Shown here piece after piece: positions 1-64,000 of a stretch of 64,000 nt of DNA; positions within the stretch are counted from its first letter, which is position 1; every line of letters begins with the position of its first letter. The position numbers and the translations under genes are program-made. Origin of the DNA: Patescibacteria group bacterium (GTDB lineage: Bacteria > Patescibacteriota > Microgenomatia > Levybacterales > UBA12049). The DNA lies in the NCBI GenBank assembly GCA_026004395.1, contig BPJB01000001.1, positions 15,543 to 79,542 of the forward strand, in the 5' to 3' direction. The notes below the pieces were generated by a model that searched no databases, had not been told where the DNA came from, and was given only the letters and a program-made list of their open reading frames with translations.

Positions 1-1757
1 TTAATAATTGGATTTAGATCCACTCGATGACCGAGATTGGCAAGTGTGCCATTAACAGTTGCCATATCCAGCATAGTGACCTCAGCAGCTCCTAAAGTAA
101 TAGATAGTCCATAATCATCTTTATCCCACGTAGTTATACCCATATCGCGTCCTAAACGCACCATTGCTTGGACACCAATTTGTTGTAAGGTTTTTACTGC
201 AGGAAGGTTGAGTGAGCTTGCTAGAGCAGTTCTAAGAGTTACAGGTCCTCTGTATTTTCCATCATAGTTAACAGGTGTATAAGGTGTTCCTCCTGAGCTA
301 GGGAAGGATGCAGGCGTATCTTGGAGAATGCTTATTGCTGTATATCCTCTGGAAAGTGCTGCACTATAGGTGATAACTTTTACTGTTGATCCGGGCTGTC
401 GTAGTGAGGTGGTGATATTGACATTTCCTCCATTAGGATCTGAAAAATCTTTACTTCCTACCATAACAAGAATATCGCCATTTTTAGGATTGGTTACGAG
501 AGCTGCACCATTGGTGAGATTAAGATACTTAGACTTCTCAACCTCTTCAGCAACAATTTTTTCAACTTTCTCCTGAAGTTTGAGATCAAGAGTAGTGATC
601 ACCTGCAGTCCTCCTTTTTCGACCATTGCCAAGCCATATTTTTTCACCAGAAGATCTTTGATGTAGTTGACAAAGTGGGGAGCACGGAATGCTACCTGTT
701 GTGGTCTGAATGTTAATTTTTCTTTAAGAGCTTCATCTGCTTGTTTTTTGCTAATATACCCAAGCGAGACCATCCGTTTGAGTACCTCTTTTTGACGGTT
801 CTTCCATCTAGTTGGATCTGAACTATAGGGAGAATAGAGGGTGGGTGCTGCTGTAATTCCAGCCAAAAAAGCGCTTTCAGCAAGAGTTAGGTCTTTTACT
901 TTTTTATTGAAATAAACCTCAGATGCTGCTTCAACTCCCCATGCTGTTCCTCCGTACGGAACTTGATTAAAATACATCTCAAGGATCTGCTCTTTAGTGT
1001 AAATACGTTCAGCCCAGAAAGCAAGAATAATTTCTTTTATCTTTCTTTCCCAGCTTTTTTCAGGTGTAAGCATAGATGACTTGATTAACTGCTGAGTTAT
1101 TGTTGATCCTCCTTGAAATATACCTTTTTGTTCAGCATTTTCTTTTAGGGCGCGAATAATGGATGCTATATCAAATCCGGGATGGTTATAAAAATTCTTG
1201 TCTTCAATGGCAAGGGTTGCTTGTTGCAGATACTTGGGAATTTGTGAAAGTGGAACAAGTGTTCGATTCTGTGAAGCATAAATTTCATACAAAAGAATGC
1301 CATTTCTATCAAAAATTTTTGTTGTTTGTGGTATTTGTCGGGTTGTTAATTCGCGAGGATGAGGTAAATCTTGAAGAAATACATACAAAAGTAGAGGAAG
1401 AAAAAGAAAAAGAAAAGAAAAGATAACTCCTATTAGAAAATATTTTAATTTATGCACTATTGGAATGGGAAAGATTTGCACAGTACGTTTCTTGCGTGTT
1501 ATTTTTTTCTTGCTTAGAAATTTTCTGAGTAGTTTTTGCCTTTTGTCAAATAGAATGGCAAATAGATTTTGAAAAGACTGCGTAATGTACTGAATAAATT
1601 TAACTAATCTAACTCCAATGTAGATACTTAGTTTTCGTATTAGTACCAACAGCTTCAAGAAAATCTGAAGTAGCAGTGCAAAAACTGCGATAAGACTATC
1701 GCCAATGCTGATAAGTACAAGAGTAATCCACGCAAGCAAATACAAGATTATTTTCAT
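1..1757 (-). CDS. class A penicillin-binding protein (PBP1A-type glycosyltransferase + transpeptidase), 3'-partial (C-terminus runs off window start)
   Basis: Minus-strand ORF starts ATG (rc of 1755-1757) with GGAAG RBS. Translation carries the transglycosylase motif (EDKNFY..GG(S)T(I/L)TQQ..) and begins the transpeptidase domain. It is paralogous to ORF 2996..5194. Confidence 0.85.
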   Translation of the reverse strand, partial: MKIILYLLAWITLVLISIGDSLIAVFALLLQIFLKLLVLIRKLSIYIGVRLVKFIQYITQSFQNLFAILFDKRQKLLRKFLSKKKITRKKRTVQIFPIPIVHKLKYFLIGVIFSFLFLFLPLLLYVFLQDLPHPRELTTRQIPQTTKIFDRNGILLYEIYASQNRTLVPLSQIPKYLQQATLAIEDKNFYNHPGFDIASIIRALKENAEQKGIFQGGSTITQQLIKSSMLTPEKSWERKIKEIILAFWAERIYTKEQILEMYFNQVPYGGTAWGVEAASEVYFNKKVKDLTLAESAFLAGITAAPTLYSPYSSDPTRWKNRQKEVLKRMVSLGYISKKQADEALKEKLTFRPQQVAFRAPHFVNYIKDLLVKKYGLAMVEKGGLQVITTLDLKLQEKVEKIVAEEVEKSKYLNLTNGAALVTNPKNGDILVMVGSKDFSDPNGGNVNITTSLRQPGSTVKVITYSAALSRGYTAISILQDTPASFPSSGGTPYTPVNYDGKYRGPVTLRTALASSLNLPAVKTLQQIGVQAMVRLGRDMGITTWDKDDYGLSITLGAAEVTMLDMATVNGTLANLGHRVDLNPII

Positions 1758-1881
1758 TGACTACTTCCTTTTTATGCTGATTGTGTATTTTAGGTTGATT
1801 TAAAAGCCCAACTGTTAGAAGCAAATTTGGCAAGATTATACTAAAGGCCTTAACTATTGAAAAGAAGGAAAAAAAGATTTT

Positions 1882-2286
1882 TTACAAATTTTGCATTTCT
1901 GCATTTAGTTCTGCAGTATCAACTGTTGGATCCTCAATGATTAAGGATTGTGCTTCTTTCTCTTCATCAGAGGCAGGAGTTGGGGTGGGAGTAGATGTGG
2001 GAATAGTAGATACTCTGTTGGGTACGAGAGTAGATTGTCGTTGTACAGTTGATTGTTGTTCTGCTGATCTAAAAACAATAACTATTGTGAGGATGACAAG
2101 AATTGCAACGAGAATGATAATTCCGATTATTAAAAAAAGCGATTTTTTATTTGCGTTGTCATTCGGTATATTTGGAGGATGAATTGGCTCAGACATAGGA
2201 GGTACTCCTTGTTGAGGAGCAACTTGAGGATTTACCATCTGTTGTGGTAAATGTGATTGAAATTGTTGATTTTGATTTGGATCCAT
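1882..2286 (-). CDS. hypothetical single-pass membrane protein with a Q/P-rich N-terminus and PT-rich C-terminus
   Basis: ORF track; one strong TM helix (LFLIIGIIILVAILVILTIVIVF); low-complexity ends. Confidence 0.45.
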   Translation of the reverse strand: MDPNQNQQFQSHLPQQMVNPQVAPQQGVPPMSEPIHPPNIPNDNANKKSLFLIIGIIILVAILVILTIVIVFRSAEQQSTVQRQSTLVPNRVSTIPTSTPTPTPASDEEKEAQSLIIEDPTVDTAELNAEMQNL

Positions 2287-2302
2287 AATTATTTATTTTA
2301 GA

Positions 2303-2962
2303 TTATAATGCACCAGCATTGGTTGCTGGATTGATAATTGATTTATTTTTCAGTTTTGCCACTTCTCTTGCTGCTTCAATAACTGATTGTCTGGCTCTGA
2401 TAATCGTTTGATATGTCGCTCTCAAGTCTTCTGTTAGTGTTTTGATAGTCTGTCCTACATTATTTTTCAGATTTGTCTCGTCTTGAATCTGAATGACATA
2501 CTCTTTTTCGCTTTGAGCAGAAACACTTGCTTTGGCAGATTGGAGCTCTTCATAGGCAGTGGCAATTGCTTTATCAGCACTCGTAGTGTCGTATCCTTGC
2601 TGTTTACTCATAGCTGCTTTGGAGGCAATTTTATCTAGAAGAGTTGTTAATTTTGTTAGATGAGCATTCATGCTATTTGTCCTTCTGGTATTGATCATAC
2701 TTATCTTTTCATCTATTCGTATTAAAGTTGCTTGTTTTTTGGTATCTCTAATCAATGTTAGTTTTGTTTTAAATTCCTCGCGTTTTTGTTTAATCAGGGA
2801 TTGCATTTGTTCTTTTTCTTTTTGTATCTGCTGTTTTATATTTTGTATTGATACAGGTTTTCCCCTTTCCTGAGTGGGTGTAGTAGGGATTATCTGTGCT
2901 TTTGCTAAATTTGCAGAGATTAAGAAAAATGCGAGGATGATAGAGAATATAATTTTGTACAT
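2303..2962 (-). CDS. hypothetical secreted coiled-coil protein
   Basis: N-terminal signal peptide (MYKIIFSIILAFFLISANLAKA); K/E/Q-rich heptad-like sequence. Confidence 0.5.
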   Translation of the reverse strand: MYKIIFSIILAFFLISANLAKAQIIPTTPTQERGKPVSIQNIKQQIQKEKEQMQSLIKQKREEFKTKLTLIRDTKKQATLIRIDEKISMINTRRTNSMNAHLTKLTTLLDKIASKAAMSKQQGYDTTSADKAIATAYEELQSAKASVSAQSEKEYVIQIQDETNLKNNVGQTIKTLTEDLRATYQTIIRARQSVIEAAREVAKLKNKSIINPATNAGAL

Positions 2963-2995
2963 GTAGTTTTATACTAAAAGACACATTAAAACTTG

Positions 2996-5194
2996 TCAAG
3001 GAGTAGGAGAAGGTGAGGGATGCGGGCAAGTAACACAGTATCTGTTTTGTAAAAGATCAGTGACGATAATTTCTGTCCTCTCTTCAATATTTTCTATTTG
3101 TCCGGGTTTGGCTAGATCATTTGTTGTTTTGTCAATCCAGACTTTTTGTTTGCCGGGGTCAATTTTTTTTGGTTCTTGACCTTTAATGAAGTACTCAAAT
3201 CGTGTGGGGCAGCGATCAGGAGTTCCCTCAGGTGGTGGAAGAAGTCCTGAGTAGGTGCAGACGTAACGTCCAACGATATCAACAGGACGAGCTAGCGCTT
3301 TTACTGGTTTGTTAGAGATCAGATAGGACATTAACTCATGCCAAATTGGTGCTGCGCCTGTAACTCCTGATACAAGTCCACTCATGGGTTGATTGTTGCT
3401 GTTACCTACCCAGACAGCAACAAGATAGTCAGGTGTGTATCCAATTGTCCAGTTGTCTCTAAGGTCGTTGGTTGTTCCTGTTTTGACTGAGACTGGATAA
3501 TTGCCAATTCTAAGTTCTGAGTTTGTTCCAAATGCTTGTGAACGAGCGTTGTTGTCTTTTAAAATATCAGAGATAATAAATGCTACTCCGGATGGTAATA
3601 CTCTCTCTCCAAAAATTGGGCTGTTAGGAGGAGTGTACTCTTCTAGAGTTTTACCATTTTTATCAACTACTTTGAGGATGGGATGCAGATCGATTCTATA
3701 ACCTCCGTTGGCAAATACGCCAAATGCAGTTGCCATCTCCAGCATTGTTACCTCTCCTCCTCCGAGTGTGAGAGATAAACCGTAGCGCTTGGGATCTTGG
3801 AAGGATTTAATCCCCATTGCCGATGCAGTTGCGATCATTGCTTCAATGCCATTAAGCTTGAGCATCTGAACTGCTGGTATATTAAGTGAGTTGGCGAGTG
3901 CTTCACGCATAAGGACAGGACCTCTGAATTTGCCATCATAATTTCTAGGGCAGTAAGGTGCTTGTCCTGGATTAGGAAAACACACAGGCTGATCTATGAA
4001 AACCGTTGCTGTATGATATCCTTTGAGTAACCCCACAGCATAATTGATAGGCTTTATGGATGATCCTGGTTGTCTTGGAGAAAGAGTGATATTCACTTTT
4101 CCATCTATTGAGTCATCAAAATAATCTTTACTCCCAACCATCGCTAAAATTTCACCTGTTCCGGGACGTGTGATTAAAGCTGCGCCATTGGAGACATTAA
4201 GCCTTTTTATCTTCTCAATCTCAGCAGCAACAGTTGCCTGAGCTCTCTCTTGTAATGCCAAATCTAAGCTGGTTGTGACTTTTAACCCTCCTTGTTCAAC
4301 TGTTTTAATTCCGTATTTAGCAACAAGTAAATCTTTTACATAAAAAACAAAATGGGGAGCAAGAATTGGATCTTTTATCTTTTTGTATTGTATGTTTTCT
4401 TTTTCTGCTGCTTCGCGTTCTTTTCTAGTAATATAACCTTCTTTCTCCATTGCTAAAAGGATTTCTTTTTGTCTTTTTTTGGCAAGATAAGGATAAGCTC
4501 CAAATGGTGAATAAGTTGTTGGAGATTCTGGAAGTCCAGCAAGAAGAGCACTCTCGGCAAGTGTTAAATCGCGCGCGCTTTTGCCAAAGTAAGTTTGAGC
4601 AGCTGCTTCTACTCCATAGGCTGTACCACCATAAGGAACTTGATTAAGGTACATCTCAAGTATTTTGTCTTTGGAATAGATTATCTCCGTTGCAAATGCG
4701 AGGAGAATCTCTTTTAATTTTCTTTTAATTGTTCTCTCAGGAGTAAGAAGGCTTGTTTTGACAAGCTGTTGTGTAAGTGTTGATCCTCCTTGAAGCTCTT
4801 TTTTGAATACTGTTGCATAAGCCGCGCGTAACATTCCTTTAAGATCAATTGCGCCGTGTTTGTAGAAGTTTTTGTCTTCAATAGCGATAGTTGCGTACTG
4901 AAGGTGTTTGGGGATTTGTGATAGGGGAATAAAACTTTGGTTTTTATCAGAATAAATAGTATAAAGCAGTTTACCATTGCGATCGTAGATCTTAGTAGAT
5001 TGGGGTAGATTATCACTTGCAAGACGGGTTGGTGAGGGTAAGTCTTTAAATAAATAGATAAATGCTGCTGCAAATAATAGAAATACTGTACCAACAACTA
5101 GAAAAAACTTCCACAGTCTGTGGGATGCAAATTTTTTCCTTATTTGTTGTTTTTTCATGTGACTATAATAGCATTTGCTCCCAAATTCTGACAA
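2996..5194 (-). CDS. class A penicillin-binding protein (PBP1A; glycosyltransferase + transpeptidase)
   Basis: 732 aa; GT51 motifs (EDKNFYKHGAIDLKG, GGSTLTQQLVK); transpeptidase SxxK (SSIKP), SxN and KTGT motifs. The true start may be the internal MKKQQ. Confidence 0.9.
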   Translation of the reverse strand: MSEFGSKCYYSHMKKQQIRKKFASHRLWKFFLVVGTVFLLFAAAFIYLFKDLPSPTRLASDNLPQSTKIYDRNGKLLYTIYSDKNQSFIPLSQIPKHLQYATIAIEDKNFYKHGAIDLKGMLRAAYATVFKKELQGGSTLTQQLVKTSLLTPERTIKRKLKEILLAFATEIIYSKDKILEMYLNQVPYGGTAYGVEAAAQTYFGKSARDLTLAESALLAGLPESPTTYSPFGAYPYLAKKRQKEILLAMEKEGYITRKEREAAEKENIQYKKIKDPILAPHFVFYVKDLLVAKYGIKTVEQGGLKVTTSLDLALQERAQATVAAEIEKIKRLNVSNGAALITRPGTGEILAMVGSKDYFDDSIDGKVNITLSPRQPGSSIKPINYAVGLLKGYHTATVFIDQPVCFPNPGQAPYCPRNYDGKFRGPVLMREALANSLNIPAVQMLKLNGIEAMIATASAMGIKSFQDPKRYGLSLTLGGGEVTMLEMATAFGVFANGGYRIDLHPILKVVDKNGKTLEEYTPPNSPIFGERVLPSGVAFIISDILKDNNARSQAFGTNSELRIGNYPVSVKTGTTNDLRDNWTIGYTPDYLVAVWVGNSNNQPMSGLVSGVTGAAPIWHELMSYLISNKPVKALARPVDIVGRYVCTYSGLLPPPEGTPDRCPTRFEYFIKGQEPKKIDPGKQKVWIDKTTNDLAKPGQIENIEERTEIIVTDLLQNRYCVTCPHPSPSPTP

Positions 5195-5231
5195 TTAAGG
5201 TTAATAGAAAGAGAGTAGAAAGTAGCGTATA

Positions 5232-6293
5232 ATGGTTCACATGGAGGTTATTCTCTTGGCAATACAGCAATTACTACAATCAGTTTTTTTAGCATTTAAT
5301 CCGCAAAGATTTGGTATTACATTTTTAGATCTTTTAATACTTTTAATAATTATATTTTATGCCTATGAAGGATATATGGTAGGATTTACCATTGCCTTTT
5401 TGGATCTTACAAGTTTTGTTTTGTCTTTTCTTTTAGGACTTAGCCTCTATGATAACGTGGGAAAATTTTTAGTTGAGGTGTTGGCAATGCCTTTGGGTTT
5501 TGCCAATGCAACTGGATTTTTTATTGTAGCCATTGTAAGTGAGATTTTAATCAACATTTTTTTGCGACGTATTGCTATGTACCTACCACGTTTTTCCCAT
5601 GAATCATTAATAAATAGAGTTTATGAGAAAATCTATCATTTTCTTGGAATTTTGCCTGGTATTGCATCAGCTGTTCTTGTTTTATCTTTTCTTCTTGCGC
5701 TTGTAATTGCGCTTCCAACATCATCACATCTGAAAAAGATAGTTACAGAGTCTAAGCTGGGTGGAAGATTGGTTATGCATACATCTAGCCTCGAGAGCAC
5801 TCTGAATAATATTTTTGGAGAAGCTATCCATGATACATTAAATGTCATTACCATTAAGCCTCAGAGTGAGGAGACAGTTAATCTTCATTTTACAGTCTCA
5901 TCTTCAACTATTGATCAGCAGGCAGAGGAAGCAATGTTACAGTTAGTCAATAAGGAAAGGGTAAATAGAGGACTTTTGCCCCTGAAAATGGATTTTAGGC
6001 TGCGCAAATTAGCTCGAGATTATGCACAAGACATGTTGCAGAGAGGATATTTCTCCCATTATAGCCCTGAGGGGCTATCTCCTTTTGATCGTATGACTCA
6101 ATATGGCATAGAATTTACTACAGCTGGGGAGAATCTGGCACTTGCTCCTAGTGTTCAACTTGCGCATCAGGGGCTTATGAAGAGTCCAGGACATAGAGCC
6201 AATATCCTCTCTCCTCATTTTCAAAAAGTGGGTATAGGAGTTATGGATGGGGGAATTTATGGAAAAATGTTTGTTCAGGAATTTACAGACTAA
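5232..6293 (+). CDS. CvpA-family membrane domain fused to a C-terminal CAP/SCP (YkwD-like) domain
   Basis: N-terminal 4-TM region resembles CvpA. The C-terminus has CAP motifs (GENLA..., SPGHRANIL, YFSHYSPEG). Confidence 0.65.
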   Translation: MVHMEVILLAIQQLLQSVFLAFNPQRFGITFLDLLILLIIIFYAYEGYMVGFTIAFLDLTSFVLSFLLGLSLYDNVGKFLVEVLAMPLGFANATGFFIVAIVSEILINIFLRRIAMYLPRFSHESLINRVYEKIYHFLGILPGIASAVLVLSFLLALVIALPTSSHLKKIVTESKLGGRLVMHTSSLESTLNNIFGEAIHDTLNVITIKPQSEETVNLHFTVSSSTIDQQAEEAMLQLVNKERVNRGLLPLKMDFRLRKLARDYAQDMLQRGYFSHYSPEGLSPFDRMTQYGIEFTTAGENLALAPSVQLAHQGLMKSPGHRANILSPHFQKVGIGVMDGGIYGKMFVQEFTD

Positions 6294-6361
6294 TCATTTT
6301 CTTAAGAAAGTGTATTTTTTTAGTTAGTGTAAAAGAGATTGCTAATAAATTGCACATTTTA

Positions 6362-7129
6362 CTACAAAGCAAAGAAGATAAGTATTCCTATTATTGATAA
6401 GAAAATTCCTCCAATTACAGTGATGGGTGTAACTGCACTTCCGGGTTGAGCCATTGTGGGTGTTGGTGTTTCAATTTGAGTTCCAATAGTTGGTGTTGGT
6501 GTCAGTGTTGGCGTAGGTGTATTGGTAGGTGTTGGAGTAGCAGTTGGCGCTGGAGTAGATGTAGGAGTGGGTGTTGCTACCATTCGGGTAGGTGTTGGAG
6601 TTGCAGTAGGTGTTGGTGTCGCTGTTGGAATCGGAGTGGGTGTAGGTGTTGGGGTAGGAGTTGGCAGTGGGCCACCAAGAGGCGGTGTAGGAGTTGAAGT
6701 AGGTGTTGCAGTTGGTGTGGGAGTAGCAGTTGGAGTGGGAGTTACAGAGCAGGTAGCTACAGCATCTCCTACTGGTCCTTCTCCACAAGAATTGATAGCA
6801 TTAACAATACATTGATAAGTTTTATTTGGTTCGATAGTAAATGTGACGAAGGTGACTGGAGTATCAACATTACCTTCCTTAATAAGTGCTCCTGTATTAT
6901 TCTCGATAATTTTGTAATGATAACCAGTTGCTCCATCAACTGCGTCCCATTCACATATTGCCTGATTGGCAACACATGCTGGCGGCGTAGGTGTGGGAGT
7001 AGGAGTGATTTCCTCTGCTCGTTGTCGAATGTCTTGTTGTTGTTGTGATAAATAAACAAGCATACCTACTCCTACTAGAAGGAGGGTACTGATGGTTATT
7101 ACAATAAATAGTTTTTTATTTATCTTCAT
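6362..7129 (-). CDS. PT-repeat surface protein with a Cys-containing Ig/FN3-like module, N- and C-terminal TM anchors
   Basis: Long (TPTP)n linkers, a central ~90-aa domain with 4 Cys, and hydrophobic termini. It overlaps the next gene by 4 nt. Confidence 0.5.
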   Translation of the reverse strand: MKINKKLFIVITISTLLLVGVGMLVYLSQQQQDIRQRAEEITPTPTPTPPACVANQAICEWDAVDGATGYHYKIIENNTGALIKEGNVDTPVTFVTFTIEPNKTYQCIVNAINSCGEGPVGDAVATCSVTPTPTATPTPTATPTSTPTPPLGGPLPTPTPTPTPTPIPTATPTPTATPTPTRMVATPTPTSTPAPTATPTPTNTPTPTLTPTPTIGTQIETPTPTMAQPGSAVTPITVIGGIFLSIIGILIFFAL

Positions 7130-8379
7130 AATTCTTCATTGCTGCAATTTGGACATCTAATGCGAACATTAAGTACTTGTTGCGGTACCGGACAGCTACT
7201 AGGTGTTGGAGTTGCAGTTGGAGTCGGTGTAGGTGTATCTGTTGGGGGTGGTCCGCCAATAGGAGGTGTAGGAGTGGGAGTAGGAGTTAAAGTGGGTGTT
7301 AATGTCGGGGTAGGTGTTTGGGTTGGTGTGGGAGATGGGATGACAGGTTGACAGACAGGGATAATATGATAGTAACCATCAATATATTTTTTAAGACCTG
7401 AGTAGTAATTTCCGGGTCTAAAAGATGGTAGGATACTGCCTTCAAATACATCTGTCTGCCAGGCACAATCAGGAAGCGTTACCTCAAAATAAACTGTCTT
7501 TCCGGGAGGAAGTTCATAGGAGATGGCGCTAAAGATGGTTTGTGTCCAAATCCAGTTATACTCCTGAGGACATTCCTCAGGGGTACAGGAAGGATAGGGA
7601 TCAGGATAAGGATAGTATGCTTTGTATGATGCCATCCCAACTGTTCGGGTCGTGCTGCCGTTGTTGGTGATTTTTCCATAGGTTTTGCCATTGACTGGTT
7701 TGTCCATTACGCAGCCATCAAGACCGGGGACAAGTTTGGCATTTTGGTAGCAATAGCTGTCTTGAAAATCAGTAGGTTTGGTTGTTGATGCCTTGCCAAT
7801 ATTATAGGTAGGTGTATCTGATATGGTGTATTCTACAGTCAGCTGATTATTGTCATAGAGTGATTGTCCTTCTGTCGCAAATTTATTGTAATTGATAAAG
7901 GCGCGTGCAACGTATCTGCCTGGTGTTGTTTTGCGAAAAGAAAACGCTTTTGTAAAACGTGATTGTGTAGAGGAACCATAGATAGAAGAGTAGGTAAACT
8001 TTGCTGAGGCTGCAAATTCTCCATTTCTCATAATAATATCTGCGCCTTCATCAGATCCAAAAGAGGCAGGGGTCGCTTTATCGGAGTAAATAGCAGTATA
8101 AGTTATCCCATCTGTTGATTCAGCTTTGGCTCCGCCTTGATTTTTGAGGGTGATTCGCACATAAATATCTTCATCTTTATTAAAAACAGTTTTGACATTT
8201 CCTCCTGCATCGGTTAGTTGTAAGCTTTCAACAACAAGATCTGGTTCTGTTGCTGCTTGTTGAGTGATATTTTGTCTTTGTTGCACTAAAAATACAGCTA
8301 GTGGTATGCCAACTAGCAAGGTTAAAAAAATGGTGAATGAAATAATAATTTTTAATAAATTCACTTCTTTATCCATCAT
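7126..8379 (-). CDS. membrane-anchored hypothetical surface protein with a PT-rich linker and a C-terminal CPNC motif
   Basis: N-terminal TM helix, a ~300-aa S/T/Y-rich globular region and a PT-rich tail; translationally coupled to 6362..7129. Confidence 0.5.
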   Translation of the reverse strand: MMDKEVNLLKIIISFTIFLTLLVGIPLAVFLVQQRQNITQQAATEPDLVVESLQLTDAGGNVKTVFNKDEDIYVRITLKNQGGAKAESTDGITYTAIYSDKATPASFGSDEGADIIMRNGEFAASAKFTYSSIYGSSTQSRFTKAFSFRKTTPGRYVARAFINYNKFATEGQSLYDNNQLTVEYTISDTPTYNIGKASTTKPTDFQDSYCYQNAKLVPGLDGCVMDKPVNGKTYGKITNNGSTTRTVGMASYKAYYPYPDPYPSCTPEECPQEYNWIWTQTIFSAISYELPPGKTVYFEVTLPDCAWQTDVFEGSILPSFRPGNYYSGLKKYIDGYYHIIPVCQPVIPSPTPTQTPTPTLTPTLTPTPTPTPPIGGPPPTDTPTPTPTATPTPSSCPVPQQVLNVRIRCPNCSNEEL

Positions 8380-8637
8380 AGGTAAAAATGCTGTTCATCG
8401 TCAACTGAAGATTAATATTTTTCATATATCAGATAAACACATGATTTTTGATAGTCAAATAAAACCAGAGGAGTTGAGGAAGGAATTATGGCATAATGAT
8501 ACGCTGAGATGCATTGTACACTTGTGGGGTAGAATACTTATTTAAGAAAAAGGAGAGAACCATGTTCACTGAGATATTGATTTTATTTTGTGGTTGTGCT
8601 CTATCAATCCTAGATAACTATTCTATAGGTTAGGTTT

Positions 8638-9711
8638 ATGAGCGGTCATAATTTAGAAAGAAAGGGATATTCTAGTAGTTCACGAATAAACAGACGAAAT
8701 CTTTTCAAAGGACTTGCTGGTCTAGGAGCAGAGAAGGCTCTGATCTCTCCTTTTACTCGTTTTTCAGAATCAGTTAGAGCAGCTGAATCGGTAGGAAAAT
8801 TAGATCTAGCTCTACCTGTAGCCGAAAAAGAACGAGATCCTCGTATAAAAGATCTTCCAGAAACAAAAGTGTTTTTAGGGCGAGATCTAAAAGAAAATAG
8901 AGATAGAATCATACGATTGGATGAAGTTGTCTTAAATACAAAAGACTACACTGAGACTGTAGCACAGAATAGATTGGATATAGCAACAGCAAACCACTTG
9001 GCACGTATTGATGCTTTATGGAACTATATCAATGGTGATCTTGATAAGCTGGAACATATGCTCATAACAGGAGAAATACCACCAGAACCAAATGCAGAAG
9101 AATTTATAGCTAAACTGCAAACAGATGATGATTTTTACCTTCCGATTTTTGCTGTGCGGGAGGGAAAAGAAGTAACATTGGAGAACTTGGAGCTTACGCA
9201 GTTTCTCGTTAGAAGTAAGAGAGATAAGGAAGGAAAAATAAGAGGCGGAGTACGCATACGCTATACAAGTCAGCCACCTCTAATTGTGCAGACAGGTACC
9301 CAGGAGCAGCCAGTTACAGGCTGGACTATACGAGTTACAGAAGAGAATGAGCTACAGTACGATATCTATACTGCAAATGTTTTAGTAAAAGGTTATCCTC
9401 AATACTACTTTAGTATGGGTCTAACTGGACAGATAATATCAGCTTTTGAATCTGCAATATTAACTTTGGGAAATGCCAGCCGAGGGACAAAATTTGGTGA
9501 TCCAGAGCTGAGGACATGGTGGACTAGATACGCTCTACATAATTATGAAGGGAGACGTTCTGAAAATGGATTAGCACTATTTTCTGATGAAGCTGAATTA
9601 TTAGCAGGTGAAATAAAAATAGATAGTAAAGGACAAGCAAGACCTTTTGGTCCACCAGTATTGCTTTTTAAGTCTCCTGATTTAGCAGATACTCCATGGG
9701 GATTCAATTAG
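8638..9711 (+). CDS. hypothetical exported protein with a twin-arginine (Tat)-like signal peptide
   Basis: N-terminus SSSRINRRNLFKGLAGLGAEKA matches the RRxFLK pattern followed by a hydrophobic stretch. Confidence 0.5.
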   Translation: MSGHNLERKGYSSSSRINRRNLFKGLAGLGAEKALISPFTRFSESVRAAESVGKLDLALPVAEKERDPRIKDLPETKVFLGRDLKENRDRIIRLDEVVLNTKDYTETVAQNRLDIATANHLARIDALWNYINGDLDKLEHMLITGEIPPEPNAEEFIAKLQTDDDFYLPIFAVREGKEVTLENLELTQFLVRSKRDKEGKIRGGVRIRYTSQPPLIVQTGTQEQPVTGWTIRVTEENELQYDIYTANVLVKGYPQYYFSMGLTGQIISAFESAILTLGNASRGTKFGDPELRTWWTRYALHNYEGRRSENGLALFSDEAELLAGEIKIDSKGQARPFGPPVLLFKSPDLADTPWGFN

Positions 9712-9826
9712 ATTTTTAAAATTTAGATTTTGAAAATGAAAACTTCCATTTTACAAGCATAGCATCCCTAGTGATTTGATCCTCATCTTCCGTACAGGTA
9801 ATTAGATATGCGACACCTACTCTTCA

Positions 9827-10651
9827 GGTATAACAAAATTAAGTGAGAAATGCAATCTTTTGGTATTGTATTTCTCAATCCGCTGTTCTAATGGCAAGTT
9901 TAACTCATTTAGACTCATATATCTGGTATCTGTTAACTGGTAGAATTCTTCATGATCAGTTTTGTGGGATCTTTCCACAACTCCATTTTGATTAGGAGTA
10001 TGAATCCAGATACTGATGTCTGATACTGATTGAAGTCAAGTATTTAACCATCTCAGATTGGAATTCATGGCCATTATCTTTGAATCATCTGAATAGCTAA
10101 TCTTTTCTTTCTTGCTTTAACTGTTAGTCTCTCAATAAAATCAATGGCATTTATTGTGTCTGTAAAGAATATACCTTGGCATACTTCCCTTTAGATACAG
10201 CAACTATAGCATTGTATTGAAATCTTTTGTTGGGCAGGAATTTGATATCCATCTAAACCAGTTTTCCAGGCACAGAAACAGAGTTAAAGAGTTTGTTTTT
10301 TCATCTTTCTCCTGTGCTTTTGGAGTATTAAACCTCTTCTTTTCCACTGGCAGACTTCTACCACCATAGACCAGGGGATGGTATTTAACCTGTTGGGCTT
10401 TCTGGACATTAACTTAATGGTATTTAGGTATTTAGGTTAAATCTTCTGTATCTGGCTCTGATTCTGTAGAAAGTGGCATGATGAATACCAAACAGTCTGC
10501 ACAAATACCTTACATTCTTAGTTTCCATAGCCTCATATGCATCCATCATCTTGAGCCTAAATTTCTCTCTGTCATTTAGAATCACTTCATGATTTCTAAT
10601 CCTCATTTGATACCTCCTCTCACTCACCCATTTTAGAGAAATGTGTCGCAT
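9827..10651 (-). pseudogene. IS481-family (DDE/rve) transposase pseudogene with multiple frameshifts
   Basis: HTH N-terminus (ORF 10424..10651: ...LCRLFGIHHATFYRIRARY). An rve core (HTPNQNGVVERSHKTDHEEFYQL) and C-terminus (YNTKRLHFSLNFVIPEE*) sit in other frames around 9830-10015. No continuous ORF. Confidence 0.65.
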
Positions 10652-10663
10652 ATGTGTTTACAC

Positions 10664-10711
10664 AATTCGTATACTTGACAAACTAAAAATTCGTATACTT
10701 GACAAACTAAA
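10664..10711 (+). repeat. perfect 24-bp tandem direct repeat x2 (aattcgtatacttgacaaactaaa), each carrying TTGACA; putative promoter/operator of the 10737 gene
   Basis: Read directly. A -10-like TATGATAAT lies downstream at about 10715-10726. Confidence 0.55.
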
Positions 10712-10736
10712 TCTATTATGATAATATCCCGCTGAT

Positions 10737-11633
10737 ATGAATACAGAACGTATTCAAGTGAGCAAATTGTTTGACAATTTGCATAATAGAATTAATAGAA
10801 GAGAATTTTTTAAAAGTGTAGCAGCTGCAACATCATCTCTTGTTTTTCCTCGAGCTGATGCAGAAGAACAGCTATTGTCGCAAGAACGGGAGCTTTCTTT
10901 CCGAGATACAAACGCTGCAATTATTTTTGTAGCTCAGTGGATTAATGATGTGTCGAGTGCTGGGTATGTTATTGACGGTGATGAATCTACTTATGGGAGG
11001 GCATGGAATAATTCTTCAGATGAGATGCGTAATCTTCTTATTTATCCTCCAGCTGAAGCAAGAATTAGAGAAATTGGTAATGTCGTAGGTTTAGATGATG
11101 GAAGATTTAAGATTACTGCAAAAGTAAACGGTTTATTTGATAAACCAAGTGTTGAGTCTACTCTTAATTTTATTGTAAGTAAAGAAGATACTGACAGATT
11201 TCAGATGGATTGGTCTGAACCTATCGATCAAACATCATCTCTTGTTTTTCCTCGAGCTGATGCAGAAGAACAGCTATTGTCGCAAGAACGGGAGCTTTCT
11301 TTCCGAGATACAAACGCTGCAATTATTTTTGTAGCTCAGTGGATTAATGATGTGTCGAGTGCTGGGTATGTTATTGACGGTGATGAATCTACTTATGGGA
11401 GGGCATGGAATAATTCTTCAGATGAGATGCGTAATCTTCTTATTTATCCTCCAGCTGAAGCAAGAATTAGAGAAATTGGTAATGTCGTAGGTTTAGATGA
11501 TGGAAGATTTAAGATTACTGCAAAAGTAAACGGTTTATTTGATAAACCAAGTGTTGAGTCTACTCTTAATTTTATTGTAAGTAAAGAAGATACTGACAGA
11601 TTTCAGATGGATTGGTCTGAACCTCTATCCTAA
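10737..11633 (+). CDS. Tat-signal exported protein with an exact internal duplication of a ~130-aa module
   Basis: N-terminus NRINRREFFKSVAAATSSLVFPRADA (RRxFxK + hydrophobic region + AxA). Residues ~31-164 are repeated exactly as ~165-298. Confidence 0.65.
   Translation: MNTERIQVSKLFDNLHNRINRREFFKSVAAATSSLVFPRADAEEQLLSQERELSFRDTNAAIIFVAQWINDVSSAGYVIDGDESTYGRAWNNSSDEMRNLLIYPPAEARIREIGNVVGLDDGRFKITAKVNGLFDKPSVESTLNFIVSKEDTDRFQMDWSEPIDQTSSLVFPRADAEEQLLSQERELSFRDTNAAIIFVAQWINDVSSAGYVIDGDESTYGRAWNNSSDEMRNLLIYPPAEARIREIGNVVGLDDGRFKITAKVNGLFDKPSVESTLNFIVSKEDTDRFQMDWSEPLS
10829..11624 (+). repeat. 402-bp head-to-tail tandem duplication (2 copies, ~394 bp identical) inside the CDS
   Basis: Copy 1 is 10829..11230; copy 2 is 11231..11624(+8). 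Identical through ...gattggtctgaacct. Confidence 0.9.
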
Positions 11634-12243
11634 TTGTATATTTACCTGTGAATTACTTAAAAAATTTTTATCCAGAATCTCACCTGTTTTATTTAATTAA
11701 ATTATAATAATATTGAATATTATAAGAGCAATTATATTCTGTAGATTTTATTCCACAAATTAAATCCTCCTTAGTGGGAGGGAATACATCGATTACACTT
11801 TGATATTACTCTTAATCTTGATTTATATAAATGGTTAAAAAGAATCATTATTCTTCAGAGAAGAAAATCGAAGCAATAATCTTGATAACAATTCAAGTTT
11901 TGAAGAAGGTTTTGAGAAAGACTGCAGACAATAGGATATTCAAAATGTTGTTTAAAAACATATACGCTTAAAAATGATGTAACCTTGATGTTTTAACATA
12001 ACAATTAAAAGAAGTGATTGGGTTTTTCAAAAGTTGAGTTCAGTATATATTTATGAAGTAAACTAGGAGTTAATAACTGACTTATTAAATAAAATGCGTG
12101 AGATTAGTATACCAGTCACTAATTAAAAACCACCATTAGAATATACTCAAGAGCATTTCTTCAAAGTATTACAGATGTCCCTTCCAGCAAATATTATTGA
12201 CAAATAAGACATTAAAAAAATATGTTATAAATATAAGTGGTAA

Positions 12244-12804
12244 ATGAAATTATACAATTCACGTAAATTCATTGGAATTTTCATTTTTTTTCTCATTTTT
12301 ATTCCGTTAATAATATTCTTATTTTCATTGTATAAAAATGGAACAATTTATGTCCTAAACAAAAGTAAAAATTATTATCTTTCTTACCAAGAAACTCCAG
12401 AATTTCTGAATCTTATAACAAATTTAGAAATTTTCATTAAAGAAGTGCATTTTGAAGGGGTAAGGATTAAATTAAGTCACTTGACAATCGAACTAGTAGA
12501 TATGCCTCAAGTGGTAACTTATAGTGAAAATAATAGTAGGTATGTTATTAATTCAATAATTTTGTTGGATGATAAACGAAATAATCTCGTGATCAGAGTA
12601 TATATACCTTTAGTGAATAAAACTCTTGATGAACAAAGATTAAGTCAAATTTTCCTTCAGGAAGTTGTAACAAAACTTTATGTAATTTCACATGAAGATA
12701 CAACTACTAAGATTCTTAATAAGGAAATACCTCTTATCATGAGCATTTTTAGGAATAACCCAGAGCAAAATCCTTTTAAAATAGCTATAAAGGTACAAAA
12801 ATGA
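12244..12804 (+). CDS. hypothetical membrane protein
   Basis: N-terminal TM helix; stop overlaps the next start (ATGA). Confidence 0.4.
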   Translation: MKLYNSRKFIGIFIFFLIFIPLIIFLFSLYKNGTIYVLNKSKNYYLSYQETPEFLNLITNLEIFIKEVHFEGVRIKLSHLTIELVDMPQVVTYSENNSRYVINSIILLDDKRNNLVIRVYIPLVNKTLDEQRLSQIFLQEVVTKLYVISHEDTTTKILNKEIPLIMSIFRNNPEQNPFKIAIKVQK

Positions 12805-13985
12805 AAGTTTTTTATCATTTAATCTTGCCAATAATTGGTTCAATTCTTGTATTATTTTTATTTTTTGTTAATACTCAGGTCATTGACGCCTATCATATAC
12901 AAGATTGTAGTAGAACAGTTACCGGTCCAAACGGAAGTGTTCTTTGTTGCACTTATGATACTGATCTTGGAGATGGAACTGGCGGGCCGGCAGCATTATG
13001 TAATCCACCTTCTGGTGGTGATGGTAGTTATAATGGTCCGTATACTGGTGATGGTAGTTATGATGGTCCTTACAATGGTTCGTATTTACCTGATTTTCGG
13101 GTGACGTCAGTTGGTGCGAGGAATAGGAATGGTAATACTCAGTCGTATTTTGTAGCGGATTCTCCTACGTATAATATCGATGGAGATCCGATATATGTAA
13201 CTGTGGATATTTTAAATGATGGGAATGGGTATCCAGATAGTTCTTCAAGGCATGCTGTGTATAAGGATGTTGATGCATATAATAGTGGTTCAGCCTCCAT
13301 GTATATAGATTCATCTAATAACTGGCCTCCAGGGTTTACTGCTACTTATCAGTCGTGGCCTGGGGGGGTAAGGAGTGATCAGTTTACCAGTCCTTTTTTT
13401 ACGCAGCGTAATGCAGGTAGGTATAGGGTGTATGTTAAAGCCAATTATAATAATGCGGTATCAGAGTGGAATTATTCCAATAATACAGGGTCTAGCGCTA
13501 TTTATGAGGTCAGATCATCAATTTTTGGTTGGGTGTGTTGGAGTAAGAATGAGGATGCCCAGTGTGATGATGCTAGTGGGAGTACACCTGCTGATCCTCT
13601 GGTGAGTAATATTCGGATTACGTTGTATAAGGATAATAATAATAACTATGGTACGTTGGTGGCAACGGATACTACGGTGCAGACTTCTAATTGGAATAGG
13701 AGTTATGCGTTTGATAATCTGAGTGCGGGAGATTATTTGGTGAGGTGGGATGATCCTGACTGGCTGCCTATCTCCTCACAAGCTAGGACAGCGACACTTG
13801 GTCCGCATACGAGGATACGCTTTGCGGTGAAGCCAGCGTATAGGCTTTGGGGTTATGTGTTTGTGGATAATGATCGGGATGGGGTGCGGGATAGTGATGA
13901 GACGGTTGGATATTCTGGGGTGAGTGTTAGTTTGAGTGGTACAGAGAGTAGGACGACGACGACAGATGCTAGATGGGATGTATGA
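12801..13985 (+). CDS. SdrD-B-like/Cna-B-repeat surface adhesin, N-terminal part (frameshifted from 13936..15639)
   Basis: Signal/TM N-terminus. SdrD_B-like module: GYVFVDNDRDGVRDSDETVGYSGVSVSLSG...TTTTDA. It ends 50 nt inside the next ORF. Confidence 0.6.
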   Translation: MKVFYHLILPIIGSILVLFLFFVNTQVIDAYHIQDCSRTVTGPNGSVLCCTYDTDLGDGTGGPAALCNPPSGGDGSYNGPYTGDGSYDGPYNGSYLPDFRVTSVGARNRNGNTQSYFVADSPTYNIDGDPIYVTVDILNDGNGYPDSSSRHAVYKDVDAYNSGSASMYIDSSNNWPPGFTATYQSWPGGVRSDQFTSPFFTQRNAGRYRVYVKANYNNAVSEWNYSNNTGSSAIYEVRSSIFGWVCWSKNEDAQCDDASGSTPADPLVSNIRITLYKDNNNNYGTLVATDTTVQTSNWNRSYAFDNLSAGDYLVRWDDPDWLPISSQARTATLGPHTRIRFAVKPAYRLWGYVFVDNDRDGVRDSDETVGYSGVSVSLSGTESRTTTTDARWDV

Positions 13986-15639
13986 GTTTACGGGTCTTCC
14001 ACGTGGTACGTATACGATCACGATTACTGAGCCTAATGGGTATAAGGCGTATCCTTCAGTGAGTAAGCAGCAGGTAATAGATCTTAATGAGACTCAGAGG
14101 AACTGGAGGAATGATTTTGGGATCAATCGTGTGTATAGTATAACAGGTAGGGTTTATGCTGATGCTAATCAGGATGGGAGTTATTCAGCAGCTGATGATG
14201 TAGCGATAGTTAATCAGGGTGTTAGTTTGACAGGGAGTAGTTCAGCGAGTGTTGTTACTGCTTCAGATGGTGTGTATAGTTTTAGTAGGCTTGAGCCTGG
14301 TGAGTATTTTGTGAGTACTACACCCTCAAGTGATTATACAGTGTTGACATCCTTGCCTTTGCGGGTGGTAATCACTTCTTCTGATGTTGCTAATCAGGAT
14401 ATTCGTTTTTATGGTAAGTATACGATCTCAGGGGTGGTGTTTGTTGATGAGGATGATAGTAAGACGAAGAATAATCAGGAGCAGAATTATCCAGCTAATC
14501 CGCAGATAGCAGTTACCTCATCTCCAACTGGAGCTCCTCTTCCTCAGGTGGTGAATAATGCTGATGGTTCGTATCAGGTAACAGGACTTATCTCAGGGGA
14601 GTATACAGTGGCGTATAGTGCGCTGCCTCTTGGGTATTATGTGTTTCATCCCCGACCAGCGTTCTATGCTCCAAGAGTTGGTGTTGGCTGTAGTCCTGCG
14701 CCCCAGTCACCAGGAGGAAGCTGTGATGGAAATAACAATATAGTTGATCTGAACTTTGCGATCAAAGCTGGTGAGCCGTGGATGCAGATCTATGGTGCGG
14801 ATGTGAGGTTTGATGAGGGGTTGAATGACCCTGTGCCTCCAACACCTAATGCTGCCTGTGGTGGTGCTTATGTGATCCTGCCGGGTAGTGGTGGTACTCC
14901 TGGTGTTGGATTTAGTGGAGATCTGCCACCTAAGCTTAATCTGGGTAGTATCTCCTCTTTGGGTTGGCTGGTGGGTGGTGTCCAGTATCCCTCGTTGTTT
15001 AAGCCGGTGAGAGCTAAGGTGATCAGAACAGCTTATGGTTATCTGATGTTTGCTGTTGGTCGGGGTAATGTGCGTACTGTTAATCTCTCCTCTGTTTGTA
15101 ATCCTGCCAACTGTACTCTGCCTGCTTCTTTGGCATCAGGTATCTATACTGCAACAGGAAATGTTAATCTTAATGCTTTTACCTTTCCTGCTAATCGGGA
15201 CTATATCTTCCTCATAGATGGTACTCTGCGTATTAAAGGACAGATCCGAGTTCCCACTACCTCAACAGCTACATTCTCTGTCTCTGAGGATATACTCATT
15301 GATGGCAGTGTGGGTAGTCCTCCTTCCTGTCCTCCACCAGCTGTTGGAGCTGCTGATCTGGAGGGTTTTTACAGTGCTGATCGCAACTTTATCGTTGAGA
15401 GTTCTCCTCAGACTGACTGTTCAGCAGGTATCATCGATAAACAGCTTAATGTCCAAGGAGCAATTGTTGTGGATGCTGGACAGAGAACACCAGGTGGAAG
15501 ATTTACCAACAACAGAACCTTCTGCACCCAAAATATTGACTACCCCTCCTTCACCCTCAGAGCTAGACCTGATTTCATCCTTAATGCCCCTGAGTTCATC
15601 AAACGCGAAAACTTCATCTGGCAAGAAGTAGCACCATAA
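13936..15639 (+). CDS. SdrD-B-like/Cna-B-repeat surface adhesin, C-terminal part
   Basis: Repeated modules G(R/V)VYADANQDGSY...GEYFV and GVVFVDEDDSKT...GEYTV. The junction ...TTTTDA|DGMYEFTGLPRGTYTI is restored by removing one base near 13970. Confidence 0.6.
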   Translation: MVQRVGRRRQMLDGMYEFTGLPRGTYTITITEPNGYKAYPSVSKQQVIDLNETQRNWRNDFGINRVYSITGRVYADANQDGSYSAADDVAIVNQGVSLTGSSSASVVTASDGVYSFSRLEPGEYFVSTTPSSDYTVLTSLPLRVVITSSDVANQDIRFYGKYTISGVVFVDEDDSKTKNNQEQNYPANPQIAVTSSPTGAPLPQVVNNADGSYQVTGLISGEYTVAYSALPLGYYVFHPRPAFYAPRVGVGCSPAPQSPGGSCDGNNNIVDLNFAIKAGEPWMQIYGADVRFDEGLNDPVPPTPNAACGGAYVILPGSGGTPGVGFSGDLPPKLNLGSISSLGWLVGGVQYPSLFKPVRAKVIRTAYGYLMFAVGRGNVRTVNLSSVCNPANCTLPASLASGIYTATGNVNLNAFTFPANRDYIFLIDGTLRIKGQIRVPTTSTATFSVSEDILIDGSVGSPPSCPPPAVGAADLEGFYSADRNFIVESSPQTDCSAGIIDKQLNVQGAIVVDAGQRTPGGRFTNNRTFCTQNIDYPSFTLRARPDFILNAPEFIKRENFIWQEVAP

Positions 15640-15789
15640 ATTTTAAGAATTGCTAGTTTGCTTTTTCTCAATGTAAAAAAAATCTTGCAAAGTTATTTTT
15701 TTACAATACTTACTCTACAGTTTAAAGTACTAGTTGGCTGTTTTATATAAAGGCTTGTTTAGGATATTATTTTTGCTTATACTTACTAT

Positions 15790-16824
15790 ATGATACGTCT
15801 GGCGATTAATGGTTATGGGAGGATAGGGAGGATAGCACACCGGGTTATTCTGCAAAAACACACAGATACGATTCAGGTAGTTGCTATCAATGCTGGTTCA
15901 TCAACAGATCTTAAGGGATGGATGTATCTTCTGAAATATGACTCAGTATATGGGCCTTTGTCTTTGCCTCTATCTGTGAAAGTACTAGATCAGCCCAAAA
16001 AAGATCTGCTTGGATATCTAATAGTTAATAACCAAGAGATACCTGTCTATTCGCAAAAAGATCCAGCACTTCTTCCATGGGATGAGCATCAGGTGGATGT
16101 TGTAATTGAGTCAACAGGTGCATTTCGCAAAACAGAAGATCTCAGGAAACATCTGGACGCTGGTGCAAAAGCAGTCGTACTTTCTGCTCCACTTAAGGAG
16201 GATGGAGCACCGACTATTGTTATTAGTGTTAACGAAGATCTCTACAAAGGAGAAAAGATCATCAGCAATGCATCCTGCACAACTAACTGCATTGCTCCTG
16301 TTGCCAAGATAATTGATGAGACATTAGGTATTGAAAAAGCGATGATGACCACTGTCCATGGTTATACATCAGATCAAAGACTGCAAGATGGTGGTCATAA
16401 AGATTACAGACGGGCTCGAGCGGCAGGGCTGAATATTGTCCCCACATCAACAGGCGCTACAGAAGCAGCTGCGAAGACTCTCCCTACACTGGAGGGAAGA
16501 TTTAAAGGACTTGCGCTGCGTGTTCCGGTACCCGTTGGCTCGTTGTCGGATTTTACTTTTTTGGTAAGAAGGACAACAACAGTAGAAGAGGTTAATGCTA
16601 TTTTTCAGCGTGCAGCTTTATCCGCTGCATATAAAGGAATACTGGATGTCACAAATGATCCATTGGTATCAAGTGATATTATTGGCAATCCTCACTCAGC
16701 GATTGTAGATCTTAGCTTAACACAGGTTGTTGGAGGGAACATGGTAAAAGTTGTTGCCTGGTATGACAACGAATATGGATACGCAAATCGTTTGGTGGAA
16801 GAAGCTCTGATGGTGGTTAGTTGA
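15790..16824 (+). CDS. gap: glyceraldehyde-3-phosphate dehydrogenase (type I)
   Basis: NGYGRIGR NAD-binding motif; catalytic ASCTTNC; 344 aa. Confidence 0.92.
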   Translation: MIRLAINGYGRIGRIAHRVILQKHTDTIQVVAINAGSSTDLKGWMYLLKYDSVYGPLSLPLSVKVLDQPKKDLLGYLIVNNQEIPVYSQKDPALLPWDEHQVDVVIESTGAFRKTEDLRKHLDAGAKAVVLSAPLKEDGAPTIVISVNEDLYKGEKIISNASCTTNCIAPVAKIIDETLGIEKAMMTTVHGYTSDQRLQDGGHKDYRRARAAGLNIVPTSTGATEAAAKTLPTLEGRFKGLALRVPVPVGSLSDFTFLVRRTTTVEEVNAIFQRAALSAAYKGILDVTNDPLVSSDIIGNPHSAIVDLSLTQVVGGNMVKVVAWYDNEYGYANRLVEEALMVVS

Positions 16825-16855
16825 CATTTTAAAGATACTGTTTACTCTGAAAACT

Positions 16856-17500
16856 ATGGACCAACTTAATATCTTTCAGGAAATTAATGATCAGAACAAA
16901 AGAGGTGTTCTTCTTGTTCTTACTGGACCAAGTGGCGCTGGTAAAGATACCGTAATAGCTCGTCTTATGAAGAAACATCCAGAGATAATTAAGATTATCA
17001 CGACCACAAGCCGTCCCCCGCGTGAAAATGAACGTGAAGGAGCACCTTATCATTTTATATCAAGAGAGGAATTTGAAGAACGTATAGCAAGGGGTGATTT
17101 TTTCGAATGGGTAGAGTTCAGAGGAGAGTTGTATGGTACAGAGAAAAAGACACTTCTTGAAGCACTCGCTAAAGGAGTAACAGTGATTTGGAAGATTGAG
17201 ACCAAAGGAGTAAAAAACATTAAAGAGAAAATTAAACAAATGGTTCCTCGTGTTGTTTTTGTTTTTCTTACGGCTGAGAGTATTGATGAGATGAGAGATC
17301 GGGTTTACCATGATGAGGGTGAAGATGGTGCACATAAAAGATGGCACGAGTCATTAGTTATTTGGGAGATGCGTCAGTTTACAGACTGCGATTATCTTGT
17401 TGTCAACAAGAATAACAATCTTGATTCAGCGGTAGAGCAGATCGAATCGATTCTGGAAGCAAAACGGCTTGAAATTATTCAAAAACAGACCACATCATAA
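16856..17500 (+). CDS. gmk: guanylate kinase
   Basis: P-loop GPSGAGKDT and a TTSRPPRENEREGAPYHF GMP-binding region. Confidence 0.85.
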   Translation: MDQLNIFQEINDQNKRGVLLVLTGPSGAGKDTVIARLMKKHPEIIKIITTTSRPPRENEREGAPYHFISREEFEERIARGDFFEWVEFRGELYGTEKKTLLEALAKGVTVIWKIETKGVKNIKEKIKQMVPRVVFVFLTAESIDEMRDRVYHDEGEDGAHKRWHESLVIWEMRQFTDCDYLVVNKNNNLDSAVEQIESILEAKRLEIIQKQTTS

Positions 17501-17536
17501 ATTTTTTCTTGCAAAGCGTTTCTTCTTGCATTATTA

Positions 17537-18121
17537 TTGCAGATAGTTATGAAGCGCTTTTTGTTTGCTTTATTTGTTAGCTTGTATTTTTTGATTACTT
17601 ATGTGAGTTTTGCACAAAATAATTCTTCATCATCAGCAAATCCTAATGTTGCATTAGATACTCAAAAGCCATCGGTTGACTATACGCTTCCCTATCCTGG
17701 TCTTCTTCCTGACAATCCTCTTTATCCACTAAAAATGCTTCGGGATAGAATTGTCCTTTTTCTAATCAATGATTCAGTCAAACGCACAGAGTTTTATCTG
17801 TTGCAAGCTGATAAAAGACTGCAAGCAGGAGTTTTTCTGTATCGCAAAGATCCAAGCAAAATCTCGCTGTCTCTTGACACTTTGGGAAAATCAGAACAAT
17901 ACTTCACAAAAGCAGTTAAAGAGGTAGAAAAAGTAAAACAAGAAAAAAAAGATATAGGAGCTCTTCTTAATAATCTCCAGCGAGCATCTCTTAAGCACGA
18001 GGAAGTTTTGTTGCTTTTTGAAAAAAGTGTTCCTCAGGAATATAGAAAGAGAGTGCGTGTTATTATAGACAATATGAGAAACCACCAAAATACTGTGAAT
18101 GAACTTATATCGTCCTCATAA
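17537..18121 (+). CDS. hypothetical secreted protein
   Basis: Signal peptide MKRFLFALFVSLYFLITYVSFA. No recognisable domain. Confidence 0.4.
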   Translation: MQIVMKRFLFALFVSLYFLITYVSFAQNNSSSSANPNVALDTQKPSVDYTLPYPGLLPDNPLYPLKMLRDRIVLFLINDSVKRTEFYLLQADKRLQAGVFLYRKDPSKISLSLDTLGKSEQYFTKAVKEVEKVKQEKKDIGALLNNLQRASLKHEEVLLLFEKSVPQEYRKRVRVIIDNMRNHQNTVNELISSS

Positions 18122-18329
18122 GATAATTATTCCTTTCTGAACATTATTTTTGAGAAAGCTTTTGATCTTTGTAAGAAAACATTAAGTCTAAGGCTAAAAA
18201 TTTTTAGAAAAATGTAATGATCAAGATTGATATTTTTCGTTATATTGACAGAAGATATATAGTGCCATATGATTTTTGTGGACACTAAATATATATCTGA
18301 ATAGAGTCTTTTTGGATAGGTATAAATCT

Positions 18330-18779
18330 ATGCATTGTCCGTATTGCGGTAGTAAGGAATCAGAGGTTGTTGAGACGCGAGAAAGCGAGGATTTGGATGC
18401 AATTCGAAGACGCAGAACATGTGCTGTATGTCAGAAAAGATTTACTACCTATGAGAGAGTGGAAACGGTAAATCTTTTTGTCATCAAAAAAGATGGTAGA
18501 AGAGAACAATTTGATCGCGAGAAGCTAAAAAAAGGACTTTTAAAAGCATGCGAGAAAACAACTGTTTCTGTTGCTGAGATTGATAAGATTGTTACAGAGA
18601 TTATTCGTGAGCTGAGAAGTGGCGACTCAGTTGAAATACCCAGTGAAACATTAGGGCAACTGGTGGCAGATCATCTCAAGCGAACGAATAAAATTGCTTA
18701 TATCAGATTTGCAAGTGTATTTAAACGTTTTGTTGATGTGGAAGATTTTGAGAGGGAAGTAAAAAAGTTATTAAACTAA
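18330..18779 (+). CDS. nrdR: transcriptional repressor NrdR
   Basis: Begins MHCPYCGSKESEVVETRES (zinc ribbon) followed by an ATP-cone. The track ORF starts earlier at 18276; MHCPYCG is the canonical start. Confidence 0.85.
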   Translation: MHCPYCGSKESEVVETRESEDLDAIRRRRTCAVCQKRFTTYERVETVNLFVIKKDGRREQFDREKLKKGLLKACEKTTVSVAEIDKIVTEIIRELRSGDSVEIPSETLGQLVADHLKRTNKIAYIRFASVFKRFVDVEDFEREVKKLLN

Positions 18780-18801
18780 AAAAGAAAAATTTGCAAGGTA
18801 A

Positions 18802-21297
18802 TTGCTAAATAAATTAGATAAACATATGGCTACACAGCTTGATGGTATAAGAAAAAAAGTATTCTTGGATAGATACTCTCTAAAAGATGAGCATGGTAAT
18901 CCTTTGGAGAAAACCCCTGAGGAAATGTGGAGACGAGTAGCCAAAGGAATTGCCTCTGTTGAAAAGACGGCAGCTTTGCGTAATAAATGGGAGAAAAAAT
19001 TCTATGATCTGATGGAAGGATTTAAATTTCTTCCCGGTGGTCGAATATTAGCAGGCGCAGGTACTGGATTTGATGTTACTTATTTTAATTGTTTTGTTAT
19101 CCCCAATCCTCCTGACTCAAGAGGTGGAATAATGCAAAATCTTACTGAGATGATTGAGATTATGGCTCATGGTGGCGGAGTGGGCTTGAATCTTTCAGGA
19201 CTGCGCCCTCGTGGCTCCCGTGTTAAAAAGGTCAATGGATTTTCATCAGGACCTATTAACTGGGCAGAGTTATATTCCTTAGCTACAAAAGATATTGTTC
19301 AACAGGGAGGATCGCGACGAGGAGCACTTATGTTAATGCTTCATGACTGGCATCCTGATATTGAAGAATTTATTACTGTCAAACAAGATCTCACCAAGAT
19401 TAATGGAGCAAATCTCTCAGTCTGCGTGTCGGATAAATTTATGGAGGCTGTGAAAAATGATCAGGATTGGGATTTGGTTTATCCCGATTTAGATGATCCA
19501 GATTATGATAAAGAATGGAATGGTGATTTGGATGAATGGCAGGCTAAAGGACATAAAGTAAAAGTTTATAAAACAGTCAAAGCTTCCTATTTATGGAATC
19601 TTATTTGTGAAGCTGCATGGCGCTCAGCTGAGCCTGGACTGCACTTTCTTGAGAGATCAAATAAACGCTCAAATACTTGGTATTTTGAAAAATTAATTGC
19701 AACCAATCCCTGCGGTGAACAGCCTCTGGGTGCATGGGCTGTATGCAACTTGGGTGCGATGAATCTTGCAGCCTACGTCAAAGATGGAGAGTTTGATTAT
19801 GAAAGCTTTGGTCAAGATGTGCACATCGCTATGCGTTTTATGGATAATGTCATTGATGACACACATTATTTCTATGAAAAGAATGAAAAAGTTGCCAAAG
19901 ATATTCGTCGAACTGGTCTTGGTATATTAGGTCTTGCCGATGCTTTGATAAAAATGAAAGTTCGTTATGGCTCAGAAGAATCATTACCGATTTTGCATAA
20001 GATCTTTCAGACCTTAAGAGACAATGCATATATTGCATCCGCAAATCTTGCTAAAGAAAAAGGACCATTTCCTAAATTTGATAAGGAAAAATATCTTGAA
20101 GGTTATCATATTAAAAGACTTCCTGAAGAGATTAGATCTCTTATTCGCAAAAATGGAATTCGCAACGCTGTGCTTTTGACTATTGCTCCCACAGGCACCA
20201 CCAGTTTGTTATCGGGAGTTTCATCCGGTATCGAACCTGTGTATGAATTTGAGTTTATTAGACGTGATAGGTTGGGTGAACACAAAATGTATCATCCTCT
20301 TTATGATGAGTGGAGAAAGGCTCATCCAGGTGAGCCAAAGCCTGATTATTTTGTCTCTGCTAATGATCTGACTCCTGAGGAGCATGTCAGAGTTCAAGCA
20401 ATAGCCCAAGAGTATATTGATTCATCTATTTCCAAGACTGTGAATGCTCCTAATAAACACACTGTTGAAGATGTGAAGAAACTTTACATGATGGCATACG
20501 ATTACGGCTTAAAAGGAATTACCTATATGAGAGATGGATCAAGACAGGGTGTTCTAAGTCGTGCTGATTCTGAGCAAAAGAAGGAAGAATTGCCCAAACC
20601 AGCTGTTCCGGTTACTCCTCGTGTTCCACGTCCTGTTGTGTTGAATGGTACGACATATAAAGCAGATAGTCCTATTGGCAGGATGTATGTCACTATAAAC
20701 CATGATGCCAATAATCAACCATTTGAAGTATTTATCACCAGCGGCAAAAGTGGATCAGACGTGATGGCTATGGCAGATGCTCTTGGACGTATGATCTCAT
20801 TTGTGCTGCGTATCCATAGTCCTGTTCCTCCTCGCGAACGACTGCGAGAGATTGTTTCAGAACTCAGTGGTATTGGAGGTGCACGCAGTGTTGGATTTGG
20901 AGAGAATAAGGTTCGTTCACTACCCGATGCAATAGCTAAAGTTTTGGCAAAACATGCAAATTTTAGGGTCAATGGCAAAGTAGAGGATAAAAGTACCACA
21001 ACTTCACTAGATAATTCGATTGCACCAAACACACAGACTAATGGATCTTTTTCCCTCAATGGCAAGAGTAATGGTGAGGCTAATTTTAATCAAGCATCAT
21101 TTTTATCCAAAGTTGATCAAATAGAGACTGATTCTGCAGGACAACAACTTTCTTTAGAGGTTTCACAACTGCAGTTAAATACTCAGCAATTGCCATCAAC
21201 CAATCTTTTTGATATCTGTCCTAGCTGTGGTGCCGGAAGTTTTGCCTATGAAGAAGGTTGTAAAAAATGCTACGCTTGTGGATATAGTGAGTGTTAA
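18802..21297 (+). CDS. nrdJ: class II (adenosylcobalamin-dependent) ribonucleotide reductase with a C-terminal Cys4 zinc ribbon
   Basis: 831 aa; class II RNR core motifs (NPCGEQPL, CNLGAMNL); C-terminal CPSCGAG...CKKCYACG. Confidence 0.9.
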   Translation: MLNKLDKHMATQLDGIRKKVFLDRYSLKDEHGNPLEKTPEEMWRRVAKGIASVEKTAALRNKWEKKFYDLMEGFKFLPGGRILAGAGTGFDVTYFNCFVIPNPPDSRGGIMQNLTEMIEIMAHGGGVGLNLSGLRPRGSRVKKVNGFSSGPINWAELYSLATKDIVQQGGSRRGALMLMLHDWHPDIEEFITVKQDLTKINGANLSVCVSDKFMEAVKNDQDWDLVYPDLDDPDYDKEWNGDLDEWQAKGHKVKVYKTVKASYLWNLICEAAWRSAEPGLHFLERSNKRSNTWYFEKLIATNPCGEQPLGAWAVCNLGAMNLAAYVKDGEFDYESFGQDVHIAMRFMDNVIDDTHYFYEKNEKVAKDIRRTGLGILGLADALIKMKVRYGSEESLPILHKIFQTLRDNAYIASANLAKEKGPFPKFDKEKYLEGYHIKRLPEEIRSLIRKNGIRNAVLLTIAPTGTTSLLSGVSSGIEPVYEFEFIRRDRLGEHKMYHPLYDEWRKAHPGEPKPDYFVSANDLTPEEHVRVQAIAQEYIDSSISKTVNAPNKHTVEDVKKLYMMAYDYGLKGITYMRDGSRQGVLSRADSEQKKEELPKPAVPVTPRVPRPVVLNGTTYKADSPIGRMYVTINHDANNQPFEVFITSGKSGSDVMAMADALGRMISFVLRIHSPVPPRERLREIVSELSGIGGARSVGFGENKVRSLPDAIAKVLAKHANFRVNGKVEDKSTTTSLDNSIAPNTQTNGSFSLNGKSNGEANFNQASFLSKVDQIETDSAGQQLSLEVSQLQLNTQQLPSTNLFDICPSCGAGSFAYEEGCKKCYACGYSEC

Positions 21298-21394
21298 GAT
21301 TGATAAGATCAATTTTTAGAATACGAAGTAAATCAAGAGGTTGTTAGTTAGTGACAAGAAGTGAAATGTGAATTTTTTTGCATTTCACTAAAAT

Positions 21395-21500
21395 CATTTT
21401 AAAGAGATATCCGGTAAGCAGGGTGAAAATCCCTCTCAGTGCCGCTACTGTAAAGACAGAAAACGGATATCTCTTAGTTGATCCCGAGCAGGAATTTAGT
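21395..21500 (+). promoter_or_regulatory. putative cobalamin riboswitch aptamer (compact)
   Basis: GGGTGAAAATCCC...CAGTGCCGCTACTGTAAAG matches the cobalamin core (GGUGnnAAnUCC...CCGCnACUGUAA). It is closed by a perfect 10-bp P1 (gagatatccg 21403-21412 / cggatatctc 21463-21472). Context: between nrdJ and pduO. Confidence 0.45.
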
Positions 21501-21533
21501 AAATCCTTCTTGGGAATTAAGAAGGATTTTTTA
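21501..21533 (+). terminator. intrinsic terminator (putative riboswitch expression platform)
   Basis: aatccttctt-gggaatt-aagaaggatt, then TTTTTTA. Confidence 0.6.
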
Positions 21534-21585
21534 TTTCTCAACGAATTTGATTTGAATTTAATAATCTAAGACGATTTGAACTAAG

Positions 21586-21702
21586 ATGAAAAAGACATTG
21601 TATTTTGAACGCCCATCTACAACAAGAAGGATAATACTTACATTTTTAAGCGGTATTCTTTTTGCAGTAATTATTGTATTAATGATTATTTTTAGTAACT
21701 AA
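21586..21702 (+). CDS. small hydrophobic ORF (38 aa) between the riboswitch and pduO
   Basis: MKKTLYFERPSTTRRIILTFLSGILFAVIIVLMIIFSN; one TM helix. Below the 60-aa cutoff of the ORF track. Confidence 0.3.
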   Translation: MKKTLYFERPSTTRRIILTFLSGILFAVIIVLMIIFSN

Positions 21703-21817
21703 AGTATATTTGAGTTGGCAATACAATGCCTATTAAAAGCAGTGTGAGATACTATTTTTATTTAAATTTAAGTTTCACAAATTTTTGAGTTAATAAAAGA
21801 AAAGGAGAATAGCAATA

Positions 21818-22360
21818 ATGCCTTTATATACAAGAACAGGTGATAAAGGAGAGACATCGCTTTTTGGCGGAAAACGCGTTCTAAAATCAGATGATCGCGT
21901 TCAAACCTATGGAACAATAGATGAGTTAAATAGCGTATTGGGAATTGTTCTTTCTCAACTTGCATCTCGTCACTCTGAAGAAAAAAAGATGTTAGAAAAA
22001 ATTCAAAAAGATTTATTTGTTATAGGAGCATATCTTGCTAATCCTTTAGCAGAGCCTCTAACTCAGTTAGAGAAGCGGGTTAAAGAATTTGAGAAGATAA
22101 TCGATCAGCAAACAGAACAAATACCTCTACTTCGCAACTTTATTCTTCCTGGCGGTGGGAAAGCAGGAGCAACTCTTCATTATGCTCGTACAGTCTGTCG
22201 CAGAGCTGAGAGAAAGCTAGTTGCTCTTATGCAGAAAGAAGATTTGGATAGTTCTTTACTGAAGTATCTTAATCGGCTTTCAGATTTGTTGTATAGTACA
22301 GCACGTCTTATCAATCATAAAGAAAAAAAGAAAGAGACTATTTGGACAAATATCGGGTGA
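21818..22360 (+). CDS. ATP:cob(I)alamin adenosyltransferase, PduO-type
   Basis: MPLYTRTGDKGETSLFGGKRV... and conserved PduO/MMAB motifs; 180 aa; good RBS. Confidence 0.85.
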   Translation: MPLYTRTGDKGETSLFGGKRVLKSDDRVQTYGTIDELNSVLGIVLSQLASRHSEEKKMLEKIQKDLFVIGAYLANPLAEPLTQLEKRVKEFEKIIDQQTEQIPLLRNFILPGGGKAGATLHYARTVCRRAERKLVALMQKEDLDSSLLKYLNRLSDLLYSTARLINHKEKKKETIWTNIG

Positions 22361-22514
22361 AGCATGTGTGATTCATGCGCTGTGCCGCAACTGTGATTTG
22401 GCTAAGAAAGGTTAGTTTATTGCCAACTACTCTTAGTCCAAAAAGCCAGATCCCCGTCATAAATCTTCCGAGCAGAAGTACATATGTGCTCCTGACGGAA
22501 AAGGAGTTTTTTTT

Positions 22515-23927
22515 ATGGAAAGGGAAGCTACTAGATCAATTGTTGAGGGCAATAAAAATTTATATCAACCTCTTTTTTCCACAGAGATTAGTGGTTCCTT
22601 TAATAAAGGTAAAGATGTGATTAACGATCGAGATAGTATACTAACTCAATCTTGCGGTGAGACAGTAATTATCTATGATCAAGCAACTAACAACACTCTC
22701 AAACAATATGATGCTGATTTTGATACATGGGCATATCAAGAGATCCTGAAAATGCGTTTCTCTGATCCTCAGGAATACACTAGAAGAAAAGAACAACTTA
22801 ATGCCTACATAGATAAAAATCTTATAACAAGCATTGGTGAACGTTTGCAGGTGCTCTTAAGTAAAAGAACAGATAGAATTATTGATGGCAAAATATATCC
22901 TGCAGACTCTGATGAATCCATGAGAGAGATTATCTTAAGGGGAATCGAATGGTGTAAAAAAAATGGTTCTACACCACATGATCAGTTAAGAGAAGAAGCA
23001 GAGCTTAGAGGATTTGAGAAGATAGAAAGAGGATTAACTAATCCTAACACACAAATAGGAACAACTTATTTATTTTTTTCTCTTCCCGGAGGAGAAGGAT
23101 CTCAGTATCAAAAAAACTTTTATGATATCTTCACCCTAGAAGAGGAGAATGGGCAGCGGGTTGTTAAATATAGAAGATATAGCTCTAATCTTACTCAAAA
23201 GGACGCTTTGGAAAGGCTTAGACAAATGGGAGGAAGAGGCGAAATTCCAGAAAATCCTACAGATATTGATTTATTAGCCAATCCGATTAGATTTGATCCA
23301 GAACATCAATTTAGTAATCCTGACGCAATTCATCAATTTTTACATGTTGATCATCATGCCTTATCAGAAAAAGAGTTTGAGGAAATTGTAGAGATGTTTT
23401 CTCCCTACAGACAAAAATATATTGAACTTTTATCCAATGATCCCCTTAATATTAGAATGCGCAATCTTTTGCTTAATGCGATGATCAATGTTGCTGATGA
23501 TGCAGAACAACGAATTAGAAAGAGAAAACAGCGTAAGGAAAACAATATTTATCCGCCGCTTTATTATACTGCATCGGAGCGTGAGATTATGTTCTTTGGT
23601 ACAAGACCGGTAATTAATAGAGATACAGGTTGCAGATTATCTTCTGGATTTTTAATAGGGTCCTATGACATTATCAGTGGACCAATGGGTGTATACAGTG
23701 TTTATGATATTGGTTTTGCTCTTCAAAGTTTACGTCCAGAAGATGATCCTAATTTGTGCCGTTGCGGTGGATCGTCGCCGCATTTTCATTGCCCTGGTCG
23801 TAAAACAATCATAGAAGAGGATAAAAATGGTAAAAAGAGAACAAAACAAATTGATTGTAAAAATAAAATTATTGTAGGATTGGGAATTGTTCGCTGCCCT
23901 GAGTGTGGGGAAGGAAAGAAATGCTAA
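22515..23927 (+). CDS. hypothetical protein with a C-terminal Cys-rich zinc ribbon
   Basis: 470 aa. C-terminus CRCGGSSPHFHCPG...CPECGEGKKC. Confidence 0.45.
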   Translation: MEREATRSIVEGNKNLYQPLFSTEISGSFNKGKDVINDRDSILTQSCGETVIIYDQATNNTLKQYDADFDTWAYQEILKMRFSDPQEYTRRKEQLNAYIDKNLITSIGERLQVLLSKRTDRIIDGKIYPADSDESMREIILRGIEWCKKNGSTPHDQLREEAELRGFEKIERGLTNPNTQIGTTYLFFSLPGGEGSQYQKNFYDIFTLEEENGQRVVKYRRYSSNLTQKDALERLRQMGGRGEIPENPTDIDLLANPIRFDPEHQFSNPDAIHQFLHVDHHALSEKEFEEIVEMFSPYRQKYIELLSNDPLNIRMRNLLLNAMINVADDAEQRIRKRKQRKENNIYPPLYYTASEREIMFFGTRPVINRDTGCRLSSGFLIGSYDIISGPMGVYSVYDIGFALQSLRPEDDPNLCRCGGSSPHFHCPGRKTIIEEDKNGKKRTKQIDCKNKIIVGLGIVRCPECGEGKKC

Positions 23928-24100
23928 ATTTAATTATGAAAAATGTTTTAAGTAGTATAAAGGAAAGAACTGGCATTTTAATTAAATACTAAAATTAACT
24001 GAAAATATTGCCTCAAGTATGTAAATTTTTGCCATAGGAAAAATAAATTAAATGTATAATTTTGTTGTTTAACAAGTCCTTGCGTGGTAAGATATAAGAT

Positions 24101-24607
24101 ATGTCAGATGATCAAACACTACACAAAAATCAACCAAATAGCCAAGCTGATTCAGATCAAATCAACTACTCAAAGAATCAGGAAGGTAATCCTTCTTCGT
24201 CTTTAGCGCAGAATTCATCAGTGCAGAATTTAATAAGCGGTCCCCAAAAAGAACATGCGCCCTTAGAAGCGCCTGTTGTAGATTATATCAAGCCTACAGA
24301 GGTAGAACCTGTTCTTCATCCGGAAGTAAAAGAAGTAGGAGTCGAGATTTCACATGATCAAGAAAAACCAAAGCTTACAGAAGAACATCAACGCTTAGGT
24401 ATAGAATACGCAAAGGAATCAGTTCCTGTTTCTTTATCCAAAACCTCTGGTACTAATCTTCCTTATAATCCAGAACAAATAGCAATGCTTAAAAAAACTA
24501 CCCATAAAGACGATTCTAAACACTGGCTGGTAATTTTAACAGAGTATTTACTGAAAAAATTATCTTTTAATTCCAATCAAATGCGCAATCAGGAAAGGAG
24601 GGAGTGA
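24101..24607 (+). CDS. hypothetical protein
   Basis: ORF track only; the stop is 7 nt before the next gene. Confidence 0.35.
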   Translation: MSDDQTLHKNQPNSQADSDQINYSKNQEGNPSSSLAQNSSVQNLISGPQKEHAPLEAPVVDYIKPTEVEPVLHPEVKEVGVEISHDQEKPKLTEEHQRLGIEYAKESVPVSLSKTSGTNLPYNPEQIAMLKKTTHKDDSKHWLVILTEYLLKKLSFNSNQMRNQERRE

Positions 24608-24613
24608 TCATCA

Positions 24614-26971
24614 ATGTCAGCTGAGGGCTTAATATATCTTTTTTTTGGTATAGCTATTGGCTTTGCGTTATTAGGATTTTTGATTTTAGGATTAGGTTAT
24701 ATTTTTATCTTGTGGATGCGTAATAAAGGCCGTGAGAGTGAGTCTTTGAACTCGGTTTTACTTCAAGTATCTGTTCCGCGTGATAACGAGATTAAAATAG
24801 ATGCAGCAGAACAACTTTTTTCAAGTCTTGCATCACTGAGAAAAGGAGGCAGATTATCTTTCCTTAAACCTCAACCCCATCTTTCATTCGAGATCGTGGG
24901 AATGCCGGGTGATATTCGTTTTTATGTGCACGTTCCCAAGAAATACCAAGATTTTGTGGAAAAACAGATTAATGGAGCATATCCTGATGCTGAAATTGTT
25001 GAAGTGAGTGATCCTGCGGCTCGATCAAAAGAAGGAACTGTTATTGGAGGAGAATACAATATCTTTTCCGAAACAGGCAAAGTAGCTTTTGCATCTCTCA
25101 CATTAAAAGGAGATGATTATAAGCCTATCAAAGTCTTTAAAGATATGCCAGTTGACCCTCTTGCATCTCTGACTTCAATTCTTGCCAAAATGGGAGAAGG
25201 TGAAGGAGCAGCCATTCAATTTCTTATTCAACCAGCTGATTCCAAATGGAAAGAAAGCGGCAAAGAGTATCTTGCCAAAACGAAAAAAAACGAAGCCAAT
25301 CCTGAAACAGCCAAGTATAATGCAGATGCAAAAGAGTTGGAGGCAATAGAAAATAAACTTGGCAAGCCTGGATTTCATACAGTAGTTCGAGTAGTTGTTT
25401 CATCATCAACAAAAGAAGCTGCAGAGGCACATCTATCAAATATAATTAATGCCTTTAGTCAATATGCGGGGGTTAATTCATTTACTAAGAATAAACATTA
25501 CTTTAAAGGATTATTTGTTACAGATTTTATATATCGTTACTTTCCTATGCGGGGACAAACAGCTATTCTCAATAGTGAAGAATTGGCAACTCTTTTTCAT
25601 TTTCCCAATAAGAGTGTAACAACTCCTGGTATACATTGGGTTATCTCCAAGCGTGCTCCAGCTCCTGCAAATATTCCCACTGAGGGACTACATCTTGGTA
25701 AAAGCGTTTTTAGGGGGATTGTACGACCTGTTTTTATTGGTAGAGAGGATAGAAGACGCCATATGTATATTATTGGAAAAACAGGTACAGGTAAAACAGA
25801 GTTTCTCAAGCACATGATTATGCAGGATATTCGAGGTGGTGAAGGAGTTGCGGTTATAGATCCTCATGGAGACCTGATTGAGGATATTCTACAGCTTATG
25901 CCTCCAGAGAGAGCAGAGGATGTAATTCTTTTTGATCCATCGGATGTAGAACAACCTCTTGGATTCAATATGTTAGAGGCACAGACTGAGCAGCAGAAAC
26001 ATTTGGTGACGACTTCAGTCATTGGTCTGATGTATAAATTGTTTGATCCTAATAAGACAGGAATTATTGGTCCTCGCTTTGAGCATGCTGTTCGTAATGC
26101 TATGTTAACTGTGATGTATCAGCCGGGAGCAACTTTTATAGAGGTAGTGCGTGCGCTTACAGACCCATCATTTGTTCAGGAGCTTTTACCCCGAGTGGAG
26201 GATCCTGTCATCAGACGTTACTGGACAGATCAAATTGCCCAAACAAGCGATTTTCATAAATCAGAAGTACTTGACTATATTGTCTCCAAATTTGGTCGCT
26301 TCGTGACAAATAAGATGATTCGCAATATTATCGGTCAATCAGAGAGTGCGTTTAATTTTAGGGAAGCGATGGATACGCAAAAAATTCTTCTTATCAATCT
26401 TTCCAAAGGAAAGATAGGAGAGGAGAACTCAAGTTTCCTGGGTCTTGTGTTAGTGCCAAAAATCTTAGTTGCTGCTATGTCTAGACAAGATATGCCAATG
26501 GAAGATAGGCGAGATTTTTTCCTTTATGTTGATGAGTTTCAGAATTTCGCAACACCTGATTTTGCCCAAATTCTATCAGAGGCTAGAAAGTATCGCTTAA
26601 ATCTTATCGTTGCCAATCAATTTGTTGGACAAATGGAAGAGGAGGTAAAGAATGCTATTTTTGGTAATGTTGGTACATTATGTGCTTTTCGTGTAGGCGT
26701 CACTGATGCCAATTATCTTCAGCATGAGTTCCAGCCAACCTTCACAGAGGCTGATCTGATTAATATTGATAGGTTTAACTGTTATGTAAGAACAATTGTT
26801 GATGGTGAGCCTGTACCACCATTCTCTCTTGACACAACTAAAGATATTGCTGCTGAGAAGGCACTGCGTGATCCACGTGTTGCTGAGCTAGTGAAAGAAC
26901 TCTCTCGTCTCAAATATGGTAGGAACGTCAAGGTTGTAGAAGCAGAAATTACTCAGCGTGCCAAACTATAG
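24614..26971 (+). CDS. conjugative coupling-protein (TraD/VirD4/TraG-family)-like ATPase with an N-terminal TM hairpin
   Basis: N-terminal TM region; Walker A IIGKTGTGKT; Walker B FLYVDEFQNF; ARKYRLNLIVANQ motif. The stop TAG abuts the tRNA. Confidence 0.65.
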   Translation: MSAEGLIYLFFGIAIGFALLGFLILGLGYIFILWMRNKGRESESLNSVLLQVSVPRDNEIKIDAAEQLFSSLASLRKGGRLSFLKPQPHLSFEIVGMPGDIRFYVHVPKKYQDFVEKQINGAYPDAEIVEVSDPAARSKEGTVIGGEYNIFSETGKVAFASLTLKGDDYKPIKVFKDMPVDPLASLTSILAKMGEGEGAAIQFLIQPADSKWKESGKEYLAKTKKNEANPETAKYNADAKELEAIENKLGKPGFHTVVRVVVSSSTKEAAEAHLSNIINAFSQYAGVNSFTKNKHYFKGLFVTDFIYRYFPMRGQTAILNSEELATLFHFPNKSVTTPGIHWVISKRAPAPANIPTEGLHLGKSVFRGIVRPVFIGREDRRRHMYIIGKTGTGKTEFLKHMIMQDIRGGEGVAVIDPHGDLIEDILQLMPPERAEDVILFDPSDVEQPLGFNMLEAQTEQQKHLVTTSVIGLMYKLFDPNKTGIIGPRFEHAVRNAMLTVMYQPGATFIEVVRALTDPSFVQELLPRVEDPVIRRYWTDQIAQTSDFHKSEVLDYIVSKFGRFVTNKMIRNIIGQSESAFNFREAMDTQKILLINLSKGKIGEENSSFLGLVLVPKILVAAMSRQDMPMEDRRDFFLYVDEFQNFATPDFAQILSEARKYRLNLIVANQFVGQMEEEVKNAIFGNVGTLCAFRVGVTDANYLQHEFQPTFTEADLINIDRFNCYVRTIVDGEPVPPFSLDTTKDIAAEKALRDPRVAELVKELSRLKYGRNVKVVEAEITQRAKL

Positions 26972-27043
26972 TGGGCCTGGATGGGATCGAACCATCGACT
27001 TCCATTTTATAAGAATGGCACTCTACCGCTGAGTTACAGGCCC
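26972..27043 (-). tRNA. tRNA-Ile (anticodon UAU)
   Basis: Manual cloverleaf: GGGCCUG/CAGGCCC acceptor, D ACUC/GAGU, anticodon stem CCAUU/AAUGG with loop CUUAUAA, T arm GAUGG-UUCGAUC-CCAUC. No encoded CCA. Confidence 0.75.
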
Positions 27044-27475
27044 TACCTAATTCTGTGACAATAAGTATAATTTATCTTAAACTGCGATACAAGTCTGTCG
27101 TAATATGAATTGACATTTTAATTTTTCTTAGTTGTATTTCACCTAAGTCACATCTTGCGTTTTTTTCTTTTACAATTTTTATCTTTTTTTTAAGAAGCTA
27201 AAGTATTCTGCTTTTGAGAATAATTTCTCAGCTAATAAAGAGTATCTTAGCTAAGTTGAGTTACAGCCAAATCTTACTCTATACATTTGATTTTTTTTGT
27301 TTAAGTATAACAGCCCTAATACCTGATTTAATTTAGGTGGACAAACTAAAAAGGATTAATATTTTTCAGACTATTTTTAAAGTAAGAAATGGAAGATTTT
27401 CAGCAGGTATTAAAAGACATGATTTGTTCACTTCCAAAGTTGCTCAAAAGATGTGGGAAGTACATTTTGAGAGGT

Positions 27476-28336
27476 TTAGAGCTCACTCAATTGTGCTGTT
27501 TCTTTTCCGCGTTCTTTTACATACTCAAGGTAGCGTTCAGTGGTTGAGATTCTTTTATGTCCTAAAATTTTGGCTAGGAGGACGAGTGAGACTCCATGTT
27601 TGATATGATGTGCAACAAATGTGTGACGCAGATCATTGACTTTGGCATTCTCAATCTCAGCAATTCTAAAGTAACGTTCAATAGCTGTGCGAATATTGCG
27701 GACTAAGAAAGGTTTGCCGGATTTTGTAATAAATATGTGGTCATCCTTAACTTGAGGTCTGACTTTAAGATAGTTGTTAAGTGCTTCTTTGGCTGGACGA
27801 TTAAGAGGGACTAGTCTTTCCTCATGTTTTTCATAGGGACGAATCCTTAGATTATCTCCTTGGATGTCAGATAGTCTAAGTTCTGCGAGCTCTCCAATAC
27901 GAATACCTGTTTGCAGCAAAAGCTCAATAATAGCAAACATACGCGCATCGTTGCGCGCTGCATCTCGAAGAGCGCGGTATTCAGTAGGTTTGAGAATACG
28001 AGGTGGAGCAAGTTCATATCGTGGATGTTCAACCAGAAGCGATGGATCATCAGTAATATACTCATTTACTTTAAGAAACCTATAAAACGTGCGGGTAGAG
28101 TTGAGTTTTCGAGATAAGGATTTGGGAGTATATCCTTTTTCTGACATTTTGGCTAAAAAGGCTTGAATATCTTCGCTGGTTACTTCATGTACATGATGTT
28201 TTTGGAGTTCTTCTAGAAATGAAGCTAACTGCTCAATATCTTTTCCATATGCTAAAATAGTAGCATTGGAGTGTTTTTTGCTTTTAAGAAATTCGATAAA
28301 TTGTTTATGAGCATCACGAATTTTAGTACTCTGCAT
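27476..28336 (-). CDS. tyrosine site-specific recombinase, XerC/XerD-like
   Basis: 286 aa; N-terminal SAM-like domain; catalytic R..HxxR..Y region (HDLRHTF...HKRISTTERY). Confidence 0.85.
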   Translation of the reverse strand: MQSTKIRDAHKQFIEFLKSKKHSNATILAYGKDIEQLASFLEELQKHHVHEVTSEDIQAFLAKMSEKGYTPKSLSRKLNSTRTFYRFLKVNEYITDDPSLLVEHPRYELAPPRILKPTEYRALRDAARNDARMFAIIELLLQTGIRIGELAELRLSDIQGDNLRIRPYEKHEERLVPLNRPAKEALNNYLKVRPQVKDDHIFITKSGKPFLVRNIRTAIERYFRIAEIENAKVNDLRHTFVAHHIKHGVSLVLLAKILGHKRISTTERYLEYVKERGKETAQLSEL

Positions 28337-28401
28337 AGAAAAAGATTATCCCATAATATCAACTAATTTGCAACTAGTCAAGTAAAAAAAACTGCTCAAA
28401 G

Positions 28402-28749
28402 ATGAAAAAAATTTTTTATATTCTGATCATTATTATCTCAATTTATATCATCAATAATTTGATTAGATCTATTTATAATCTTTGGCAAAAACAAGATCTT
28501 GTTACACAGGCAAGAGAAGAACTTCAGAAAGAAAAAAATAAAAATGCCAAGTTGAATGATCAACTTCTACAGGTAAAACGTCCTGAGTTTATTGAAGAGG
28601 AAGCTCGTAATAAACTTTTTATGGTCAAAAAAGGAGAAAGCATTGTCCTTATTCCCGAGAATGTCTTTAATCACAAAACAATTTCAGAAAAGATGAAAGA
28701 GAAAAAATCTCATTGGCAGGAATGGCTTGAATTTTTCTTGATTCAATAA
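28402..28749 (+). CDS. cell-division protein FtsB/DivIC-like (septum formation initiator)
   Basis: N-terminal TM, coiled coil, then PEFIEEEARNKLFMVKKGESIV, which matches the FtsB/DivIC C-terminal motif. Confidence 0.7.
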   Translation: MKKIFYILIIIISIYIINNLIRSIYNLWQKQDLVTQAREELQKEKNKNAKLNDQLLQVKRPEFIEEEARNKLFMVKKGESIVLIPENVFNHKTISEKMKEKKSHWQEWLEFFLIQ

Positions 28750-28752
28750 AAA

Positions 28753-28780
28753 CAGCTCAAAAATCTTGAGCTGTTTTTTA
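28753..28780 (+). terminator. intrinsic terminator
   Basis: cagctcaa-aaatc-ttgagctg followed by TTTTTT. Confidence 0.6.
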
Positions 28781-28784
28781 TGTG

Positions 28785-28853
28785 TTGCGGGGCTGGTATC
28801 GAAACCAGACTATGAGATTATGAGCCTCATGTGCGCCTTACACTACCCCGCGC
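28785..28853 (-). tRNA. tRNA-Met-like (anticodon CAU), non-canonical, possibly damaged by 2 single-nt deletions
   Basis: Acceptor CGCGGGG/CCCCGCA (C1.A72 mismatch as in initiator tRNA), U8, anticodon arm UGAGG-CUCAUAA-UCUCA. But the D stem is 3 bp, nt 26 is absent, the T loop is 6 nt and total length is about 68 nt. Confidence 0.45.
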
Positions 28854-28995
28854 GTCGTATTGAATGATTAATAGAAGTTGTTATAATTTCATCAAAACTA
28901 TTTTGTCTAATGCTTCTAGTAAGTTTGAGGTAGTTAGCGTTCCAATTATAACATTTGATTCCTATCGGGTCAAATTGATATACTTGCATATACTT

Positions 28996-29069
28996 GCCAG
29001 GGTAGCTCAGTCGGTTAGAGCACAGCATTCATAACGCTGCGGTCGTGGGTTCAAATCCCACCCCTGGTA
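28996..29069 (+). tRNA. tRNA-Met (anticodon CAU; elongator-like, Ile2/lysidine type not excluded)
   Basis: GCCAGGG..CCCUGGU acceptor (G1.U72), D arm GCUCAGUCGGUUAGAGC, anticodon loop UUCAUAA, T arm GUGGG-UUCAAAU-CCCAC. Confidence 0.8.
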
Positions 29070-29409
29070 CTTCAGTTATATGATTTATCAAGTAGGAGAT
29101 TATTGCTTTGCAATGTTATTTAGCAAGTAGTTAGACCACTAAACCTCAGAGATTTTTATATCTATTTACAGACTTCCTTGAATTCAGAGAATATTTTTTA
29201 TCTTCAAACAGAGTAGAGTATCTACTAACACAAGTGATTAAGTCATCAATGTAGTGGGGGTGAGAAAAAGATTGTTTTAGCTTCTAGTAGTGTATTTCTT
29301 ATTGGGTGAAAAATATGCAGGTATACAGGTATACTTGGAGATTTAAATTTGAATTTTAATATCTTTAGGTTGCACCGTCTCTTTCTGAGATTTCTTTGGA
29401 GATATTTGA

Positions 29410-29967
29410 TCAATTCTTGGTAATATAAAAGTTCCCATAGTATGTTTTGTAACCTCCTTCCCAGAGCATGCGGATAATCTCAACAGCTTCTATCAGCATA
29501 TCTTGGCGGTCATTGATTGGCGGCCATCCCATTCCTACCACATGTTCGTTAAGGTTCTCACCTGTGCCTAATCCTAAAAAGAACCTTCCTTCCAAAAGTG
29601 AGGCAGATGTTGCTGCCGCCTGCGCAATGATAACAGGATGAATTCTCAAAATGGGACAAGTGACTCCTGTTCCCAGTCGGAGATTACTTGTTTTTTGTGA
29701 AATACCCCCTAAAACACTCCAGACAAAAGGTGATTGCCCTTGTTGTTCTATCCAAGGATGGAAATGGTCAGAAATGAGCGCAAAAGTAAAGCCGCTTTTT
29801 TCAGCTTGGGTTGCGTAGTCAATAAGTTGTTTGGGGTTATGTTCCTCTGATGAAAGTGCGTATCCAAGATTAATCATACATAAACTGTAGTGGTTGATTT
29901 CAAAGAAAGGATGAGATATTTGGTAGGAATCTGTAAGAAGAAAGAGGAGTTTTTTGGTACAATACAT
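29410..29967 (-). pseudogene. LLM-class (luciferase-like) flavin-dependent oxidoreductase, N-terminal ~185-aa fragment only
   Basis: LLM N-terminal signature (…ISDHFHPW…LGLGTGENLNEHV…) but only about half of a normal ~330-aa protein. Followed by ~330 bp of non-coding DNA. Confidence 0.5.
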
Positions 29968-29981
29968 TTACTTTACAATCT

Positions 29982-31376
29982 ATGAACTCTTTGCAGGAAA
30001 AATTGCAATTTTTTGCAGGTAAAAAAATCGCTATACTTGGTCTGGGAGTTGAAGGAATCTCAACTGCTAGATTTCTTGCCAAACAAAAAGCCAACCTTGT
30101 GATTTTTGATCAGAAGTCAGAGTCTGGCGTAGATCCTATTTTTATTAAAGAGGCAAAAGATCTAAAAAGTGTTTGTGTTTTAGGAAAGGATGCATTCAAA
30201 TATTTCGCAAAAGAGAGATTTGATATAGTAATACGCAGTCCCGGTATTAACAAAAACGAAGATTTTCTCATTCATTCTGCACGTTCTGGTGCAATAATCA
30301 CTTCACACACACAACTGTTCTTTGACTTTTGTCCCTGTCCGATCATTGGAGTTACTGGTACAAAAGGCAAGGGAACAACATCAACTCTTATCTATGAAAT
30401 GCTCAAAAAAGATGGAAAGGATGCGTATTTGGGAGGGAATATTGGTATTCCTCCATTAGAGTTTATTGATAAACTCTCCAAAAAATCATTGGTCGTTCTT
30501 GAACTTTCATCATTTCAGTTGCATGATCTGCATGCAAGTCCCCATATTGCTGTTATGCTGATGGTTGTTCCGGAACACTTAGATTATCACGATAGTGCAG
30601 AAGATTATGTTGATGCTAAACGGAATATTCTGCGTTTCCAAAGACACACAGATTTTGCTGTCCTTAATAGAGACTATATTGCAACTAATGAATCTGATAT
30701 TTATACAGATGGTAAAGTATATTTTGTTAGTCGTGAAAGAAAAGTAAATGAAGGATGCTATGTACAAAATGGTGCTTTTTGGATACGGCAAAACGGTCAC
30801 GAGAAAAAAATAATTGACACAAAAAATATTTTATTGCCCGGTAGGCACAACTGGGAAAATATCAGTGCTGCTATTATGGCTGCAAAACTTGCTGGAGTAA
30901 AGGAAGAATCAATAGTTTCTGTTCTTAAGACATTTAAAGGATTAGAGCACCGTCTTGAACTTGTAAGAGAAGTCAATGGTGTGCGCTATTTTGATGATTC
31001 ATTTTCAACAACGCCAGAGACAGCAATTGCTGCCATTGAAGCATTTACTGAACCTGAGATTTTGATTTTAGGAGGATCAAGTAAGAACAGTGATTTTACT
31101 CAGCTAGGTAATACGATCAGTAAGGCTTCAAATATAAAAGCAATTATTGGTATAGGAGAGGAATGGAAGAGGATTAAAGAATCACTTCATGATTTACCTC
31201 ACCATGTGTTAATAGTTGAAGGAGCAGATTCAATGCATAAAGCAGTGAGGGCAGCAGCTGCAATTGCCAGACGGGGAGATGTCGTCATTCTATCTCCAGC
31301 CTGTGCTAGTTTTGATATGTTCAAAAATTATAAAGAGCGGGGAAATATCTTTAAGGAGGAAGTATTCAAACTTTAA
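29982..31376 (+). CDS. murD: UDP-N-acetylmuramoyl-L-alanine--D-glutamate ligase
   Basis: 464 aa; N-terminal Rossmann (ILGLGVEG), Mur ligase P-loop GVTGTKGKGTTS. Confidence 0.9.
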   Translation: MNSLQEKLQFFAGKKIAILGLGVEGISTARFLAKQKANLVIFDQKSESGVDPIFIKEAKDLKSVCVLGKDAFKYFAKERFDIVIRSPGINKNEDFLIHSARSGAIITSHTQLFFDFCPCPIIGVTGTKGKGTTSTLIYEMLKKDGKDAYLGGNIGIPPLEFIDKLSKKSLVVLELSSFQLHDLHASPHIAVMLMVVPEHLDYHDSAEDYVDAKRNILRFQRHTDFAVLNRDYIATNESDIYTDGKVYFVSRERKVNEGCYVQNGAFWIRQNGHEKKIIDTKNILLPGRHNWENISAAIMAAKLAGVKEESIVSVLKTFKGLEHRLELVREVNGVRYFDDSFSTTPETAIAAIEAFTEPEILILGGSSKNSDFTQLGNTISKASNIKAIIGIGEEWKRIKESLHDLPHHVLIVEGADSMHKAVRAAAAIARRGDVVILSPACASFDMFKNYKERGNIFKEEVFKL

Positions 31377-31393
31377 CTAAAATTAAAATTTAG

Positions 31394-32692
<1,299 letters not shown>

Positions 32693-32702
32693 TATAAAAA
32701 GA

Positions 32703-33369
32703 TTATTTTACAGATTTTTTTGGATGTCTCCAGTAATCTCGCCGAGCTTTCAATATATCAACTCTATGGTAGGGATGTTTTATTGCTCTTTGTATTACTT
32801 CCTCAACAAGACCAACGTTTGCCTCAAGATCTTCTCGACGAAACGCTTTTAAAAGTTCACTGCTTTGAATAATTGCTACGTTTTCACTCGTATAGATATC
32901 AATATAATCATAATCACCAGCAACAATTTTTTCCGGCAAACCATAGGGAAGATTGGTAAAAGGATTATACTGCAATAAAGGAAGAGAAATACGCTCTGAA
33001 AATTTTGCAATTAGTTCTTGCTCTTCTTCGGTAAGTCGAATTTTATCTCCCCAGCGTAAACGATACAGGGTATAATAATGAGGACTCTCCTTGTACATCT
33101 TTTTCTATAATTTGTTTTTTATCTAGAGTGGAGTTTTTAGCCTGGGTAATGCTATCTACGGTATGCATGAGTTTGAAGAGAATTAACTCAAGTATGTGAT
33201 TTATATTTTCAGCTTTTTCTTCTCTTCTTCGGGATGGTAAAAGGAAGGGATAAAGGTGCACATTATTTTGCAAAAGCGCACTTTTTTGATGGGGAATAAT
33301 AAATTCCTGCCACTCAACTGCCTCTGGTATCTCACCAAAATTCATTTGGCGATACCATTCTTTGTTCAT
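32703..33369 (-). CDS. hypothetical protein split by a frameshift in an A6 run (track ORFs 33043..33369 and 32703..33098)
   Basis: Two overlapping same-strand ORFs whose products look like one ~235-aa protein. The junction is at the aaaaaa run near 33100. Confidence 0.4.
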
Positions 33370-33541
33370 TCTAAGATTATTATGGATTGTCGTTGTAGCA
33401 AGATGCCTTGGTATCCTAAAAGATTAGTATTTAGTATTATCTAATTCTTTTGTGAACATGCTACAATAGCGGTATGCAAAGAATAACTTTTTTACAGCTA
33501 CAATCTCATTGTTGTATACAGTTTAATAAGAAGGAAATAAG

Positions 33542-34524
33542 ATGAATAGGAAAAGAGTGTATTCTGGTATACGCGCGACGGGAAGATTGCATCTTGGGAA
33601 TTACCTTGGTGCAGTCAAGGGAATGCTTGAGCTACAGGAGAAGTACGATTGTATTTTTTCTGTAGTTGATTTACATGCAATTACGACTCCGTATGACCCT
33701 AAAACACTTAAGCAATCTGTGAGAGAGGTGATACTGGATTATCTTGGTGCAGGAGTGGATCCGAATAAGTGTTTACTTGAGATACAGTCTCGCGTTCCAG
33801 AGCATACAGAACTTGCGTATTATTTATCTACGATTTATCCTGTTGCCCGTCTTGGAGGATCTCCCAACGTATAAAGACAAAAAGGCTCAGCACCCAAAAT
33901 ATGTGAATATGGGTCTTCTATATTATCCCATACTTAATGGCAGCGGATATTTTGCTTTATAAAGCTGAGCTTGTTCCGGTTGGGATTGATCAGGAGCCCC
34001 ATATTGAGGTTACCCGCGAGATTGCTCGCAAATTTAACAGTATGTTTGGAGACACATTTCCCGAGCCCAAAAGATTTGCAACAGCGGGTGAGTATATACC
34101 ATCGCTTTTAGGAGAAGGGAAGATGAGCAAGTCAGTGGAGGGAAGTTATATTTCTCTAACTGATGATTTGGAAACAATCAAGCGCCGTCTAGCTGCTGCT
34201 CCTACTGATAGCGGAAAGACCGGTGGGGAAGTGCCAAAAACTGGAGGAGTTGCTCATCTTTTTACTCTTTTGAAACTTTTTTCTCTAGAGCTCTATGAAA
34301 AGTACGCCAAGGATTATCAAGAAGGAAAGATTCGCTATAGCGATATGAAATCGGATCTTGCACAGTTAATTTTTAATGAACTTCAACCTTTCCAAAAGAA
34401 GCGCAAAGAGTTTGAAAACAATCCTCAACTTGTTGATGCAATTTTGGATGAACATACTCATCAACTTCGCAGAATGGCGCAGTCTACAATACAAGAAGTA
34501 AAACAAAAGATGGGTTTTCTTTGA
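33542..34524 (+). CDS. trpS: tryptophan--tRNA ligase, interrupted by two 1-nt frameshifts (about 33850 and 33940)
   Basis: HIGH-like GRLHLGNYLG; the middle ...LEDLPTYKDKKAQ...LLYYPIL is only in a third frame; the KMSKS region (KMSKSVEG) in 33937..34524. Confidence 0.85.
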
Positions 34525-34881
34525 TGTGAGTAAAAGAGAAGAGTAGAATATTGCTTAAAAACTGTTTAATTGGTAATGTTTATAATCAATCTACGCGTGT
34601 GCAAGACTAGACAAAATTTAATTGATGAGAGTCATTAATTCATCTTACATTAGAGTTTCATGTATATTCACTCCTTAAGTTATAATTTCTTTAGCGGGAA
34701 AAATTATTTTTTTAATAGAGGGTAGAGGATGATAAAGTATTGAAAAAAATACGAATGATACTGTTTGATATAGTTTTTTCACAAGATTTTAATTACTTTT
34801 CACAAAATAAAAGTCATAAATAAAATGTGGATAACTTTCTCAAATGATTGACTGATTAATTAAAGAATTGTATGCTAAATT

Positions 34882-36026
34882 ATGGACTATCCCAAAACTT
34901 TTCCTCTAGGTCTGACCTTTGATGACGTTCTTCTTCTCCCTGGATTTAGTGATTTTTCCCGCTCTGAAATTTCTCTTGAAGACACAGATCACTAAAAAAC
35001 TGCGTTTGCAGATTCCTTTTATATCCTCACCCATGGACACGGTCACAGAACACAAGCTGGCGATTGCGCTTGGTAAAATGGGAGGACTGGGCATAATCCA
35101 TAGAAATCTGCTTATAGCTGATCAGGTGGCAGAGGTAAAAGCTGTCAAAGCAAAAGGACTTTTGGTGGGAGCTGCTGTGGGTGTTGGTAAGGGTTTTGAA
35201 GCATCGTGTTGAAGCGCTCATTGAGGCAGGGGTTGATATTATTGTCATAGATTCTGCTCATGGTTATTCTGCTCCTGTCCTCTCTACTCTACGTTGGATT
35301 AAGCAAAAATATTCTGCGACGCAAGTAATGGCAGGCAGTGTGGCAACATATGATGGTGCCCGAGCTCTTATTGATGCAGGTGCAGACTGTCTTCGTGTTG
35401 GTATGGGACCTGGTGCAATTTGCACCACGCGAATCATATCAGGAATGGGTGTACCGCAGATCACTGCTCTTCTTGAGACAGTAAAGGCTGCAAGAGCGGC
35501 TGGAATTCCAATAATTGCTGATGGAGGGATTAAATACTCAGGAGATATGGTCAAAGCCTTGGCAGCAGGCGCCTCAGCTTGTATGATGGGTTCTTTTTTT
35601 GCTTCTGCTGAGGAGTCTCCCGGTGAAGTTCATGTTCTAGACCGTGCTCATGTCCCCCACCGTTTTCAAAGCATTCTGACGCAGAGAGAGACATATAAGT
35701 TCAAATCTTATCGTGGAATGGGATCTGTCGGAGCTATGCAACAAGGAGCGAAAATAAAATCTGAAGATGAGTTTCATGGCAAAAATTACTACAAAGATCG
35801 AGTGCTTGTTGCTGAGGGTGTAGAAGGTTTGGTACCTATTAAGGGGACAGTTAGAGAGTTAGTTGAACAATCAATTGGTGGTATCAAATCAGGAATGTAT
35901 TATGTAGGTGCGAGAACAATAGAAGAATTGTGGAAGAAAGCGCAGTTTATCCAAATCACACAAGCATCACTTACAGAATCTCATCCTCATGATATTCTTA
36001 TTACCAATCCTGGCGATAACTATTAG
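34882..36026 (+). CDS. guaB: IMP dehydrogenase (CBS-domain-less form), interrupted by two frameshifts (about 34960 and 35195)
   Basis: N-terminus [23 protein letters not shown]…; [13 protein letters not shown]; catalytic Cys loop [11 protein letters not shown]; [11 protein letters not shown]. There is no CBS insert between ...[18 protein letters not shown]. Confidence 0.85.
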
Positions 36027-36080
36027 AGATAAGCCTCAAGACCTTTAGCGGGAATAAAACTAGACTCAAAGGCAGTAGCA

Positions 36081-37052
36081 TTACATACCTTCCAGCTGCT
36101 CTTGGGTGAGGATATTCTCCTTTTTAAGAAATAGAAATTGCTCTTTTAGCTGTGCGCCTTCAATCATCTCCGGCCAATCAGTATTGATTGTAAACTTGAC
36201 ACCGTATTTTATAAATGTATGCAGAATGCGACGAAGTTCAGCAATGTTCTTCACTGCACGTGTTGCTAGGTTTGAAAGTGGACAGACCTCAAGTACAATA
36301 TTTCTCTTGACAATCTCTTTCATAAGTGAACTATCAGAGGCAGCATGAATACCATGTCCTATTCGATCAGGAGAGATATATTCAAGAGCTTCCCAGAGAT
36401 CATTGTTATTTCTAACTTCTCCAGTATGGACAGTAATTTTTAATCCTGCCTTGCGGGCTTTTTGAAAAAGATTTCTATAATCTTTGAAATTAAATCTAGG
36501 ATCTATAGGTCCAGCAACATCTATTCCCACTACTCCCCTCTTGTGATACTTTATGGCTTTCTCAACAATAATTGCATTTTGTTCATAAGAAAACTCGCGA
36601 GCAAGACTAAATATTAATCCAGCTGACAATTTGGGATATTCAAGTAGAGCTCTCTCCATTCCACGTAGCATAGCCATAATGACATGATCCAGATCAATAG
36701 TTCCACCATGATTATGTTTCATTGGGTTATTGCGAAGCTCAAGAAGAATAATATTGTTTGCTCTATAAGCTCCTCCCATAATCTGATGTGTTGCATGTTC
36801 AACAGCGTGTGTTCCGGATGAGAGCCGATCCAATAAAGGATGGTATATTTTCTCGAAGTACGTATTAAGTGGCATGGTGCGTTTAGATGAAAGGCGTATA
36901 AACTCTTTAAATTCATGATAATCACGTTTTGGAAGTTTAAATCCTTGATCATGAGCTATCTGCCAGTAGATAGATGGATGAATAGATGCTCCCAAATGAG
37001 CATGAAGTTCAGCCAGTGGAAAATTGGGAAATGATGAGCTATTTGAATCCAT
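36081..37052 (-). CDS. adenosine/AMP deaminase-family metallo-hydrolase
   Basis: HAHLGAS (HxH), ITVHTGE, EVCPLSN and TINTDWP motifs. The last differs from the canonical NTDDP. Confidence 0.78.
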   Translation of the reverse strand: MDSNSSSFPNFPLAELHAHLGASIHPSIYWQIAHDQGFKLPKRDYHEFKEFIRLSSKRTMPLNTYFEKIYHPLLDRLSSGTHAVEHATHQIMGGAYRANNIILLELRNNPMKHNHGGTIDLDHVIMAMLRGMERALLEYPKLSAGLIFSLAREFSYEQNAIIVEKAIKYHKRGVVGIDVAGPIDPRFNFKDYRNLFQKARKAGLKITVHTGEVRNNNDLWEALEYISPDRIGHGIHAASDSSLMKEIVKRNIVLEVCPLSNLATRAVKNIAELRRILHTFIKYGVKFTINTDWPEMIEGAQLKEQFLFLKKENILTQEQLEGM

Positions 37053-37114
37053 AATCCATTTTAAATACTATTGTCTCTTTTCGCAAGAAAACACCTTAAG
37101 TTATAATAAGTTGC

Positions 37115-38641
37115 ATGATTTATGTAGTTGATTTTGGATCTCAGACTGCGCATCTTATAAAGCGACGAATAAGAGATTTAGGAGCTATAACGAAATTTAT
37201 TACTCCAGATGAAATAATGGCTGCAATACAAAAAGAAAAACCCCATGGGATTATCCTCTCTGGTGGACCAGCCTCAGTCTATGACTCAAACTCCCCTACT
37301 CTTGGGAAGGAGATTTTCTCAATGAACATTCCTCTTCTTGCGATTTGTTATGGTATGCAGTTGATGATGCAGCTGTTGGGTGGGACTGTTGTCTCGGGGA
37401 AAAAAGAATATGGTCCTTCTGTTCTTGTACGCATCTCAAATAAAGGAAAGTTATTAAAAGGTGTTCCGCCTCGATCTACGGTTTGGATGAGTCATGGAGA
37501 TGAGGTAGTAGTACTTCCTCAAGGGTTTGAAACAATTGCATCAACAGATAATGTCCAATATGCTTGTGTAGCTGACCTAAAGAAAAAACTTTTTGGGATG
37601 CTTTTTCATCCTGAAGTTGAACATACAGAGTACGGAGAAGTTATACTAAAAAATTTTGTTGAGCTTTGTAATACTCCTCTTATTCAAAAGGAAATAGATA
37701 TTCAAGAATTAGAAAAAAGTATTCGTCGGGAAGTTGGAGAGGCATATGTGATTGGCGCGGTATCAGGCGGAGTGGATTCTACTGTAGCCGCAGCTCTTAC
37801 CGCGCGGGCAATAGGAAAAAAATTTGTGCCTTTTTATGTTGATAATGGTCTAATGCGCGAGGGAACAACTCAGCAAGTTAAAGCAATTTTTAAACACCTT
37901 GGTGTTTCAGTAGATATCATCGAGGTTGAGGAAGAGATGCTTGAGAGACTGAAAGGAATTGATGAACCTGAAGAAAAACGGAAGATAATTGGCAACTTTT
38001 ATATCGAACTTTTCGAAAGAGAAATGAAAAAGCTTAAAACAGCTGGAAAAGATGTTGAGTTTCTTCTTCAAGGGACAATCTACTCGGATGTGATTGAGAG
38101 CAAAGGAACTAAATATGCAAGTAAAATTAAGTCGCATCATAATGTTTTGGGACTTCCCAAAAAAATGAAATTAAAGTTGTTGGAGCCTTTAAGAAATTTT
38201 TATAAAGATGAGGTAAGAGAACTTGGTATCAAACTTGGGCTTCCTGATTCTTTTGTATACCAACAGCCCTTTCCCGGTCCTGGATACGCTATAAGGATTC
38301 GGGGTGAGGTGACAAAAGATAGACTCGAAAAAGAGCGAATTGCAGATAGAATTGTCCTTGAAGAATTAAAAAAAGCTGGTTTTTTGCAAAAAGTATTTAT
38401 TTCTTTTCCTGTTTTAACAGGTGCTTTTTCCACAGCAGTTAAAGGTGATGGAAGATTTTTTGGAGAAGTGATTGCACTTCGTGTTGTTGAGTCAAAAGAT
38501 GTAATGACTTCAAAATGGTCGCACCTACCCTACTCACTTTTACAAGTGATATCCAGTCGTATTGTCAATGAGGTCCCTGGTATTTCGCGGGTAGTGTATG
38601 ATATCACAACTAAACCTCCTGCCACGATGGAATGGGAGTAA
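37115..38641 (+). CDS. guaA: GMP synthase (glutamine-hydrolysing)
   Basis: GATase domain (ICYGMQ, HPE) and ATP-PPase domain (SGGVDSTV); 508 aa. Confidence 0.95.
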   Translation: MIYVVDFGSQTAHLIKRRIRDLGAITKFITPDEIMAAIQKEKPHGIILSGGPASVYDSNSPTLGKEIFSMNIPLLAICYGMQLMMQLLGGTVVSGKKEYGPSVLVRISNKGKLLKGVPPRSTVWMSHGDEVVVLPQGFETIASTDNVQYACVADLKKKLFGMLFHPEVEHTEYGEVILKNFVELCNTPLIQKEIDIQELEKSIRREVGEAYVIGAVSGGVDSTVAAALTARAIGKKFVPFYVDNGLMREGTTQQVKAIFKHLGVSVDIIEVEEEMLERLKGIDEPEEKRKIIGNFYIELFEREMKKLKTAGKDVEFLLQGTIYSDVIESKGTKYASKIKSHHNVLGLPKKMKLKLLEPLRNFYKDEVRELGIKLGLPDSFVYQQPFPGPGYAIRIRGEVTKDRLEKERIADRIVLEELKKAGFLQKVFISFPVLTGAFSTAVKGDGRFFGEVIALRVVESKDVMTSKWSHLPYSLLQVISSRIVNEVPGISRVVYDITTKPPATMEWE

Positions 38642-39430
38642 TTATTTTTGGGAAGGCGCAGAGAGAATAAATTTTTCAATAACAGTTGCTGCGCCATCTT
38701 CCGTGACTGAGGGAGCTATATAATCAGCGATTGCTTTGAGATCAGCAATCGCATTACCCATCGCTACTTTTAGTCCGCATGCCATCAAGAGAGAAAAATC
38801 GTTATAGCTGTCCCCTACTCCGATCATCTCTTGAGGACTAACATTAATTCGTTTTCCGACCTCATATATACCGTGTAGTTTTGTTGCTTTTGCATGAGTG
38901 ATATTAATTCCATATTTATTAGGATGTTTATGCCGAGATTTATAGAGTGTAATATTGGATAAATGAGAGAGTGTATTGATAACACTATTAGCCTTATCTT
39001 CAGAAAGTATTTCATCCGTAAAGAACATATAGGCATTTTCAAATGTTTGTCCGTTTTGGAATGTTTGCAATGCGCAGGAATATTCATGGTGATTTTGTTT
39101 TAGATAAAATGGTATATTTTCCTGCTGGAGAAAAGAGATGATCTCTTCTGCATCCTGCTTTTCTATAGGTTGATCATAAACAATAGTACCCTTTGAGAGT
39201 TCAATAACTTGAGCACCATTATTAATAACAGCATAACCTGTATTTAGATCTAGTTTTTTTAGAATTTCTTTAAGGAATCCATATGATCGTCCTGTAACAA
39301 GAGAAACTGTGACGTATTTTTGAGCTTTTTTGATCGCCTCAGCAACAGTATCAGATGGCAGTGCGGAATAGTTATAAGGGATGAGTGTCCCATCAACATC
39401 GAACATTATTGCTTTGTAACGCATAGGCAC
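38642..39430 (-). CDS. Cof-type HAD-IIB family phosphatase
   Basis: FDVDGTL motif I, GVGDSYND motif, 262 aa. Confidence 0.85.
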   Translation of the reverse strand: MPMRYKAIMFDVDGTLIPYNYSALPSDTVAEAIKKAQKYVTVSLVTGRSYGFLKEILKKLDLNTGYAVINNGAQVIELSKGTIVYDQPIEKQDAEEIISFLQQENIPFYLKQNHHEYSCALQTFQNGQTFENAYMFFTDEILSEDKANSVINTLSHLSNITLYKSRHKHPNKYGINITHAKATKLHGIYEVGKRINVSPQEMIGVGDSYNDFSLLMACGLKVAMGNAIADLKAIADYIAPSVTEDGAATVIEKFILSAPSQK

Positions 39431-39497
39431 ATATTGTAATGAGTTATTTATTGCTATTCAAGCCTCATGTATCATTATCTTTGAATCATGCTACAAT

Positions 39498-41272
39498 ATG
39501 GCTGCAATGGACCAGGTCAATCAGATTAGAGACAAGATAGATCTTGTATCCTTTATTCAAGAAACAGTCCCTCTTAAAAAAGCAGGCAAGAATTTCAAAG
39601 GTCTTTGTCCATTTCATAATGAAAAGACTCCATCATTTATGGTTTCTCCTGAAAAACAAGTGTGGCATTGTTTTGGTTGTAACGCAGGAGGAGATATATA
39701 TACCTTTCTTATGCAGTATGAGCGTATTGATTTCCCGGAGGCACTGCGTATTCTAGCAAAACGAGCTGGTATTGAATTAATTCAGACAAATTATGATTCT
39801 GGACTTTCATCAAAAAAGGAAAGACTCTACTCTCTTAACTCTCTGGCGGCAGAATATTATCATTATCTTCTGACAAAACATGCTGTTGGAGAAAAAGCAA
39901 GGCTTTATCTTAAAGAAAGAGGTTTAAATGAGAAGATAATTGAGACATTTCAATTAGGGTTTGCTCCATCTATTGGCAATGGTCTCTCTCGCTATCTTCT
40001 TGAGAAGAAAAAATACGAGAAAGAAGAATTGATTGATGCAGGACTTGCGTTTAATCGTGGTAGAGATGTGGTAGATTTTTTCCGAGGAAGGATTATGTTT
40101 CCGCTTATTGATCATCGAGATAATGTAGTAGGTTTTTCCGGAAGAATTCTTGATAATACGAAGTCAACTTCAAAATATATTAATACGCGCGAGACTCTTG
40201 TTTATCATAAAGGAGAACATTTTTACGGACTAAATGTCACCAAAGAATTTATTCGCAAAACAGGTCAGGCAATTTTAGTTGAGGGAGAATTTGATGTCAT
40301 TTCATCATTTCAGGAAGGTATTACCAATGTTGTTGCTGTCAAGGGAACTGCTCTTACACAGCAGCAGATTAATCTCATTGGAAGATACGCTCAAAAGATC
40401 TCAATCTGTTTTGACAAAGATGCAGCTGGTCAGGAGGCAATTAGGCGTAGTCTTCCTCTTATTGAGAGTAAGGGTCTTCGTGTAACAGTTGTTGTTATTC
40501 AAGATGGAAAAGATCCTGATGAGGCAGTTAGGAAAAATCCCGCTAGGATTTAAAATGGCTATCCGTAAAGATATGGGAGTTTACGACTATCTTTTTGAAC
40601 AAGCAAGAGCTCGTTTTGATGCCACAACGATTGAGGGGAAAAAGGAGATTGCGGATGAGTTATTACCGGTAATTTCAGGCATTACAAATGCGATTGTTAA
40701 GGAACATTATCTTCGCAAGTTAAGCTCTTTACTTAATACAAGCTATGAAAGTATTGCCAAAGAACTGGAAAAAACACAAAAAAGAACACCTATTTTACCT
40801 CAGATGCTCAAAGTACAACCAAAAAGATCCCGAGAGGAAATTTTAGAGGAATATTTAATCTCTCTTATTATTCAGTTTGATGATCCTCATTTAGCTTTAG
40901 AAAAAGCAAACACTATTCTTGCAGACGTTTTTTCCAAAGAAAAAGCGTATCAGAAGCTTTTAGATATTTTAACTAATTATTTTCAATATAATGAGAGATT
41001 TGATAGTCGGAAGTTTGAACAATTACTTACCAGAGGAGTTGCATTTTATTTACAATAAAAGTATTTTATTCCCTCTTCCAACTTTTTCTTCACCTCAAAA
41101 ATATCTCCATGAGATTGAAAAAGTTGCATGGGAGTTGAGAGATTTATCACTACGTGAAAAGATCAGAATGCTTAGTGAACAAATATCAAAGTATGAAAAA
41201 GAGGGAAAATCAGAAGAAATTGAGTCTTTGCGATCAGAATATGCCCATCTTCTCTCTCTCTTACATAAATAA
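39498..41272 (+). CDS. dnaG: DNA primase, interrupted by two frameshifts (about 40540 and 41035)
   Basis: Zinc-binding domain CPFHNEKTPSF…HCFGC; TOPRIM EGEFD…DKDAAG. The C-terminal helper region continues in ORFs 40489..41058 and 40991..41272. Confidence 0.85.
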
Positions 41273-41337
41273 TTAAATATTATTAGCATTTTTATACAAA
41301 GTATGCTACTATAATACCAAAGAAGCCCGAATTTGAG

Positions 41338-42456
41338 GTGGGCTTTATTCTGTTGGAGGTGGAGAATATGAGCAGCAAAACAAAATCCCCATCAATTTTA
41401 GACGACATTGTGGCTTCAGCTAAAAAAAGAGGTTATATAACTCAGGATGAGATTCTTGGTATTTATTCAAAGCCTGAGGAACATATTCAAGAGCTTGATG
41501 AGCTTTATGACAGGCTCATGAAGCTTGATGTTGATGTATTTGAGAGTGTATCTCAAGATCAAGATGAACAAAAGCCTATTGAAGATTTGGAGAAAGAGCT
41601 TGAGGCTCTTACTGTTCTTACAGAAGGAACGGTATCTGATCCTGTGAGAATGTATCTTAAGGAAATAGGCCGTATTCCCCTTTTGACATTTGATCAGGAA
41701 ATTGAACTGGCTAAGCGTGTTGAAAAAGGAGATGAACAGGCAAAACAAATGCTTATCAACTCCAATCTTCGTCTTGTTGTCTCCATTGCCAAAAAATACA
41801 TTGGAAGAGGACTCTCACTTCTTGATCTTATTCAGGAGGGTAATCAAGGACTTATAAGAGCTGTTGAGAAATATGATTGGAGGCGAGGTTTTAAATTCTC
41901 AACCTATGCTACCTGGTGGATTAGACAGTCTGTCACTCGTGCTATTGCTGATCAGGCTAGAACTATTCGTATTCCAGTGCATATGGTTGAGAATATCAAC
42001 AGATTTTTACGAGCTTCTCGCAAGCTTATGCAGGAGCTTGGTCGTGAACCAACACCTGAGGAGGTAGCAGCTGCTTTAGGAATAGAGCCGGAGAAGGCTT
42101 TGGAGATTATCAAGATTTCTCAGAATCCTGCATCGCTTGAGGCACCAGTTGGAGATGAGGAAGATAGTCGTCTAGGAGATTTCATACATGATGCAACAGC
42201 GCCTACCCTTTTTGATTCAGCTTCTAGAGAATTATTAAAAGAACAGGTTGATGAAGTACTTTCTACTCTATCAGATAGAGAAAGAAGGGTTTTAGAAGAG
42301 AGGTTTGGTCTTAAAGATGGCCGTCCAAAGACATTAGAAGAAGTTGGTCGGATGTTTGCTGTTACGCGTGAGCGCATCAGGCAGATTGAGGCAAAAGCCT
42401 TAAGAAAACTTCGCCATCCAAGTAGAGGTAATAAACTTAAAGATTATTTAGGATAA
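41338..42456 (+). CDS. rpoD: RNA polymerase primary sigma factor (RpoD/SigA)
   Basis: Regions 1.2, 2 (…[27 protein letters not shown]), 3 and 4.2. Confidence 0.93.
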
Positions 42457-43134
42457 TATTGTTTCCTCAATGCTTTTTTTCCATTTTTTAACATACAGAA
42501 GATACGGAATAATACCTAAAAAATTAGCAACTGCCGCAATGATAAAAAGTGTAGTAAAACCATAAACCCGTGCAATAAATCCACCTATTACTGCAGCAAG
42601 AGCCATACTCAGAAAAACTGAGGCATCAAGTATTCCCCACTGTGCAGCATCTGTTGATTTATCAAGATGTGATGAAAAAAGGGAATTTTTCGCAGGTGTA
42701 GCAATACCAATACCAAGTCCTAAAAGAGCATAAAAGATATATGTTTGTGTTAAGAGTTCTGAAAAGGCTAATCCTACATATGAAATACTAATAATTATTA
42801 TTCCTAATACAGTCATAAGAAATTTATAAGCAATACTTTTGCGTGTTAAGTATTTGCCAGTATAGAGTTCAAACAATACCCGACTCACCAAATAGATGCT
42901 ATATGCTGTTGCAGCATTATCAATGGTTCCTTTTTGTATATCTGTGATAAATATTGCAACAATAGGCGCGATGAAATTCCATGCAGACCAAATGAGAGTT
43001 TCCGATATAATATATGCTCTAACGATTGAGGAAGCATGGTATTGTTTCGTAGGAATACCCTTATCAATCAGATTATCTTTTATCATTGATTTTTTATCAT
43101 ACCCAGTTTTTAAGATGATTGTAAAGAAATTCAA
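42448..43134 (-). CDS. half-size MFS-like membrane protein (6 TM)
   Basis: Six predicted TM helices; resembles the C-terminal half of an MFS transporter. Confidence 0.4.
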
Positions 43135-43315
43135 TAAAAAGTGCTTTTTCTTTATCTTAACAGATAAAAGGTGATAAAATATACATATGCAAACTGTCTC
43201 TAAGAATATTCTATCTCACAAGCACTGTATCCCATGTGAAGGAGGTACAGATCCTCTCAAAGGAGAGAAGACTTGCTGACCTATACATCAATTCTTCCGG
43301 AGTGGATAGTAATTG

Positions 43316-43553
43316 ATGAGAGAGAAAATAGAAAAGGATTTTGTCTTCAAAGATTTCCAACAAGCTGTTGTTTTTGTCAATAAGAGTTGCCGATCTTGCA
43401 GAGACAGAAGGACATCATCCTGATATTTTCTTGCATAACTGGCGCAAGGTGAAGATTATGCTTACCACGCATGCGATTAAAGGATTATCTGAAAACGATT
43501 TTATACTCGCAGTAAAAGTGAATAACATCTATCAAAAGATGATGAATCATTAA
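43316..43553 (+). CDS. pterin-4a-carbinolamine dehydratase (PCD/DCoH), with a +1 frameshift near 43383
   Basis: ATG 43316: MREKIEKDFVFKDFQQAVVFVNK; shift; VADLAETEGHHPDIFLHNWRKVKIMLTTHAIKGLSENDFILAV. Matches the PCD signature E-G-HHP…THxxxGLSxxD. Confidence 0.7.
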
Positions 43554-43629
43554 CCTCTAGATTTCTTATTTTTAAGATGCTAAAATAACCAAACATTTAG
43601 TGAGATAAATAGATGTAGTTTTAAAGTAA

Positions 43630-43704
43630 TCCGCGGTAGCTCAATGGTAGAGCAGGAAGCTGTTAACTTCAAGGTTCTAGGTTCGAGTCCTAGCCGCGGA
43701 GCCA
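43630..43704 (+). tRNA. tRNA-Asn (anticodon GUU), CCA encoded
   Basis: UCCGCGG/CCGCGGA acceptor, D arm GCUCAAUGGUAGAGC, anticodon loop CUGUUAA, T arm CUAGG-UUCGAGU-CCUAG, then GCCA. Confidence 0.85.
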
Positions 43705-44205
43705 AATTGTATGTTCAAAGGAAGCCGCCGACCCCCGCAAGGCGAAGTGGATTTTGATTGTTTCGAGTGAGTAAAGAATTTTAGAAAGAAACCTTTTGGC
43801 AAAAAAGTTTCTTTCAATTCCTTTTGATTTTTTGAGTCTGACAAGAAAAAATTTTAGAGTGTTTGAAATGTTTTCAAAGGAAAATTTAGAGCATACCTCT
43901 GGTAGTTCGTATCCAGCCCGGCACCCCGATTGAAAATCGTTATTTAAACGAAAAACAAGATTTTCGATATAGTTTTTATCAATCGAAATGCGCTCTAAAT
44001 TTTCCAGACAAAAATTTTCCAATCTTTCAGCGGAAATTTGTTTTACCGGGCAAGTTTGCCAATCCTGTCTTAGGGTTGAAGTACAGCGATAGTAATAATA
44101 TCTTTTTAATTTTTTGCCAGTTCTTTTATTGGTAAAACAAGATGTCATTTTAGAACTGCAATTTTCGCATTGGACCAATCCACCGAACAGAAAATTTCTG
44201 TACAT
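43690..44205 (-). pseudogene. large serine recombinase, C-terminal half only (zinc beta-ribbon + coiled coil + tail); catalytic domain absent
   Basis: FLFGGLVQCENCSSKMTSCFTNKRTGKKLKRYYYYRC…CPV matches the recombinase zinc-ribbon domain. No resolvase N-terminus. Its 3' end overlaps the tRNA-Asn 3' end. Confidence 0.65.
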
Positions 44206-44270
44206 AACCTAAGCGAAGAAGATTTAGTAAAGCTCACACACAGAACTGCTTTGCGCATACCACCATTTGT

Positions 44271-44630
44271 TTAGCTTGCATCGTCTATAGTTCTGGCGCG
44301 AAAGTTGATTATTTTTTTGAGTAGGCTAGGGGGGATCGGTTTGTCAGCAGTAAACTGCAGGGTACCTTTTGAACTCCGATACTTAACCAACTTTGGTCCG
44401 ACCGCATTGATCATTTCGTCGGAGGCTGGATATATGCTCATATGTTTGCTATGGGCAGCATAGTATATCAAAATCTTTTTGTGGTATTTGAAAGCGGGTA
44501 TACCATAGCTTATAATTTCCTCTACTTCTGGAAGCTGAGATTTTACTAAATTCCGAATCTTGATTAGCTCATCGCGATGTGACTCTGGCAAATCCTGTAA
44601 GTAGCCATCAACTGTTTGATGTTTTTTCAT
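44271..44630 (-). CDS. DUF1801 (YdhG-like) domain protein
   Basis: 119 aa; …ISYGIPAFKYHKKILIYYAAHSKHMSIYP… is typical of DUF1801. Confidence 0.7.
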   Translation of the reverse strand: MKKHQTVDGYLQDLPESHRDELIKIRNLVKSQLPEVEEIISYGIPAFKYHKKILIYYAAHSKHMSIYPASDEMINAVGPKLVKYRSSKGTLQFTADKPIPPSLLKKIINFRARTIDDAS

Positions 44631-44668
44631 AACCCAATTATATCAAATAGTAGCGATGCTGTATAGAT

Positions 44669-44812
44669 ATGACTAAAGAGGAGGTACTAGGTGGTACAGT
44701 GCACGAGCTGCCCACCGACCTGCGCAAAGCCTTGGCTGCCAATAAGGCGGTCTTAGCTAAATGGCAGAGCCTTACACCCCTGGCCCGCAACGAGTGGATT
44801 TGAGCTTTTAGT
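44669..44812 (+). pseudogene. YdeI/OmpD-associated-family N-terminal fragment inside a GC-rich (~58% GC) foreign segment
   Basis: 47-aa ORF MTKEEVLGGTVHELPTDLRKALAANKAVLAKWQSLTPLARNEWI* carrying the YdeI motif; it stops where YdeI proteins continue. Local GC is far above the window mean. Confidence 0.45.
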
Positions 44813-44990
44813 CAAACGAAATTAAGGAGTTCCTTGTTGTTGCGCGCGAATGGGCAGGGTGGGTCAAACGCAACTGTATTGGCGGCGCATTTCGCAAAGC
44901 GAAATACGAAATTCGGCGGCGGAAAAGCGAGGGTGGGCAAAAATTCCTTCCCCCAACCCCCTTCCTTTTTGCCCGCCCGAGCGTAATTTA

Positions 44991-45311
44991 TCAAAAATCC
45001 GGTTGCTGATTTTCCTTGGAAAAAGTTCGGATTTCGTTCAGAGTTCGGAGCCAGAGTTGACGAGAGGCTAAATTGGCTATCTTGTCAAAGGGGTTTAGAA
45101 AGTGGTATCGGACTTTTTTACCTTCTAACTCTAAGTTCTGAAGTGTTATTTTCAAAAGTAGTCGTTTTTCGTGAACTTCAGAACTCAAAAACAAATCATA
45201 AGCCTGATTAGCAAGTGTTAAAAGGTAGTTTGCTGTTAAATAATAGTTGTCTTCAGCTTTCTTAAGATTCGCTAGTTTAGTAAAATTTTTCATTAAAAAA
45301 TGCTTTGTCAA
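44991..45311 (-). pseudogene. serine-recombinase C-terminal-tail-like remnant ORF (repeat copy 1)
   Basis: …KRLLLKITLQNLELEGKKVRYHFLNPFDKIANLASRQLW… This sequence recurs in ORF 52865..53092 and in two further loci. Confidence 0.45.
45050..45186. repeat. ~135-bp repeat family, copy 1 (3' end of a recombinase-like gene)
   Basis: Read directly. Related copies at 52986..53108, 57682..57812 and a degenerate copy at 59931..59973. Confidence 0.8.
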
Positions 45312-45377
45312 ATCAATTTGTATTGTATTATACTATAAAGAAAAATAATTAAATATCTTTAATCAAAGTATTTAATT

Positions 45378-45755
45378 ATGAAATTTACTGAAATTGATCT
45401 TAATACAATTTATTTAGCTTTAAGTATTTTCTTGGCTATTTTAAATATTTACCAATTTTTTAAAAATAGAAGCGATGTAAAAATTCTCGATGGAATCTTA
45501 ACAATGTTACATAACACTTCAGAAAGCTTAAGAAATGCGCTTTTACAAATATCACAAAATCCCGATTCATTTACTGATAAAAAGGATGTTATAAACACAG
45601 TCGGGGCTGTTTCTCAGTTAGCTTCCGGAATGGTACAAGCAATCGAAGAACAAAGGTTTTATTCTTCAAAGAAAGAAGCTAAACAGATGAGGACTAAAAA
45701 ACAAGAAGAGTTTCAGAAAAAGATGAGTAGAATTTTAAAAAGATATAAACAATGA
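45378..45755 (+). CDS. hypothetical small membrane protein
   Basis: N-terminal TM helix; K/E-rich C-terminus. Confidence 0.35.
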   Translation: MKFTEIDLNTIYLALSIFLAILNIYQFFKNRSDVKILDGILTMLHNTSESLRNALLQISQNPDSFTDKKDVINTVGAVSQLASGMVQAIEEQRFYSSKKEAKQMRTKKQEEFQKKMSRILKRYKQ

Positions 45756-45773
45756 TCTCCCTCCAATAATTGA

Positions 45774-47564
45774 TTATACCTCTTTTGTAACCAAAACTTC
45801 TTCTCCTAACATATCAATTATTTTGACTGCCACTTTGGTTGGCTTTTCACTTATTTCAAGCTCATATTCGCCTTTTACTAAATCGCTCTGTCTTTCGGGA
45901 ACATCCGAGAAACCAATCTTGAATACTTCACCGTCGTAATCCGTATCAACCAGCACTACATCGATCATCGACCTGAAATCTGGAATTTTCTTCTGCAAGA
46001 GTCCTGGTTCAAGCTCCAAGCGCTTAATGATCGTAGGGGAAATAAAGGCTAAAATTTTAATCTTTACTTTGTCTTTGCCTATCCGTTTAATTTCCACTTC
46101 TGCTTTTGATGGTTCGTAACTCACAAAGTTTTTGTCTTTCAGGTCAAAGACAATAAACTGACGCATGCGTTTCTTGCTTCTGGTATCTTTATAGGGTTGC
46201 TTTTTATTCCATTCCTCAACCCAACCGTCTACCTTTGTCTCCCTGCCCAGTGAGATGACCACTACATCTCTATCCTCGTCTGGGCGCTTATTAAGCTCAT
46301 CAACGATTAGCTGCAGGTCAAGTAGCGTTAAGGGGTGATTGAAATCTATAATTTTGACCAGCTCGCCACTATCCCGCAGACCGTCAAAGAAAGTGTCTGT
46401 TTTAGTTTTAGTAATTCCGTATTGCTGGATAGCCAATTCTTTAGCTTCAGTCTTCAAGATTCTTAAATCGTAGTTATTAACCTTGTAAATTGCGAAAGTG
46501 GGGTATTTTGTTTCTTTTTGATCTTTGATGATTTTTTGTAATCTTTTACTTGTTACTTGAATTGCTCCCTTATTAACATCAACCCCAATCCACCGCCTAC
46601 CCAATTTATGTGCTACCGCACAGGTCGTTCCCGAACCAACAAAACAGTCTAAAACTAAGTCGTTTTCGTCAGATGACCCTTTAATAACTTTCTCTAATAA
46701 AGCCTCTGGTTTTTGTGTAGCATAATTAGTTCTTTCTATGGCTTGAGAATTAATGATTGCAATTTCCCAAACATCTTCTGGAAGCCTTCCTAATGGATTA
46801 ACCTTCACAATTCTACCAAAAGAGGTTGTGCCAGATTCTGCTTGTTTTATTGTGCCTTCTTTGTAAGGAGTCCTTACTAAATCGATGTTAAATTTATAAC
46901 TGCTTTTATTCTTACAATAGAGGAGAATTGTATCATGCTTATGTAAATATTCCTTTTTAACCGAGCCTGATGGGTCTTTATAATGCCATACAATCTCATT
47001 TATAAGATTTTCTTCTCCAAATATTTCATCCATTAAAACTTTAATGTAATGAACCATCCTGTAATCCAAGTGGATATAAATACTGCCTGTTTCTGCCAGT
47101 AATTCCTTCAGCAAAATTAACCGCTCATACATAAACTGGAAGTATTCATCCCGTTTCCAAATATCTTCATACATCGTTTGTTGAATTATCGATTCACTGT
47201 CTTCTTCGATCCTGCCCAAATCTTTTAAGCCCCGCAGTTCAACTTTTCTCATGTAGTCTTTGTTGCTGGCAAACGGAGGATCGATATAAATCAGGTCAAC
47301 CTTGCCTCTGAAGCCAAGTTCCAAAAGTGTTGCTAAGACTTCTTTATTATCTCCATGAAACAGAAGATTGTGCCAATTTTTTTCAAGCTCGCTGAATTTA
47401 GGGGTTTCTGGGAATTTATCTTCCTTCTGGGGGTCAAAGACTTCAATTAGTTGTGTAGGGAAGCCTGTGACATATTCTAACGGGTGTTTATTAACCCAAT
47501 GGAGTAGAGGTCTGCCTTTTGGTGTTTCAACTTTTATTTTTTTGTTTGATTTATCATCTGTCAT
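45774..47564 (-). CDS. mod: Type III restriction-modification N6-adenine DNA methyltransferase (Mod)
   Basis: Motif IV IYIDPPF, motif [12 protein letters not shown]; 596 aa; start overlaps the res stop by 4 nt. Confidence 0.85.
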
Positions 47565-47566
47565 AT

Positions 47567-50152
47567 TTATTTTTTGTGTTGGTAAATCCAGTTAAAAACT
47601 GGCATAACTTTACCAAATACCGACTCTCCTTCCTCTAAAAGCAGGAGTTCATACTTTATTTTATCAGGATTTATCGCTTCCAGCTCTTGCATCTCTTTTT
47701 CAGCTTCCTTAATCCTGTATTTTGGCGCTTTTACCTCCACGATTAAAGATCTACCATCTTTCTTGCGAATTAAAAAGTCGGGGGTATAACTGTGCCAGTC
47801 TCCCTTGTCGTCTTTGTATTCAAAGATTAAATCGGTTTTAGCGGGATCGTTAATTGCGCCTGTGTAATAAATGTCCTCAACATTATCGGGGTCTTCACCA
47901 AGTTTAATAAGCATACTCTCAAAAAACTCTCGTTCATACTCTGAGTCAAAATTGTAAGGGTCGTAATGAAAGCCAAAGAGCGGTAGTTGTCCAGCCTTTG
48001 CTTTGTAGTCCTTCAGCTCCAGCACATATTTCTTCAGAGAGGTTTTGTTAACCCTAATGTGGGTCACATAGGAGGTTTTGCCGTCAACAGTTTCTTCTTC
48101 AAACCCTTTCTGCTTGATAAGAGCCAGTGCTTCTTCGACTGTTTCATTGACCACTTTGTAGCGCATGGTTTGTTTTTCTATTTGGGTGCGGATAAGTTCC
48201 AGTTCAAACGCCCCAATTTCTCCGTCTGGGTATAAGTTTTGGAGCAGTTTATAAGTTTTTAGCGAGTCTAAGCGGTAAGCATGAGCCAAAACTACGGCAG
48301 CTTGGAACAGGTCGATTTTCCTGTCTGTTACCGCTCCCTTTTTAGTTCCCACTTCAACCAGCACCCCTTTTCTCTGGGCTTTGGACATGGAATAAATGGT
48401 CTTTTCAAAGGATTTGACCGTTTCTTTGCCTGGTTTATCGATTTTTAGACACTCTTGCGCTTTCAAGTCTTCTGGGACTATCTTTTGGATGAGCTTTTTG
48501 ATAAGCAAAGGCGGCAGTTCAATCTTTCTAAGAGTTACTTTAACTGTTACCGTGTCCGTAGAAACCCTGTTGAGATCATCCAACCCCTCACCAAAGGTTT
48601 CTTGCAACTGCCGATCAAGAATGGAGACATTGTCTTTTGAGAGGTAAATCTTGGCTTTTTTGGTGTTGCCATTGACTTGTCTTAAACATCGACTGGCAGC
48701 TTGCAAAACAAAGTTATTGCTTGAATTAAGTTTCCTTGCCAGAGCGGTAGCGAATAAAGATAAGCAGTTCCACCCTTCTGTGCCTTTGTTGACGAGCAGG
48801 AAGACTCGGTAGGGCAGTTTGGGATCGTTAATGCGGTTGTCAAAAAGGTCTTTAATCTCATCAGTTGACTTGTTATGCACTGGCAGTACAACTGATGGGT
48901 CAATTTTTAATGAGATGAGAGTTTGCTCAACAATAGGCTTAGCTTTTTCTAGATCATCGACCTGAGGGAAGTAGATAGCCAGCTTGGCATATTCGCCGCT
49001 CTCAATTTGAACATCTTTGTATTCTTGAAAAAAGTCTTTAACTACATCAACAATGAAATCATGATCAGATACATCGGAATAGGCAATGATGTTGCCTCTT
49101 ACTTCTTTTAAGATTCCATCCTCAATACCTTGTGATAGTCCATACCAATAAATAACATCTCGCAGAAGCTGTCTTTGGTAATAGGGTGTGCCTGTGGTGT
49201 TAACTACCGCTAAAAGATTGGTTTTCTCGGCAATGTAGTTGATTGTCTGTCTGACCCTCTTCAGGTCGCTTGCCAGCTCCTGTCCGTAGGTGTGATGGGC
49301 TTCATCTGAGAAGACTGCCAAGTGAGGGAGCGAGGTAATGGTTTGCAACCTTAAATTAGCCACCAGCTCTTTTGCTTCTTCAATTCCCAGCCTCAACTGC
49401 CCTGACAGGAAAGATTTGGGGATACTGTTCTTTTGAAGTCTTATTTTTTCAGTGTTGGTGACAATAACATTAAAGGAGCTGCCTCGGATAACGGGAATGT
49501 CTTTCTCGCCATCCCTGGTGTAGGTGAATTTAACATTGGTGATAAAAGATTTATAGAAACGAGGGGGAAGTATTTTGTCGTATGGTGTGTCAGAGATTTC
49601 TCTCAAAGCACCCAGTATGGTCTTGCCAGGTGCAAATACCAGGGCATTTTTGATAAATATGCCATCTTCTTCCTGATATTCCAAAGCCATCGCAAACTCG
49701 GTAGCGATGATGGAAGCTATAAGGATTGTCTTACCTGCTCCCATTGCCAATGCCAGGATATAACTGGGGTATGAGAGAGTGAGTGTTTCTCTTAATGCTT
49801 CAAGCCTGTATTTCTTAACAAATACATCGTTGGTTCTGACTTTATCAATAATGAGATCTAATCCACCTCCTGCTAATAAGAGATCTGTCAAATCTTCCTC
49901 TGACAAGCAGATGCCGAGTGCCTTTAATAGTTCTTTTCCTTGAAAGTATTCCTTGTAAAGATTGAAGATGTTTGGTGTGTTTTTGACTAAGCGTAAATAC
50001 CAGTAAGTTTCTAACGCCTCAAATTGTGCCTTTCTTAGAAAGTCATTCTGGTTATGCTGGAAAATGGTGGCAATAGCAGGATAAGAGGAAGGATAATCTT
50101 GCTGTCTCCAATTAGCAACATCTAATTTCAATTTTTGATAAAGATTGATCAT
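47567..50152 (-). CDS. res: Type III restriction enzyme Res subunit (SF2 helicase + PD-(D/E)xK nuclease)
   Basis: Walker [13 protein letters not shown] box FSDEAHH, C-terminal PDFLI…VEVK nuclease motif; 861 aa. Confidence 0.85.
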
Positions 50153-50340
50153 ACCTTTTGTTTTTGTATAAACTTATCAAGTTCTGCTTTATTGATACGA
50201 TATTGTTTCCCAATTTTGAAAGCCTGGAGCTTTCTTGCTTGTACCCAACGATACACAGTAAGATATGCAACCTTTAGTATGTCTGCTACTTCTCTAATTG
50301 TATAAAATTCCTCTACTTCTCTTTTATCCATATTTAACAT
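50149..50340 (-). CDS. small HTH DNA-binding protein (excisionase/AlpA-like fold); putative controller of the R-M operon
   Basis: 63 aa; YTIREVADILKVAYLTVYRWV HTH; stop overlaps the res start by 4 nt. Confidence 0.55.
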   Translation of the reverse strand: MLNMDKREVEEFYTIREVADILKVAYLTVYRWVQARKLQAFKIGKQYRINKAELDKFIQKQKV

Positions 50341-50356
50341 TATTTAACATCTTGCC

Positions 50357-50944
50357 TTAAATTGCAAGTAATCTTAATGGTTCAAATTTGTTTATCTGTT
50401 CTCTAAGTAGTGAGAATACGCTTGGCTCGTCAGCTTGGGTAAGGCTTTTCATTTCCTTGTTAAGACTATACCAAGCAGAGCTGCCGTATCGTTTGGTCAT
50501 TTCTCTAAATTCTCTTATGCCAATTTCCTCAAGCAGAACCCTCAAGCCCAGAATTTTCAGAATAGGTATCAGCTTGATTTTAGGATTTGCAATTAAAAAA
50601 CCAGTAAAAAACTTTTTAGGGCTTTCGTATTGATAGGTTAGTAAAGGCGGGTAGGCTTCTTCAATTTCTCTGATGTAGTGAAGTAAGACCTTTTTGGCTG
50701 TGTCTTGGTTAAAGATGTTTGTAAAAGTTGGCTCAAAGTCCTTATCTATAAGTTTAAGAATTTGGCTGATTTTTTGCCGTTTATTTAGCCTTATTTCAAC
50801 TCGCAAAATCTCAAAAGGTCTTTTTTGGGTGAGAATATCAAATAAGCCTAGTTGCAGGGCGTTGTCATTTTCTTCAGGCGTCAAAACTAACCCCTTTGAT
50901 TGGAATTTGGTTTTCTTAAGCTGAATAACTTTGTCGTTTTTCAT
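50357..50944 (-). CDS. hypothetical protein
   Basis: ORF track; same strand and operon as the R-M genes. No recognisable motif. Confidence 0.4.
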   Translation of the reverse strand: MKNDKVIQLKKTKFQSKGLVLTPEENDNALQLGLFDILTQKRPFEILRVEIRLNKRQKISQILKLIDKDFEPTFTNIFNQDTAKKVLLHYIREIEEAYPPLLTYQYESPKKFFTGFLIANPKIKLIPILKILGLRVLLEEIGIREFREMTKRYGSSAWYSLNKEMKSLTQADEPSVFSLLREQINKFEPLRLLAI

Positions 50945-51018
50945 TAAGCAAAGTCTATGAAATGGGGTGTAAGCTGAAATTGTATTGCAGTTAGCTAACA
51001 GTTAGCTTATGCGAGAAG

Positions 51019-51735
51019 TTAAAGATATTTGGGGTTTATCTGAACGGTTGATTTGGTATAAATCAAAAGGTCGTTAACGCCAGTTTTCTGGGCTATAAAT
51101 TTGGATAATCCGTCGCAAGCAGGATAAAATTTCTTTTGGTTTTCTTTTAATAAATCTAGGTCGGTAATGCCTTCAATCGTTTCTATAACCTCGTCCCAAG
51201 ACCACTCTTTTTTACGGCTTTTATCATCTTTTAGTAGTAATTCAAGGAGTTTAGCCCTAAAACTTTCTTTCTTGAATTTAACTTTTTTGCCTTCAATATC
51301 CAGCTCGCCTTTTTGGGCGCTATAGGTTACTTTAGGTTTTACTTTCGTTGAGTCTGGCGTAAGCGTCGCCTTTGGTTTTTCAGGCTCTTTATTAGATTTG
51401 TCTCTTCGTTCTAATTCGCTTCTAACTTTTTCCATAAAATCATAGAAGGGTTTTATATTAACAACAACTTTGATGCTGTCATCCCATCTGTGCATCATTG
51501 AGTCAATGTGCTTAAATTCTGAAAGAACACCCTCTTTATGAAGATACTTTACTGCTTCCCATCTACCCTCAATATACTCATCCCTAACGCCTGGTGTGTC
51601 ATAAGGAAAAAGTTCTTGGAAGTAAATTCTTGGCGGCAGAAGTGGGATAATCACGGTATTCTCTCTGTTCAATTGGACTTTCTCTTTTATTGCCAACATC
51701 GTATCAAATAATCTTAAGAGATTAAGATAGGTCAT
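51019..51735 (-). CDS. hypothetical protein; the reading frame continues upstream to an ATG at 52085 through one in-frame TAA (52033-52035)
   Basis: About 110 stop-free codons lie upstream of the annotated Met with no alternative start. Possible pseudogene. Confidence 0.4.
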   Translation of the reverse strand: MTYLNLLRLFDTMLAIKEKVQLNRENTVIIPLLPPRIYFQELFPYDTPGVRDEYIEGRWEAVKYLHKEGVLSEFKHIDSMMHRWDDSIKVVVNIKPFYDFMEKVRSELERRDKSNKEPEKPKATLTPDSTKVKPKVTYSAQKGELDIEGKKVKFKKESFRAKLLELLLKDDKSRKKEWSWDEVIETIEGITDLDLLKENQKKFYPACDGLSKFIAQKTGVNDLLIYTKSTVQINPKYL

Positions 51736-52124
51736 CTCACTGATGCCACTTTTCTGTTTGAGTAAGTAATTTTCATACCAGTCATCAAATCCTTCTGAGA
51801 CAGTAAGGAGAAAATAATCTATTGATGTGATTTCTAAATGTTGAAGCGGTTTTAATTCAGAAGGTATATCCTGTATTTGAATAATTTTTTCGTCATCTTG
51901 GAGTTTTAATAAGAAGTCGTGTATTTCCTGAAGTATTATTTGTTTAAGTTTATTGTCGGTTTTTGCATAAAGTTTAATGGGATGTCTTTTACGAGCAATT
52001 TTGCGGGCTTCATTTATTGTTTCAGGATTATATTAAGTTTTTCTTCGTATGTCATAGGTCATTACTTTTTCAATCTTATTTATCATATTTTATCAATTTT
52101 TGGTAAAATAGTCTTGATATAACT

Positions 52125-52862
52125 ATGTTTCAAAAATTAAAATCTTCAACATTACTTTCAAAAATAAATGTTATTAGCTCTTACTTTTGGTTTATAAGCA
52201 CGGTCTTTTTTATTACGATTATTTTCCTGTCTACAAAGGGCTTTACTATTGACCCCTGTTATGGTAAGGGTTGCTCCGAACACCATTATTTGTTACCTAT
52301 GCTTTCTTCATTTTTTGCGGGGTTGTTCTTCTTTGGGTTAACTGTATTTATGGGATTTTTGAGAGTTTTATTAAAAGCTGAAAAATGGAAACCCCCTATA
52401 AATCTTGGTTCTTGGAAGATTGGATTTGCAACATTTTTAGTGGTGTTTATTTCTAGTGTTTATGTCGTCGCTTTATTTAGAGGGAGTGCTGTTAGATGGG
52501 GTGGAAGTTATACAGGACAAGATTTATTTAATGCCGTCAATCAACATAGAAAATCACTAGGCTTAAAGGAAGTAAAGTTAAGTGAGGGTTTATGTGATAA
52601 TCTTGTGTCTCGTTGGCAAGCGGTAAAAGAAGGTCGACAACACGAAGGTTTTGATGATTGGATAAAACAAGAGGGTATTCAAACAAATTATGGTTATAAA
52701 GAACTTGTAGAGTTGTACATACAAGCTTTAACGCCCGCAGAAGCAATAACTTTTTGGTCTGGTAGTCCAGGTCACAGAATACAATTAGAAAACCCAAAGT
52801 GGATTGATGGTTGTGCTTATGCTAATGAGGGCTATGGTGTAGTGGTAATGGGCATAAAATAA
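52125..52862 (+). CDS. membrane protein with a C-terminal CAP/SCP (YkwD-like) domain
   Basis: Four TM helices, then a CAP-like C-terminus (SPGHRIQL…DGCAY). Confidence 0.55.
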   Translation: MFQKLKSSTLLSKINVISSYFWFISTVFFITIIFLSTKGFTIDPCYGKGCSEHHYLLPMLSSFFAGLFFFGLTVFMGFLRVLLKAEKWKPPINLGSWKIGFATFLVVFISSVYVVALFRGSAVRWGGSYTGQDLFNAVNQHRKSLGLKEVKLSEGLCDNLVSRWQAVKEGRQHEGFDDWIKQEGIQTNYGYKELVELYIQALTPAEAITFWSGSPGHRIQLENPKWIDGCAYANEGYGVVVMGIK

Positions 52863-52864
52863 TC

Positions 52865-53092
52865 TTACAATACAGCAAAGGCAGGCTTGGGTTGGCTAAT
52901 TCCTAAGTTTTCAAACGCAATTTTAAGGTCGTTTAGGCTTATATTAAACTCTAATCTATCGTTGCAGAATAAGTCTTTTAGGGGGAGCCAGAGTTGACGA
53001 GAGGCTAAATTGAATATATTGTCAAAGGGATTTATCCAGTTAAATCGGACTTTTTTACCTTTTAGTTCCAAGTTCTGAAGTGTTAAATTCAA
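52865..53092 (-). pseudogene. serine-recombinase C-terminal-tail-like remnant (repeat copy 2)
   Basis: MNLTLQNLELKGKKVRFNWINPFDNIFNLASRQLW… DNA repeat spans 52986..53108. Confidence 0.45.
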
Positions 53093-53128
53093 AAGTAGCC
53101 GTTTTTCATACTTGTTCTTAGTAATCCT

Positions 53129-53596
53129 TCAATTTATTAATTTACCTAGAGTTTTTAGCACTTTTGTTTCTCTATTTTCTTCCTTTGGCAAGTAACCAAT
53201 TAAACCGCTTTCTATGGCTTGATTACAAGCTATTGGAGCTTTTCTGCTTATTTTTAGAATTTCCGAACCAGGATTTCCTTGGAGGATTCTCATTTGATCA
53301 TGCTCGCTCATTCTTTTTGAGGAAGGAAGTATATTTTGGTATGATTTACAAAACAAATAGCAGTAAAGCCAATTTCTCTCCAGATTGCTTCTAATTCGTC
53401 TACCCTCAAAATACTTGGTAAGCATACTTGGTAAGCACAAACCTTTTTTTATGTCTTTCAAGAGAGATTTTTCATTCTCATCCATTGGTTCTCTTTCTAG
53501 GAACATGTCGTTTAGTACCACTCTTCCTGATGATTTAAGAACCCGATAAATTTCTTCCATAACTGAGTTTGTCATAAGAGTGAACATAACTCTCAC
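53129..53596 (-). pseudogene. class I SAM-dependent methyltransferase, C-terminal fragment
   Basis: Begins …MEEIYRVLKSSGRVVLNDMF, resembling methyltransferase motif III/post-II. No SAM-binding GxGxG N-terminus. Confidence 0.4.
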
Positions 53597-53854
53597 AAAA
53601 AATAACTAATCAAAAATTCCAGGAGGAAAAGCAGAATTATGATAATTGTTCAGTTACACCATATTATGGTGTAACTGAACATCTAACATTTTACGATCTA
53701 ACCTTACGGTGCCACTTCTTGCCACTTCGCAATTCTACTCTTTGATAGTTTTTTAGGGGAAATTAACTAAAAAGTCTGGGCGAAACTCAAAATATTCAGC
53801 AGGATAGATAGCATTGTTTTCTTAAGATTATCAAAGAGACCATTAAACCAAGAT

Positions 53855-55678
53855 TTATATAATCTCTATCATAAAATCTTTTGCCTCGGGAAAGGGAGCA
53901 TATCGTGGTGACTGCAATGAGGACATTAACTCAATTGTTGGCAATAATGGGAATTTGTTTCTAATTCTTCGTCCTCTGCTTTCTTGTTGTCTACGTTTTG
54001 TTACATGTTCCCATGTGTTTCTTCCATCAATCATTCTTTCTTCAAATACATGCACCAATGGTTTAATAAGAACAGGATTATCAAAACCACCAGAAATCAT
54101 TGATATACCCGTAGCATAACTTGGCATAAAGGCAGAAACTACTGCCTGTATTTCTGGATAATTGTTTTTTATGTGATTGAATGTAAGTGAAAACATGCTA
54201 CTACTTGTATTTCCAGGAGCGCCAGGGCGACTATAAAGTCTAGTTAGGTCATAGCAATAACAAGGGTTATAGCCTTGTATCAATAAAACATTTTGTTTGT
54301 ACGGACGATCAATCTTCTCCAATGCAAGAACTGAAAATGGTAAATCCTCCCCTACTATGTACAATCCGAAAGCAATATCAGCTCGGGGAGTATGAATATA
54401 ATGTAAATCTTGATGGAATTGCTTTGCAAATTCTGGATTAATTTCTCGGAATGCAAGTGGCACTAGTCCGGCTGTCGCTGTTACACCTTCTTCCTGTACT
54501 GCAAAGATTGCGTTTCCTCTTTTTTGTATCACCCATCCAGGTTCAGCAAACATTCCTGTACGGGTCAATATTCTTTCAACTGGAAGTGAGCTATTTTGCA
54601 ATCTTTGTTTGATGATTAGGTATTGTTCTTCAATCGTTGCAGCAAGTATCTTAGGATTTATCCTGAACTGTTGGATAAATTGTGCATCAAGATTCAAGAT
54701 ATTTCGCCAGTCAACATAAGCGCTATGATCCCGTAAGTAATTATTAAGTTGTGAGCCGTTAACAAAAACATCGGAAACTTCATAGGTTGTAAGGCGGAAA
54801 AGCGTTTGATATTTTAAATCTTGTGGATCACATAAAATATTATTTTTTTGGATATATTCGTCTACTGCAGCTGCAACCTGTTCTCGGGCATGTGACATTA
54901 GTGCATCTTTTGGCCAATTTACTAATCGGAACTTTGGAACCATAATGATTTCTCCCTTTGCTAAGGCGGTAGCTAATTCTCTACGCCTTCTTTCAATCTG
55001 TCCTTGTCTTACTACCTCTCTCAACACTCCAAAACGTATAGCTCCATGTTTCATTGTGGTAATTGCATGATCTGCCTTTTTCTTCATATTTACATTGTTA
55101 ACAACGTTAATTCCTTGAAATAGTATTCTTGGCCCGTTAACAGGGATTTGAGTGGGATTGTTTTCTTCTATAGCCAATTGAGTTTCTTGCTTAGCAAAGT
55201 CTTTTATCCACTGAAGCACTTTTCCTAATACCATAGAATCTCCTTCTAATTGTTGAATATCAGTGGTGAGTTGATCCTCGTATCTAACAGAATCAGCAAT
55301 AATATCTTGGTCAGTGCCATCTTGTAATCTTACATGTATTCGTAGTTCATTACCGTCACCTTTCTTAAATCTCATTCGTCCAAGTATTTCTTCTACCGTT
55401 TTCCCTCTTGCCTGTTTATTTTTTCTTCCAGCAGGCATTGGGATATGTTCTCTGCGCATAAGCCATGCCACCGCCCGAAGCACTTCATAAAATCGTACTG
55501 GAGTAAAACCTAAATCTCGGATCTGCTCAAATACATCTCGTAATTCTGGTTCTGTTAATCCATATGTGGTGAGTGATATATTAAATCTTCTCAATTGATC
55601 GAGCTTGGCTGATTTATCAAGTCTTCCAAAACTTTCACGAATTGGTTGATGAATAATTGGTGCTTCTTGTTTGCTCAT
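53855..55678 (-). CDS. large hypothetical protein (607 aa), no confidently recognisable domain
   Basis: ORF track; divergent from the adk/Ham1 pair. The C-terminal half has a Cys-containing segment (GYNPCYCYDLTRLYSRPGAPGNTSS). Confidence 0.5.
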   Translation of the reverse strand: MSKQEAPIIHQPIRESFGRLDKSAKLDQLRRFNISLTTYGLTEPELRDVFEQIRDLGFTPVRFYEVLRAVAWLMRREHIPMPAGRKNKQARGKTVEEILGRMRFKKGDGNELRIHVRLQDGTDQDIIADSVRYEDQLTTDIQQLEGDSMVLGKVLQWIKDFAKQETQLAIEENNPTQIPVNGPRILFQGINVVNNVNMKKKADHAITTMKHGAIRFGVLREVVRQGQIERRRRELATALAKGEIIMVPKFRLVNWPKDALMSHAREQVAAAVDEYIQKNNILCDPQDLKYQTLFRLTTYEVSDVFVNGSQLNNYLRDHSAYVDWRNILNLDAQFIQQFRINPKILAATIEEQYLIIKQRLQNSSLPVERILTRTGMFAEPGWVIQKRGNAIFAVQEEGVTATAGLVPLAFREINPEFAKQFHQDLHYIHTPRADIAFGLYIVGEDLPFSVLALEKIDRPYKQNVLLIQGYNPCYCYDLTRLYSRPGAPGNTSSSMFSLTFNHIKNNYPEIQAVVSAFMPSYATGISMISGGFDNPVLIKPLVHVFEERMIDGRNTWEHVTKRRQQESRGRRIRNKFPLLPTIELMSSLQSPRYAPFPEAKDFMIEII

Positions 55679-55770
55679 AAAAACACTTCAAACCTAAGCT
55701 GAAGTGTGGTATAATTATAGGATAACAAGGTGTAAAAATCAATTTTAACTAGACTCATGTTTCGTAAACT

Positions 55771-56388
55771 ATGAGGTATATAGAAAGATATAGACCAAAA
55801 GAAGGAGAAGGACATAATAAGATACTTGTTATAACTGGCGTTCCCGGATCAGGAAAAGATTTTCTTTTGTCGGAAGCAGTAAAACAAGGTATAATCCCTT
55901 CTTCAGTTAGGATGTTCAGCTTCGGAGAAGAATTATTTGCTTATTTAAAAACAATCCATCCACAGATACAGATAAGAGACGACGTTCGAACATTATTAAC
56001 TCAAGATGATGTTTGGCAAGGGGTAATTGGAGTAATAGACAAATTAATACAAGCACAACCAGCAATACTTAATACCCATGTTGTTTATCGGCAAAGAGAA
56101 AGCCTTATTACAAATCCCAATGTTGATAAGAGAATGCACCCCGCAGGTTATTTATTCGTATGGAGTGAACCTAATCAAATAGCAGAATGGCGAGCACGCG
56201 ACATATCGAGGGGGAGACCGCCTGAATCAATAGATGACATCGCATTGCATCAAGATATTGCATTGGAAGTTGTATCTGTGGTGGCAAGACATACAGGTGC
56301 ATGTCTCAAAACTGTTTGGAATCGAACTGATAATGTTGCAGATAATTTAGCTCTAATACAGGAACGAGCAAGAGAACTCACCCCTTAA
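55771..56388 (+). CDS. archaeal-type adenylate kinase (AdkA-like P-loop nucleotide kinase)
   Basis: ILVITGVPGSGKDF P-loop. Alignable along its length to archaeal AdkA (…FSFGEELF…, …NTH…, …IALHQD…). Confidence 0.65.
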   Translation: MRYIERYRPKEGEGHNKILVITGVPGSGKDFLLSEAVKQGIIPSSVRMFSFGEELFAYLKTIHPQIQIRDDVRTLLTQDDVWQGVIGVIDKLIQAQPAILNTHVVYRQRESLITNPNVDKRMHPAGYLFVWSEPNQIAEWRARDISRGRPPESIDDIALHQDIALEVVSVVARHTGACLKTVWNRTDNVADNLALIQERARELTP

Positions 56389-56418
56389 TTTCCCACCATT
56401 TTTCAGTATAATATTACA

Positions 56419-56976
56419 ATGAAGAAAATTTATTTTGTTACTACAAATCAGTATAAGTTCGAAAAATTCACTCAAGCGATTAGCATTCCAGGTATTGAAA
56501 TTGAACAATTATCAGAAGAAACACCGGAAATACAAGCACCTAATAACCGTCAAATTGCAGAATTCTCGGCCTGGTTTACTGCTCAGAAAATTAATCTTCC
56601 TGTTATAACAGAAGATGTTGGCTTGTACATACAAACTTTAAGAGGTTTCCCCGGTCCATACCTTAATCAGATTGAAAAATGGATAGAGACAGATGGTTTC
56701 TTGCAGCTTCTACTTAACAAAAAAGATCGATCAGCATATTGGGAATACGCAATTTCCTACTGTGAACCTAGACAAACTCCTAAAACATTTTATACACATC
56801 AAAAGGGAAGCATAGCAAAAGAGGCAAAAGGAAACAGCGGTTGGTATATGGATAAAATTTTTATTCCAGAAGGACAAGTAAAAACTATTTCAGAATTATT
56901 AGATAACAGAGAGTATGTTAGAAATGATGACCATTATCTGCAATTAAAAGAATATTTATTAAAACTGGGAAAATAA
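56419..56976 (+). CDS. Ham1/ITPA-family non-canonical purine NTP pyrophosphatase (eukaryote/archaea-like)
   Basis: YFVTTNQYKFEKF, ITEDVGLYIQTLRGFPGPY, DKSAYW, GWYMDKIFIPEGQVKTISEL. These track human ITPA/Ham1 more closely than bacterial RdgB. Confidence 0.78.
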   Translation: MKKIYFVTTNQYKFEKFTQAISIPGIEIEQLSEETPEIQAPNNRQIAEFSAWFTAQKINLPVITEDVGLYIQTLRGFPGPYLNQIEKWIETDGFLQLLLNKKDRSAYWEYAISYCEPRQTPKTFYTHQKGSIAKEAKGNSGWYMDKIFIPEGQVKTISELLDNREYVRNDDHYLQLKEYLLKLGK

Positions 56977-57113
56977 TCTTTCCTACTTCCCTACGTGTCA
57001 TATTACGATACATTGTATAGAGAGGTTATGTTTTTGTTTTAGATATTCGGCTGGTGTCTGATAACCCGACTGTCTTAATCTTACCTTGAGGTTATAGTTT
57101 ATCAATTAATCAG

Positions 57114-57272
57114 TTAGTTTCTCTTTAAGGTTCTTGACATCACCAAAGAGGTAGCATCTCTGAAGACCTTGGCTTTTATCTTACCGTTGAATCTCTCAAC
57201 CATACCATTTGTCCCCGCCTGCGTCCTTCCGAATCGGAGGACTTCGAGGTGGGCAGGCAGGGGTGTCTGAAT
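57114..57272 (-). pseudogene. DDE (rve) transposase C-terminal remnant
   Basis: Minus-strand translation …LRFGRTQAGTNGMVERFNGKIKAKVFRDATSLVMSRTLKRN*. No upstream body. Confidence 0.5.
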
Positions 57273-57681
57273 TTAATAGTTTCGTGTTTTATCTTTTCTT
57301 TCTGGCAGAGTTTATCAAAGGGATGAGTCTTCTTTGTTTTTTATTCTTGGGTAAGAAATTGTGTCAACCAAGAAACTCCAAACTTACGAGCTAAAACACT
57401 TATGGGTAGCAAGCCTTGACTGAATCTCCTTCCTTATGAGATAGTTAGCTCTGGCATTCTGGTGTAATCTCTGCAACATAGTTGTTAAGACATTATATCC
57501 TTAACAACGTATCGTAATCATACAGTTATTTATATTTTAAAATAATTTTTTATACAGTATCTTAATAAATAAAATATAGTGGAATCAGAGGTGGGATAAT
57601 TTATGCGGTAGCATACATTCTCAAATCAGGGAGATGTAAATATGCTCATTTTGCTGTTGTATAATAGTTCTAACGCTGTTT

Positions 57682-57812
57682 ACGATGTGGAGCCAGGCTT
57701 AACAAGAGGCTAAATTGGCTATCTTGTCAAAAGGATTTATCCAGTCATATCGGGCTATTTTGCCCTTTATCTATAAGTTCTGAAGTGTCATCTTCAAAAG
57801 TAGCCGTTTTTC
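57682..57812. repeat. ~135-bp repeat family, copy 3 (no associated ORF)
   Basis: gccaggcttaacaagaggctaaattggctatcttgtcaaaagg…aagttctgaagtgtcatcttcaaaagtagccgtttttcgtgg. Confidence 0.75.
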
Positions 57813-58030
57813 GTGGACTTTAAGAAATCTCCAAGAGTTTCACTGTGTTTAAAATCAGGTTTTCAGTTATTTTTTTTAGTTTGAGAGTACTTTGGATAAA
57901 TTTAATTAATTTTCAATTCAATATTCTCTTTCTAAAATCAGACAAAAGTTTTTAAGATTGAATGATGAGATCTAGGTAAAGTAATAGCGCTATAATAACT
58001 ACCTTTTGTTATATAATATTATTTAATAGT

Positions 58031-58726
58031 ATGTATGAAAGAAAAAGGATGGATAATAAATTATTTTCATCCCCTTTTGCAAATAAAGAAGACTTATGGA
58101 AAGAAGGATTAGATAATGTTCTTAAGAGATATTTATCTTTTCCTGAGAATAAGATAATAGAGACGGATTTTGCTTATAATGTAGTTTTTAATAATCCCCG
58201 AGCTCTGGATATTGTAAATGTAGAGAATGATGAGAGATATTTAATCTACCTATCAACAGAGTCAGATAAAACTTCATATGACATGCTTAGAACATCCAAG
58301 ATACCTCTTTTAGGAGATAGACAAGAGACATATGGATTAACTGTTATCCGTATTCCTCTGCATACAAAAGGGCTTGGAAGTATAGTTTATCCTGAACAAT
58401 ATTTTACAGGGCAAAGATATTTAGGAGCTTTAGAAATTATGCGTGAATTAGGAAAATATATAGGTCAGATATATAACAGAACAAAACATGTCCCTAAAAC
58501 TCTTGACTTAAAAAAATTTGCGATTGTAGGTGGTGAGACAGGATTAATTCGTATGGTTCCCCCATATGAATTATCAAGTGATTTTAATGAATTAAATTTT
58601 GTTAGTAGTCTTGCTCAAAGTTTAAAAGAATGCGATCCAGTAAATAGCGATAAGCACGATATTCATGTTCAGGTTTTTTACAGGAGTTTGAAAGATGTTA
58701 TAAACAAAGATGTAAAATCTGAATAG
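58031..58726 (+). CDS. hypothetical protein (first gene of a two-gene operon)
   Basis: ORF track; 10-nt gap to the next ORF. Confidence 0.4.
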   Translation: MYERKRMDNKLFSSPFANKEDLWKEGLDNVLKRYLSFPENKIIETDFAYNVVFNNPRALDIVNVENDERYLIYLSTESDKTSYDMLRTSKIPLLGDRQETYGLTVIRIPLHTKGLGSIVYPEQYFTGQRYLGALEIMRELGKYIGQIYNRTKHVPKTLDLKKFAIVGGETGLIRMVPPYELSSDFNELNFVSSLAQSLKECDPVNSDKHDIHVQVFYRSLKDVINKDVKSE

Positions 58727-58735
58727 AATATTTAT

Positions 58736-59866
58736 TTGCATTACTGTTATATGTTAGAACTTTCGCGAAGTATTAATAATGAAAAAATTAAAACATATTA
58801 TGACAATGAGAGCAATCAGCATCCGGTCAATACACTTAATCATTGGATTAAAGCTTTTAACAATTCTAGAAGGTCTGCGGTAAGTGTTGATGCATTAAGC
58901 TTCAGTAATAATTACGATCCTAATCACGCAATTGAAGAATTTTATTATCATCTGAGCAGCAGGCAAGGATTAGAGCTAATTATACCCCGATATCCAAATA
59001 GAAGAGAATTATTAAGTTTTTCTATGCTTGATGATTCTGATTTGTTAATAAGAGGCGGAAGTGCTCATGGCGTATTCTTTGTACAGGGCAATACTCAGGA
59101 GGTTAGAAGTGGCAAAATAAAGAAGTCTAAAATTGATTTAGCAGTTAAGCAATTTTCTGATCCTCAGAAGGCAATGCGTGAGTTTCTAATTACTTTAGTG
59201 GTTAGACAGCGCATGATAGATTTTGTGAAATACCTAAAGAATTATGGAGAAGTATCAATCAATGGTTGTCTTTTTACACCTATACAACCAATAGCTCTTT
59301 TTGTTGATAAAAAACAGGGATATCTCTTGACGCGAGCAAACAGAATGATTACATCCTTAGACCAAGAGCCATGGTCGCAATATTGGTCAGCAACAGATGA
59401 AGATAAAAAGCGAATACAGAATAGATTTGCTAAAATTTCTATGCTCCTTGCCAATTTACATAGTAATGGTATTTTTCATGGAGATGCACAGATTAAAAAT
59501 TTTGTAGTTTCACCGCATGGATTTGTAGGAGCTATTGACTGGGAAGCTGCTTATTTGGCACCTGTGGATTTTGTGGAGATTCCTTCAGATATATTAATAG
59601 GGAAGGCAACATCAGACCTACAAATATTTTATAAATCTATTTCCGAAGATGATAAAAATTTGTCAAGATTAGAGTTAATAACGGGTAGTCAAGAACAAAA
59701 GTGGGAGTTGTTTAGTAATCTAGTTATCGATCCATACATGACTCAATGGCTGGAAATCAGTGAAAAACACAACTCTCATGGCAGCAAGAGTGAAGCGTTA
59801 TTTAATTGGGAGAATTTTTATGAACAACTACAAAAAGAACTCAAGCGATATATTACAGCTAAGTAA
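58736..59866 (+). CDS. protein-kinase-like fold protein (Kdo/WaaP/APH-like)
   Basis: G-rich loop IRGGSAHGVFFV, Lys in DLAVKQF, catalytic-loop-like LHSNGIFHGDAQIKNFVV, and AIDWE. Confidence 0.5.
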   Translation: MHYCYMLELSRSINNEKIKTYYDNESNQHPVNTLNHWIKAFNNSRRSAVSVDALSFSNNYDPNHAIEEFYYHLSSRQGLELIIPRYPNRRELLSFSMLDDSDLLIRGGSAHGVFFVQGNTQEVRSGKIKKSKIDLAVKQFSDPQKAMREFLITLVVRQRMIDFVKYLKNYGEVSINGCLFTPIQPIALFVDKKQGYLLTRANRMITSLDQEPWSQYWSATDEDKKRIQNRFAKISMLLANLHSNGIFHGDAQIKNFVVSPHGFVGAIDWEAAYLAPVDFVEIPSDILIGKATSDLQIFYKSISEDDKNLSRLELITGSQEQKWELFSNLVIDPYMTQWLEISEKHNSHGSKSEALFNWENFYEQLQKELKRYITAK

Positions 59867-59930
59867 TCACCAAATAGGTTTAGTAATTTTAACAGGATTT
59901 ATTAGAAATCACATCGAATTTTTGTCTTTT

Positions 59931-59973
59931 AGCTTCAAATTCAGAAGTGAGTTTTCAAAAAGAGTTGTTTTTC
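59931..59973. repeat. degenerate 4th copy of the recombinase-tail repeat
   Basis: cttcaaattcagaagtgagttttcaaaaagagttgtttttc; minus-strand translation …TLFENSLLNLKLKDKN…. Confidence 0.5.
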
Positions 59974-60200
59974 TTAGATTGTAGTGTAATTGATTATACG
60001 ATAAACATCTCACTCTTTATTTGGGTGTTATAAAGTTAAATCAATATACTACTATACAATGAAGATTTTGCATTCTGAATCAATGAGATATATATTTAGA
60101 AAAAGGTAGCATTAGGACGAATTTCAATTTAAAACATATATTAGCATCTAAAATCCCTCTCACTAAGAGGGATTTTAGATAGTTAATTAGTAGACAACGT

Positions 60201-60818
60201 CTACTGTGCATTGCCTGGTTTGCCAATGAGAGTTCCGTTGATATCGATATTATCAAGGAAGGCATATCCTACTCCTTGATCAGTTCCCTCATCAAAGACA
60301 ATGTCAATACTCTTTATGGTTGATCCTGGAAGAATAGGAGGGAATGCTGTCGCTGGATCATAGCGTCTTCGTTCCCAAGTATTTCCCTGTGGGTCAACCA
60401 ATGCACTTATTGAGATAGGAGCAGGTGAATTACACCCAATAAAATGAAGAACATTATCATCTGTTACTACATTAAATCGAGGTGCGCCAGCTCCACAATG
60501 ACCATCAGTTCTTACATCCCAACCTATTTCAGTTAATGTTATGCCTTCAACACCTTCCACCTTTGCACCCGATGCTGCATTTGTTACAGTTGTACCATTT
60601 TTGGTTAAATAAAGCGCATGATTTGATTTGCCTGCATCAGTCAGTCCCTGATGTGTTACCCACGCAGCAGAGACAATTCCTGTAGATCCAGGGTCAAACT
60701 CAAATGGTTTTGCTTTATAAAATTTTGTAGCAAATGTGGTGGATGTAAGAAGAGAGACAATAAGAAGTGAGGAAAGAATTATACTTATTAGTTTGATTTT
60801 ATGCATTTTGTTTATCAC
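60201..60818 (-). CDS. secreted hypothetical protein
   Basis: Signal peptide plus TM-like N-terminus; 205 aa; two Cys. Confidence 0.45.
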   Translation of the reverse strand: MINKMHKIKLISIILSSLLIVSLLTSTTFATKFYKAKPFEFDPGSTGIVSAAWVTHQGLTDAGKSNHALYLTKNGTTVTNAASGAKVEGVEGITLTEIGWDVRTDGHCGAGAPRFNVVTDDNVLHFIGCNSPAPISISALVDPQGNTWERRRYDPATAFPPILPGSTIKSIDIVFDEGTDQGVGYAFLDNIDINGTLIGKPGNAQ

Positions 60819-61062
60819 CTCCTTTCATATTAAAGTTAGAAGATAGAGAGTTTATATACAATGAATATGAGAAGTATAAGGAAATTGCGTAACTACTTTG
60901 TAAGAGATTACGATAAATAATTTTATTAAGTGTGCTCATACACTAAAAATTTCATCTTCATCATTTGTTTCTCACATGCTTCTTTCTAATTTTTCATGAT
61001 TTTATTCCTATTTCTTGATATGTTTTATTTTATTCTAATTCAATTAAAGGAGGTGAGTAAAA

Positions 61063-61281
61063 GTGAAAGATATTAAAAATGCGATTGATCATTTACGACT
61101 GCATCAAGCATTTCCTGCGACTCGTGAAGAATTGATAAAAGAATGCAAAAATCTATCTGATTTTTCTGAAGAAGATAAGTTGTGGTTTGAAGAGCATCTT
61201 CCCGCAGGAACATATAATTCTGTAGATGATGTAATCAAGGCATTAGGATGGAGTGAAGAGGCAGTGTTGCGAGCAATGTAA
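61063..61281 (+). CDS. DUF2795-like small protein
   Basis: …LHQAFPATREELIKECKNLSDFSEEDKLWFEEHLPAGTYNSVDDVIKALGW. Confidence 0.45.
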   Translation: MKDIKNAIDHLRLHQAFPATREELIKECKNLSDFSEEDKLWFEEHLPAGTYNSVDDVIKALGWSEEAVLRAM

Positions 61282-61609
61282 ATTCTCTTCCTAAGGATTG
61301 GCAGATAGCATATATTTAAAGAATTTAGAGAGTTAAATCAATGGATTCTCTAGATGAATATGAGAAGTTAGCAAATGTTTGCTTAATGTAATTCTAAAGT
61401 TTAAAAAAATATTTTTGTTGGTAAGTGTAGCCAAGTTTTTCCGCGGATTTAAATATTAAGTTTTAGGCATCAAAAAATGATCGGAGTAAGAATAATTTTT
61501 TGATTTTAAGGTCATCTGTTTATCTTCCAGTAACTTCCAATTGAGGAGTACAAAAATACTTTTATTCATTGACATCATCTGTAGATTTTATCTAAACTAC
61601 TAAGGTAGG

Positions 61610-62722
61610 ATGAAATCGTCAAATAAAAAGCAGAAAAAGCGTTCCTCTCAACGTAAGCATAAACACTTAGTAACTTCTCAAAGTAGATCACGGATGATCT
61701 TTTTTTTGTTTGGTTTAAGTGTCGTTTTGGTGTTCACTTTTACAAAAATAATTCAAGACCAGCAAAGAATTCAGATTGCATCTGTTAAGAAAGCTGTTTT
61801 AGGCGAAGATGAAGATAAAAGAGGAGAAGAAAAAATTAGTGATGAGCAACAAAAGAATGAAGAAGAGAAGAAAAAAGAAGAGGAGGAAAAGAAAAAAGAA
61901 AACTCTCAGTTACCATCTCAAGGTTCATCTGGTTCGCAAAGTACATCCTCAAAACAATCATCATCTCGAAGTAATTTTCTATCTAATCCCAGTAAAAGAA
62001 TTGTTCCGACTCCTAATGCAGTTGAAGATGAGGAAGACGATGTAGAATCCAATAATAATCTTAGTGAACGTGAGATTGAGGTAGAAGATCACACTGGACA
62101 AAAAACGAAAATTAAAATTAAAGATGATGGAACTACAAAGGTTGAGTTAGAAAAAGGAGAGCTTAAAATAAAATATCGTTTTGAGAATGGGTTATTTTTA
62201 GCAAAAGTTGAAAATGAAGATGGAGAGGAAGTTGAGATGGGAGAAGAAGAGGTGAAGAATATCGAGGATGAGATTGAGACCAAGCTAGAAAAAGAAGGAA
62301 TAAAAGTTACCTCAGCCGGTGCTGATCTACTCTTCTCTAAAAATAATATAACAGCGCTTTCACGTTTTCCTTTAGCTATATCAACCGAAACCAACAAGCT
62401 TATCGTGACAACTCCCAAGGGTGAGAGGGTTGTTGCCGTACTTCCCGATGATGCAGTCAATCAAATTTTAAAATTGAAAGTTATAGATTCTTTGGAAAAA
62501 ACAGAATCTAATGGACCTTCTGAAAGATCAGCACAAGGTATTGAATTAACTACTAGAAATGGTGAAATTGTGTATAAAATATTAGGAAAAAGGACCTATC
62601 GTTTGTTTTCCCTTATTCCAATTCAGTCATCTCTAGAAGCACAAGTGTCAGCTGAAACTGGTCAGGTAATTTCTGTTGATAAGCCAATAATTACTCGGAT
62701 TATTGATTTCTTCTCAATTTAA
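61610..62722 (+). CDS. membrane-anchored K/E-rich and S-rich low-complexity protein
   Basis: Basic N-terminus plus TM helix; (E/K)-rich acidic-basic tract; S-rich tract; globular C-terminus. Confidence 0.45.
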   Translation: MKSSNKKQKKRSSQRKHKHLVTSQSRSRMIFFLFGLSVVLVFTFTKIIQDQQRIQIASVKKAVLGEDEDKRGEEKISDEQQKNEEEKKKEEEEKKKENSQLPSQGSSGSQSTSSKQSSSRSNFLSNPSKRIVPTPNAVEDEEDDVESNNNLSEREIEVEDHTGQKTKIKIKDDGTTKVELEKGELKIKYRFENGLFLAKVENEDGEEVEMGEEEVKNIEDEIETKLEKEGIKVTSAGADLLFSKNNITALSRFPLAISTETNKLIVTTPKGERVVAVLPDDAVNQILKLKVIDSLEKTESNGPSERSAQGIELTTRNGEIVYKILGKRTYRLFSLIPIQSSLEAQVSAETGQVISVDKPIITRIIDFFSI

Positions 62723-62987
62723 TTTCTTCTTGCGTTTTCTTTACGCTGTTTTAATTTCTCTCTTACTACTTCTCTATAGTATGGCAGTGTATGATAAAGA
62801 TAATACTTGCTTTTATTATAGGGATTGGTTTTTACGGATTTTTATGTTATTACCAGCCTATTGCTGAATCGTATTCTGAACAAAAAATTCTACAGGAGGT
62901 AGCGTTTGATTCCCATTTGCCTACTCATTAACTGGTAGAGAGTATTCTTCAGGATTAACTTATAATAATTGACAATTTGTTGAGTTT

Positions 62988-63239
62988 GTGATACTATGGG
63001 ACTATATGATGCGTGAGGATATTTCACCCAAAGTGGGTCTAATTTTTATCGCCCTGCTTCTTTTATTTGTTGCATTTTATCTTGGAATTATGCGTGTTGA
63101 TGTCTATCTTCGCAACAGAGCAGTTGATGAGTGTGGAAAAATATCAAAGTTTGAGAAAAGAGACAATAGTCAGAACGCTGTTATAGTATATCCAGTTGCT
63201 GATGTTTATCAGGATTGTTTAAAACGTAAAGGATACTAA
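62988..63239 (+). CDS. small membrane protein
   Basis: ORF track; one TM helix. Confidence 0.3.
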   Translation: MILWDYMMREDISPKVGLIFIALLLLFVAFYLGIMRVDVYLRNRAVDECGKISKFEKRDNSQNAVIVYPVADVYQDCLKRKGY

Positions 63240-63254
63240 CAATATTTTTTGAAA

Positions 63255-63605
63255 CTACAAGCCAAGTTGTGAGCGGATTATAAGCCAAATTTTTCTCCAA
63301 AATCTCGCTTTTTGATACTCTCTATATTGCTTGTTTTTGAAATAATCAATTGTTCCAGGAAGCGGGGGATCTATCCAGTTTGAGAGAACCACCCATTCAT
63401 TACTTTCATTTTTTTTAGCAATAAGAGTAATAGTTGAATCTCCAATTTTTTTTTGAAATTCTGTAGTTTCAGGCTGTTTGCCAGATCGAATGGTGTCAGG
63501 ATATCTAAAAGCTTGCCAGGCGATATCCTGAGACAATCCACGTTGTCCTAATCTTTTAAGCGCATGGTTAGTCCAAATGATTCCACCATATTTTCGATCG
63601 GACAT
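63255..63605 (-). CDS. DUF4258-like small protein (toxin-like fold)
   Basis: IIWTNHALKRLGQRGLSQDIAWQAF matches the DUF4258 N-terminal motif. Confidence 0.4.
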   Translation of the reverse strand: MSDRKYGGIIWTNHALKRLGQRGLSQDIAWQAFRYPDTIRSGKQPETTEFQKKIGDSTITLIAKKNESNEWVVLSNWIDPPLPGTIDYFKNKQYREYQKARFWRKIWLIIRSQLGL

Positions 63606-63899
63606 ATAAATATTATCTCATACGAAAAAAAGAAGAACAATCTCTTGCATTCTTTTTACACGACTTTTGTTGGAATCTTACGCAGGCAATATAAGATAGT
63701 TCCAAAAGAAGAAATGCAAGCAAGAAAACAACTATGAAGGATGGGCTCTGAAGAAGAGCGCTTCCTCTCGGTTGTTTTATTGCTTTTCTTGAGTTTTATT
63801 GATAATAGAAATATTTTTCTACTTCTAAAATATTATTCTTGGTATTTTCTTACTCCTTCTTTTTTTATTTCTCACACAATCCTTCTAGTGTAAAATACA

Positions 63900-64000
63900 A
63901 TGAATCTTTTCGCTTGGCTTATTTTTGGAATTTTTGTAGGTTTTGTTGCTCATATTCTCGATAGTAGAAGTGCATGGGGTGGGTTGTCTGGTGCTCTTCT
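63900..64000 (+). CDS. GlsB/YeaQ/YmgE-family small membrane protein, 5' fragment (continues beyond window)
   Basis: MNLFAWLIFGIFVGFVAHILDSRSAWGGLSGAL…. Confidence 0.55.
   Translation, partial: MNLFAWLIFGIFVGFVAHILDSRSAWGGLSGAL

Follow-up and report, generated by a model that had tools for sequence, protein, structure and literature searches.

Within a single gene of an uncultivated Patescibacteria lineage two perfectly identical blocks follow each other head to tail, which raises the question of whether such a repeat is a fresh mutation, an old domain repeat kept uniform, a locus with variable copy number or an error of assembly. The gene was analyzed computationally within a stretch of 64,000 nucleotides (here called the window, ~6% of the genome). 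Its open reading frame (ORF) of 298 amino acids (10737-11633, plus strand, as are all features inside it) encodes a signal peptide and two identical modules. The product is identical to the NCBI entry “hypothetical protein KatS3mg089_0026” from a Patescibacteria metagenome-assembled genome, and the gene sits on a contig of 1,084,101 bp. This genome, KatS3mg089, has been assigned to the Microgenomatia, order Levybacterales, family UBA12049, as a novel genus (PMC9671151, Supplementary Table S3). Here, we argue that the repeat is quite probably a genuine, evolutionarily recent, non-homologous in-frame tandem duplication of approximately the whole mature protein.

At 10829-11624 Tandem Repeats Finder reports an array with a period of 402, 2.0 copies, 100% matches, no indels and a score of 1592, and a second, independent repeat finder gives the same array. 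Copy 1 (10829-11222) and copy 2 (11231-11624) comprise 394 nt each and match at 394 of 394 positions in a base-by-base comparison; a chance origin of this identity is negligible. Copy 1 extends from the third base of codon 31 to codon 162 (…DWSEP), and at its left edge the identity stops abruptly with no further base shared leftward. Between the copies lies an 8-nt filler, ATCGATCA (11223-11230), which together with the next base encodes I-D-Q. Copy 2 lacks these eight bases and is followed by CTATCCTAA, stop codon included (CTA TCC TAA; L-S-stop). The array thus consists of 394 + 8 + 394 nt rather than of two full 402-nt units, so that of the “402-bp duplication” described in the first-pass annotation the period was correct but not the presence of two complete units. 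As 402 is divisible by three, both copies share the frame of the ORF, and the tandem, perfect and in-frame doubling of a module of ~131 amino acids, as it had been read before, is borne out. In the translation the order is MNTERIQVSKLFDNLHNRINRREFFKSVAAA, a segment TSSLVFPRADAEEQ…DWSEP, the tripeptide IDQ, the same segment again and finally LS. A candidate third, degenerate copy downstream was rejected, since it is AT-rich, does not keep the register of the array and reaches 69-72% identity over 32 nt.

The junction itself is informative. Simple unequal exchange or slippage leads from A-X-B to an arrangement A-X-X-B, in which any extra bases at the junction repeat either the first bases of B or the last ones of A. 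The filler ATCGATCA agrees at two of eight positions with the 5′ flank of copy 1 (GCAGCTGC) and likewise at two of eight with the 3′ flank of copy 2 (CTATCCTA), so it matches neither flank and the junction is not explained by them. Since the filler is unlike either flank we infer that the event was non-homologous, i.e. end-joining with filler or template switching. The 14-nt string across the junction, CCTATCGATCAAAC, is unique in the 64-kb window. As a template for the filler three unrelated sites in the window carrying the same 8-mer were considered and dismissed, their number being about that expected by chance. Two further features are given little weight, namely the position of the left breakpoint immediately 3′ of an 8-nt palindrome (again GCAGCTGC) and a loose likeness of the filler to the ATCATC motif at the start of the unit. 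Whereas the right breakpoint lies two codons before the stop, the left one falls into the third base of codon 31, in the h-region of the signal peptide.

From these elements the following course of events may be proposed. The ancestral gene probably encoded ~164 amino acids, namely a signal peptide of the RR type, a single NTF2-like domain and a two-residue tail. A non-homologous event would then have fused the domain's end (…GAACCT) with a site within the signal-peptide coding region (AACATC…), whereby the joining added eight untemplated nucleotides. Possible routes are illegitimate end-joining between sister chromosomes or template switching during replication. The reading frame would have been preserved at the junction either by chance or by selection. 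The resulting product should be composed of the signal peptide, the domain, a linker of ~30 residues and an identical second domain, the linker EP-IDQ-TSSLVFPRADA-EEQLLSQERELS representing the leftover tail of the signal peptide followed by the disordered segment with which the mature protein starts.

All this presupposes that the repeat exists in the cell. The first-pass annotation had set an assembly artefact, collapsing or expanding a repeat, beside a very recent event, and this alternative turns out to be much weaker than assumed. The source material was sediment of the Katase hot spring, sequenced as PacBio HiFi reads (2.69 million, N50 10,544 bp, >Q20) that were assembled with metaFlye 2.8.3 (PMC9671151). 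The genome KatS3mg089 is represented by one contig with 35.6% GC and 10x coverage that was not circularised (PMC9671151, Supplementary Table S3). In the case of an artefact of assembly or consensus the true genome would have one (or another) copy number and metaFlye would have built a two-copy consensus. Coverage of only ~10x and the open contig leave some room for such an error, and an artefactual copy would likewise be perfectly identical. However, collapse and expansion of repeats is a short-read problem, and HiFi reads (N50 10.5 kb, >Q20) that are ~10 times longer than the 0.8-kb array, and thus span it many times over, make it unlikely here. Moreover, an assembler does not invent eight bases that are absent from both flanks; because ATCGATCA is found in neither of them it must come from the reads. 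The site also appears internal to the 1.08-Mb contig (locus tag 0026; about ten ORFs of at least 100 amino acids upstream in the window), and the 64-kb window contains no second such duplication nor any tandem repeat of comparable size besides 10829-11624. An artefact is consequently regarded as highly improbable. At ~10x coverage the population may nevertheless consist of a mixture of one-copy and two-copy molecules.

The duplicated segment begins inside a predicted signal peptide, and this bears on the age of the repeat. Read from the translation, the signal peptide covers residues 1-42 (10737-10862) and shows the sequence N-R-R-E-F-F-K (RR at 10797-10802), a weakly hydrophobic h-region (SVAAATSSLVF) and a c-region (PRADA) with a basic residue and an A-x-A cleavage site predicted before E43. 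By eye these features correspond to a Tat signal of the S/T-R-R-x-F-L-K type with weak h-region, basic c-region and A-x-A. Within the window the combination of RR-x-hydrophobic-hydrophobic and a signal-like N-terminus is restricted to the ORFs 10737-11633 and 8638-9711; two further ORFs fit the loose RR pattern without a signal-like N-terminus. Tat-signal models, presumably represented in these libraries by TIGR01409 (NCBIfam) and PF10518 (Pfam), gave no match for the protein even with E limits as permissive as 10 for NCBIfam and 0.01 for Pfam, which is a weak negative as short models are easily filtered. Queries with TatA, TatE and TatB produced no significant tblastn match in the 64-kb window. 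Tat components have been reported in Microgenomatia generally (PMC9166423). The earlier designation of the protein as Tat-exported thus agrees with the RR motif, the h-region and PRADA but not with the missing family match, nor with the Sec-type signal of its sole homolog (see below). Export via Tat appears plausible, and “secreted” is the safer label for what is predicted. The translation contains no motif of a wall or membrane anchor.

The other ORF with such an N-terminus (8638-9711, 357 amino acids) has no match in Pfam, NCBIfam or PHROG and starts with a similar RR-type sequence (SRINRRNLFKGLAGLGA; SRINRRNLFK). A recent borrowing of the N-terminus from this ORF was considered and rejected, since just 11 of 24 residues are common around RINRR.

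Copy 2 has retained the tail of the signal peptide, TSSLVFPRADA, including the A-x-A cleavage site. This points to a raw DNA event rather than to an evolved domain repeat, because an old, functionally shaped internal repeat would be expected to have lost both the tail and the cleavage site. The absence of any difference in 2 × 394 nt would bound the age of the duplication only loosely: at a rate of 1e-9 substitutions per site and generation an upper limit in the range of a few million generations would follow.

Comparison with related sequences depends on a very small family. A word-indexed search of 5.8 billion proteins returned the protein itself only, and exhaustive HMMER searching of 1.84 billion cluster representatives revealed a single true homolog, P0002 (39% identity, E 1.2e-13). 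A further HMMER match, P0003, was discarded as spurious, since its score was boosted by the repeat through six weak stretches and the pairwise comparison left a local similarity of 21 residues. With P0002 as query only P0002 was retrieved, i.e. it is itself an orphan. Neither GTDB genome contigs nor viral contigs contained relatives of the module, and scanning of metagenomes for it led to the contig of P0002 alone. Judged by these searches the family appears nearly orphan, about 15 billion proteins containing two members of it.

P0002 comprises 257 amino acids with a Sec-type signal, one module only (residues 31-140) and an unrelated additional C-terminal domain of ~115 amino acids. Its gene is located at 90-863 of a 1.7-kb metagenome contig (L001, identical with L002 and L003; Ga0210057_1111167, 1-1691). 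Downstream follows a homolog (184 versus 186 amino acids; 29% identity, E 8e-18) of the membrane-anchored hypothetical protein of 186 amino acids that is encoded at 12244-12804 (plus strand) in the window, and next to it a homolog of the SdrD-like ORF 12801-13985 (50% identity over 36 residues). A relative with a single module and the same downstream neighbours suggests that one module is the ancestral state and that the gene is a real coding gene. Together with the identity of 394 of 394 positions this relative makes a recent event, one of the two options named in the first-pass annotation, the best reading, the single-copy state being seen in the sole known homolog. The shared order also supports a functional link between the gene and the downstream surface proteins, as far as gene order can indicate it.

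The gene of P0002 has 61% GC (36% here), and its syntenic downstream genes, which follow a strong hairpin terminator, have ~33%. Despite the conserved order the contig thus shows a sharp GC break at ~900, for which a chimeric contig, a mobile cassette or transfer from another lineage could each account.

What has been duplicated is best described from a structural model. The module was modelled with AlphaFold2 from an alignment of only two sequences (pLDDT 76, pTM 0.72) and shows about 12 disordered residues at its start, followed by three helices and four long strands. In the model the three helices are packed into a curved antiparallel sheet in the manner of the NTF2-like α+β cone. A model of the full 298-residue protein without alignment reached a pLDDT of 35 and was kept out of the fold searches. 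The best PDB matches found with Foldseek are all NTF2-like, namely TcpC (3ub1), designed NTF2 proteins and the N-terminal domain of PBP2a, all of them weak (E ~2e-3, TM-scores ~0.55). By sequence, Pfam, NCBIfam, PHROG and the PDB sequences yielded nothing beyond noise below threshold, so that no curated family, NTF2-like and SnoaL families included, was matched. At the level of a predicted model the module can be regarded as an extracytoplasmic NTF2-like domain.

The predicted folded core occupies residues 55-161 in module 1 (10899-11219) and the same sequence in module 2 (11301-11621). As both breakpoints lie outside this core both domains should fold, and the new protein should represent two intact domains on a flexible linker of ~30 residues. 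NTF2-like domains commonly act as dimers. This property and the apparent tandem domains in the best structural match suggest that the fusion is likely tolerated, and by analogy the covalent pair would be expected to form a pseudo-dimer or to double the binding valency.

The structural analogues also provide an argument for a different history, in which the protein would have possessed two domains for a long time and ongoing gene conversion would have kept its repeats identical, i.e. concerted evolution as in some repeat-bearing surface proteins. TcpC (3ub1) and the VirB8-like OrfG (8s7l) appear to carry tandem NTF2-like domains, in line with target lengths that are about twice the aligned length, and perfect identity with sharp ends on both sides is also what conversion can leave behind. 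On the other hand, the sole homolog P0002 combines one module with an unrelated C-terminal domain, and the repeat includes a signal-peptide tail and cleavage site that are without role inside a mature protein. Conversion that reached over the entire unit as far as the 8-nt junction would look the same as a fresh duplication and is the less economical explanation, so that we attach very little probability to conversion and retain a recent duplication. Assignment to the VirB8/TcpC class is not indicated either. Sequence similarity to TcpC or OrfG is not detectable, both of these have an N-terminal membrane anchor in contrast with the predicted cleavable-type signal found here, and their two domains have diverged whereas those of the present protein are identical. 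Genes for conjugation or type IV secretion were not seen nearby, the neighbours being hypothetical, SdrD-like, an insertion sequence remnant and housekeeping genes.

The surroundings of the gene show other recent or ongoing rearrangements, i.e. a remnant of an insertion sequence, a 24-nt duplication in the promoter and a frameshifted neighbour gene. A near-consensus promoter-like site (10699-10727, plus strand) consists of TTGACA, a spacer of 17 nt and TAATAT, with TG before the second hexamer (TGnTAATAT). Its end is separated from the ATG by 9 nt without a visible Shine-Dalgarno sequence; accordingly, the mRNA is probably leaderless or nearly so. The −35 hexamer TTGACA is doubled by a perfect tandem duplication of a 24-nt unit, AATTCGTATACTTGACAAACTAAA (two copies, 10664-10711, plus strand), that occurs nowhere else in the window. 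This duplication starts 2 nt past the end of a decayed insertion sequence located directly upstream (9798-10661, minus strand), in which an N-terminal HTH_28 fragment (10424-10651) and the tail of an rve_3 integrase core (9817-9978) are separated by stops. Imperfect 19-nt inverted repeats (9798-9816 and 10643-10661, 84% complementary) form its ends, and a second copy is not present in the window.

On the downstream side the gene is followed by a spacer of 610 nt (11634-12243, ~25% GC), unusually long for a compact genome. Searches of it with P0002 (tblastn) and with the repeat unit (blastn) gave no match, and nothing in it recalls the C-terminal domain of P0002. It contains a pair of inverted repeats (11676-11697 and 12084-12105; 22 nt, 86% complementary, 386 nt apart) that resembles a MITE and has no second copy in the window. 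Further downstream the SdrD-B-like ORFs 12801-13985 and 13936-15639 overlap and look like one surface-protein gene of ~945 amino acids. A +1 frameshift near 13966 (…TTTTDA / DGMYEFTGL…), outside any homopolymer, divides it in two, so that the gene is either a pseudogene or affected by an error of the consensus at 10x coverage.

In the two nearest GTDB genomes GAPDH is 64-69% identical, 69% being the best value among GTDB representatives. There the CAP/CvpA gene (5232-6293 in the window) directly adjoins the GAPDH gene (15790 in the window) or is ~2 kb apart from it, and none of the genes found at 6300-15700 lies between the two. This region of ~9.4 kb has the appearance of a lineage-specific island and comprises four ORFs without Pfam match, the SdrD-like genes, the duplicated gene and the insertion sequence remnant. 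As it has no counterpart in the nearest genomes, the duplication falls within a non-conserved, rearrangement-prone stretch. At 6492-6743 the region contains degenerate tandem repeats of 12, 18 and 24 nt (similar to GGAGTTGGAGTA) of low complexity, and these are part of a minus-strand ORF (6362-7129, 255 amino acids) without family match.

With these surroundings in mind the locus might be seen as selected or programmed for variable copy number, in which gain and loss of the 402-nt unit and the duplication of the −35 hexamer would tune the dosage or valency of a secreted protein that interacts with a host or a surface. Perfect tandem duplications with a unit of 20 nt or more number just two in the 64 kb; these are 118 nt apart and affect the promoter and the body of one and the same gene, a proximity for which random placement has a probability of ~3% (estimated post hoc). 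In addition, the product is predicted to be secreted, its neighbours are surface proteins with SdrD-like repeats, and the nearest relatives lack the region between GAPDH and the CAP-domain gene. Nevertheless, there are two copies only, slipped-strand phase variation would require units far shorter than 402 nt, and a decayed insertion sequence next to a frameshifted neighbour suggests relaxed selection rather than tuning, so we consider a programmed locus very unlikely. A related and more speculative proposal, equally at the level of an unlikely scenario, is that the coding duplication and the 24-nt duplication are two steps of one ongoing adaptive amplification that would raise the dose or valency of the secreted NTF2-like protein in an episymbiotic cell, with a copy number varying in the hot-spring population. 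If true, it would be a natural snapshot of the birth of tandem NTF2-domain proteins such as TcpC or the VirB8-like proteins. Since decaying features surround the gene, the duplication may simply be a lesion that is neutral or does slight harm.

Tandem duplications within genes are well known as mutations, and they are later lost or expanded by RecA-dependent unequal exchange. The present case resembles spontaneous bacterial intragenic duplications in its identical head-to-tail copies, the novel junction, the lack of divergence and the single copy in a relative. It differs from them by eight untemplated nucleotides and no microhomology at the junction, and by the doubling in frame of a whole domain starting from within a signal peptide. 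Perfect repeats of 394 nt are a substrate for unequal exchange of the RecA type, and loss and gain of copies in the population are therefore expected, which makes the variable copy number suggested in the first-pass annotation plausible. Similarity also exists with alpha C and Rib of group B Streptococcus, surface proteins with long identical in-frame repeats of Ig-like fold and variable copy number. Common to both are a unit of hundreds of nucleotides, perfect identity, a (here predicted) exported protein and the expected gain or loss by recombination. In contrast with alpha C and Rib there are two units only, a cell-wall anchor is missing, the unit includes signal-peptide sequence and the predicted fold is NTF2-like instead of Ig-like. 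With two units (at least three would be typical) and no anchor motif the protein departs from the surface proteins with variable repeat number.

The filler, the predicted NTF2-like fold, the unstable surroundings and the start of the repeat within the signal peptide had all been missed in the first-pass annotation. The duplication adds a new instance to a known class of mutations, and it affects an NTF2-like family that is practically undescribed and belongs to an uncultivated lineage; we know of hardly any description of such duplications in uncultivated Patescibacteria, the genome dynamics of which are to our knowledge accessible almost exclusively via consensus assemblies. In other respects it is an ordinary mutational event that would make a tidy case of the birth of a domain repeat. 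It flags, at the same time, a tiny uncharacterised family of predicted secreted NTF2-like proteins, both members of which are associated with a membrane protein and with a large surface protein resembling SdrD. If real and recent, the duplication would provide a clean natural example of the first step in domain-repeat evolution, in which a complete (predicted) folded domain has been doubled in frame, with breakpoints in disordered and signal-peptide sequence and with no divergence of the copies yet.

Follow-up and report, generated by a model that had tools for sequence, protein, structure and literature searches.

In the window (the whole 64-kb stretch of DNA that was analysed), a gene for NrdR (18276-18779; Pfam, NCBIfam) is followed by the upstream cistron nrdJ, which encodes a class II B12-dependent RNR (18802-21297, +; Pfam). 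The RNA element described here occupies 21403-21532. The first ORF on its 3' side encodes 38 aa with a single TM segment (21586-21702, +), and a PduO-type cob(I)alamin adenosyltransferase gene lies at 21818-22360 (+; PF01923, 6.7e-59; TIGR00636, 3.7e-58). In this ultrasmall (CPR) bacterium, the element thus sits between the genes for a B12-dependent RNR and a B12 adenosyltransferase. The first-pass annotation had read the same order of genes, and Pfam and NCBIfam confirm it. PduO is the main gene predicted to be under the control of the element.

The element is a class II cobalamin riboswitch, that is, a member of a known compact class in the Rfam clan CL00101, and RF01689 (AdoCbl-II) is its best model. 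When the whole window was searched with Rfam 15 at the gathering thresholds, four tRNAs and one riboswitch were returned, the latter being the RF01689 match at 21403-21474 (+). Its 38.2 bits exceed the gathering score of 36.5 by just 1.7 bits, and its E-value is 1.7e-5 across the 64-kb window and 1.6e-7 when 600 nt are searched. The alignment spans the full model (1-81), and model positions 7-13, the 7-nt 5' internal bulge J1/3, are deleted. Only the best clan member is kept by cmscan, so that RF01689 is shown, and two other clan matches scored lower; RF01482 ranks below RF01689 for 21403-21474, and RF00174 loses the clan competition for the same interval. The covariance-model search named by the first-pass annotation as a check on a putative cobalamin riboswitch therefore came out above the gathering score. 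The core GGTGAAAATCCCTCTCAGTGCCGCTACTGTAA (21422-21453), searched with its actual spacing, has a single match in the 64-kb window, where 100 shuffles give an expectation of 0.00. The match of this core to the cobalamin riboswitch consensus had been reported before; the core itself is present, but the published wording of that consensus in the annotation, GGUGnnAAnUCC, contains an extra n and for that reason matches nowhere.

The aptamer is 72 nt long and forms a four-way junction of P3-P6 closed by an uninterrupted 11-bp P1-P3 stack. The 5' strand of the stack, AGAGAUAUCCG (21403-21413, +), is continuous and pairs with the 3' strand, CGGAUAUCUCU (21464-21474, +), with no J1/3 bulge; the enclosing perfect helix of the first-pass annotation is thus present, with 11 bp in place of the 10 bp given there. 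J3/4 is GUAAG (21414-21418, +), and type A copies, those at the same genomic position, show G(U/C/A)AA(G/U/A). P4 with a 7-nt L4, UGAAAAU, covers 21419-21435 (+), its stem AGGG/CCCU pairing 21420-21423 with 21431-21434, and the loop length matches RF01689. P5 (AGU/GCU; 21438-21446, +) carries L5 GCC (21441-21443), unchanged in 29/29 copies, and 5'-UGCCG-3', which is L5 plus its closing U and G, is the sequence proposed to form the kissing loop. P6 (CUG/CAG; 21448-21459, +) ends in a minimal 6-nt L6, UAAAGA. J6/3 is AAAA (21460-21463, +), as in 14/14 type A copies, and AUCC/ACCx is found in most type B copies. The P6 extension, the P2 arm, and the P7-P11 peripheral extension are all absent.

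In relatives, L6 is either 6-7 nt long or contains an insertion of 26-72 nt. The inserted hairpin is found in either subtype, with the flanks U...AAAG(U/C) kept. Copies with the insertion are L004 2713-2851, L011, L012, L013 2224-2371, L014 1932-2068, and, among type B, 22337-22480 of the window and others; in four type A relatives it measures 36-50 nt. These insertions may represent P6 extensions that were acquired independently, and they recall the periphery of class I.

Relatives of the PduO protein were searched in 185,579 species genomes, and the closest are from Levybacteria-like Patescibacteria MAGs, at no more than 67% identity. RF01689 matches were found in 10 of the 20 closest PduO loci, and nine directly adjoin PduO. 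A covariance model, designated R1, was built from a 5-sequence seed with a hand-specified structure of P3, P4, P5, P6, and the downstream hairpin P13. It scores the element at 85.1 bits and gives 29 strong matches in the approximately 20 closest PduO loci, namely the window's element and 28 relatives adjoining PduO genes in Patescibacteria. When metagenomes were scanned with a degenerate pattern, at least 120 matches were obtained; 80 loci were taken forward, and R1 matches 74 times in these 80 loci.

Both sets of copies support the helices. In the genome-set alignment, 94.6% of cells are paired, versus 34-47% when the 3' partners are slid, and in the independent metagenome set the values are 92.1% and 34-45%. 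Double changes are seen in 16 of the 18 pairs in the genome set, where 0/500 shuffles reach the observed covariation score, and in 14-16 of 18 across both sets, counts which are to be read with the leaning of Infernal alignments towards the model structure. P3, P4, P5, and P13 co-vary strongly (92-95% paired vs. 34-47% in slid controls). P4 shows double changes in 5/5 pairs of the genome set and 95% pairing in the metagenome set; in P5, pairing reaches 99% and AU/UA and GC/CG/AU exchanges occur; P1 is a stack of 10-12 bp, of unrelated sequence, in all type A copies. The GGUG and ACUGU blocks, on whose conservation in related genomes the first-pass annotation had staked its proposal, are conserved in orthologous loci, and compensatory changes in the helices are abundant. 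The marginal Rfam score would suit a chance resemblance, in which an nrdJ terminator happens to stand beside unrelated hairpins. This explanation is refuted by the comparative data and can be given practically no weight: there are more than 100 homologous copies with strong covariation and a phylogenetic footprint, and the core pattern is expected 0.00 times.

The footprint was obtained from a three-way comparison of the window with two closer genomes of the same gene order (L081 and L082). Identity across the three is 91.7% in the aptamer, 89.5% in the linker and P13, and 83.3% in the terminator block, versus 20% in the spacer from nrdJ to P1 and 26% between the small ORF and PduO; it is 48% in the post-terminator sequence and 81% in the small ORF. 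The contrast between 83-92% in the aptamer, P13, and terminator and 20-26% in the spacers indicates continued purifying selection. The interval had been drawn as 21354-21533; the functional unit 21403-21532 falls within it, but its first approximately 50 nt (21354-21402), a hairpin included, are unconserved in close relatives. That hairpin, between the nrdJ stop codon and the aptamer (21358-21390, +), is AU-rich, has 9 bp (AGTGAAATG...CATTTCACT), and is specific to this genome. It was considered as a terminator of nrdJ or as part of the switch and rejected, as it lacks a U run and shows no conservation in L081/L082; its Rfam matches are spurious ones to miRNA models only, and the surrounding spacer is the one with 20% identity.

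Downstream from the aptamer, the P13 hairpin (21482-21493, +) is composed of UCC, the loop L13 CGAGCA (21485-21490), and GGA. P13 is common to all copies, with the stems UCC/GGA, UCU/AGA, CCU/AGG, and CUUC/GAAG; double changes are found in 4/4 pairs, and L13 CGAGCA is essentially invariant. An intrinsic terminator is predicted at 21501-21532 (+), consisting of AAAUCCUUCUUG, the loop GGAAU, UAAGAAGGAUUU, and a U run. Its stem (21501-21529) has 13 pairs, followed by TTTTTTATTT, with the U run reaching 21532. No other terminator-like site was found in 21000-22000 (0.4 sites in shuffles), and the strong intrinsic terminator seen by the first-pass annotation is therefore real as a predicted site. 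The terminator 3' arm contains the SD-like AAGAAGGA (21519-21526). In the copies, P13 is followed on its 3' side by UCCUUCUCGG and then, in 25 of the 29, by a GGAGG-type Shine-Dalgarno sequence, U6-8, and AUG. Thus, the 3' arm of the terminator is the SD and the U tract is the spacer between SD and AUG.

A second fold, the antiterminator (21482-21515, +), pairs UCCCGAG.AGGA with UCCU.CUUGGGA and uses up L13 and the 3' arm of P13. It and the combination of P13 with the terminator are mutually exclusive. In the copies, L13 CGAG and the 3' arm of P13 pair with UCCU..CUCGG, and pairing in the core of the antiterminator is 97.5% over 20 copies, versus 39-62% when slid. The terminator helix is 81% paired, a value diluted by the type B register, since the subtypes lack one common register. 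Column 5 of the platform co-varies with both alternative partners; the covariation of the platform mostly tracks the split between the paralogous subtypes type A and type B, and therefore represents few independent events. The unconstrained MFE structure is the antiterminator in 15/23 platforms, and with L13 held unpaired, the terminator and P13 are obtained in 23/23. In the window the two folds are nearly isoenergetic (−15.0 kcal/mol for the antiterminator, the unconstrained MFE, vs. −14.4 kcal/mol for the terminator), and across platforms the energy gap is 0-7 kcal/mol. A terminator-based OFF platform had been proposed in the first-pass annotation, and both conservation and two-state folding support it; the P13/L13 hairpin and the antiterminator had been missed.

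L13, 5'-CG(A)GCA, is complementary to L5, 5'-UGCCG, over 5 bp with a bulged A. This complementarity was spotted post hoc, and because both loops are invariant, the L5-L13 kiss that we infer from it has no covariation support. The L5-L13 kissing loop is the ligand-stabilised regulatory switch in all characterised cobalamin riboswitch classes (PMC7367189, PMC6158498). A mechanism can be proposed on this model. With corrinoid bound, L5 (UGCCG) would kiss L13 (CG(A)GCA) of P13 at 21482-21493 and hold P13 closed. This would leave UCCUUCUUG free to pair with AAGAAGGA in the terminator 21501-21532, and transcription would stop ahead of the 38-aa ORF and PduO. Without ligand, P13 would open, CGAG and AGGA would pair with UCCU and CUUGGG in the antiterminator 21482-21515, and RNA polymerase would read through. 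In most relatives the same switch would also block translation, because there the terminator 3' arm is a true SD before U6-8 and AUG. It is most likely that the downstream genes are shut off when B12 is plentiful.

The opposite direction, in which the ligand favours the antiterminator and PduO is induced in the presence of cobalamin, would make metabolic sense as induction of an adenosyltransferase by its substrate, and an activating corrinoid riboswitch has been reported (PMC10327014). The geometry of the platform makes such an ON switch very improbable: L13 CGAG is base-paired in the antiterminator and cannot kiss L5, a single-stranded L13 leads to the terminator in all 23 copies, and the terminator fold also buries the SD in relatives.

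In relatives, the aptamer starts 0-50 nt past the nrdJ stop codon in many genomes, and therefore it probably represents an attenuator located between cistrons of the nrdJ transcript rather than a 5' leader. Promoter-like sites numbered 3 against 3.9 expected in shuffles, and no promoter could be assigned from them. The nrdJ transcript probably runs into the switch.

The U tract is followed by ATT and not ATG in the window, L081, and L082. As the start codon is gone in the sub-lineage of the window, only termination can act there. The ATT frames, at 21533-21550 in the window and at the equivalent positions of L081 and L082, have 4-7 codons (ISQRI*, IQQI*, IIQQFKI*); they could reflect a vestigial or non-canonical start, or AT-rich chance.

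The order of genes around the switch is conserved as nrdR, nrdJ, aptamer, optional DUF4430 and DUF6580 proteins, PduO, a second aptamer, an approximately 470-aa protein, an approximately 165-aa protein, and a 785-aa TrwB/VirD4-like ATPase. Transcobalamin-type B12 binders have DUF4430 as their C-terminal domain (PMC4350170), and DUF6580 shows a weak match to ECF S-components. The presence of these two genes and of PduO downstream of the switch in relatives is indirect support for a corrinoid as the ligand. Both genes are lost from the window and its close relatives, where the 38-aa remnant stays. The small ORF shares 44% identity over 27 aa with the N-terminus of the DUF4430 protein of L002; judged by this similarity, it is a putative remnant of the lost DUF4430 B12-binder gene, of which the N-terminal membrane anchor has been kept. 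It is intact, with 38-42 aa in the window, L081 (3106-3225), and L082 (3052-3180), at the 81% nucleotide identity given above, and with 35 aa in L004 (2892-2999), where it abuts the PduO ATG. Being intact in four genomes, it may be a functional micro-protein or may be kept for translational coupling.

With the start codon missing and the uptake genes deleted in the window and in the two genomes closest to it, the switch may have become vestigial in part. Taken further, the element would be a decaying relic, an aptamer still recognisable that regulates nothing useful in this lineage. The missing ATG past the U run, the absence of DUF4430 and DUF6580 apart from the 38-aa remnant, and a PduO gene with its own SD 285 nt downstream fit such decay. 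The identity of 83-92% in the aptamer, P13, and terminator, against spacers of 20-26%, does not, nor do the two intact and nearly isoenergetic folds, and no conserved promoter lies between the terminator and PduO. Decay is accordingly an unlikely explanation, and a working riboswitch is preferred. The probability that 21403-21532 is a functional class II cobalamin riboswitch of Patescibacteria, acting as an OFF switch in the nrdR-nrdJ-PduO string, is estimated at about 80%.

A second cobalamin aptamer occupies 22337-22480 (+) and overlaps the stop codon of PduO; its platform extends to 22514. It belongs to type B, with J3/4 GUGAA, J6/3 AUCC, a J1/3 junction, and a 53-nt L6 insertion. Its platform, CUUC-CGAGCA-GAAG...GGAGU8AUG, feeds the ORF at 22515. 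It was missed at the Rfam gathering threshold (RF00174, 19.9 vs. 31.5 bits); it reaches 67.6 bits under R1, and L081 and L082 both have it in conserved form. Many such copies fall under the Rfam threshold in the same way. At a distant locus, the slot after PduO contains an element (L018 3505-3644) that reaches the RF00174 gathering score with 35.1 bits, and therefore one genomic slot holds different cobalamin aptamer architectures across lineages.

The second aptamer is predicted to control an unannotated protein family, designated p470. This family comprises 605 clusters at 50% identity and was seen here only in Patescibacteria-type contigs; it has no Pfam or NCBIfam annotation and no solved structural relative. 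On the 3' side of the p470 gene, a 168-aa protein without a family (24101-24607, +) and a 785-aa TrwB/VirD4/HerA-like ATPase (24614-26971, +) are encoded, and both are kept in all relatives; DUF8128 is recognized for the ATPase in relatives, and a tyrosine integrase comes next after it in L081 and L082.

The presence or absence of J1/3 tracks the gene class. A P1-P3 stack that runs uninterrupted for 9 bp or more is present in 22 of 25 metagenomic copies upstream of uptake or PduO genes and in 2 of 28 before p470-family genes, among the metagenomic matches listed; the association between J1/3 and gene class has a Fisher p of 1.2e-9 in these matches, uncorrected for phylogeny. The J6/3 sequence AAAA was also considered as a mark of the PduO-linked subtype and was discarded, as AAAA copies precede p470-like genes as well; GAAAAC was fixed in the scan pattern.

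The bulged J1/3 T-loop of Cbl-IIa, which responds to HyCbl/MeCbl, contacts J6/3, buttresses the ligand pocket, and is a key determinant of selectivity (PMC6158498, PMC7367189). In Cbl-IIb, which responds to AdoCbl in E. faecalis, J1/3 is paired, mismatched, or absent (PMC7367189 Fig. 1; PMC6158498), and J1/3-less or paired members bind AdoCbl (PMC7367189). The element does not show the J1/3 feature of Cbl-IIa, since J1/3 is absent, though RF01689 is its best model. Its J1/3 region agrees with the definition of Cbl-IIb in PMC7367189 (Fig. 1), and its 6-nt L6 differs from the short P6 hairpin of that subtype. Because J1/3 is absent and the stack follows gene position, AdoCbl is the better guess for the ligand, as product feedback on uptake and adenosylation. 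Favoured by the missing J1/3 together with the uptake and adenosylation genes, AdoCbl is nevertheless the least certain part of the proposal.

The same riboswitch with the same mechanism could instead bind a non-adenosylated form (hydroxo-, aquo-, or methyl-cobalamin), as the env8-type Cbl-IIa does, or could fail to discriminate between forms. RF01689, the Cbl-IIa family, scores above the two other clan members, L6 has the simple loop of Cbl-IIa in place of the short hairpin described for Cbl-IIb (PMC7367189 Fig. 1), and the selectivity spectrum of class II is broad (PMC6158498). On the other hand, the J1/3 T-loop, which in Cbl-IIa supports the HyCbl pocket (PMC6158498), is wholly absent, AdoCbl binding is the rule for J1/3-less or paired members (PMC7367189), and an adenosyltransferase repressed by its own substrate would be an odd regulatory logic. 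A non-adenosylated ligand thus deserves to be kept in mind as the less probable case, and AdoCbl remains the candidate ligand.

Two structurally different class II aptamers might represent two separate corrinoid inputs, the J1/3-less one serving uptake and adenosylation and the J1/3-containing one at 22337-22480 serving p470; this idea is offered tentatively. If J1/3 sets selectivity as in characterised class II riboswitches, the cell would have separate sensors for AdoCbl and for non-adenosylated cobalamin, and if the two-input reading is true, the p470 family would have a new B12-linked function.

The finding is unsurprising in itself, because the riboswitch class is known, and the element on its own has modest significance, as one more class II cobalamin riboswitch that is well supported, very small, and devoid of J1/3. 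Three features go beyond routine annotation, namely the architecture without J1/3, the pairing of two subtypes, and an unannotated protein family under predicted B12 control. A literature search found no paper on natural riboswitches in Patescibacteria. Reduced genomes that rely on scavenged B12 for the nrdJ RNR would keep RNA-based feedback on uptake and adenosylation. The paired subtypes provide a natural setting in which to test how J1/3 affects ligand selectivity, and the riboswitch-flagged p470 family is a concrete lead to a missing B12-handling step in CPR bacteria.

Among known systems, Cbl-IIa/RF01689 (AdoCbl-II, formerly AdoCbl-variant; env8HyCbl from marine metagenomes, PDB 4FRN and 4FRG) shares with the element the P3-P6 junction, the 7-nt L4 T-loop (GUGAAAxUC), the U.G-closed P5, the ACUGU of P6, the plain L6, the downstream P13/L13 hairpin, and the size of approximately 75 nt. 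Unlike Cbl-IIa, the element has no J1/3 bulge, its J6/3 is AAAA and not AGCG-like, its L5 is GCC and not CCU, and its L13 contains no SD; the output would be relayed through a terminator and an antiterminator and not through direct SD occlusion in P13. With Cbl-IIb/RF01482 (Enterococcus faecalis, Listeria eut loci) it has in common the class II core and a J1/3 that is paired or absent, and Cbl-IIb is also associated with AdoCbl-dependent metabolism. The short hairpin on P6 of Cbl-IIb is a 6-nt loop here, and the Cbl-IIb examples act in trans or via sRNA sequestration, whereas the element is predicted to be a cis terminator. With Cbl-I/RF00174 (btuB-type), it shares the clan and the B12-box core GCCGCNACUG, and its proposed L5-L13 kissing loop would follow the same principle; the Cbl-I features of a P2 arm and a large P6 extension are absent, as are P7-P11, and the element is approximately half the size. 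The first-pass annotation had suspected a variant from the shortness of the element, and it is indeed compact and without J1/3, but it is not a new variant and has the known class II architecture. As in other terminator or SD-sequestering platforms, one hairpin is the terminator and also sequesters the SD in relatives. What sets this family apart from such platforms in general is that the terminator's U tract also spaces the SD from the AUG (GGAGGA-U7-AUG). The arrangement is very compact, and in the window its AUG has been lost.

Follow-up and report, generated by a model that had tools for sequence, protein, structure and literature searches.

TilS, the enzyme of the lysidine route, tends to be portrayed as essential and found in nearly all bacteria, and even as a target for antibiotics. 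A tRNA-Ile with an encoded UAU anticodon is a minority solution among bacteria, as a previous sequence-only reading of the locus described here had put it and as the literature agrees (PMC3575796; PMC8450103, 17 genomes; a 2026 preprint writing of 'rare cases'). In 2013, nine tilS-less species in three clades were known to carry tRNA-Ile(UAU), together with a few species possessing both systems (PMC3575796); tRNADB-CE holds tRNA-Ile(UAU) in 19 species, and the tRNAscan-SE 2.0 survey recovered bacterial tRNA-Ile(UAU) in 17 genomes (PMC8450103). Coexistence of tilS and tRNA-Ile(TAT) is documented for Lactobacillus casei, Lactobacillus plantarum, Cyanothece PCC 7424 and Ferrimonas balearica (PMC3575796). 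In Mycoplasma mobile, acceptance of U34 depends on IleRS Arg865, which replaces the Trp that stacks on base 34, and Bifidobacterium and Neorickettsia possess a eukaryote-type IleRS (PMC3575796). In addition, Taniguchi et al. 2013 reported 371 unassigned metagenomic tDNA-Ile(TAT) sequences (PMC3575796).

The locus that we compare with these systems belongs to the Patescibacteria (CPR) MAG KatS3mg089, a 1.08-Mb genome whose closest named relatives are Candidatus Levybacteria/Levyibacteriota of the Microgenomates group, and was analyzed within a stretch of 64 kb, referred to as the window. A full-text literature search returned no paper linking CPR/Patescibacteria with lysidine, tilS or a UAU tRNA. 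The tRNA-Ile(UAU) as a bacterial kind being already known, its apparently lineage-wide occurrence in a CPR lineage is what is new.

The tRNA-Ile(UAU) gene and its orthologues

The tRNA-Ile gene, with T34 A35 T36 as its anticodon, occupies positions 26972-27043 on the minus strand, the strand having been absent from the sequence-only reading. ARAGORN, run on the 64-kb window, placed tRNA-Ile(tat) at 26971-27043 (minus) as one of four tRNAs called, and Rfam RF00005 matched 26972-27043(-) over its full length with 69.7 bits (E=3.9e-13). The RNA reads GGGCCUGUAACUCAGCGGUAGAGUGCCAUUCUUAUAAAAUGGAAGUCGAUGGUUCGAUCCCAUCCAGGCCCA, which amounts to 72 nt when counted up to the discriminator A73; C74 follows at 26971, and CCA is not encoded in the gene. 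Its minimum-energy fold is the canonical cloverleaf, with acceptor, D, anticodon and T stems of 7, 4, 5 and 5 bp, respectively, and a 7-nt anticodon loop, CUUAUAA, in which positions 34-36 are UAU. The clean cloverleaf, the loop and the coordinates given beforehand were thereby reproduced by ARAGORN, Rfam and the minimum-energy fold, and ARAGORN, as a check on the anticodon, kept tat and offered no other anticodon position. By all appearances, this is a real, working-looking tRNA.

The 3' end of the tRNA adjoins the TAG stop of a + strand ORF (24614-26971). Upstream of the tRNA, a consensus scan returned a weak and tentative match to a sigma-70-like promoter (27115-27142, minus strand; GTGAAA-16-TAAAAT, 9/12), which we treat as putative; in relatives, TGnTATAAT-type -10 boxes can be read from the sequence ~12-35 nt upstream of tRNA-Ile(UAU), in either orientation.

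The identical tRNA-Ile(UAU) gene is also found in an independent Logan assembly (L001), built from run DRR290133. For the comparison with relatives, 22 orthologues of the ATPase encoded by the adjoining ORF were aligned, and the alignment was used to fetch 80 loci from a one-genome-per-species collection (66-83% protein identity), labelled Levybacteria/Levyibacteriota, Patescibacteria and, in one case, Gottesmanbacteria, plus various obviously mislabelled MAGs. Of the 80 loci, 67 have a tRNA-Ile(tat), called by ARAGORN, shortly downstream of the ATPase gene, corresponding to 67/74 when only loci reaching more than 0.4 kb past the ATPase gene are counted. Six of the 13 loci lacking it end less than 0.4 kb past the ATPase gene or inside that gene, and in the other seven, which have sufficient flanking sequence, Xer and DivIC are also missing, synteny being broken there.

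No variation occurs at C32-U33-U34-A35-U36-A37 or A73 across the 62 distinct orthologue sequences. In the cloverleaf, 99.5% of the 1302 stem cells form standard pairs, and compensatory changes affecting both sides occur in 18 of the 21 stem pairs. None of 500 shuffled controls reached any of the five covariation measures, and sliding the 3' partners by 1-3 columns reduced pairing to 26-42%. A blastn search of the tRNA against 5,426 E. coli genomes gave no match. The alignment is that expected of a functional tRNA maintained by purifying selection over a long time, and the tRNA-Ile(UAU) is, judging from the distribution of its orthologues, a lineage-wide feature of Levybacteria/Microgenomates and not a single-genome oddity.

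The 3' end of the gene shows a further regularity. C74 follows the discriminator A73 in 68/68 tRNA-Ile(TAT) genes, and a complete CCA is encoded in only six of them; the conserved C74 may be a 3'-processing signal, or a partial CCA that leaves C75-A76 to the CCA-adding enzyme.

The AUA-decoding route and the neighbouring CAU tRNAs

The best explanation of these data, and one in which we place high confidence, is that of a functional, vertically inherited tRNA-Ile on the core chromosome, the unconverted UAU anticodon of which pairs directly with AUA and which would act as the main AUA decoder. According to this model, AUA paired with the unconverted anticodon would be read as Ile. Analogy with Mycoplasma mobile, Bifidobacterium and Neorickettsia suggests that tRNA-Ile(UAU) would be charged by an IleRS that accepts U34. 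By the same analogy, such an enzyme could be of the bacterial type, with Arg or Lys replacing the Trp that contacts base 34, or a eukaryote-type IleRS2; a search for IleRS (KMSKS, >400 aa) found none in the window or in the 80 related loci, all of which cover one region. Misreading of AUG via U.G wobble might be limited by competition from tRNA-Met together with a ribosomal property, as in M. mobile, or a modification of U34, as in eukaryotes. The tRNA-Ile(UAU) would then be the main, and probably the only, decoder of AUA, the lysidine/TilS route being dispensable or lost.

Regarding that route, position 34, which is C in a lysidine substrate, is T in the window, and the independent assembly and each of the 67 orthologues agree. 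A six-frame search of the 64-kb window for the PP-loop motif SGGxDS retrieved only GuaA and no tilS. Over the 80 related loci (~0.9 Mb, same region as the window), the motif was found in GuaA, in a 156-aa ORF of locus L012 and in a 238-aa ORF of locus L071 that looks by eye like a Dph6-type ATPase, and no TilS was recognised; as the same region is sampled throughout, this is weak evidence. Since reduced genomes of ~1 Mb rarely keep redundant decoders, we nevertheless incline, with some reserve, towards absence of TilS from the lineage and rate coexistence of the two systems as unlikely. Similarly, a cautious preference goes to the view that Levybacteria, and possibly the wider Microgenomates, have neither tilS nor tRNA-Ile2(CAU) and read AUA solely by the encoded UAU tRNA.

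Among the alternatives, redundancy survives best, even if we hold it to be doubtful. TilS and a tRNA-Ile2(CAU->LAU) would in this case be encoded elsewhere, or the CAU tRNA at 28996-29069 would itself be tRNA-Ile2, and the UAU tRNA would overlap with this system. The window represents 64 kb of a 1.08-Mb genome, 94% of which lies outside view, and tilS has been described as highly conserved across bacteria (PMC12514573). Redundancy of both systems is likewise documented, for example in L. casei and L. plantarum (PMC3575796), so that the different AUA-decoding strategy that the sequence-only reading saw implied would, in the sense of a lack of TilS or lysidine, not follow from the UAU tRNA by itself. 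Here, however, reduced ~1-Mb genomes throughout a phylum-level radiation would have to retain both systems, although the UAU gene is near-universal there and its anticodon invariant.

The neighbouring tRNAs bear on the same question. Two CAU tRNAs had been reported ~1.8 kb away, and both are real according to ARAGORN and Rfam, at 28785-28852(-) and 28996-29069(+). The first, of 68 nt (Rfam 44.7 bits), has a C1xA72 mismatch, G2-C71, C3-G70 and A29-G30-G31/U39-C40-U41, and the bacterial initiator signature generalised by Silva et al. (PMC1635315) comprises an R29-G30-G31/Y39-C40-Y41 stem, C1xA72, G2-C71 and C3-G70. By these initiator criteria, the 28785-28852(-) tRNA is assigned as the initiator tRNA-fMet.

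The second, at 28996-29069 on the + strand, is of the elongator type. Its best match in the 5,426 E. coli genomes is metT/metU (84.5% over 58 nt, 65 bits), with ileX, the E. coli tRNA-Ile2, behind it (81.7%, 49 bits); positions 8-31 are nearly identical to metU, and the C4-G69/C5-G68 pairs frequent in tRNA-Ile2 are lacking. Over the whole molecule, identity is tied at 0.67 for metU and 0.67 for ileX, an equality that speaks for redundancy. The 3-70 rule of Silva et al. identifies tRNA-Ile2 only when G3/A3/C70/T70 is present, and as ileX itself has C3-G70, the C3-G70 of the 28996-29069 tRNA proves nothing. An elongator tRNA-Met must exist, and this tRNA is the only candidate seen. In our assessment it is quite probably the elongator tRNA-Met. 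The earlier question of a tRNA-Ile2 among the nearby CAU tRNAs is settled for one of them, an initiator by its C1xA72; the other is closer to Met locally and tied globally.

Both CAU tRNAs have structural peculiarities of their own. The initiator is 68-70 nt long in a form conserved across Levybacteria loci (e.g. L010:13900-13969 and L021:9882-9951), its D-loop is reduced to ~5 nt and lacks G18-G19, and its T-loop, of 6 nt in the window (UUCGAU) and mostly CGCAACU among relatives, has no T54-Psi55 motif. Moreover, it has U11-A24 and not the A11-U24 said to be universal in bacterial initiators. These features suggest an unusual elbow and formylation-recognition geometry of the initiator tRNA. 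In the 28996-29069 tRNA and more than 20 relatives, a G1.U72 wobble tops the acceptor stem and an A31xC39 mismatch lies at the base of the anticodon stem, both persisting even where adjacent stem pairs covary. Finally, the CAU tRNA beside the initiator in L012:10310-10382 and L065:9617-9696 has an aberrant 5' half (GGCAGGAAGUGGACUGGUGUCCCGGGGCG...) with no normal D-arm, which could mean decay of the gene or a further case of structural reduction among CPR tRNAs.

Chromosomal setting and the meaning of AUA

The ORF adjoining the tRNA (24614-26971, +) encodes a VirD4/TraD-like coupling ATPase with DUF8128 and T4CP domains (Pfam, NCBIfam), which served as syntenic anchor, and a XerC/XerD-like tyrosine recombinase (Pfam; best NCBIfam matches XerD/XerC, 173 bits) is encoded on the other side of the tRNA (27476-28336, minus strand). 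The ATPase shares 100% identity with the NCBI protein KatS3mg089_0038, encoded on a contig of 1,084,101 bp. Neighbouring ORFs are ordinary bacterial housekeeping genes, e.g. FtsB/DivIC, MurD and Tgt. As determined by tBLASTn of window proteins against the loci, the order RNR, CobAT, two hypothetical genes, ATPase, tRNA-Ile(UAU) is kept and continues with Xer, FtsB/DivIC, tRNA-fMet/tRNA-Met, MurD and Tgt; dozens of genomes share this collinear arrangement of ATPase, recombinase, RNR, FtsB, MurD and Tgt, with identities of 66-88%. Orthologues of the recombinase occupy the same position in relatives at 54-88% identity, and at 72-88% in most loci. This conserved synteny, including that of Xer, argues for core-genome status of the tRNA-Ile(UAU), and we take the recombinase, from its conserved place, to be a conserved chromosomal neighbour and not an island integrase.

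It is highly improbable that the tRNA-Ile(UAU) is the cargo or attachment site of a mobile element, or a phage-derived tRNA. A gene of the Phage_integrase family does lie 430 bp from it and a VirD4/TraD-like ATPase adjoins it, but both are collinear with the flanking housekeeping genes across dozens of genomes, as expected of core genes. Window G+C stays at 32-44% throughout, with no island-like shift near the tRNA, and the flanks of the window tRNA showed no notable repeats, direct or inverted. A phage origin was rejected, as blastn of 24000-31900 against 50,697 phage records detected nothing beyond generic tRNA similarity over 76 nt; the phage 'tRNA-Ile' matches fell on the window CAU tRNA, and the phage genes, being GAU tRNAs that read AUC, are uninformative. 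Overall, core synteny, a Xer-like recombinase and no phage similarity were found in place of a variable, horizontally acquired location.

A further feature that speaks for mobility is orientation. Among 68 genes, 55 tRNA-Ile(UAU) run in the same direction as the ATPase gene and 13, including that of the window, in the opposite one, and inserts of 0.5-4 kb occur on either side of the tRNA in relatives. Both orientations are seen between a fixed ATPase (+) and a fixed Xer (-), even with identical tRNA sequence (L012:7950-8022(-) and L023:8824-8897(+); L055:8345-8417(-) and L051:8429-8502(+)), and for the fMet/Met tRNA pair, too, both orders occur among relatives. Each tRNA-Ile(UAU) copy seems to be accompanied by its own -10-like box. 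An invertible switch was considered and rejected, since no flanking inverted repeats were found in the window and the box seems to travel with each copy; we read the orientation differences as ordinary local rearrangement.

Several other features of the window were recorded. An AdoCbl-II (B12) riboswitch (21403-21474, +; 38.2 bits, gathering threshold 36.5) lies between the genes for a class II (B12-dependent) ribonucleotide reductase and a cobalamin adenosyltransferase, a pairing of RNR and CobAT that is kept in relatives. Tryptophanyl-tRNA synthetase is apparently split, by eye, into ORFs of 110 and 195 aa (33542-33874 and 33937-34524, +), as could result from a frameshift or misassembly, from pseudogene formation or from a true division of the enzyme. 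A predicted protein of 298 aa (10737-11633, +) contains a near-perfect internal tandem duplication of ~130 residues, with SSLVFPRADAEEQLL...FQMDWSEP occurring twice. Judged by eye from translations, 45774-50152 (-) encodes a type III restriction-modification-like pair (596-aa methylase and 861-aa helicase/endonuclease), and a truncated recombinase-like ORF (43690-44205, -) lies just downstream of tRNA-Asn(GTT) at 43630-43704; together, these may form a small island integrated at tRNA-Asn.

The codon that the tRNA is predicted to read is in frequent use. Counted over 54 long ORFs of the window that do not overlap, AUA accounts for 336 of 1284 Ile codons (26%), or 20.2 per 1000 codons, which falls in the 'high' usage class of PMC12514573, so that the check on AUA usage came out as frequent. 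In the same ORFs, internal AUG stands at 15.9 per 1000 codons, below AUA, and Met usage may be depressed in lineages that decode AUA with U34.

Codon alignments were built for four orthologue families (ATPase, Xer, CobAT and RNR; up to 81 genomes), and, for each AUA codon in a well-occupied column, the residues from the other codons of that column were tabulated. AUA columns (n=1618) hold 59% Ile, 18% Val, 8.5% Leu and 2.8% Met, compared to 54%, 23%, 9.9% and 3.5% for AUU (n=4622) and 65%, 16%, 7.9% and 2.6% for AUC (n=1956). The AUA profile is thus like those of AUU and AUC, which indicates that this lineage reads AUA as isoleucine. Recoded codons are known from CPR lineages, and U34 can wobble to G; a code variant in which the UAU tRNA reads AUA, and perhaps AUG, as a residue other than Ile, such as Met in many mitochondria, is still less probable than mobility, given this shared Ile/Val/Leu profile with Met at only 2.8%, the need of MetRS for C34, and the Ile-type elements A73, U12-A23 and A37 of the tRNA.

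With respect to isoleucine identity, the E. coli IleRS determinants A73, U12-A23 (62/62), A35, U36 and A37 are all invariant in the tRNA-Ile(UAU) family, and C4-G69 occurs in half of its members and in the window tRNA. Two further E. coli determinants, C29-G41 and G16, are absent, and position 38 varies (A in 48 genes, C in 17 and U in 3), so identity rules must differ somewhat from those of E. coli.

An artefact or pseudogene, i.e. a sequencing or assembly error at T34 of a CAU tRNA or a decaying gene copy, has a negligible probability: although a single C->T change converts CAU to UAU and the source is a metagenome-assembled genome, the independent assembly is identical, the 67 orthologues, which come from various samples and studies, all have TAT, with no CAT variant at this position among the 80 related loci, covariation is strong, and the conserved tRNA positions are intact.

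Significance and comparison with known systems

With a UAU tRNA under apparently strong purifying selection, at a fixed core position and with high AUA use, an exception becomes a lineage-level trait. Some of the 371 metagenomic tDNA-Ile(TAT) sequences left unassigned in 2013 may be Levybacteria-type genes, and the 62 natural variants provide a diverse set with which to study the handling of an unprotected U34 by IleRS and the ribosome. Should tilS prove to be missing, the translation apparatus would be reduced in yet another respect beyond those already described for CPR bacteria. Abandonment of lysidine would make this by far the largest bacterial lineage without TilS, and would entail a lineage-wide U34-accepting IleRS together with a ribosomal feature or an undescribed U34 modification that blocks AUG reading. 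Such adaptations, if real, would sit alongside the odd tRNAs of the lineage, namely its truncated initiator and its mismatched elongator Met.

The canonical TilS/tRNA-Ile2(CAU->lysidine) pathway performs the same task as that proposed here, the reading of AUA as Ile without reading AUG. In contrast to that pathway, T34 and not C34 is encoded, so lysidine cannot form on tRNA-Ile(UAU). In L. casei, L. plantarum, Cyanothece PCC 7424 and Ferrimonas balearica, tilS is known to be present alongside tRNA-Ile(TAT) (PMC3575796).

Outside bacteria, the tRNA-Ile3(UAU) of Nanoarchaeum equitans and Korarchaeum cryptofilum likewise belongs to reduced-genome, partly symbiotic lineages in which UAU replaces a modified-cytidine route; these archaea represent another domain, and the route replaced there is agmatidine/TiaS (PMC8450103). 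Eukaryotic cytoplasmic tRNA-Ile(UAU) is similarly a UAU-encoded minor Ile tRNA dedicated to AUA; it differs in having an intron and PsiAPsi (pseudouridine at 34 and 36) made by eukaryotic enzymes, neither of which is evidenced here.

The closest described bacterial cases are M. mobile and the Bifidobacterium and Neorickettsia clades. The M. mobile tRNA-Ile2(UAU) resembles the present one in its encoded UAU anticodon, its A37 and its setting of frequent AUA, the M. mobile genome being small and A+T-rich (PMC3575796). For M. mobile, the absence of tilS, an unmodified U34, IleRS Arg865 and ribosomal rejection of AUG have been demonstrated. M. mobile stands apart from other Mycoplasma in this respect, whereas the UAU gene described here appears common to a whole CPR lineage, at a fixed chromosomal position. 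In being clade-wide, the trait is akin to that of Bifidobacterium and Neorickettsia, genus-level clades without tilS that replaced tRNA-Ile2(CAU) by tRNA-Ile3(UAU) (PMC3575796; PMC8450103). Unlike those, it occurs in an unrelated lineage, and its breadth appears larger, extending to the candidate-phylum level with at least one Gottesmanbacteria-labelled record.

Follow-up and report, generated by a model that had tools for sequence, protein, structure and literature searches.

Conserved genes that are split into adjacent open reading frames by single-base indels are familiar from long-read assemblies, in which indel errors truncate the predicted proteins (the IDEEL-type problem), and a benchmark of such assemblies treats truncated proteins of this origin as a standard class of assembly error (PMC13087279). 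Strain-collapsed metagenome contigs, in which two haplotypes alternate, form another described case and are usually reported as mixtures of SNP alleles. Several frameshifts in one gene, the pieces of which can still be identified by homology, are found in the pseudogenes of reductive evolution, as in Mycobacterium leprae and recently host-restricted symbionts, while a downstream frame that lies at +1 is typical of programmed frameshifting of the prfB type. We analysed a window (the whole stretch of DNA examined, 64,000 nucleotides) from the metagenome-assembled genome KatS3mg089 (BPJB01000001), a Levybacterales bacterium of the Katase hot-spring sediment, in which a cluster of frame changes resembles each of these cases in part.

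According to the source paper and its Supplementary Table S3, KatS3mg089 was assembled with metaFlye 2.8.3 from PacBio Sequel II HiFi reads only (above Q20), at a mean coverage of 10x and with no polishing by short reads or any other data, into one linear contig (1,084,101 bp) with a completeness of 65.8%; the read N50 was 10.5 kb. The window thus resembles the long-read error class in its split conserved genes and in being long-read-only, of low coverage and unpolished by short reads, but differs in that the reads were HiFi and not early Nanopore, homopolymers are avoided, and the errors are insertions only, at strain-variable sites. With strain-collapsed contigs it shares the alternation of two haplotypes and the presence of another contig in its assembly that overlaps it at 99.8% identity, to which it adds frame-breaking one-base insertions that unite the alleles of both haplotypes. 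The cluster is almost certainly an artefact of a strain-collapsed consensus and holds no biological novelty; we consider it very likely that the eight insertions between 33085 and 41029 (Table 1) are absent from the DNA of the organism and were produced by a strain-merged, low-coverage, HiFi-only metaFlye consensus.

Table 1. Features of the window affected by one-base insertions, and the insertion-free stretch within the cluster (pieces are those of the deposited sequence; gaps in the allele strings are shown as hyphens).
Feature	Coordinates	Strand	Length and state	Pieces	Extra base	Union of two haplotype alleles
Conserved hypothetical gene	32703–33369	-	221 aa in relatives	33369–33043 (108-aa ORF, KatS3mg089_0045); 33098–32703 (131-aa ORF, KatS3mg089_0044)	33085/33086 (GGA[C]TCT)	GGA-TCT + GGAC-CT gives GGACTCT
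trpS (tryptophanyl-tRNA synthetase)	33542–34524	+	326 aa in relatives; three pieces here	33542–33874; about 33852–33962; 33937–34524	33854/5 (G); 33933/4 (ATAC-TTA-ATG)	33933/4: ATACTTA-TG + ATA-TTAATG gives ATACTTAATG
guaB (IMP dehydrogenase without CBS domain)	34882–36026	+	380 aa in relatives; three pieces here	34882–34992; 34919–35212; 35181–36026	34979–34981 (CTTGAAGACA); 35202 (GAAG[C]AT)	CTT-AAGACA + CTTGAA-ACA gives CTTGAAGACA; GA-GCAT + GAAG-AT gives GAAGCAT
add (adenosine deaminase)	36023–37052	-	323 aa here, 342 aa in relatives (19 residues cut off)		about 36087–36092; premature stop at 36081	two haplotypes joined with a one-base offset
Insertion-free stretch within the cluster	36100–39850		most of add, guaA, HAD hydrolase, start of dnaG			
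dnaG (DNA primase)	39498–41272	+	587–591 aa in relatives; three pieces here	39498–40553; 40489–41058; 40991–41272	40545 (A; GCT[A]GGA); 41027–41029 (CTTACC)	AC-AGGA + GCT-GGA gives GCTAGGA; CT-ACC + CTT-CC gives CTTACC
Surface protein with SdrD_B and CarboxypepD_reg domains	12801–15639	+	945 aa corrected		about 13970/13971 (GCT[A]GAT)	

The initial annotation had listed seven frame changes in the hypothetical gene, trpS, guaB and dnaG, each repairable by a single-base change. All seven are present in the deposited sequence, as judged from three-frame translation and Pfam matches (tRNA-synt_1b profile positions 6–112 and 139–289 in the trpS pieces; IMPDH profile positions 1–24, 22–103 and 106–345 in those of guaB), and alignment to close relatives located a single additional base at every one of them, no more than about 20 nt from the position first given. 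An eighth insertion lies in the adenosine deaminase gene, and a ninth in a surface-protein gene outside the region first noted. The direction was the same throughout: nine of nine are gains of one base in the DNA, with no deletion. Relative to the assemblies L161 and L167, all remaining in-gene indels come in multiples of three, and L162 alone carries larger gaps of its own that do not. Intact orthologues from related loci could be aligned colinearly over the successive frames without loss of a residue, and removal of the eight bases restored full-length open reading frames with zero internal stops.

The shifts had further been described as lying often in short homopolymers, with that of the hypothetical gene in an A6 run near 33100. 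This did not hold up, since the latter site lies outside the A/T run and the sites border on runs of 2 nt at most, in a region with 76 runs of 5 nt or more; homopolymer miscalls were therefore rejected as the cause. The clustering is beyond chance: comparison with close relatives or with an independent assembly was possible over 28 kb (15.6–43.7 kb), and the eight insertions are confined to a 7.9-kb part of it (about 1e-3 by our own scan-statistic estimate).

Eight relative assemblies, all from other samples (L161, L162, L163, L164, L167, L169, L170 and L171; 86–96% nucleotide identity), were compared with the window. These close relatives were reached only by searching with the poorly conserved 221-aa protein; scans with GuaA gave closest matches of 65% in GTDB species representatives and 62% in JGI metagenomes. 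In none of the eight is the extra base present at any site covered, and all encode TrpRS, GuaB, Add (342–344 aa), DnaG and the hypothetical protein at full length. The corrected TrpRS shares 99% identity with P0112, the corrected Add equals P0107 and matches the L167 strain exactly, and intact 221-aa orthologues of the hypothetical protein are P0001–P0003. As had been noted, murD, tgt, guaA and rpoD are intact in the window, as is the HAD hydrolase gene; adenosine deaminase, a neighbour that had gone unmentioned, is not. Substitutions on the window lineage within the affected genes were 94 synonymous against 23 nonsynonymous (19:3 in trpS, 23:2 in guaB, 18:2 in add), a ratio similar to that of the intact neighbours. 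The frameshifts are present in the deposited sequence, yet the genes are almost certainly intact in the organism, and with the genes read as intact the concern over lethality and missing paralogues falls away.

The identity of the extra bases supports this reading. At seven of the eight sites the window unites the alleles of two natural haplotypes seen in the alignment of relatives (Table 1), and for the insertion at 33854 no second allele was found among the relatives compared. The errors thus coincide with sites of haplotype difference. When the comparison was limited to a set of three relatives, four of the eight sites fitted a union, a fit that random insertions should show in 8% of cases (P = 0.0024).

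The window is also a mosaic of the same haplotypes. L167 and L169 differ at 180 sites between 33885 and 36551, and at 179 of them the window has the base of one or the other (120 and 59, respectively), with 54 switches between haplotypes and 10 private substitutions; between 35511 and 40633 (5.1 kb) it has that of either L167 or L170 at 308 of 311 differing sites, with 39 switches and 2 private substitutions. Summed over both intervals, 487 of 491 informative sites match one haplotype or the other, with 12 private substitutions. From 36.1 to 39.85 kb, where no insertion occurs, the window follows one, L167-like, haplotype save for a 16-site block of the other. A test of whether the insertions fall in switch intervals scored only three of five sites, since the aligner assigns neighbouring bases to one haplotype; the union pattern is better evidence than this test.

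A second contig of the same metagenome assembly, L166 (BPIX01000019.1), is identical to the window over 29426–33084, with a structural difference at 29426, and then diverges. At 33085/6 it has no extra base and is in frame, but it carries a burst of five one-base deletions of its own within about 200 nt (33219–33422). Its differences from the window, namely a structural variant of roughly 485 nt and three SNPs at third codon positions, suggest that L166 may represent a second haplotype. Both extra bases in trpS (33854 and 33933) are nevertheless common to L166 and the window despite the three nearby SNP differences, which we attribute to a probable polishing of both contigs with the same mixed read set. 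If L166 instead rests on different reads, these two insertions are independently supported, a caveat on the artefact reading. A k-mer assembly of run DRR290133, apparently the run of the Katase HiFi reads, (L168) is 100% identical to the window over 15610–27915, so that this part of the window is clean; k-mer contigs of the same run over 33–41 kb were sought with cluster members and with the corrected proteins, and only contigs from other samples were returned.

We propose the following order of events. The sediment would have contained two or more close strains of this bacterium, as L166 and the relatives from other samples indicate, one near the L167 haplotype and the other near L169, L170 and L171 and in places L162 and L166, and the assembler would have collapsed both into a single contig. 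With about equal read support for the two strains, the consensus may flip between haplotypes, and where one or two adjacent SNPs can be aligned as paired offset indels, the bases of both strains may be kept, at a gain of one nucleotide. The extra bases would have been born at the polishing step of metaFlye, where an indel-tolerant error model could prefer one deletion in every read to a mismatch in half of them. That the errors are insertions only and lie at strain-variable sites argues that they arose at the consensus step and not in the reads. We found no paper that describes this exact signature of union insertions, and we infer the link to the polisher. The initial annotation had read the pattern as indel-type sequencing errors, possibly in a low-coverage or long-read-only region; this reading is supported (10x HiFi, metaFlye, extra bases lacking in relatives), with the correction that the errors look like artefacts of a two-strain consensus.

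Of the other explanations, the one that survives best is that random errors in a small number of poor HiFi reads, perhaps a single one, went uncorrected over a thin 8-kb stretch, with no mixing of strains. This is unlikely, although the 10x mean coverage, the presence of reads down to Q20, and a read N50 similar in length to the 7.9-kb cluster would all permit it, and the five deletions in L166 show that poor local sequence exists in this assembly. Random errors would have had to hit, at seven of eight sites, on the very base that a second natural haplotype has in that column (P = 0.0024 in the smaller set), and private substitutions are not in excess (2 in 5.1 kb). HiFi errors concentrate in homopolymer runs, and all 76 runs of 5 nt or longer are free of the insertions.

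We regard it as very unlikely that the insertions are genuine and very recent mutations in the Katase population, a subpopulation or relic DNA, which would make new pseudogenes of trpS, guaB, add, dnaG and the hypothetical gene. Multiple hits per gene are what relaxed selection after a first inactivation should yield, two contigs with different nearby SNPs share the insertions at 33854 and 33933, and the window also holds a truncated luciferase-like gene. Loss of TrpRS and primase, however, should be lethal, and the 120 best TrpRS hits (identity of 73% or more) include no second copy from the 1,084,101-bp contig. Synteny shows the genes at their native locus, shared with all relatives, and the genes hit are essential, probably single-copy and intact in relatives at 95–96% identity, unlike the pseudogenes of reductive evolution. 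Bacterial gene decay is biased towards deletions, and none was seen; nor was relaxed selection, the affected genes having no stop codons and the synonymous excess given above. Genuine mutation would not reproduce what a second haplotype carries at seven of eight sites, and a real lineage would not be nearly free of private substitutions. That the two trpS insertions in particular are real in the Katase population is equally improbable, and beyond their sharing by two contigs no other data favour it; if they were, a cell of the Patescibacteria would have a TrpRS that needs two +1 shifts, or would have lost its only TrpRS.

Recoding, by which the ribosome would shift to +1 or read a four-base codon at each site and the genes would be expressed despite the extra bases, has a negligible probability: nine of nine shifts are indeed in the +1 direction and four sites can be written as CUU plus one extra base, recalling the CUU-U slip of prfB, but the inserted base lies at varied codon positions with no shared motif or conserved slippery/stop context in the alignment to relatives, there is no zero-frame stop at any shift (stops follow 2–9 codons downstream), the shifts are not conserved in relatives only 4–5% divergent, and two shifts per gene multiply the inefficiency. 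The CUU-plus-one-base motif, a candidate for prfB-like slippage or four-base decoding, was rejected once the relatives had fixed these codon positions, its apparent enrichment being due to ambiguity from synonymous Leu codons. Rescue by transcriptional slippage was rejected as well, as the shift sites have no long A or T run.

The value of attributing the cluster to a strain-collapsed consensus lies in quality control. In BPJB01000001 at least six genes (trpS, guaB, add, dnaG and those of the 221-aa and 945-aa proteins) are annotated as fragments or in truncated form, and fragments are deposited in GenBank as separate CDS (GIW61192–GIW61199), most of them labelled "hypothetical protein" (KatS3mg089_0029, _0044 to _0050 and neighbours). 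Fragmented genes of this kind depress completeness estimates, such as the 65.8% reported here, and could mislead inventories of metabolic and essential genes in this lineage. Metagenome assemblies made from about 10x of HiFi reads alone can thus hold frame-breaking errors other than homopolymer miscalls, and these can be recognised without reads where the inserted base is one that a second haplotype carries and the contig alternates between two haplotypes with hardly any private changes.

Outside the cluster, a codon-usage frame scan of the whole window, aimed at further shifts in genes without homologues, was too noisy for use, and a junction between open reading frames at 12780–12804 proved to be a normal stop/start overlap and was rejected as a frameshift. 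The insertion at about 13970 probably has the same artefactual origin as the eight others: P0005 (KatS3mg089_0029) is a 557-aa C-terminal fragment of the surface protein, 100% identical to that of the window, and P0006 is an intact homologue of 934 aa.

Three-frame translation of 33.5-34.5, 34.6-35.3 and 40.4-41.3 kb, and of the minus strand at 32.7-33.4 kb, showed that the genes run on in another frame, which was +1 in every case and thus equivalent to one extra DNA base. The fragments of trpS, guaB and dnaG matched successive portions of single Pfam profiles (see table), and ORFs of related loci aligned with the window as colinear segments across three frames, with zero residues lost. Multiple alignments with relatives placed exactly one surplus window base at each of 33085/6, 33854, 33933/4, 34979-81, 35202, 36087-92, 40545 and 41027-9. 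All seven frame changes listed in the initial annotation were real, but that count was too low, as positions ~36090 and ~13970 bring the total to nine sites. The unlisted insertion at ~36087-36092 removed the last 19 residues of adenosine deaminase (36023-37052; 323 versus 342 aa), and deletion of one base yielded a protein of 342 aa that matches its counterpart in the strain represented by contig L167 exactly. The ninth (+1) insertion, at ~13970 (GCT[A]GAT), splits a 945-aa SdrD_B/CarboxypepD_reg surface protein (12801-15639), whose SdrD_B domain is shared out between ORFs 12801-13985 and 13936-15639; an unsplit 934-aa homologue exists, and the local change is the same as at 40545 (GCT[A]GGA).

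The remaining large window ORFs were screened against Pfam, with completeness judged by profile coverage. Two PBP1-type proteins, GAPDH, guanylate kinase, NrdR, class II ribonucleotide reductase, cobalamin adenosyltransferase, a VirD4-like ATPase, XerC and a HAD hydrolase were full length, as were MurD, TGT, GuaA and RpoD, in agreement with the earlier description of these four neighbours as intact. No insertion of the same kind was found at 24.4-33.0 kb or 41.03-43.7 kb in alignments with relatives.

A GuaA query against GTDB representatives and JGI metagenomes returned no match above 65%. When the two halves of the conserved hypothetical gene were fused and queried against a large protein collection, intact 221-aa proteins (86-93% identity) were recovered on contigs syntenic with window 24-44 kb, and further relative contigs were taken from protein cluster listings. 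Eight assemblies from other samples (L161, L162, L163, L164, L167, L169, L170 and L171) had 86-96% DNA identity to the window, and trpS (326 aa), guaB (380), add (342-344), dnaG (587-591) and the 221-aa gene were single ORFs in every one that covered them. Other in-gene indels between the window and L161 and L167 were all multiples of three; larger gaps were peculiar to L162 (JGI 3300010938, Ga0137716_10007294), which, relative to the window and L161/L167, has defects of its own in murD (-44 nt), guaA (-53 nt) and the VirD4-like gene (+7 nt), each shortening or splitting the called protein.

The initial annotation had placed the shifts often in short homopolymers. This was not borne out: among the region's homopolymers, 76 are 5 nt or longer, but the longest run touching any insertion was 2 nt, so that homopolymer noise was rejected. 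With the wider set of relatives, seven of the eight sites were unions of two haplotypes that differ in a way expressible as offset indels (see table). Even with three relatives only, the union fitted 4/8 sites, against 8% expected under random insertion (P = 0.0024), and six of the nine sites were readable as merged synonymous alleles (33% expected; P = 0.04). As judged from these alignments, the inserted base matches a second natural allele. Plain read noise may account for single sites, 33854 for example, but leaves the overall pattern unexplained.

Split-gene fragments, insertion sites with their two haplotypes, and genes of the strain-specific island (window coordinates)
Feature	Position	Haplotype 1	Haplotype 2	Window	Detail
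trpS fragments					tRNA-synt_1b profile positions 6-112 and 139-289 (Pfam)
guaB fragments					IMPDH profile positions 1-24, 22-103, 106-345 (Pfam)
dnaG fragments					first: primase zinc-ribbon, catalytic, Toprim domains; next frame: DnaB-binding domain (Pfam)
Union site	33085/6	GGA-TCT	GGAC-CT	GGACTCT	
Union site	33933/4	ATACTTA-TG	ATA-TTAATG	ATACTTAATG	
Union site	34979-81	CTT-AAGACA	CTTGAA-ACA	CTTGAAGACA	
Union site	35202	GA-GCAT	GAAG-AT	GAAGCAT	
Seventh union site	~36090				two haplotypes joined with a one-base offset
Union site	40545	AC-AGGA	GCT-GGA	GCTAGGA	
Union site	41027-9	CT-ACC	CTT-CC	CTTACC	
Serine recombinase remnant	43693-44208				island; zinc-ribbon domain only
DUF1801 protein					island (43630-56000)
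N6/N4 DNA methylase	45777-47591				island
ResIII helicase	47570-50173				island; 868 aa, with TnsA-like nuclease domain
Protein with Mom-like domain	53858-55687				island; 610 aa

The window itself was a mosaic of known haplotypes. At 33885-36551, L167 and L169 differ at 180 sites, and the window carried one or the other allele at 179 of them (120 and 59), with 54 allele switches and only 10 private substitutions. At 35511-40633, 231 and 77 sites matched L167 and L170, respectively, 3 were unmatched, and there were 2 private substitutions in 5.1 kb. Were the window a real third lineage sampled simultaneously, its private branch should be similar to those of the other lineages; a two-strain consensus is expected to have almost none. 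The clustered insertions fell where the haplotypes alternate finely (33.0-36.1 and 39.85-41.1 kb), with zero at 36.1-39.85 kb, a long tract of a single haplotype, which explains why guaA and the HAD gene were spared. Separately from assembly chimerism, strain identity (window 29.4-42.5 kb versus L167, L162 and L170) falls in blocks, with 100% over 0.5-3 kb (such as 37.1-37.9 and 38.4-39.8 kb) beside 90-94%, which suggests frequent homologous recombination in the species complex.

A second contig from the same metagenome assembly, L166 (BPIX01000019.1; 5,070 bp), overlaps window 29426-34013 and is binned in another MAG. It equals the window as far as 33084, is in frame at 33085/6, and beyond 33084 differs at three third-codon-position SNPs and carries five private one-base deletions (33219-33422). 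Its first 486 nt (L167 1833-2316) carry the portion of a luciferase-like gene missing from the window, and the sample therefore probably holds a structural variant. This contig is evidence of an indel-laden consensus, and suggests more than one haplotype, in the source assembly at exactly this overlap. The sole contrary evidence is that both contigs have the surplus base at 33854 and at 33933, probably because both were polished from the same mixed reads. In the window, the luciferase-like monooxygenase (29343-29967) has 185 aa, versus 339-369 aa in relatives, and the ~485-nt gap (breakpoint 29426) reflects structural polymorphism, unless the main contig is misjoined there. Although 99.8% identical to the Levybacterales window, L166 was deposited in bin KatS3mg083, labelled Candidatus Dojkabacteria, and by this identity is probably misbinned.

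In the proposed mechanism, if the polisher's error model makes a missing read base cheaper than a mismatch, a candidate with both bases would beat either of two about equally supported alleles, since it would cost one deletion per read, as opposed to a mismatch in half of the reads for a single allele. This preference would explain why only insertions occur, why they coincide with positions at which the strains differ and why both contigs show them. Indel-truncated proteins are routinely used to assess the quality of long-read metagenome assemblies, and the frameshift cluster is almost certainly an assembly artefact of this recognised, general kind.

The KatS3mg089 MAG came from Katase hot-spring sediment, and was assembled from PacBio Sequel II HiFi reads (above Q20) by metaFlye 2.8.3 without any other data (PMC9671151). 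Supplementary Table S3 of that study assigns it to Microgenomatia, Levybacterales, family UBA12049, and gives a single linear contig, 1029 CDS, a coverage of 10 and 65.8% completeness (PMC9671151). The initial suggestion of indel errors in a low-coverage or long-read-only region was thus upheld in substance (HiFi-only metaFlye, coverage 10). For the split surface protein, the C-terminal fragment was 100% identical to "hypothetical protein KatS3mg089_0029" (1,084,101-bp contig), and the other fragments are each annotated as a CDS in that deposit (KatS3mg089_0044 to _0047, _0050 and the 323-aa adenosine deaminase); the frameshifts therefore stand in the public record. A Logan contig from run DRR290133, very likely the window's own read set, was 100% identical to window 15610-27915 over 12,306 nt, and this stretch is therefore clean.

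That the split genes are genuine pseudogenes is contradicted by the pattern of selection on them, by their lack of deletions and stop codons, and by the union signature at the insertion sites. With the eight bases removed, every affected gene was full length with zero internal stops, and corrected TrpRS was 99% identical to the protein of a strain from another sample. Window-lineage substitutions (synonymous:nonsynonymous) in trpS (19:3), guaB (23:2), add (18:2) and dnaG (26:9) matched those in the intact neighbours murD (21:5), tgt (24:1) and rpoD (21:2); being overwhelmingly synonymous, they show that these genes are not decaying. Furthermore, trpS and dnaG are essential, syntenic and probably single-copy, and no second TrpRS from the window's contig was among the best 120 matches. 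Programmed +1 frameshifting is contradicted by sites that share no common context and have no stop, and by the lack of shifts in relatives only 4-5% divergent.

Elsewhere in the window, the strain-specific island (43630-56000; see table) adjoins tRNA-Asn (43630-43704), and L167 has other genes beyond the pterin-4a gene. A 132-nt intergenic repeat occurs in three ~83% identical copies (45047-45178, 52984-53115 and 57689-57820) and at the end of L162 (1-103). Two 100% identical 300-nt direct repeats (10829-11128 and 11231-11530; 402 nt apart) lie within ORF 10737-11633 (weak Fn3-like match), and may represent a genuine domain duplication or, given a collapsed long-read consensus, a product of assembly. 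Degenerate 12-18-nt GGTGTnGGnGTn repeats fill a GC-rich (43%) stretch at 6362-8394, which has long open ORFs on both strands and covers two minus-strand ORFs without a Pfam match. Two tRNA-Met (CAT) genes (28784-28852 and 28996-29070) and a tRNA-Ile with anticodon TAT (26971-27043), uncommon among bacteria, were present. An AdoCbl-II riboswitch (21403-21474; 38.2 bits, gathering score 36.5) is flanked by the genes for class II ribonucleotide reductase (18802-21297) and PduO-type cobalamin adenosyltransferase (21818-22360).

Follow-up and report, generated by a model that had tools for sequence, protein, structure and literature searches.

The window, a 64,000-nt stretch of contig BPJB01000001.1 (GCA_026004395.1) from a Patescibacteria group bacterium, carries a tRNA-Asn gene, called by ARAGORN at the position given in an earlier note on this DNA, and beside it a remnant of a large serine recombinase (LSR) gene. 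The gene order dnaG-rpoD-tRNA-Asn recurs in ~25 related loci and the content downstream of tRNA-Asn differs among them, so that the block beginning at 43.7 kb is not syntenic in relatives; for the last part of the window (60-64 kb), comparison with the related loci revealed no genes in common with relatives and gave neither a right border of the island nor an empty site. The tRNA gene and the adjoining features of module 1 are as follows.

43630..43704, plus strand: tRNA-Asn(GTT), integration target (ARAGORN, sequence)
43690..44205, minus strand: LSR-A remnant of module 1, zinc ribbon and C-terminal region only (PF13408)
44271..44630, minus strand: DUF1801 protein, module 1 cargo (PF08818, E 1.5e-15)
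44690..44803, plus strand: YdeI/OmdA gene fragment of 37 aa, module 1 (PF13376, E 1.7e-8)
44991..45047, minus strand: distal end of module 1, reading ...RTLNEIRTFSKENQQPDF (sequence, translation)

As the earlier note had recognised, ORF 43690-44205 encodes a zinc ribbon without a catalytic domain: its sole Pfam match is PF13408 (Zn_ribbon_recom, E 1.1e-10), and it runs into the 3' end of tRNA-Asn, terminating in ...WLRG and a stop. Relatives of this gene, LSR-A, have PF07508 and PF13408 and, in one case, also PF00239. The G+C-rich patch that holds the YdeI/OmdA fragment has a G+C content of 0.435 over 44200-44799. The distal end of module 1 adjoins the core of the first copy of the repeat described below, and its flank is similar to a 'VDxVRT' flank class found after tails in three related loci (L014, L056, L057); because this class is otherwise seen with the tails of a second recombinase family, LSR-B, the assignment of the distal end to an LSR-A element is uncertain.

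A direct-repeat search of the whole 64 kb identified three copies of a 132-nt sequence with 83% identity (45047-45178, 52984-53115, 57689-57820) and no copies beyond these three, while an nhmmer search with a DNA profile of 65 related units from other genomes also detected a fourth, in agreement with the four same-orientation copies, the last one degenerate, of the earlier note.

45048..45282, minus strand: repeat copy 1, LSR-B tail of module 2, profile positions 66-300 (nhmmer E 2e-56)
52985..53127, minus strand: repeat copy 2, LSR-B tail of module 3 (nhmmer 52985-53109, E 1e-29)
57690..57840, minus strand: repeat copy 3, LSR-B tail of module 4, profile positions 151-300 (nhmmer E 3e-34)
59895..59976, minus strand: repeat copy 4, strongly decayed, profile positions 175-257 (nhmmer E 1.2e-4)

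Direct repeats of the tRNA-Asn 3' end lie at module boundaries: GGAGCCA (43698-43704), the final 7 nt of tRNA-Asn, opens each of copies 1-3 as their common core. Decay of the copies grows with distance from the tRNA. Copy 1 has an intact reading frame (ORF 44991-45311), matches LSR-B residues about 407-490 in tblastn and has protein relatives. Copy 2 is internally deleted between two GAAAAACG repeats (translation RITKNKYE/EKRLLL...) and a second profile match of 22 nt (53106-53127, profile positions 2-23). Copy 3 is interrupted by two in-frame stops, and copy 4, a 22-nt match in the direct-repeat search, is barely detectable and has lost its tRNA-side end, the last 43 nt; beyond it no further marker of the island can be detected. 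Because four copies in one orientation lie within 15 kb, we considered a dispersed intragenomic repeat, a segmental duplication or an assembly artefact, independent of integration. This reading is already contradicted, and we give it next to no credence: the copies are only 83% identical with unrelated flanks, every compared copy matched tails of other genomes in tblastn, other genomes also share the flanks of copies 2 and 3, and the architecture is repeated in many independent assemblies.

Among 76 related loci recovered, 27 loci of other Patescibacteria have an open frame of 486-569 codons, corresponding to about 485-550 aa when counted from the start codon, that ends in this repeat. The one of the 27 scanned for Pfam domains, L043, encodes a protein with Resolvase (E 4e-18), Recombinase (E 5e-14) and Zn_ribbon_recom (E 4e-8) matches. 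LSR-B is our name for the single LSR gene family whose 3' end forms the repeat in the window. The resemblance to LSR C-termini proposed earlier is therefore supported by the 27 full-length frames, whereas the proposed resemblance to the tail of ORF 43690 is not: relatives of LSR-A and of LSR-B give no BLAST match in each other's region, which indicates two different LSR families. Module 1 (43.7-45.0 kb) is the youngest module and carries an LSR of a different family from that of the other four. In the window, tblastn detected no LSR-B body anywhere, and there is no intact recombinase; every recombinase of the island is inactive.

The related loci also define the attachment sites. Full-length LSR-B genes lie directly beside tRNA-Asn in 20 of the 27 cases, as do 14 tail-only units; counting integrated full-length genes, 20 of 26 adjoin a tRNA, while 17 of 35 tail-only units are internal. 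In related loci with an ARAGORN tRNA call the tail overlaps the end of tRNA-Asn by 5 nt, and the tail-tRNA junction falls at the identical base in all tRNA-adjacent loci. One locus, L015, has identical 75-nt ends, which indicates a 9,155-bp circle; in this free form the LSR ORF passes ...QAWL into an extension of ~40 aa (PLKDLFCN...) and thereby crosses attP. In 14 single full-length elements the PLKD-class P arm occupies the distal end, with ..GCTC before it and unrelated DNA beyond. The core TGGCTCCCCC is common to attP (L015) and to attL and attR (L054); the core of 7-10 nt, TGGCTCC(CCC), is identical in attP and attB and antisense to the acceptor/CCA end of the tRNA. LSR-B elements form a family of 6-10 kb with the LSR-B gene at one end reading across attP; in the integrated state the last codons of the gene (W-L) overlap the tRNA terminus, and the original tRNA end lies on the far side, by the P arm. 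One flank class had been read as a partial tRNA; this reading was rejected, as in this class a group I intron splits tRNA-Asn (Rfam RF00028 in L018, L043 and L007, sequence pattern in the remaining loci of the class).

Between the repeat copies of the window lie the following cargo genes, backbone genes and P arms.

45774-47564 (mod) and 47567-50152 (res), minus strand: Type III restriction-modification, module 2 cargo (Pfam: PF01555, E 4e-57; PF04851, E 3e-6)
50357..50944, minus strand: g195, module 2 backbone gene, C-terminal half of a 390-aa protein conserved in LSR-B elements (related loci)
51019..52032, minus strand: MTY, module 2 backbone gene, ATG-started ORF 51019-51735 (related loci)
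52125..52862, plus strand: CAP-like secreted protein, module 2, adjoining the P arm (L068 relative)
52868..52984, minus strand: P arm of module 2, 'PLKDLFCN...' class (tblastn E 1.4e-13)
53129..53596, minus strand: 155-aa ORF, module 3, ending 3 nt before the S1 junction (see below)
53855-55678, minus strand: 607-aa protein with a Mom-family domain, module 3 cargo (PF25680, E 7e-7)
55771-56388, plus strand: AAA_17 kinase, module 3 cargo (PF13207, E 5e-11)
56419-56976, plus strand: Ham1 ITPase, module 3 cargo (PF01725, E 9e-25)
57627..57689, minus strand: P arm of module 3, HIVNSVRTIIQQQNEHIYIS class (flank comparison)
58031..59866, plus strand: module 4 cargo, a 231-aa ORF and a 376-aa APH/Kdo-type kinase-fold protein (Pfam: PF01636, E 1.9e-5; PF06293, E 4.6e-4)

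Most of the cargo named in the earlier note was recovered (DUF1801, the YdeI fragment, Type III restriction-modification, the AAA_17 kinase, Ham1 and the APH/Kdo-type kinase); no transposase remnant was found, and the methyltransferase fragment of that note corresponds to the 155-aa ORF, which has only a faint Methyltransf_31 match (E 0.16) and is possibly such a fragment. Module 2 is a gutted LSR-B element that has kept its backbone genes and P arm. g195, for which family searches gave no match, has 27 matches in the related loci, upstream of LSR-B every time and in its full 390-aa form in L054; MTY has 14 matches, upstream of g195 and LSR-B; and the order MTY, g195, restriction-modification slot, tail is that of the full-length elements L023 and L061. 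At the amino acid level, the restriction-modification genes are 80-90% identical to those of L059 and 74-82% to those of L034 and L062. The CAP-like protein, with a faint PF00188 match, is 81% identical at the amino acid level to a protein of L068 that is likewise positioned by flank and tail. Copies 2 and 3 have P-arm sequences as their left flanks, and in other loci, the circular form included, both types come after the LSR gene; the flank of module 3 is also seen behind the full-length LSR-B of L071 and behind a tail in L072. The one LSR-B element family accounts for four of the five modules.

The loss of older recombinase genes proposed in the earlier note holds; its suggestion that only the part overlapping the att site survives needs refining: in other genomes a discrete tail unit of ~300 nt persists, which is much longer than an att site. 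The LSR-B genes in the window are pieces of this unit, shorter than it is elsewhere. In other genomes, 23 remnants begin exactly at ATTACT of a site that we refer to as S1 (GT/ATTACT). Every one of the 40 full or long genes has ATTACT; the base before it is T in 39 and C in one (L003). When nine units were compared with their nearest full-length relatives (89-96% identity), the match set in at S1 in five and 5-7 nt upstream of it in three others. The deletions join S1 to S1-like sequences, removing the catalytic body and retaining both att arms; the other parental site is visible in L017/L023, L062/L033, L013/L018 and L006. Loss of the recombinase body elsewhere is a recurrent deletion that ends at one exact nucleotide and not gradual decay; from this endpoint, which is unlike ordinary decay, we infer a site-specific event. 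In the window, copy 2 begins at S1 (AGG/ATTACT); the profile match of copy 1 starts at position 66, so that its S1 start may be missing, and copies 3 and 4 are too short for reading how their bodies were lost.

We considered two explanations for the tail units other than truncation of integrated elements. They might persist as genes for a small functional protein that comprises the coiled-coil or DNA-binding C-terminal part of the LSR, with a role that might be that of a regulator or decoy of incoming recombinases. Elsewhere, internal stops are absent over 100 codons in 22 of 23 tail-only units, the median dN/dS is 0.17 for tail-only pairs and 0.14 for full-length pairs, and the frames of window copies 1 and 2 are open; however, recent truncation of functional genes explains the low dN/dS equally well, neither start codon nor ribosome-binding site is conserved, an in-frame TGA immediately precedes the first codon of the unit in L017, L024 and L044, and window copy 3 has its two stops and copy 4 is degraded, making this explanation very unlikely. 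Alternatively, the modules never had a recombinase of their own and the tail unit, from S1 to the core, is itself a recombination site at which a single LSR-B inserts LSR-less cassettes in trans at tRNA-Asn in an integron-like manner. This would fit the precise S1 boundary, LSR-less mini-elements of 0.9-2.4 kb with P arm and tail (L017, L025, L053, L013, L062), and tail-only units at tRNA-Gln that have no full-length counterpart in the sample. It would also fit the amino acid identity of the restriction-modification genes, which is 80-90% to those by the tail-only unit of L059 while core genes reach only 51-62%. Yet module 2 retains the backbone of an autonomous element (MTY, g195) in normal order. 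Moreover, tail-only units are 89-96% identical to full-length tails with mostly synonymous differences, the closest pairs have a dN/dS of 0.01-0.25, and tail-only units occur in all five tail subfamilies; the high identity and this distribution argue that they arise repeatedly from full-length genes and are no separate lineage. Trans-mobilisation of derivatives also fits accretion. We regard the cassette explanation as improbable, although less so than retention of a small protein.

We consider it quite probable that the region from 43.7 to at least 60.0 kb is an accretion island of at least five integrative elements inserted successively, downstream of dnaG-rpoD, at the 3' end of tRNA-Asn(GTT). 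The repeated integration at one att site suggested previously agrees with the same-base tail/tRNA junction, the reconstructed attP, attL and attR, the P-arm flanks and the decay gradient. In our working model, crossover would occur inside the 7-10 nt core TGGCTCC(CCC), and each newcomer would integrate at the tRNA and displace older elements outward, which would result in internal junctions of a newer P arm and an older tail that resemble attP and correspond to copies 1-3; the youngest module would have integrated via the different LSR family. S1-joined deletion products would be non-autonomous elements open to mobilisation in trans by a full-length LSR-B. Canonical LSRs are not known to recombine attP with attL, and we therefore infer the accretion step from the structure of the junctions only. 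The tRNA-Asn 3' end beside dnaG-rpoD is a hotspot across Microgenomates-type Patescibacteria.

Comparable islands exist in other bacteria. The ssrA islands of Dehalococcoides (McMurdie et al. 2011, PMC3146451) lie in tandem at the 3' end of a small-RNA gene and are bounded by direct repeats of the RNA gene end; DsiB, a CcrB-like LSR of ~540 aa, is encoded on the reverse strand directly by attL, a Mom homolog is part of the integration module, and some islands without an integration module are discussed as cis-mobilizable elements. The paper also cites SCCmec, and its text does not contain the words 'truncated' and 'degenerate' (PMC3146451). The likeness extends to Mom, since window module 3 also has a Mom-family protein, while the target (tmRNA there, tRNA-Asn here), the host phylum and the repeat (20 bp there, a 7-10 nt core here) differ; a second small, DsiA-like recombinase is not seen here, and here the ORF of the LSR runs across attP and overlaps the end of the tRNA.

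In staphylococcal SCCmec and composite SCC islands, the LSRs CcrAB or CcrC integrate at the 3' end of rlmH (orfX), and tandem units are separated by short direct repeats, many of them without ccr and supplied with recombinase in trans. LSR-mediated integration into the 3' end of some conserved gene and tandem composite islands are thus shared; in SCCmec, however, the target is a protein-coding gene, ccr lies inside the element and does not span attP, and recombinase-less units carry no recombinase-tail mark. In ICE/CIME accretion (e.g. ICESt3 of Streptococcus), a newcomer enters the att site of a resident to give tandem arrays, and CIMEs, defective elements keeping attL and attR, can be co-mobilised; the concept is alike, but there integration is by tyrosine integrases and transfer by conjugation, and no conjugation genes were recognised in the window island. 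In SSV1, attP lies inside the tyrosine integrase gene int, which is split in two upon integration; here, too, integration alters the recombinase ORF, as attP lies in the gene or at its end, but only the last ~40 codons are swapped for tRNA-antisense codons. The tycheposons of Prochlorococcus (Hackl et al.) reportedly target tRNA genes with tyrosine or large serine recombinases and are said to accumulate as tandem arrays in the genomic islands of a streamlined genome, with variable cargo and degraded or satellite copies; the tandem accumulation is alike, whereas the recombinase and backbone families differ from those of the window, and we know of no report of a fixed truncation point in their recombinase gene. 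The type of island described here is already known, for example from the ssrA islands of Dehalococcoides; the fixed truncation of the recombinase gene appears to be new.

The repeat family that the earlier note had described beside tRNA-Asn was confirmed both by a repeat search and by a DNA profile. The repeat search, run over the whole 64 kb, returned a 132-nt direct repeat of 83% identity in three copies (starts 45047, 52984 and 57689) and found none beyond these, and a scan with a DNA profile built from 65 related units detected four copies (c1 to c4), all on the minus strand. The degenerate fourth copy is real, with the qualification that it is truncated. The features are as follows, where LSR-A and LSR-B are two large serine recombinase families distinguished below.

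tRNA-Asn and recombinase remnants in the window
43630-43704: tRNA-Asn(GTT), identified by ARAGORN
43690-44205, minus strand: ORF with an LSR-A zinc beta-ribbon fragment, PF13408 being its sole match (E 1.1e-10)
45048-45282, minus strand: c1, DNA profile E 2e-56
52985-53109 and 53106-53127 (two pieces), minus strand: c2, DNA profile E 1e-29
57690-57840, minus strand: c3, DNA profile E 3e-34
59895-59976, minus strand: c4, DNA profile E 1.2e-4, final 43 nt missing

GGAGCCA, which forms the final 7 nt of the tRNA, stands at the start of each of c1 to c3, and the ORF at 43690-44205 extends into the tRNA, ending ...WLRG before its stop codon. The farther a copy lies from the tRNA, the more it has decayed: the frame of c1 is still open, c2 carries an internal deletion between two GAAAAACG repeats, c3 contains two stops and c4 can barely be detected. 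The three window copies alone are too small a sample for codon-position bias to be informative. Elsewhere in the window, two perfectly identical 300-nt direct repeats (10829-11128 and 11231-11530) lie at a spacing of 402 nt, and overlapping 121-nt repeats with 12-nt register shifts cluster at 6506-7336, probably a repetitive coding region.

Searched against a protein database, the minus-strand peptide of c1 matched only short ORFs of 74-149 aa. A profile of c1-type peptides, used in a scan that took one genome per species, recovered 76 related loci, nearly all in Patescibacteria-type MAGs, and in 27 of them the matching segment forms the C-terminal end of an open reading frame 486-569 codons long that starts MKAIIIARVSTEEQ. 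The one such protein scanned with Pfam, from related locus L043 (N-terminus MKAVIIARVSTEEQ), contains Resolvase (PF00239, E 4e-18), Recombinase (PF07508) and Zn_ribbon_recom (PF13408) domains. Because 27 full-length ORFs end in this tail and the L043 protein has these domains, we conclude from sequence homology that the repeat is the 3' terminus of genes from a genuine family of large serine recombinases, LSR-B. In tblastn, c1, c2 and c3 align to LSR-B residues ~407-490, 433-490 and 441-490, respectively. The likeness to recombinase C-termini proposed earlier holds through homology to full-length proteins; the 106-aa ORF of c1 has no match to the Pfam models suggested in the earlier note (PF07508, PF13408 and PF14287). 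The tail profile had no match among PDB sequences, and no tail relatives were found in IMG/VR, so that a viral origin was rejected.

The ORF beside the tRNA has a different affiliation. Its relatives carry PF07508 and PF13408, and in BLAST searches neither the relatives of this ORF nor those of LSR-B matched the region of the other family; by these comparisons we assign the ORF to a separate family, LSR-A. It keeps the zinc ribbon, and the LSR-B copies in the window keep neither this nor the Recombinase domain. The Resolvase catalytic domain (PF00239) is absent from the window sequences, and tblastn with full-length LSR-A and LSR-B queries found no body of either recombinase in the 64 kb. A weak LSR-like match near tRNA-Met (29376-29471) falls within ordinary ORFs and was dropped. 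Of note, none of 95 proteins related to the LSR-A fragment exceeds 300 aa and those on long contigs (31-498 kb) are C-terminal pieces of 170-253 aa; LSR-A may be systematically truncated too.

Across the related loci, LSR-B ends in W-L codons (TGGCTC) that overlap tRNA-Asn(GTT) by its last 5 nt, and 20 of the 27 full-length genes as well as 14 units consisting of the ~300-nt tail lie directly at tRNA-Asn, counting intron-bearing tRNAs. These intron-bearing genes are missed by ARAGORN; the window tRNA-Asn is intron-free. A flank consisting of a partial tRNA plus GGACTATCTCAT was considered as an attP with crossover in the anticodon loop and rejected, being in L018, L043 and L007 a complete tRNA-Asn(GTT) interrupted in the anticodon loop by a group I intron (Rfam RF00028, 62-105 bits; L018:10260-10474, L043:10274-10522, L007:10277-10479). 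RF00028 confirmation covers these three loci, and 13 more were assigned to the intron class by flank sequence pattern. In L001 and L025 the final W-L codons overlap the end of a tRNA-Gln instead. The tail-only units there (L001:10043-10407, L025:8863-10302) lie at tRNA-Gln (CTG and TTG), and in L025 TGGCTG, which is antisense to the tRNA-Gln 3' end, stands before the distal attachment arm; among the related loci, full-length LSR-B genes were not seen at tRNA-Gln.

The ends of contig L015 (1-9230) are identical over 75 nt, and L015 is therefore a free circular LSR-B element of 9,155 bp. In the circle the full-length recombinase ORF runs on across attP as ...QAWL|PLKDLFCN...; the element also carries MTY and g195-type genes, both part of the LSR-B backbone. 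In 14 single full-length elements and several mini-elements, the PLKD-type sequence recurs at the far end and lacks the tail. There this distal arm (P arm) is preceded by ..GCTC and before that by unrelated DNA, and in the full-length and mini-elements examined it is the displaced tRNA end (..GCTC) that adjoins the P arm. The LSR-B gene therefore spans attP, and integration swaps its last ~40 codons for tRNA-antisense codons. The segment TGGCTCCCCC, antisense of the tRNA 3' end, is common to attP (L015) and to attL and attR (L054), and the core TGGCTCC(CCC) is also common to the window tRNA and c1 to c3. Because the core is common to attP, attL and attR, we infer that crossover occurs within it. 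LSR-B elements therefore have the anatomy of tRNA-targeting elements, with the recombinase gene at attL and a segment of identity between attP and the tRNA 3' end. A third LSR type of 569 aa (L037:6331-8040) ends ...LPLRDLFINKKLEF..., and the PLKD-like C-terminal extension is therefore not confined to LSR-B.

The full-length elements are ordered P arm, MTY, a 390-aa protein, a variable slot that often holds restriction-modification genes, LSR-B and tRNA. Against this order, the island resolves into five modules.

Modules of the island
43.7-45.0 kb: module 1, LSR-A fragment, DUF1801, YdeI fragment
45048-52984: module 2, c1 tail, Type III R-M, g195, MTY, CAP-like gene, PLKD-type P arm
52985-57689: module 3, c2 tail, Mom-family protein, kinase, Ham1, VRT-type P arm (a class that follows full-length LSR-B in L071)
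57690 to ~59894: module 4, c3 tail, kinase-fold genes
from 59895: module 5, c4 fragment only

Module 2 keeps the usual backbone order with the recombinase reduced to the tail. Modules 2 and 3, like the mini-elements L017, L025, L053 and L013, have both att arms and no recombinase, as defective units of a CIME-like accretion array would; they may also be mobilised in trans. Most of the cargo listed in the earlier note was recovered (DUF1801, a YdeI/OmdA fragment, Type III mod and res, an AAA_17 kinase, Ham1 and an APH/Kdo-type kinase); the match behind the "MTase fragment" is faint and the transposase remnant was not found. In module 3 (53855-56976), a 607-aa protein with a Mom-family domain (DNA modification) accompanies the AAA_17 nucleotide kinase and the Ham1 ITPase, and the trio may be a DNA- or nucleotide-modification cargo set.

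The 390-aa backbone protein (L054:5097-6269, where a SpoVG-like gene precedes it) is represented in the window by g195, its C-terminal half (50357-50944). It has no sequence match in Pfam, NCBIfam, PHROG or PDB, and its AlphaFold model is unusable (pLDDT 45). Its FYDK...LRVEIRLNRRQ motif recalls RepD/RepDE (RIYNK...WRVEIELKRD, PDB 4CWC) in a comparison that is not significant. An assignment as a RepD-like rolling-circle initiator was rejected, the likeness being at motif level only (hhalign to the RepDE motif, E 0.09, with the Tyr unaligned).

Taken with the att sites, the anatomy of the modules probably reflects serial LSR-mediated integration at the tRNA-Asn end, the older elements losing the recombinase body. 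In the accretion step that we infer, a newcomer integrating on the tRNA side of a resident would leave a junction of newer P arm and older tail, and every internal junction in the window joins the P arm of the newer module to the tail of the older. The reading of serial integration and recombinase loss offered by the earlier note is supported with two corrections: the tRNA-adjacent fragment comes from a different family, LSR-A, and in other genomes the recombinase body is not lost at random, as described below. Duplication or an assembly artefact as the source of the copies is excluded, as the copies are divergent and the assemblies independent. The dnaG-rpoD neighbourhood of the window recurs in ~25 loci, and the content downstream of dnaG-rpoD-tRNA-Asn varies between relatives, among which neither a truly empty site nor a close relative of the window genome was recovered. 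The right border showed no clear edge in G+C or skew, and the element-flanking ORFs of 13 related loci had no window counterpart except one Ham1 match inside the island. In other loci, L022 has a 107-nt direct repeat (2232-2338 and 10229-10335) consisting of the TGGCTC core and an "ENRNTN"-class P arm, which brackets an 8.0-kb LSR-B element that is not tRNA-adjacent and is probably an internal array member; in L017 (1419-8875) and L062 (943-17565) the LSR-B tail is directed away from dnaG-rpoD, which suggests inversions within the island.

The tail-only units have a base-exact beginning. Among LSR-B remnants uncut by a contig end, 23 begin at one identical base, here called S1, and just 5 have their truncation point at another place. 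At S1 the sequence ..GGNNGT|ATTACT.., coding for G-(R/S)-I-T near residue 385, is found in all 40 full or long genes; the ATTACT of these 40 never varies, not even at synonymous positions, and the preceding base is T in 39 (C in L003). By comparison, 21 of 22 distinct tail-only units have A, G or C at that position, with GGNGR before it and unrelated DNA before that. The window copy c2 has such a junction (AGG|ATTACT). When nine units were compared with a full-length relative, similarity set in at S1 for five, and for a further three it set in 5-7 nt upstream. Because tail-only units occur in all five tail subfamilies, are 89-96% identical to their full-length relative, have a dN/dS of 0.16 against full-length genes (0.14 between full-length genes) and contain internal stops in only 1 of 23 cases, the truncations appear to be recent and recurrent.

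These data bear on two further explanations. The mini-elements fit a pure cassette system, and the restriction-modification genes of the window share 80-90% identity with those next to a tail-only unit in a distant host, but tail-only units repeatedly derive from full-length genes and we regard such a system as improbable. The island does not fit an integron-like platform with a fixed recombinase, an attI site and attC-type cassettes: the window has no recombinase and no tyrosine IntI, and the cassette boundaries are LSR gene remnants that have arisen repeatedly from full-length genes. That the tail unit encodes a functional small protein is very improbable, given that a conserved start codon is absent and that a stop codon lies directly upstream of the unit in L017, L024 and L044.

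The second parental site of the truncation is visible in four cases.

Second sites joined to S1
L017 and L023: GGTGA|TTTCTT
L062 and L033: ACGGA|ATTAAC
L013 and L018: GAAAAT|CTTACA
L006: CGAGG|ATTACT

In these deletions S1 has become joined to an S1-like sequence, and the side retained is always that of the tail and attP; what results is either a mini-element of 0.9-2.4 kb or a gutted element of the module 2 type, in which the recombinase is gone and both att arms remain. Three accounts of S1 were rejected. Crossover at S1 with the tail as a resident attB disagrees with intact tRNA-adjacent elements, whose far end has a tail-less P arm and in no case a second tail; an IS3-type "YGYRRIT" transposase motif as the S1 partner has no support from Pfam; and instead of a conserved hairpin there is only a 3-5 bp palindrome (AGT-ATT-ACT) with no consistent stem. 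A further possibility, which we consider rather unlikely, is that S1 functions as a site at which an enzyme encoded by the element nicks or recombines DNA, and that LSR-B elements routinely shed body-less derivatives. Such derivatives would run from S1 through the tail and attP to the cargo and would be re-inserted at tRNA-Asn in trans by full-length relatives.

Among the closest described systems are the Dehalococcoides ssrA islands (PMC3146451), LSR islands arranged in tandem at the gene of a small RNA, in which some units have no integrase, the integrase lies on the reverse strand at attL and a Mom homolog is part of the integration module. The LSR-B island resembles them in its tandem LSR units at an RNA gene and in the Mom-family protein of module 3. 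The other closest systems are composite SCC arrays, ICE/CIME accretion and tycheposons. As a tandem island at a tRNA, the LSR-B island is structurally commonplace. What sets it apart is that the LSR gene crosses attP and runs on into the tRNA end, that the hotspot is lineage-wide and that truncation at S1 is base-exact. A literature search joining large serine recombinase, Patescibacteria and tRNA found no paper.

LSR-B is one widespread element family for which attP, attB, attL, attR and a free 9.2-kb circle are now available, and large serine recombinases are useful in genome engineering when their att sites are defined. Its dnaG-rpoD-adjacent hotspot is conserved and gathers defence and nucleotide-modification cargo. 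The interest of the island rests mainly on the S1 phenomenon: the exact-base truncation suggests that autonomous elements are converted, by a process not recognised before, into elements that have lost the recombinase and retain both att arms, and it bears on the fixation of genomic islands and the origin of satellite elements. Patescibacteria genomes are tiny and, if the reading of S1 as a working site were true, S1 would be a built-in maker of non-autonomous cargo cassettes, that is, a serine-recombinase cassette system in ultra-small genomes.
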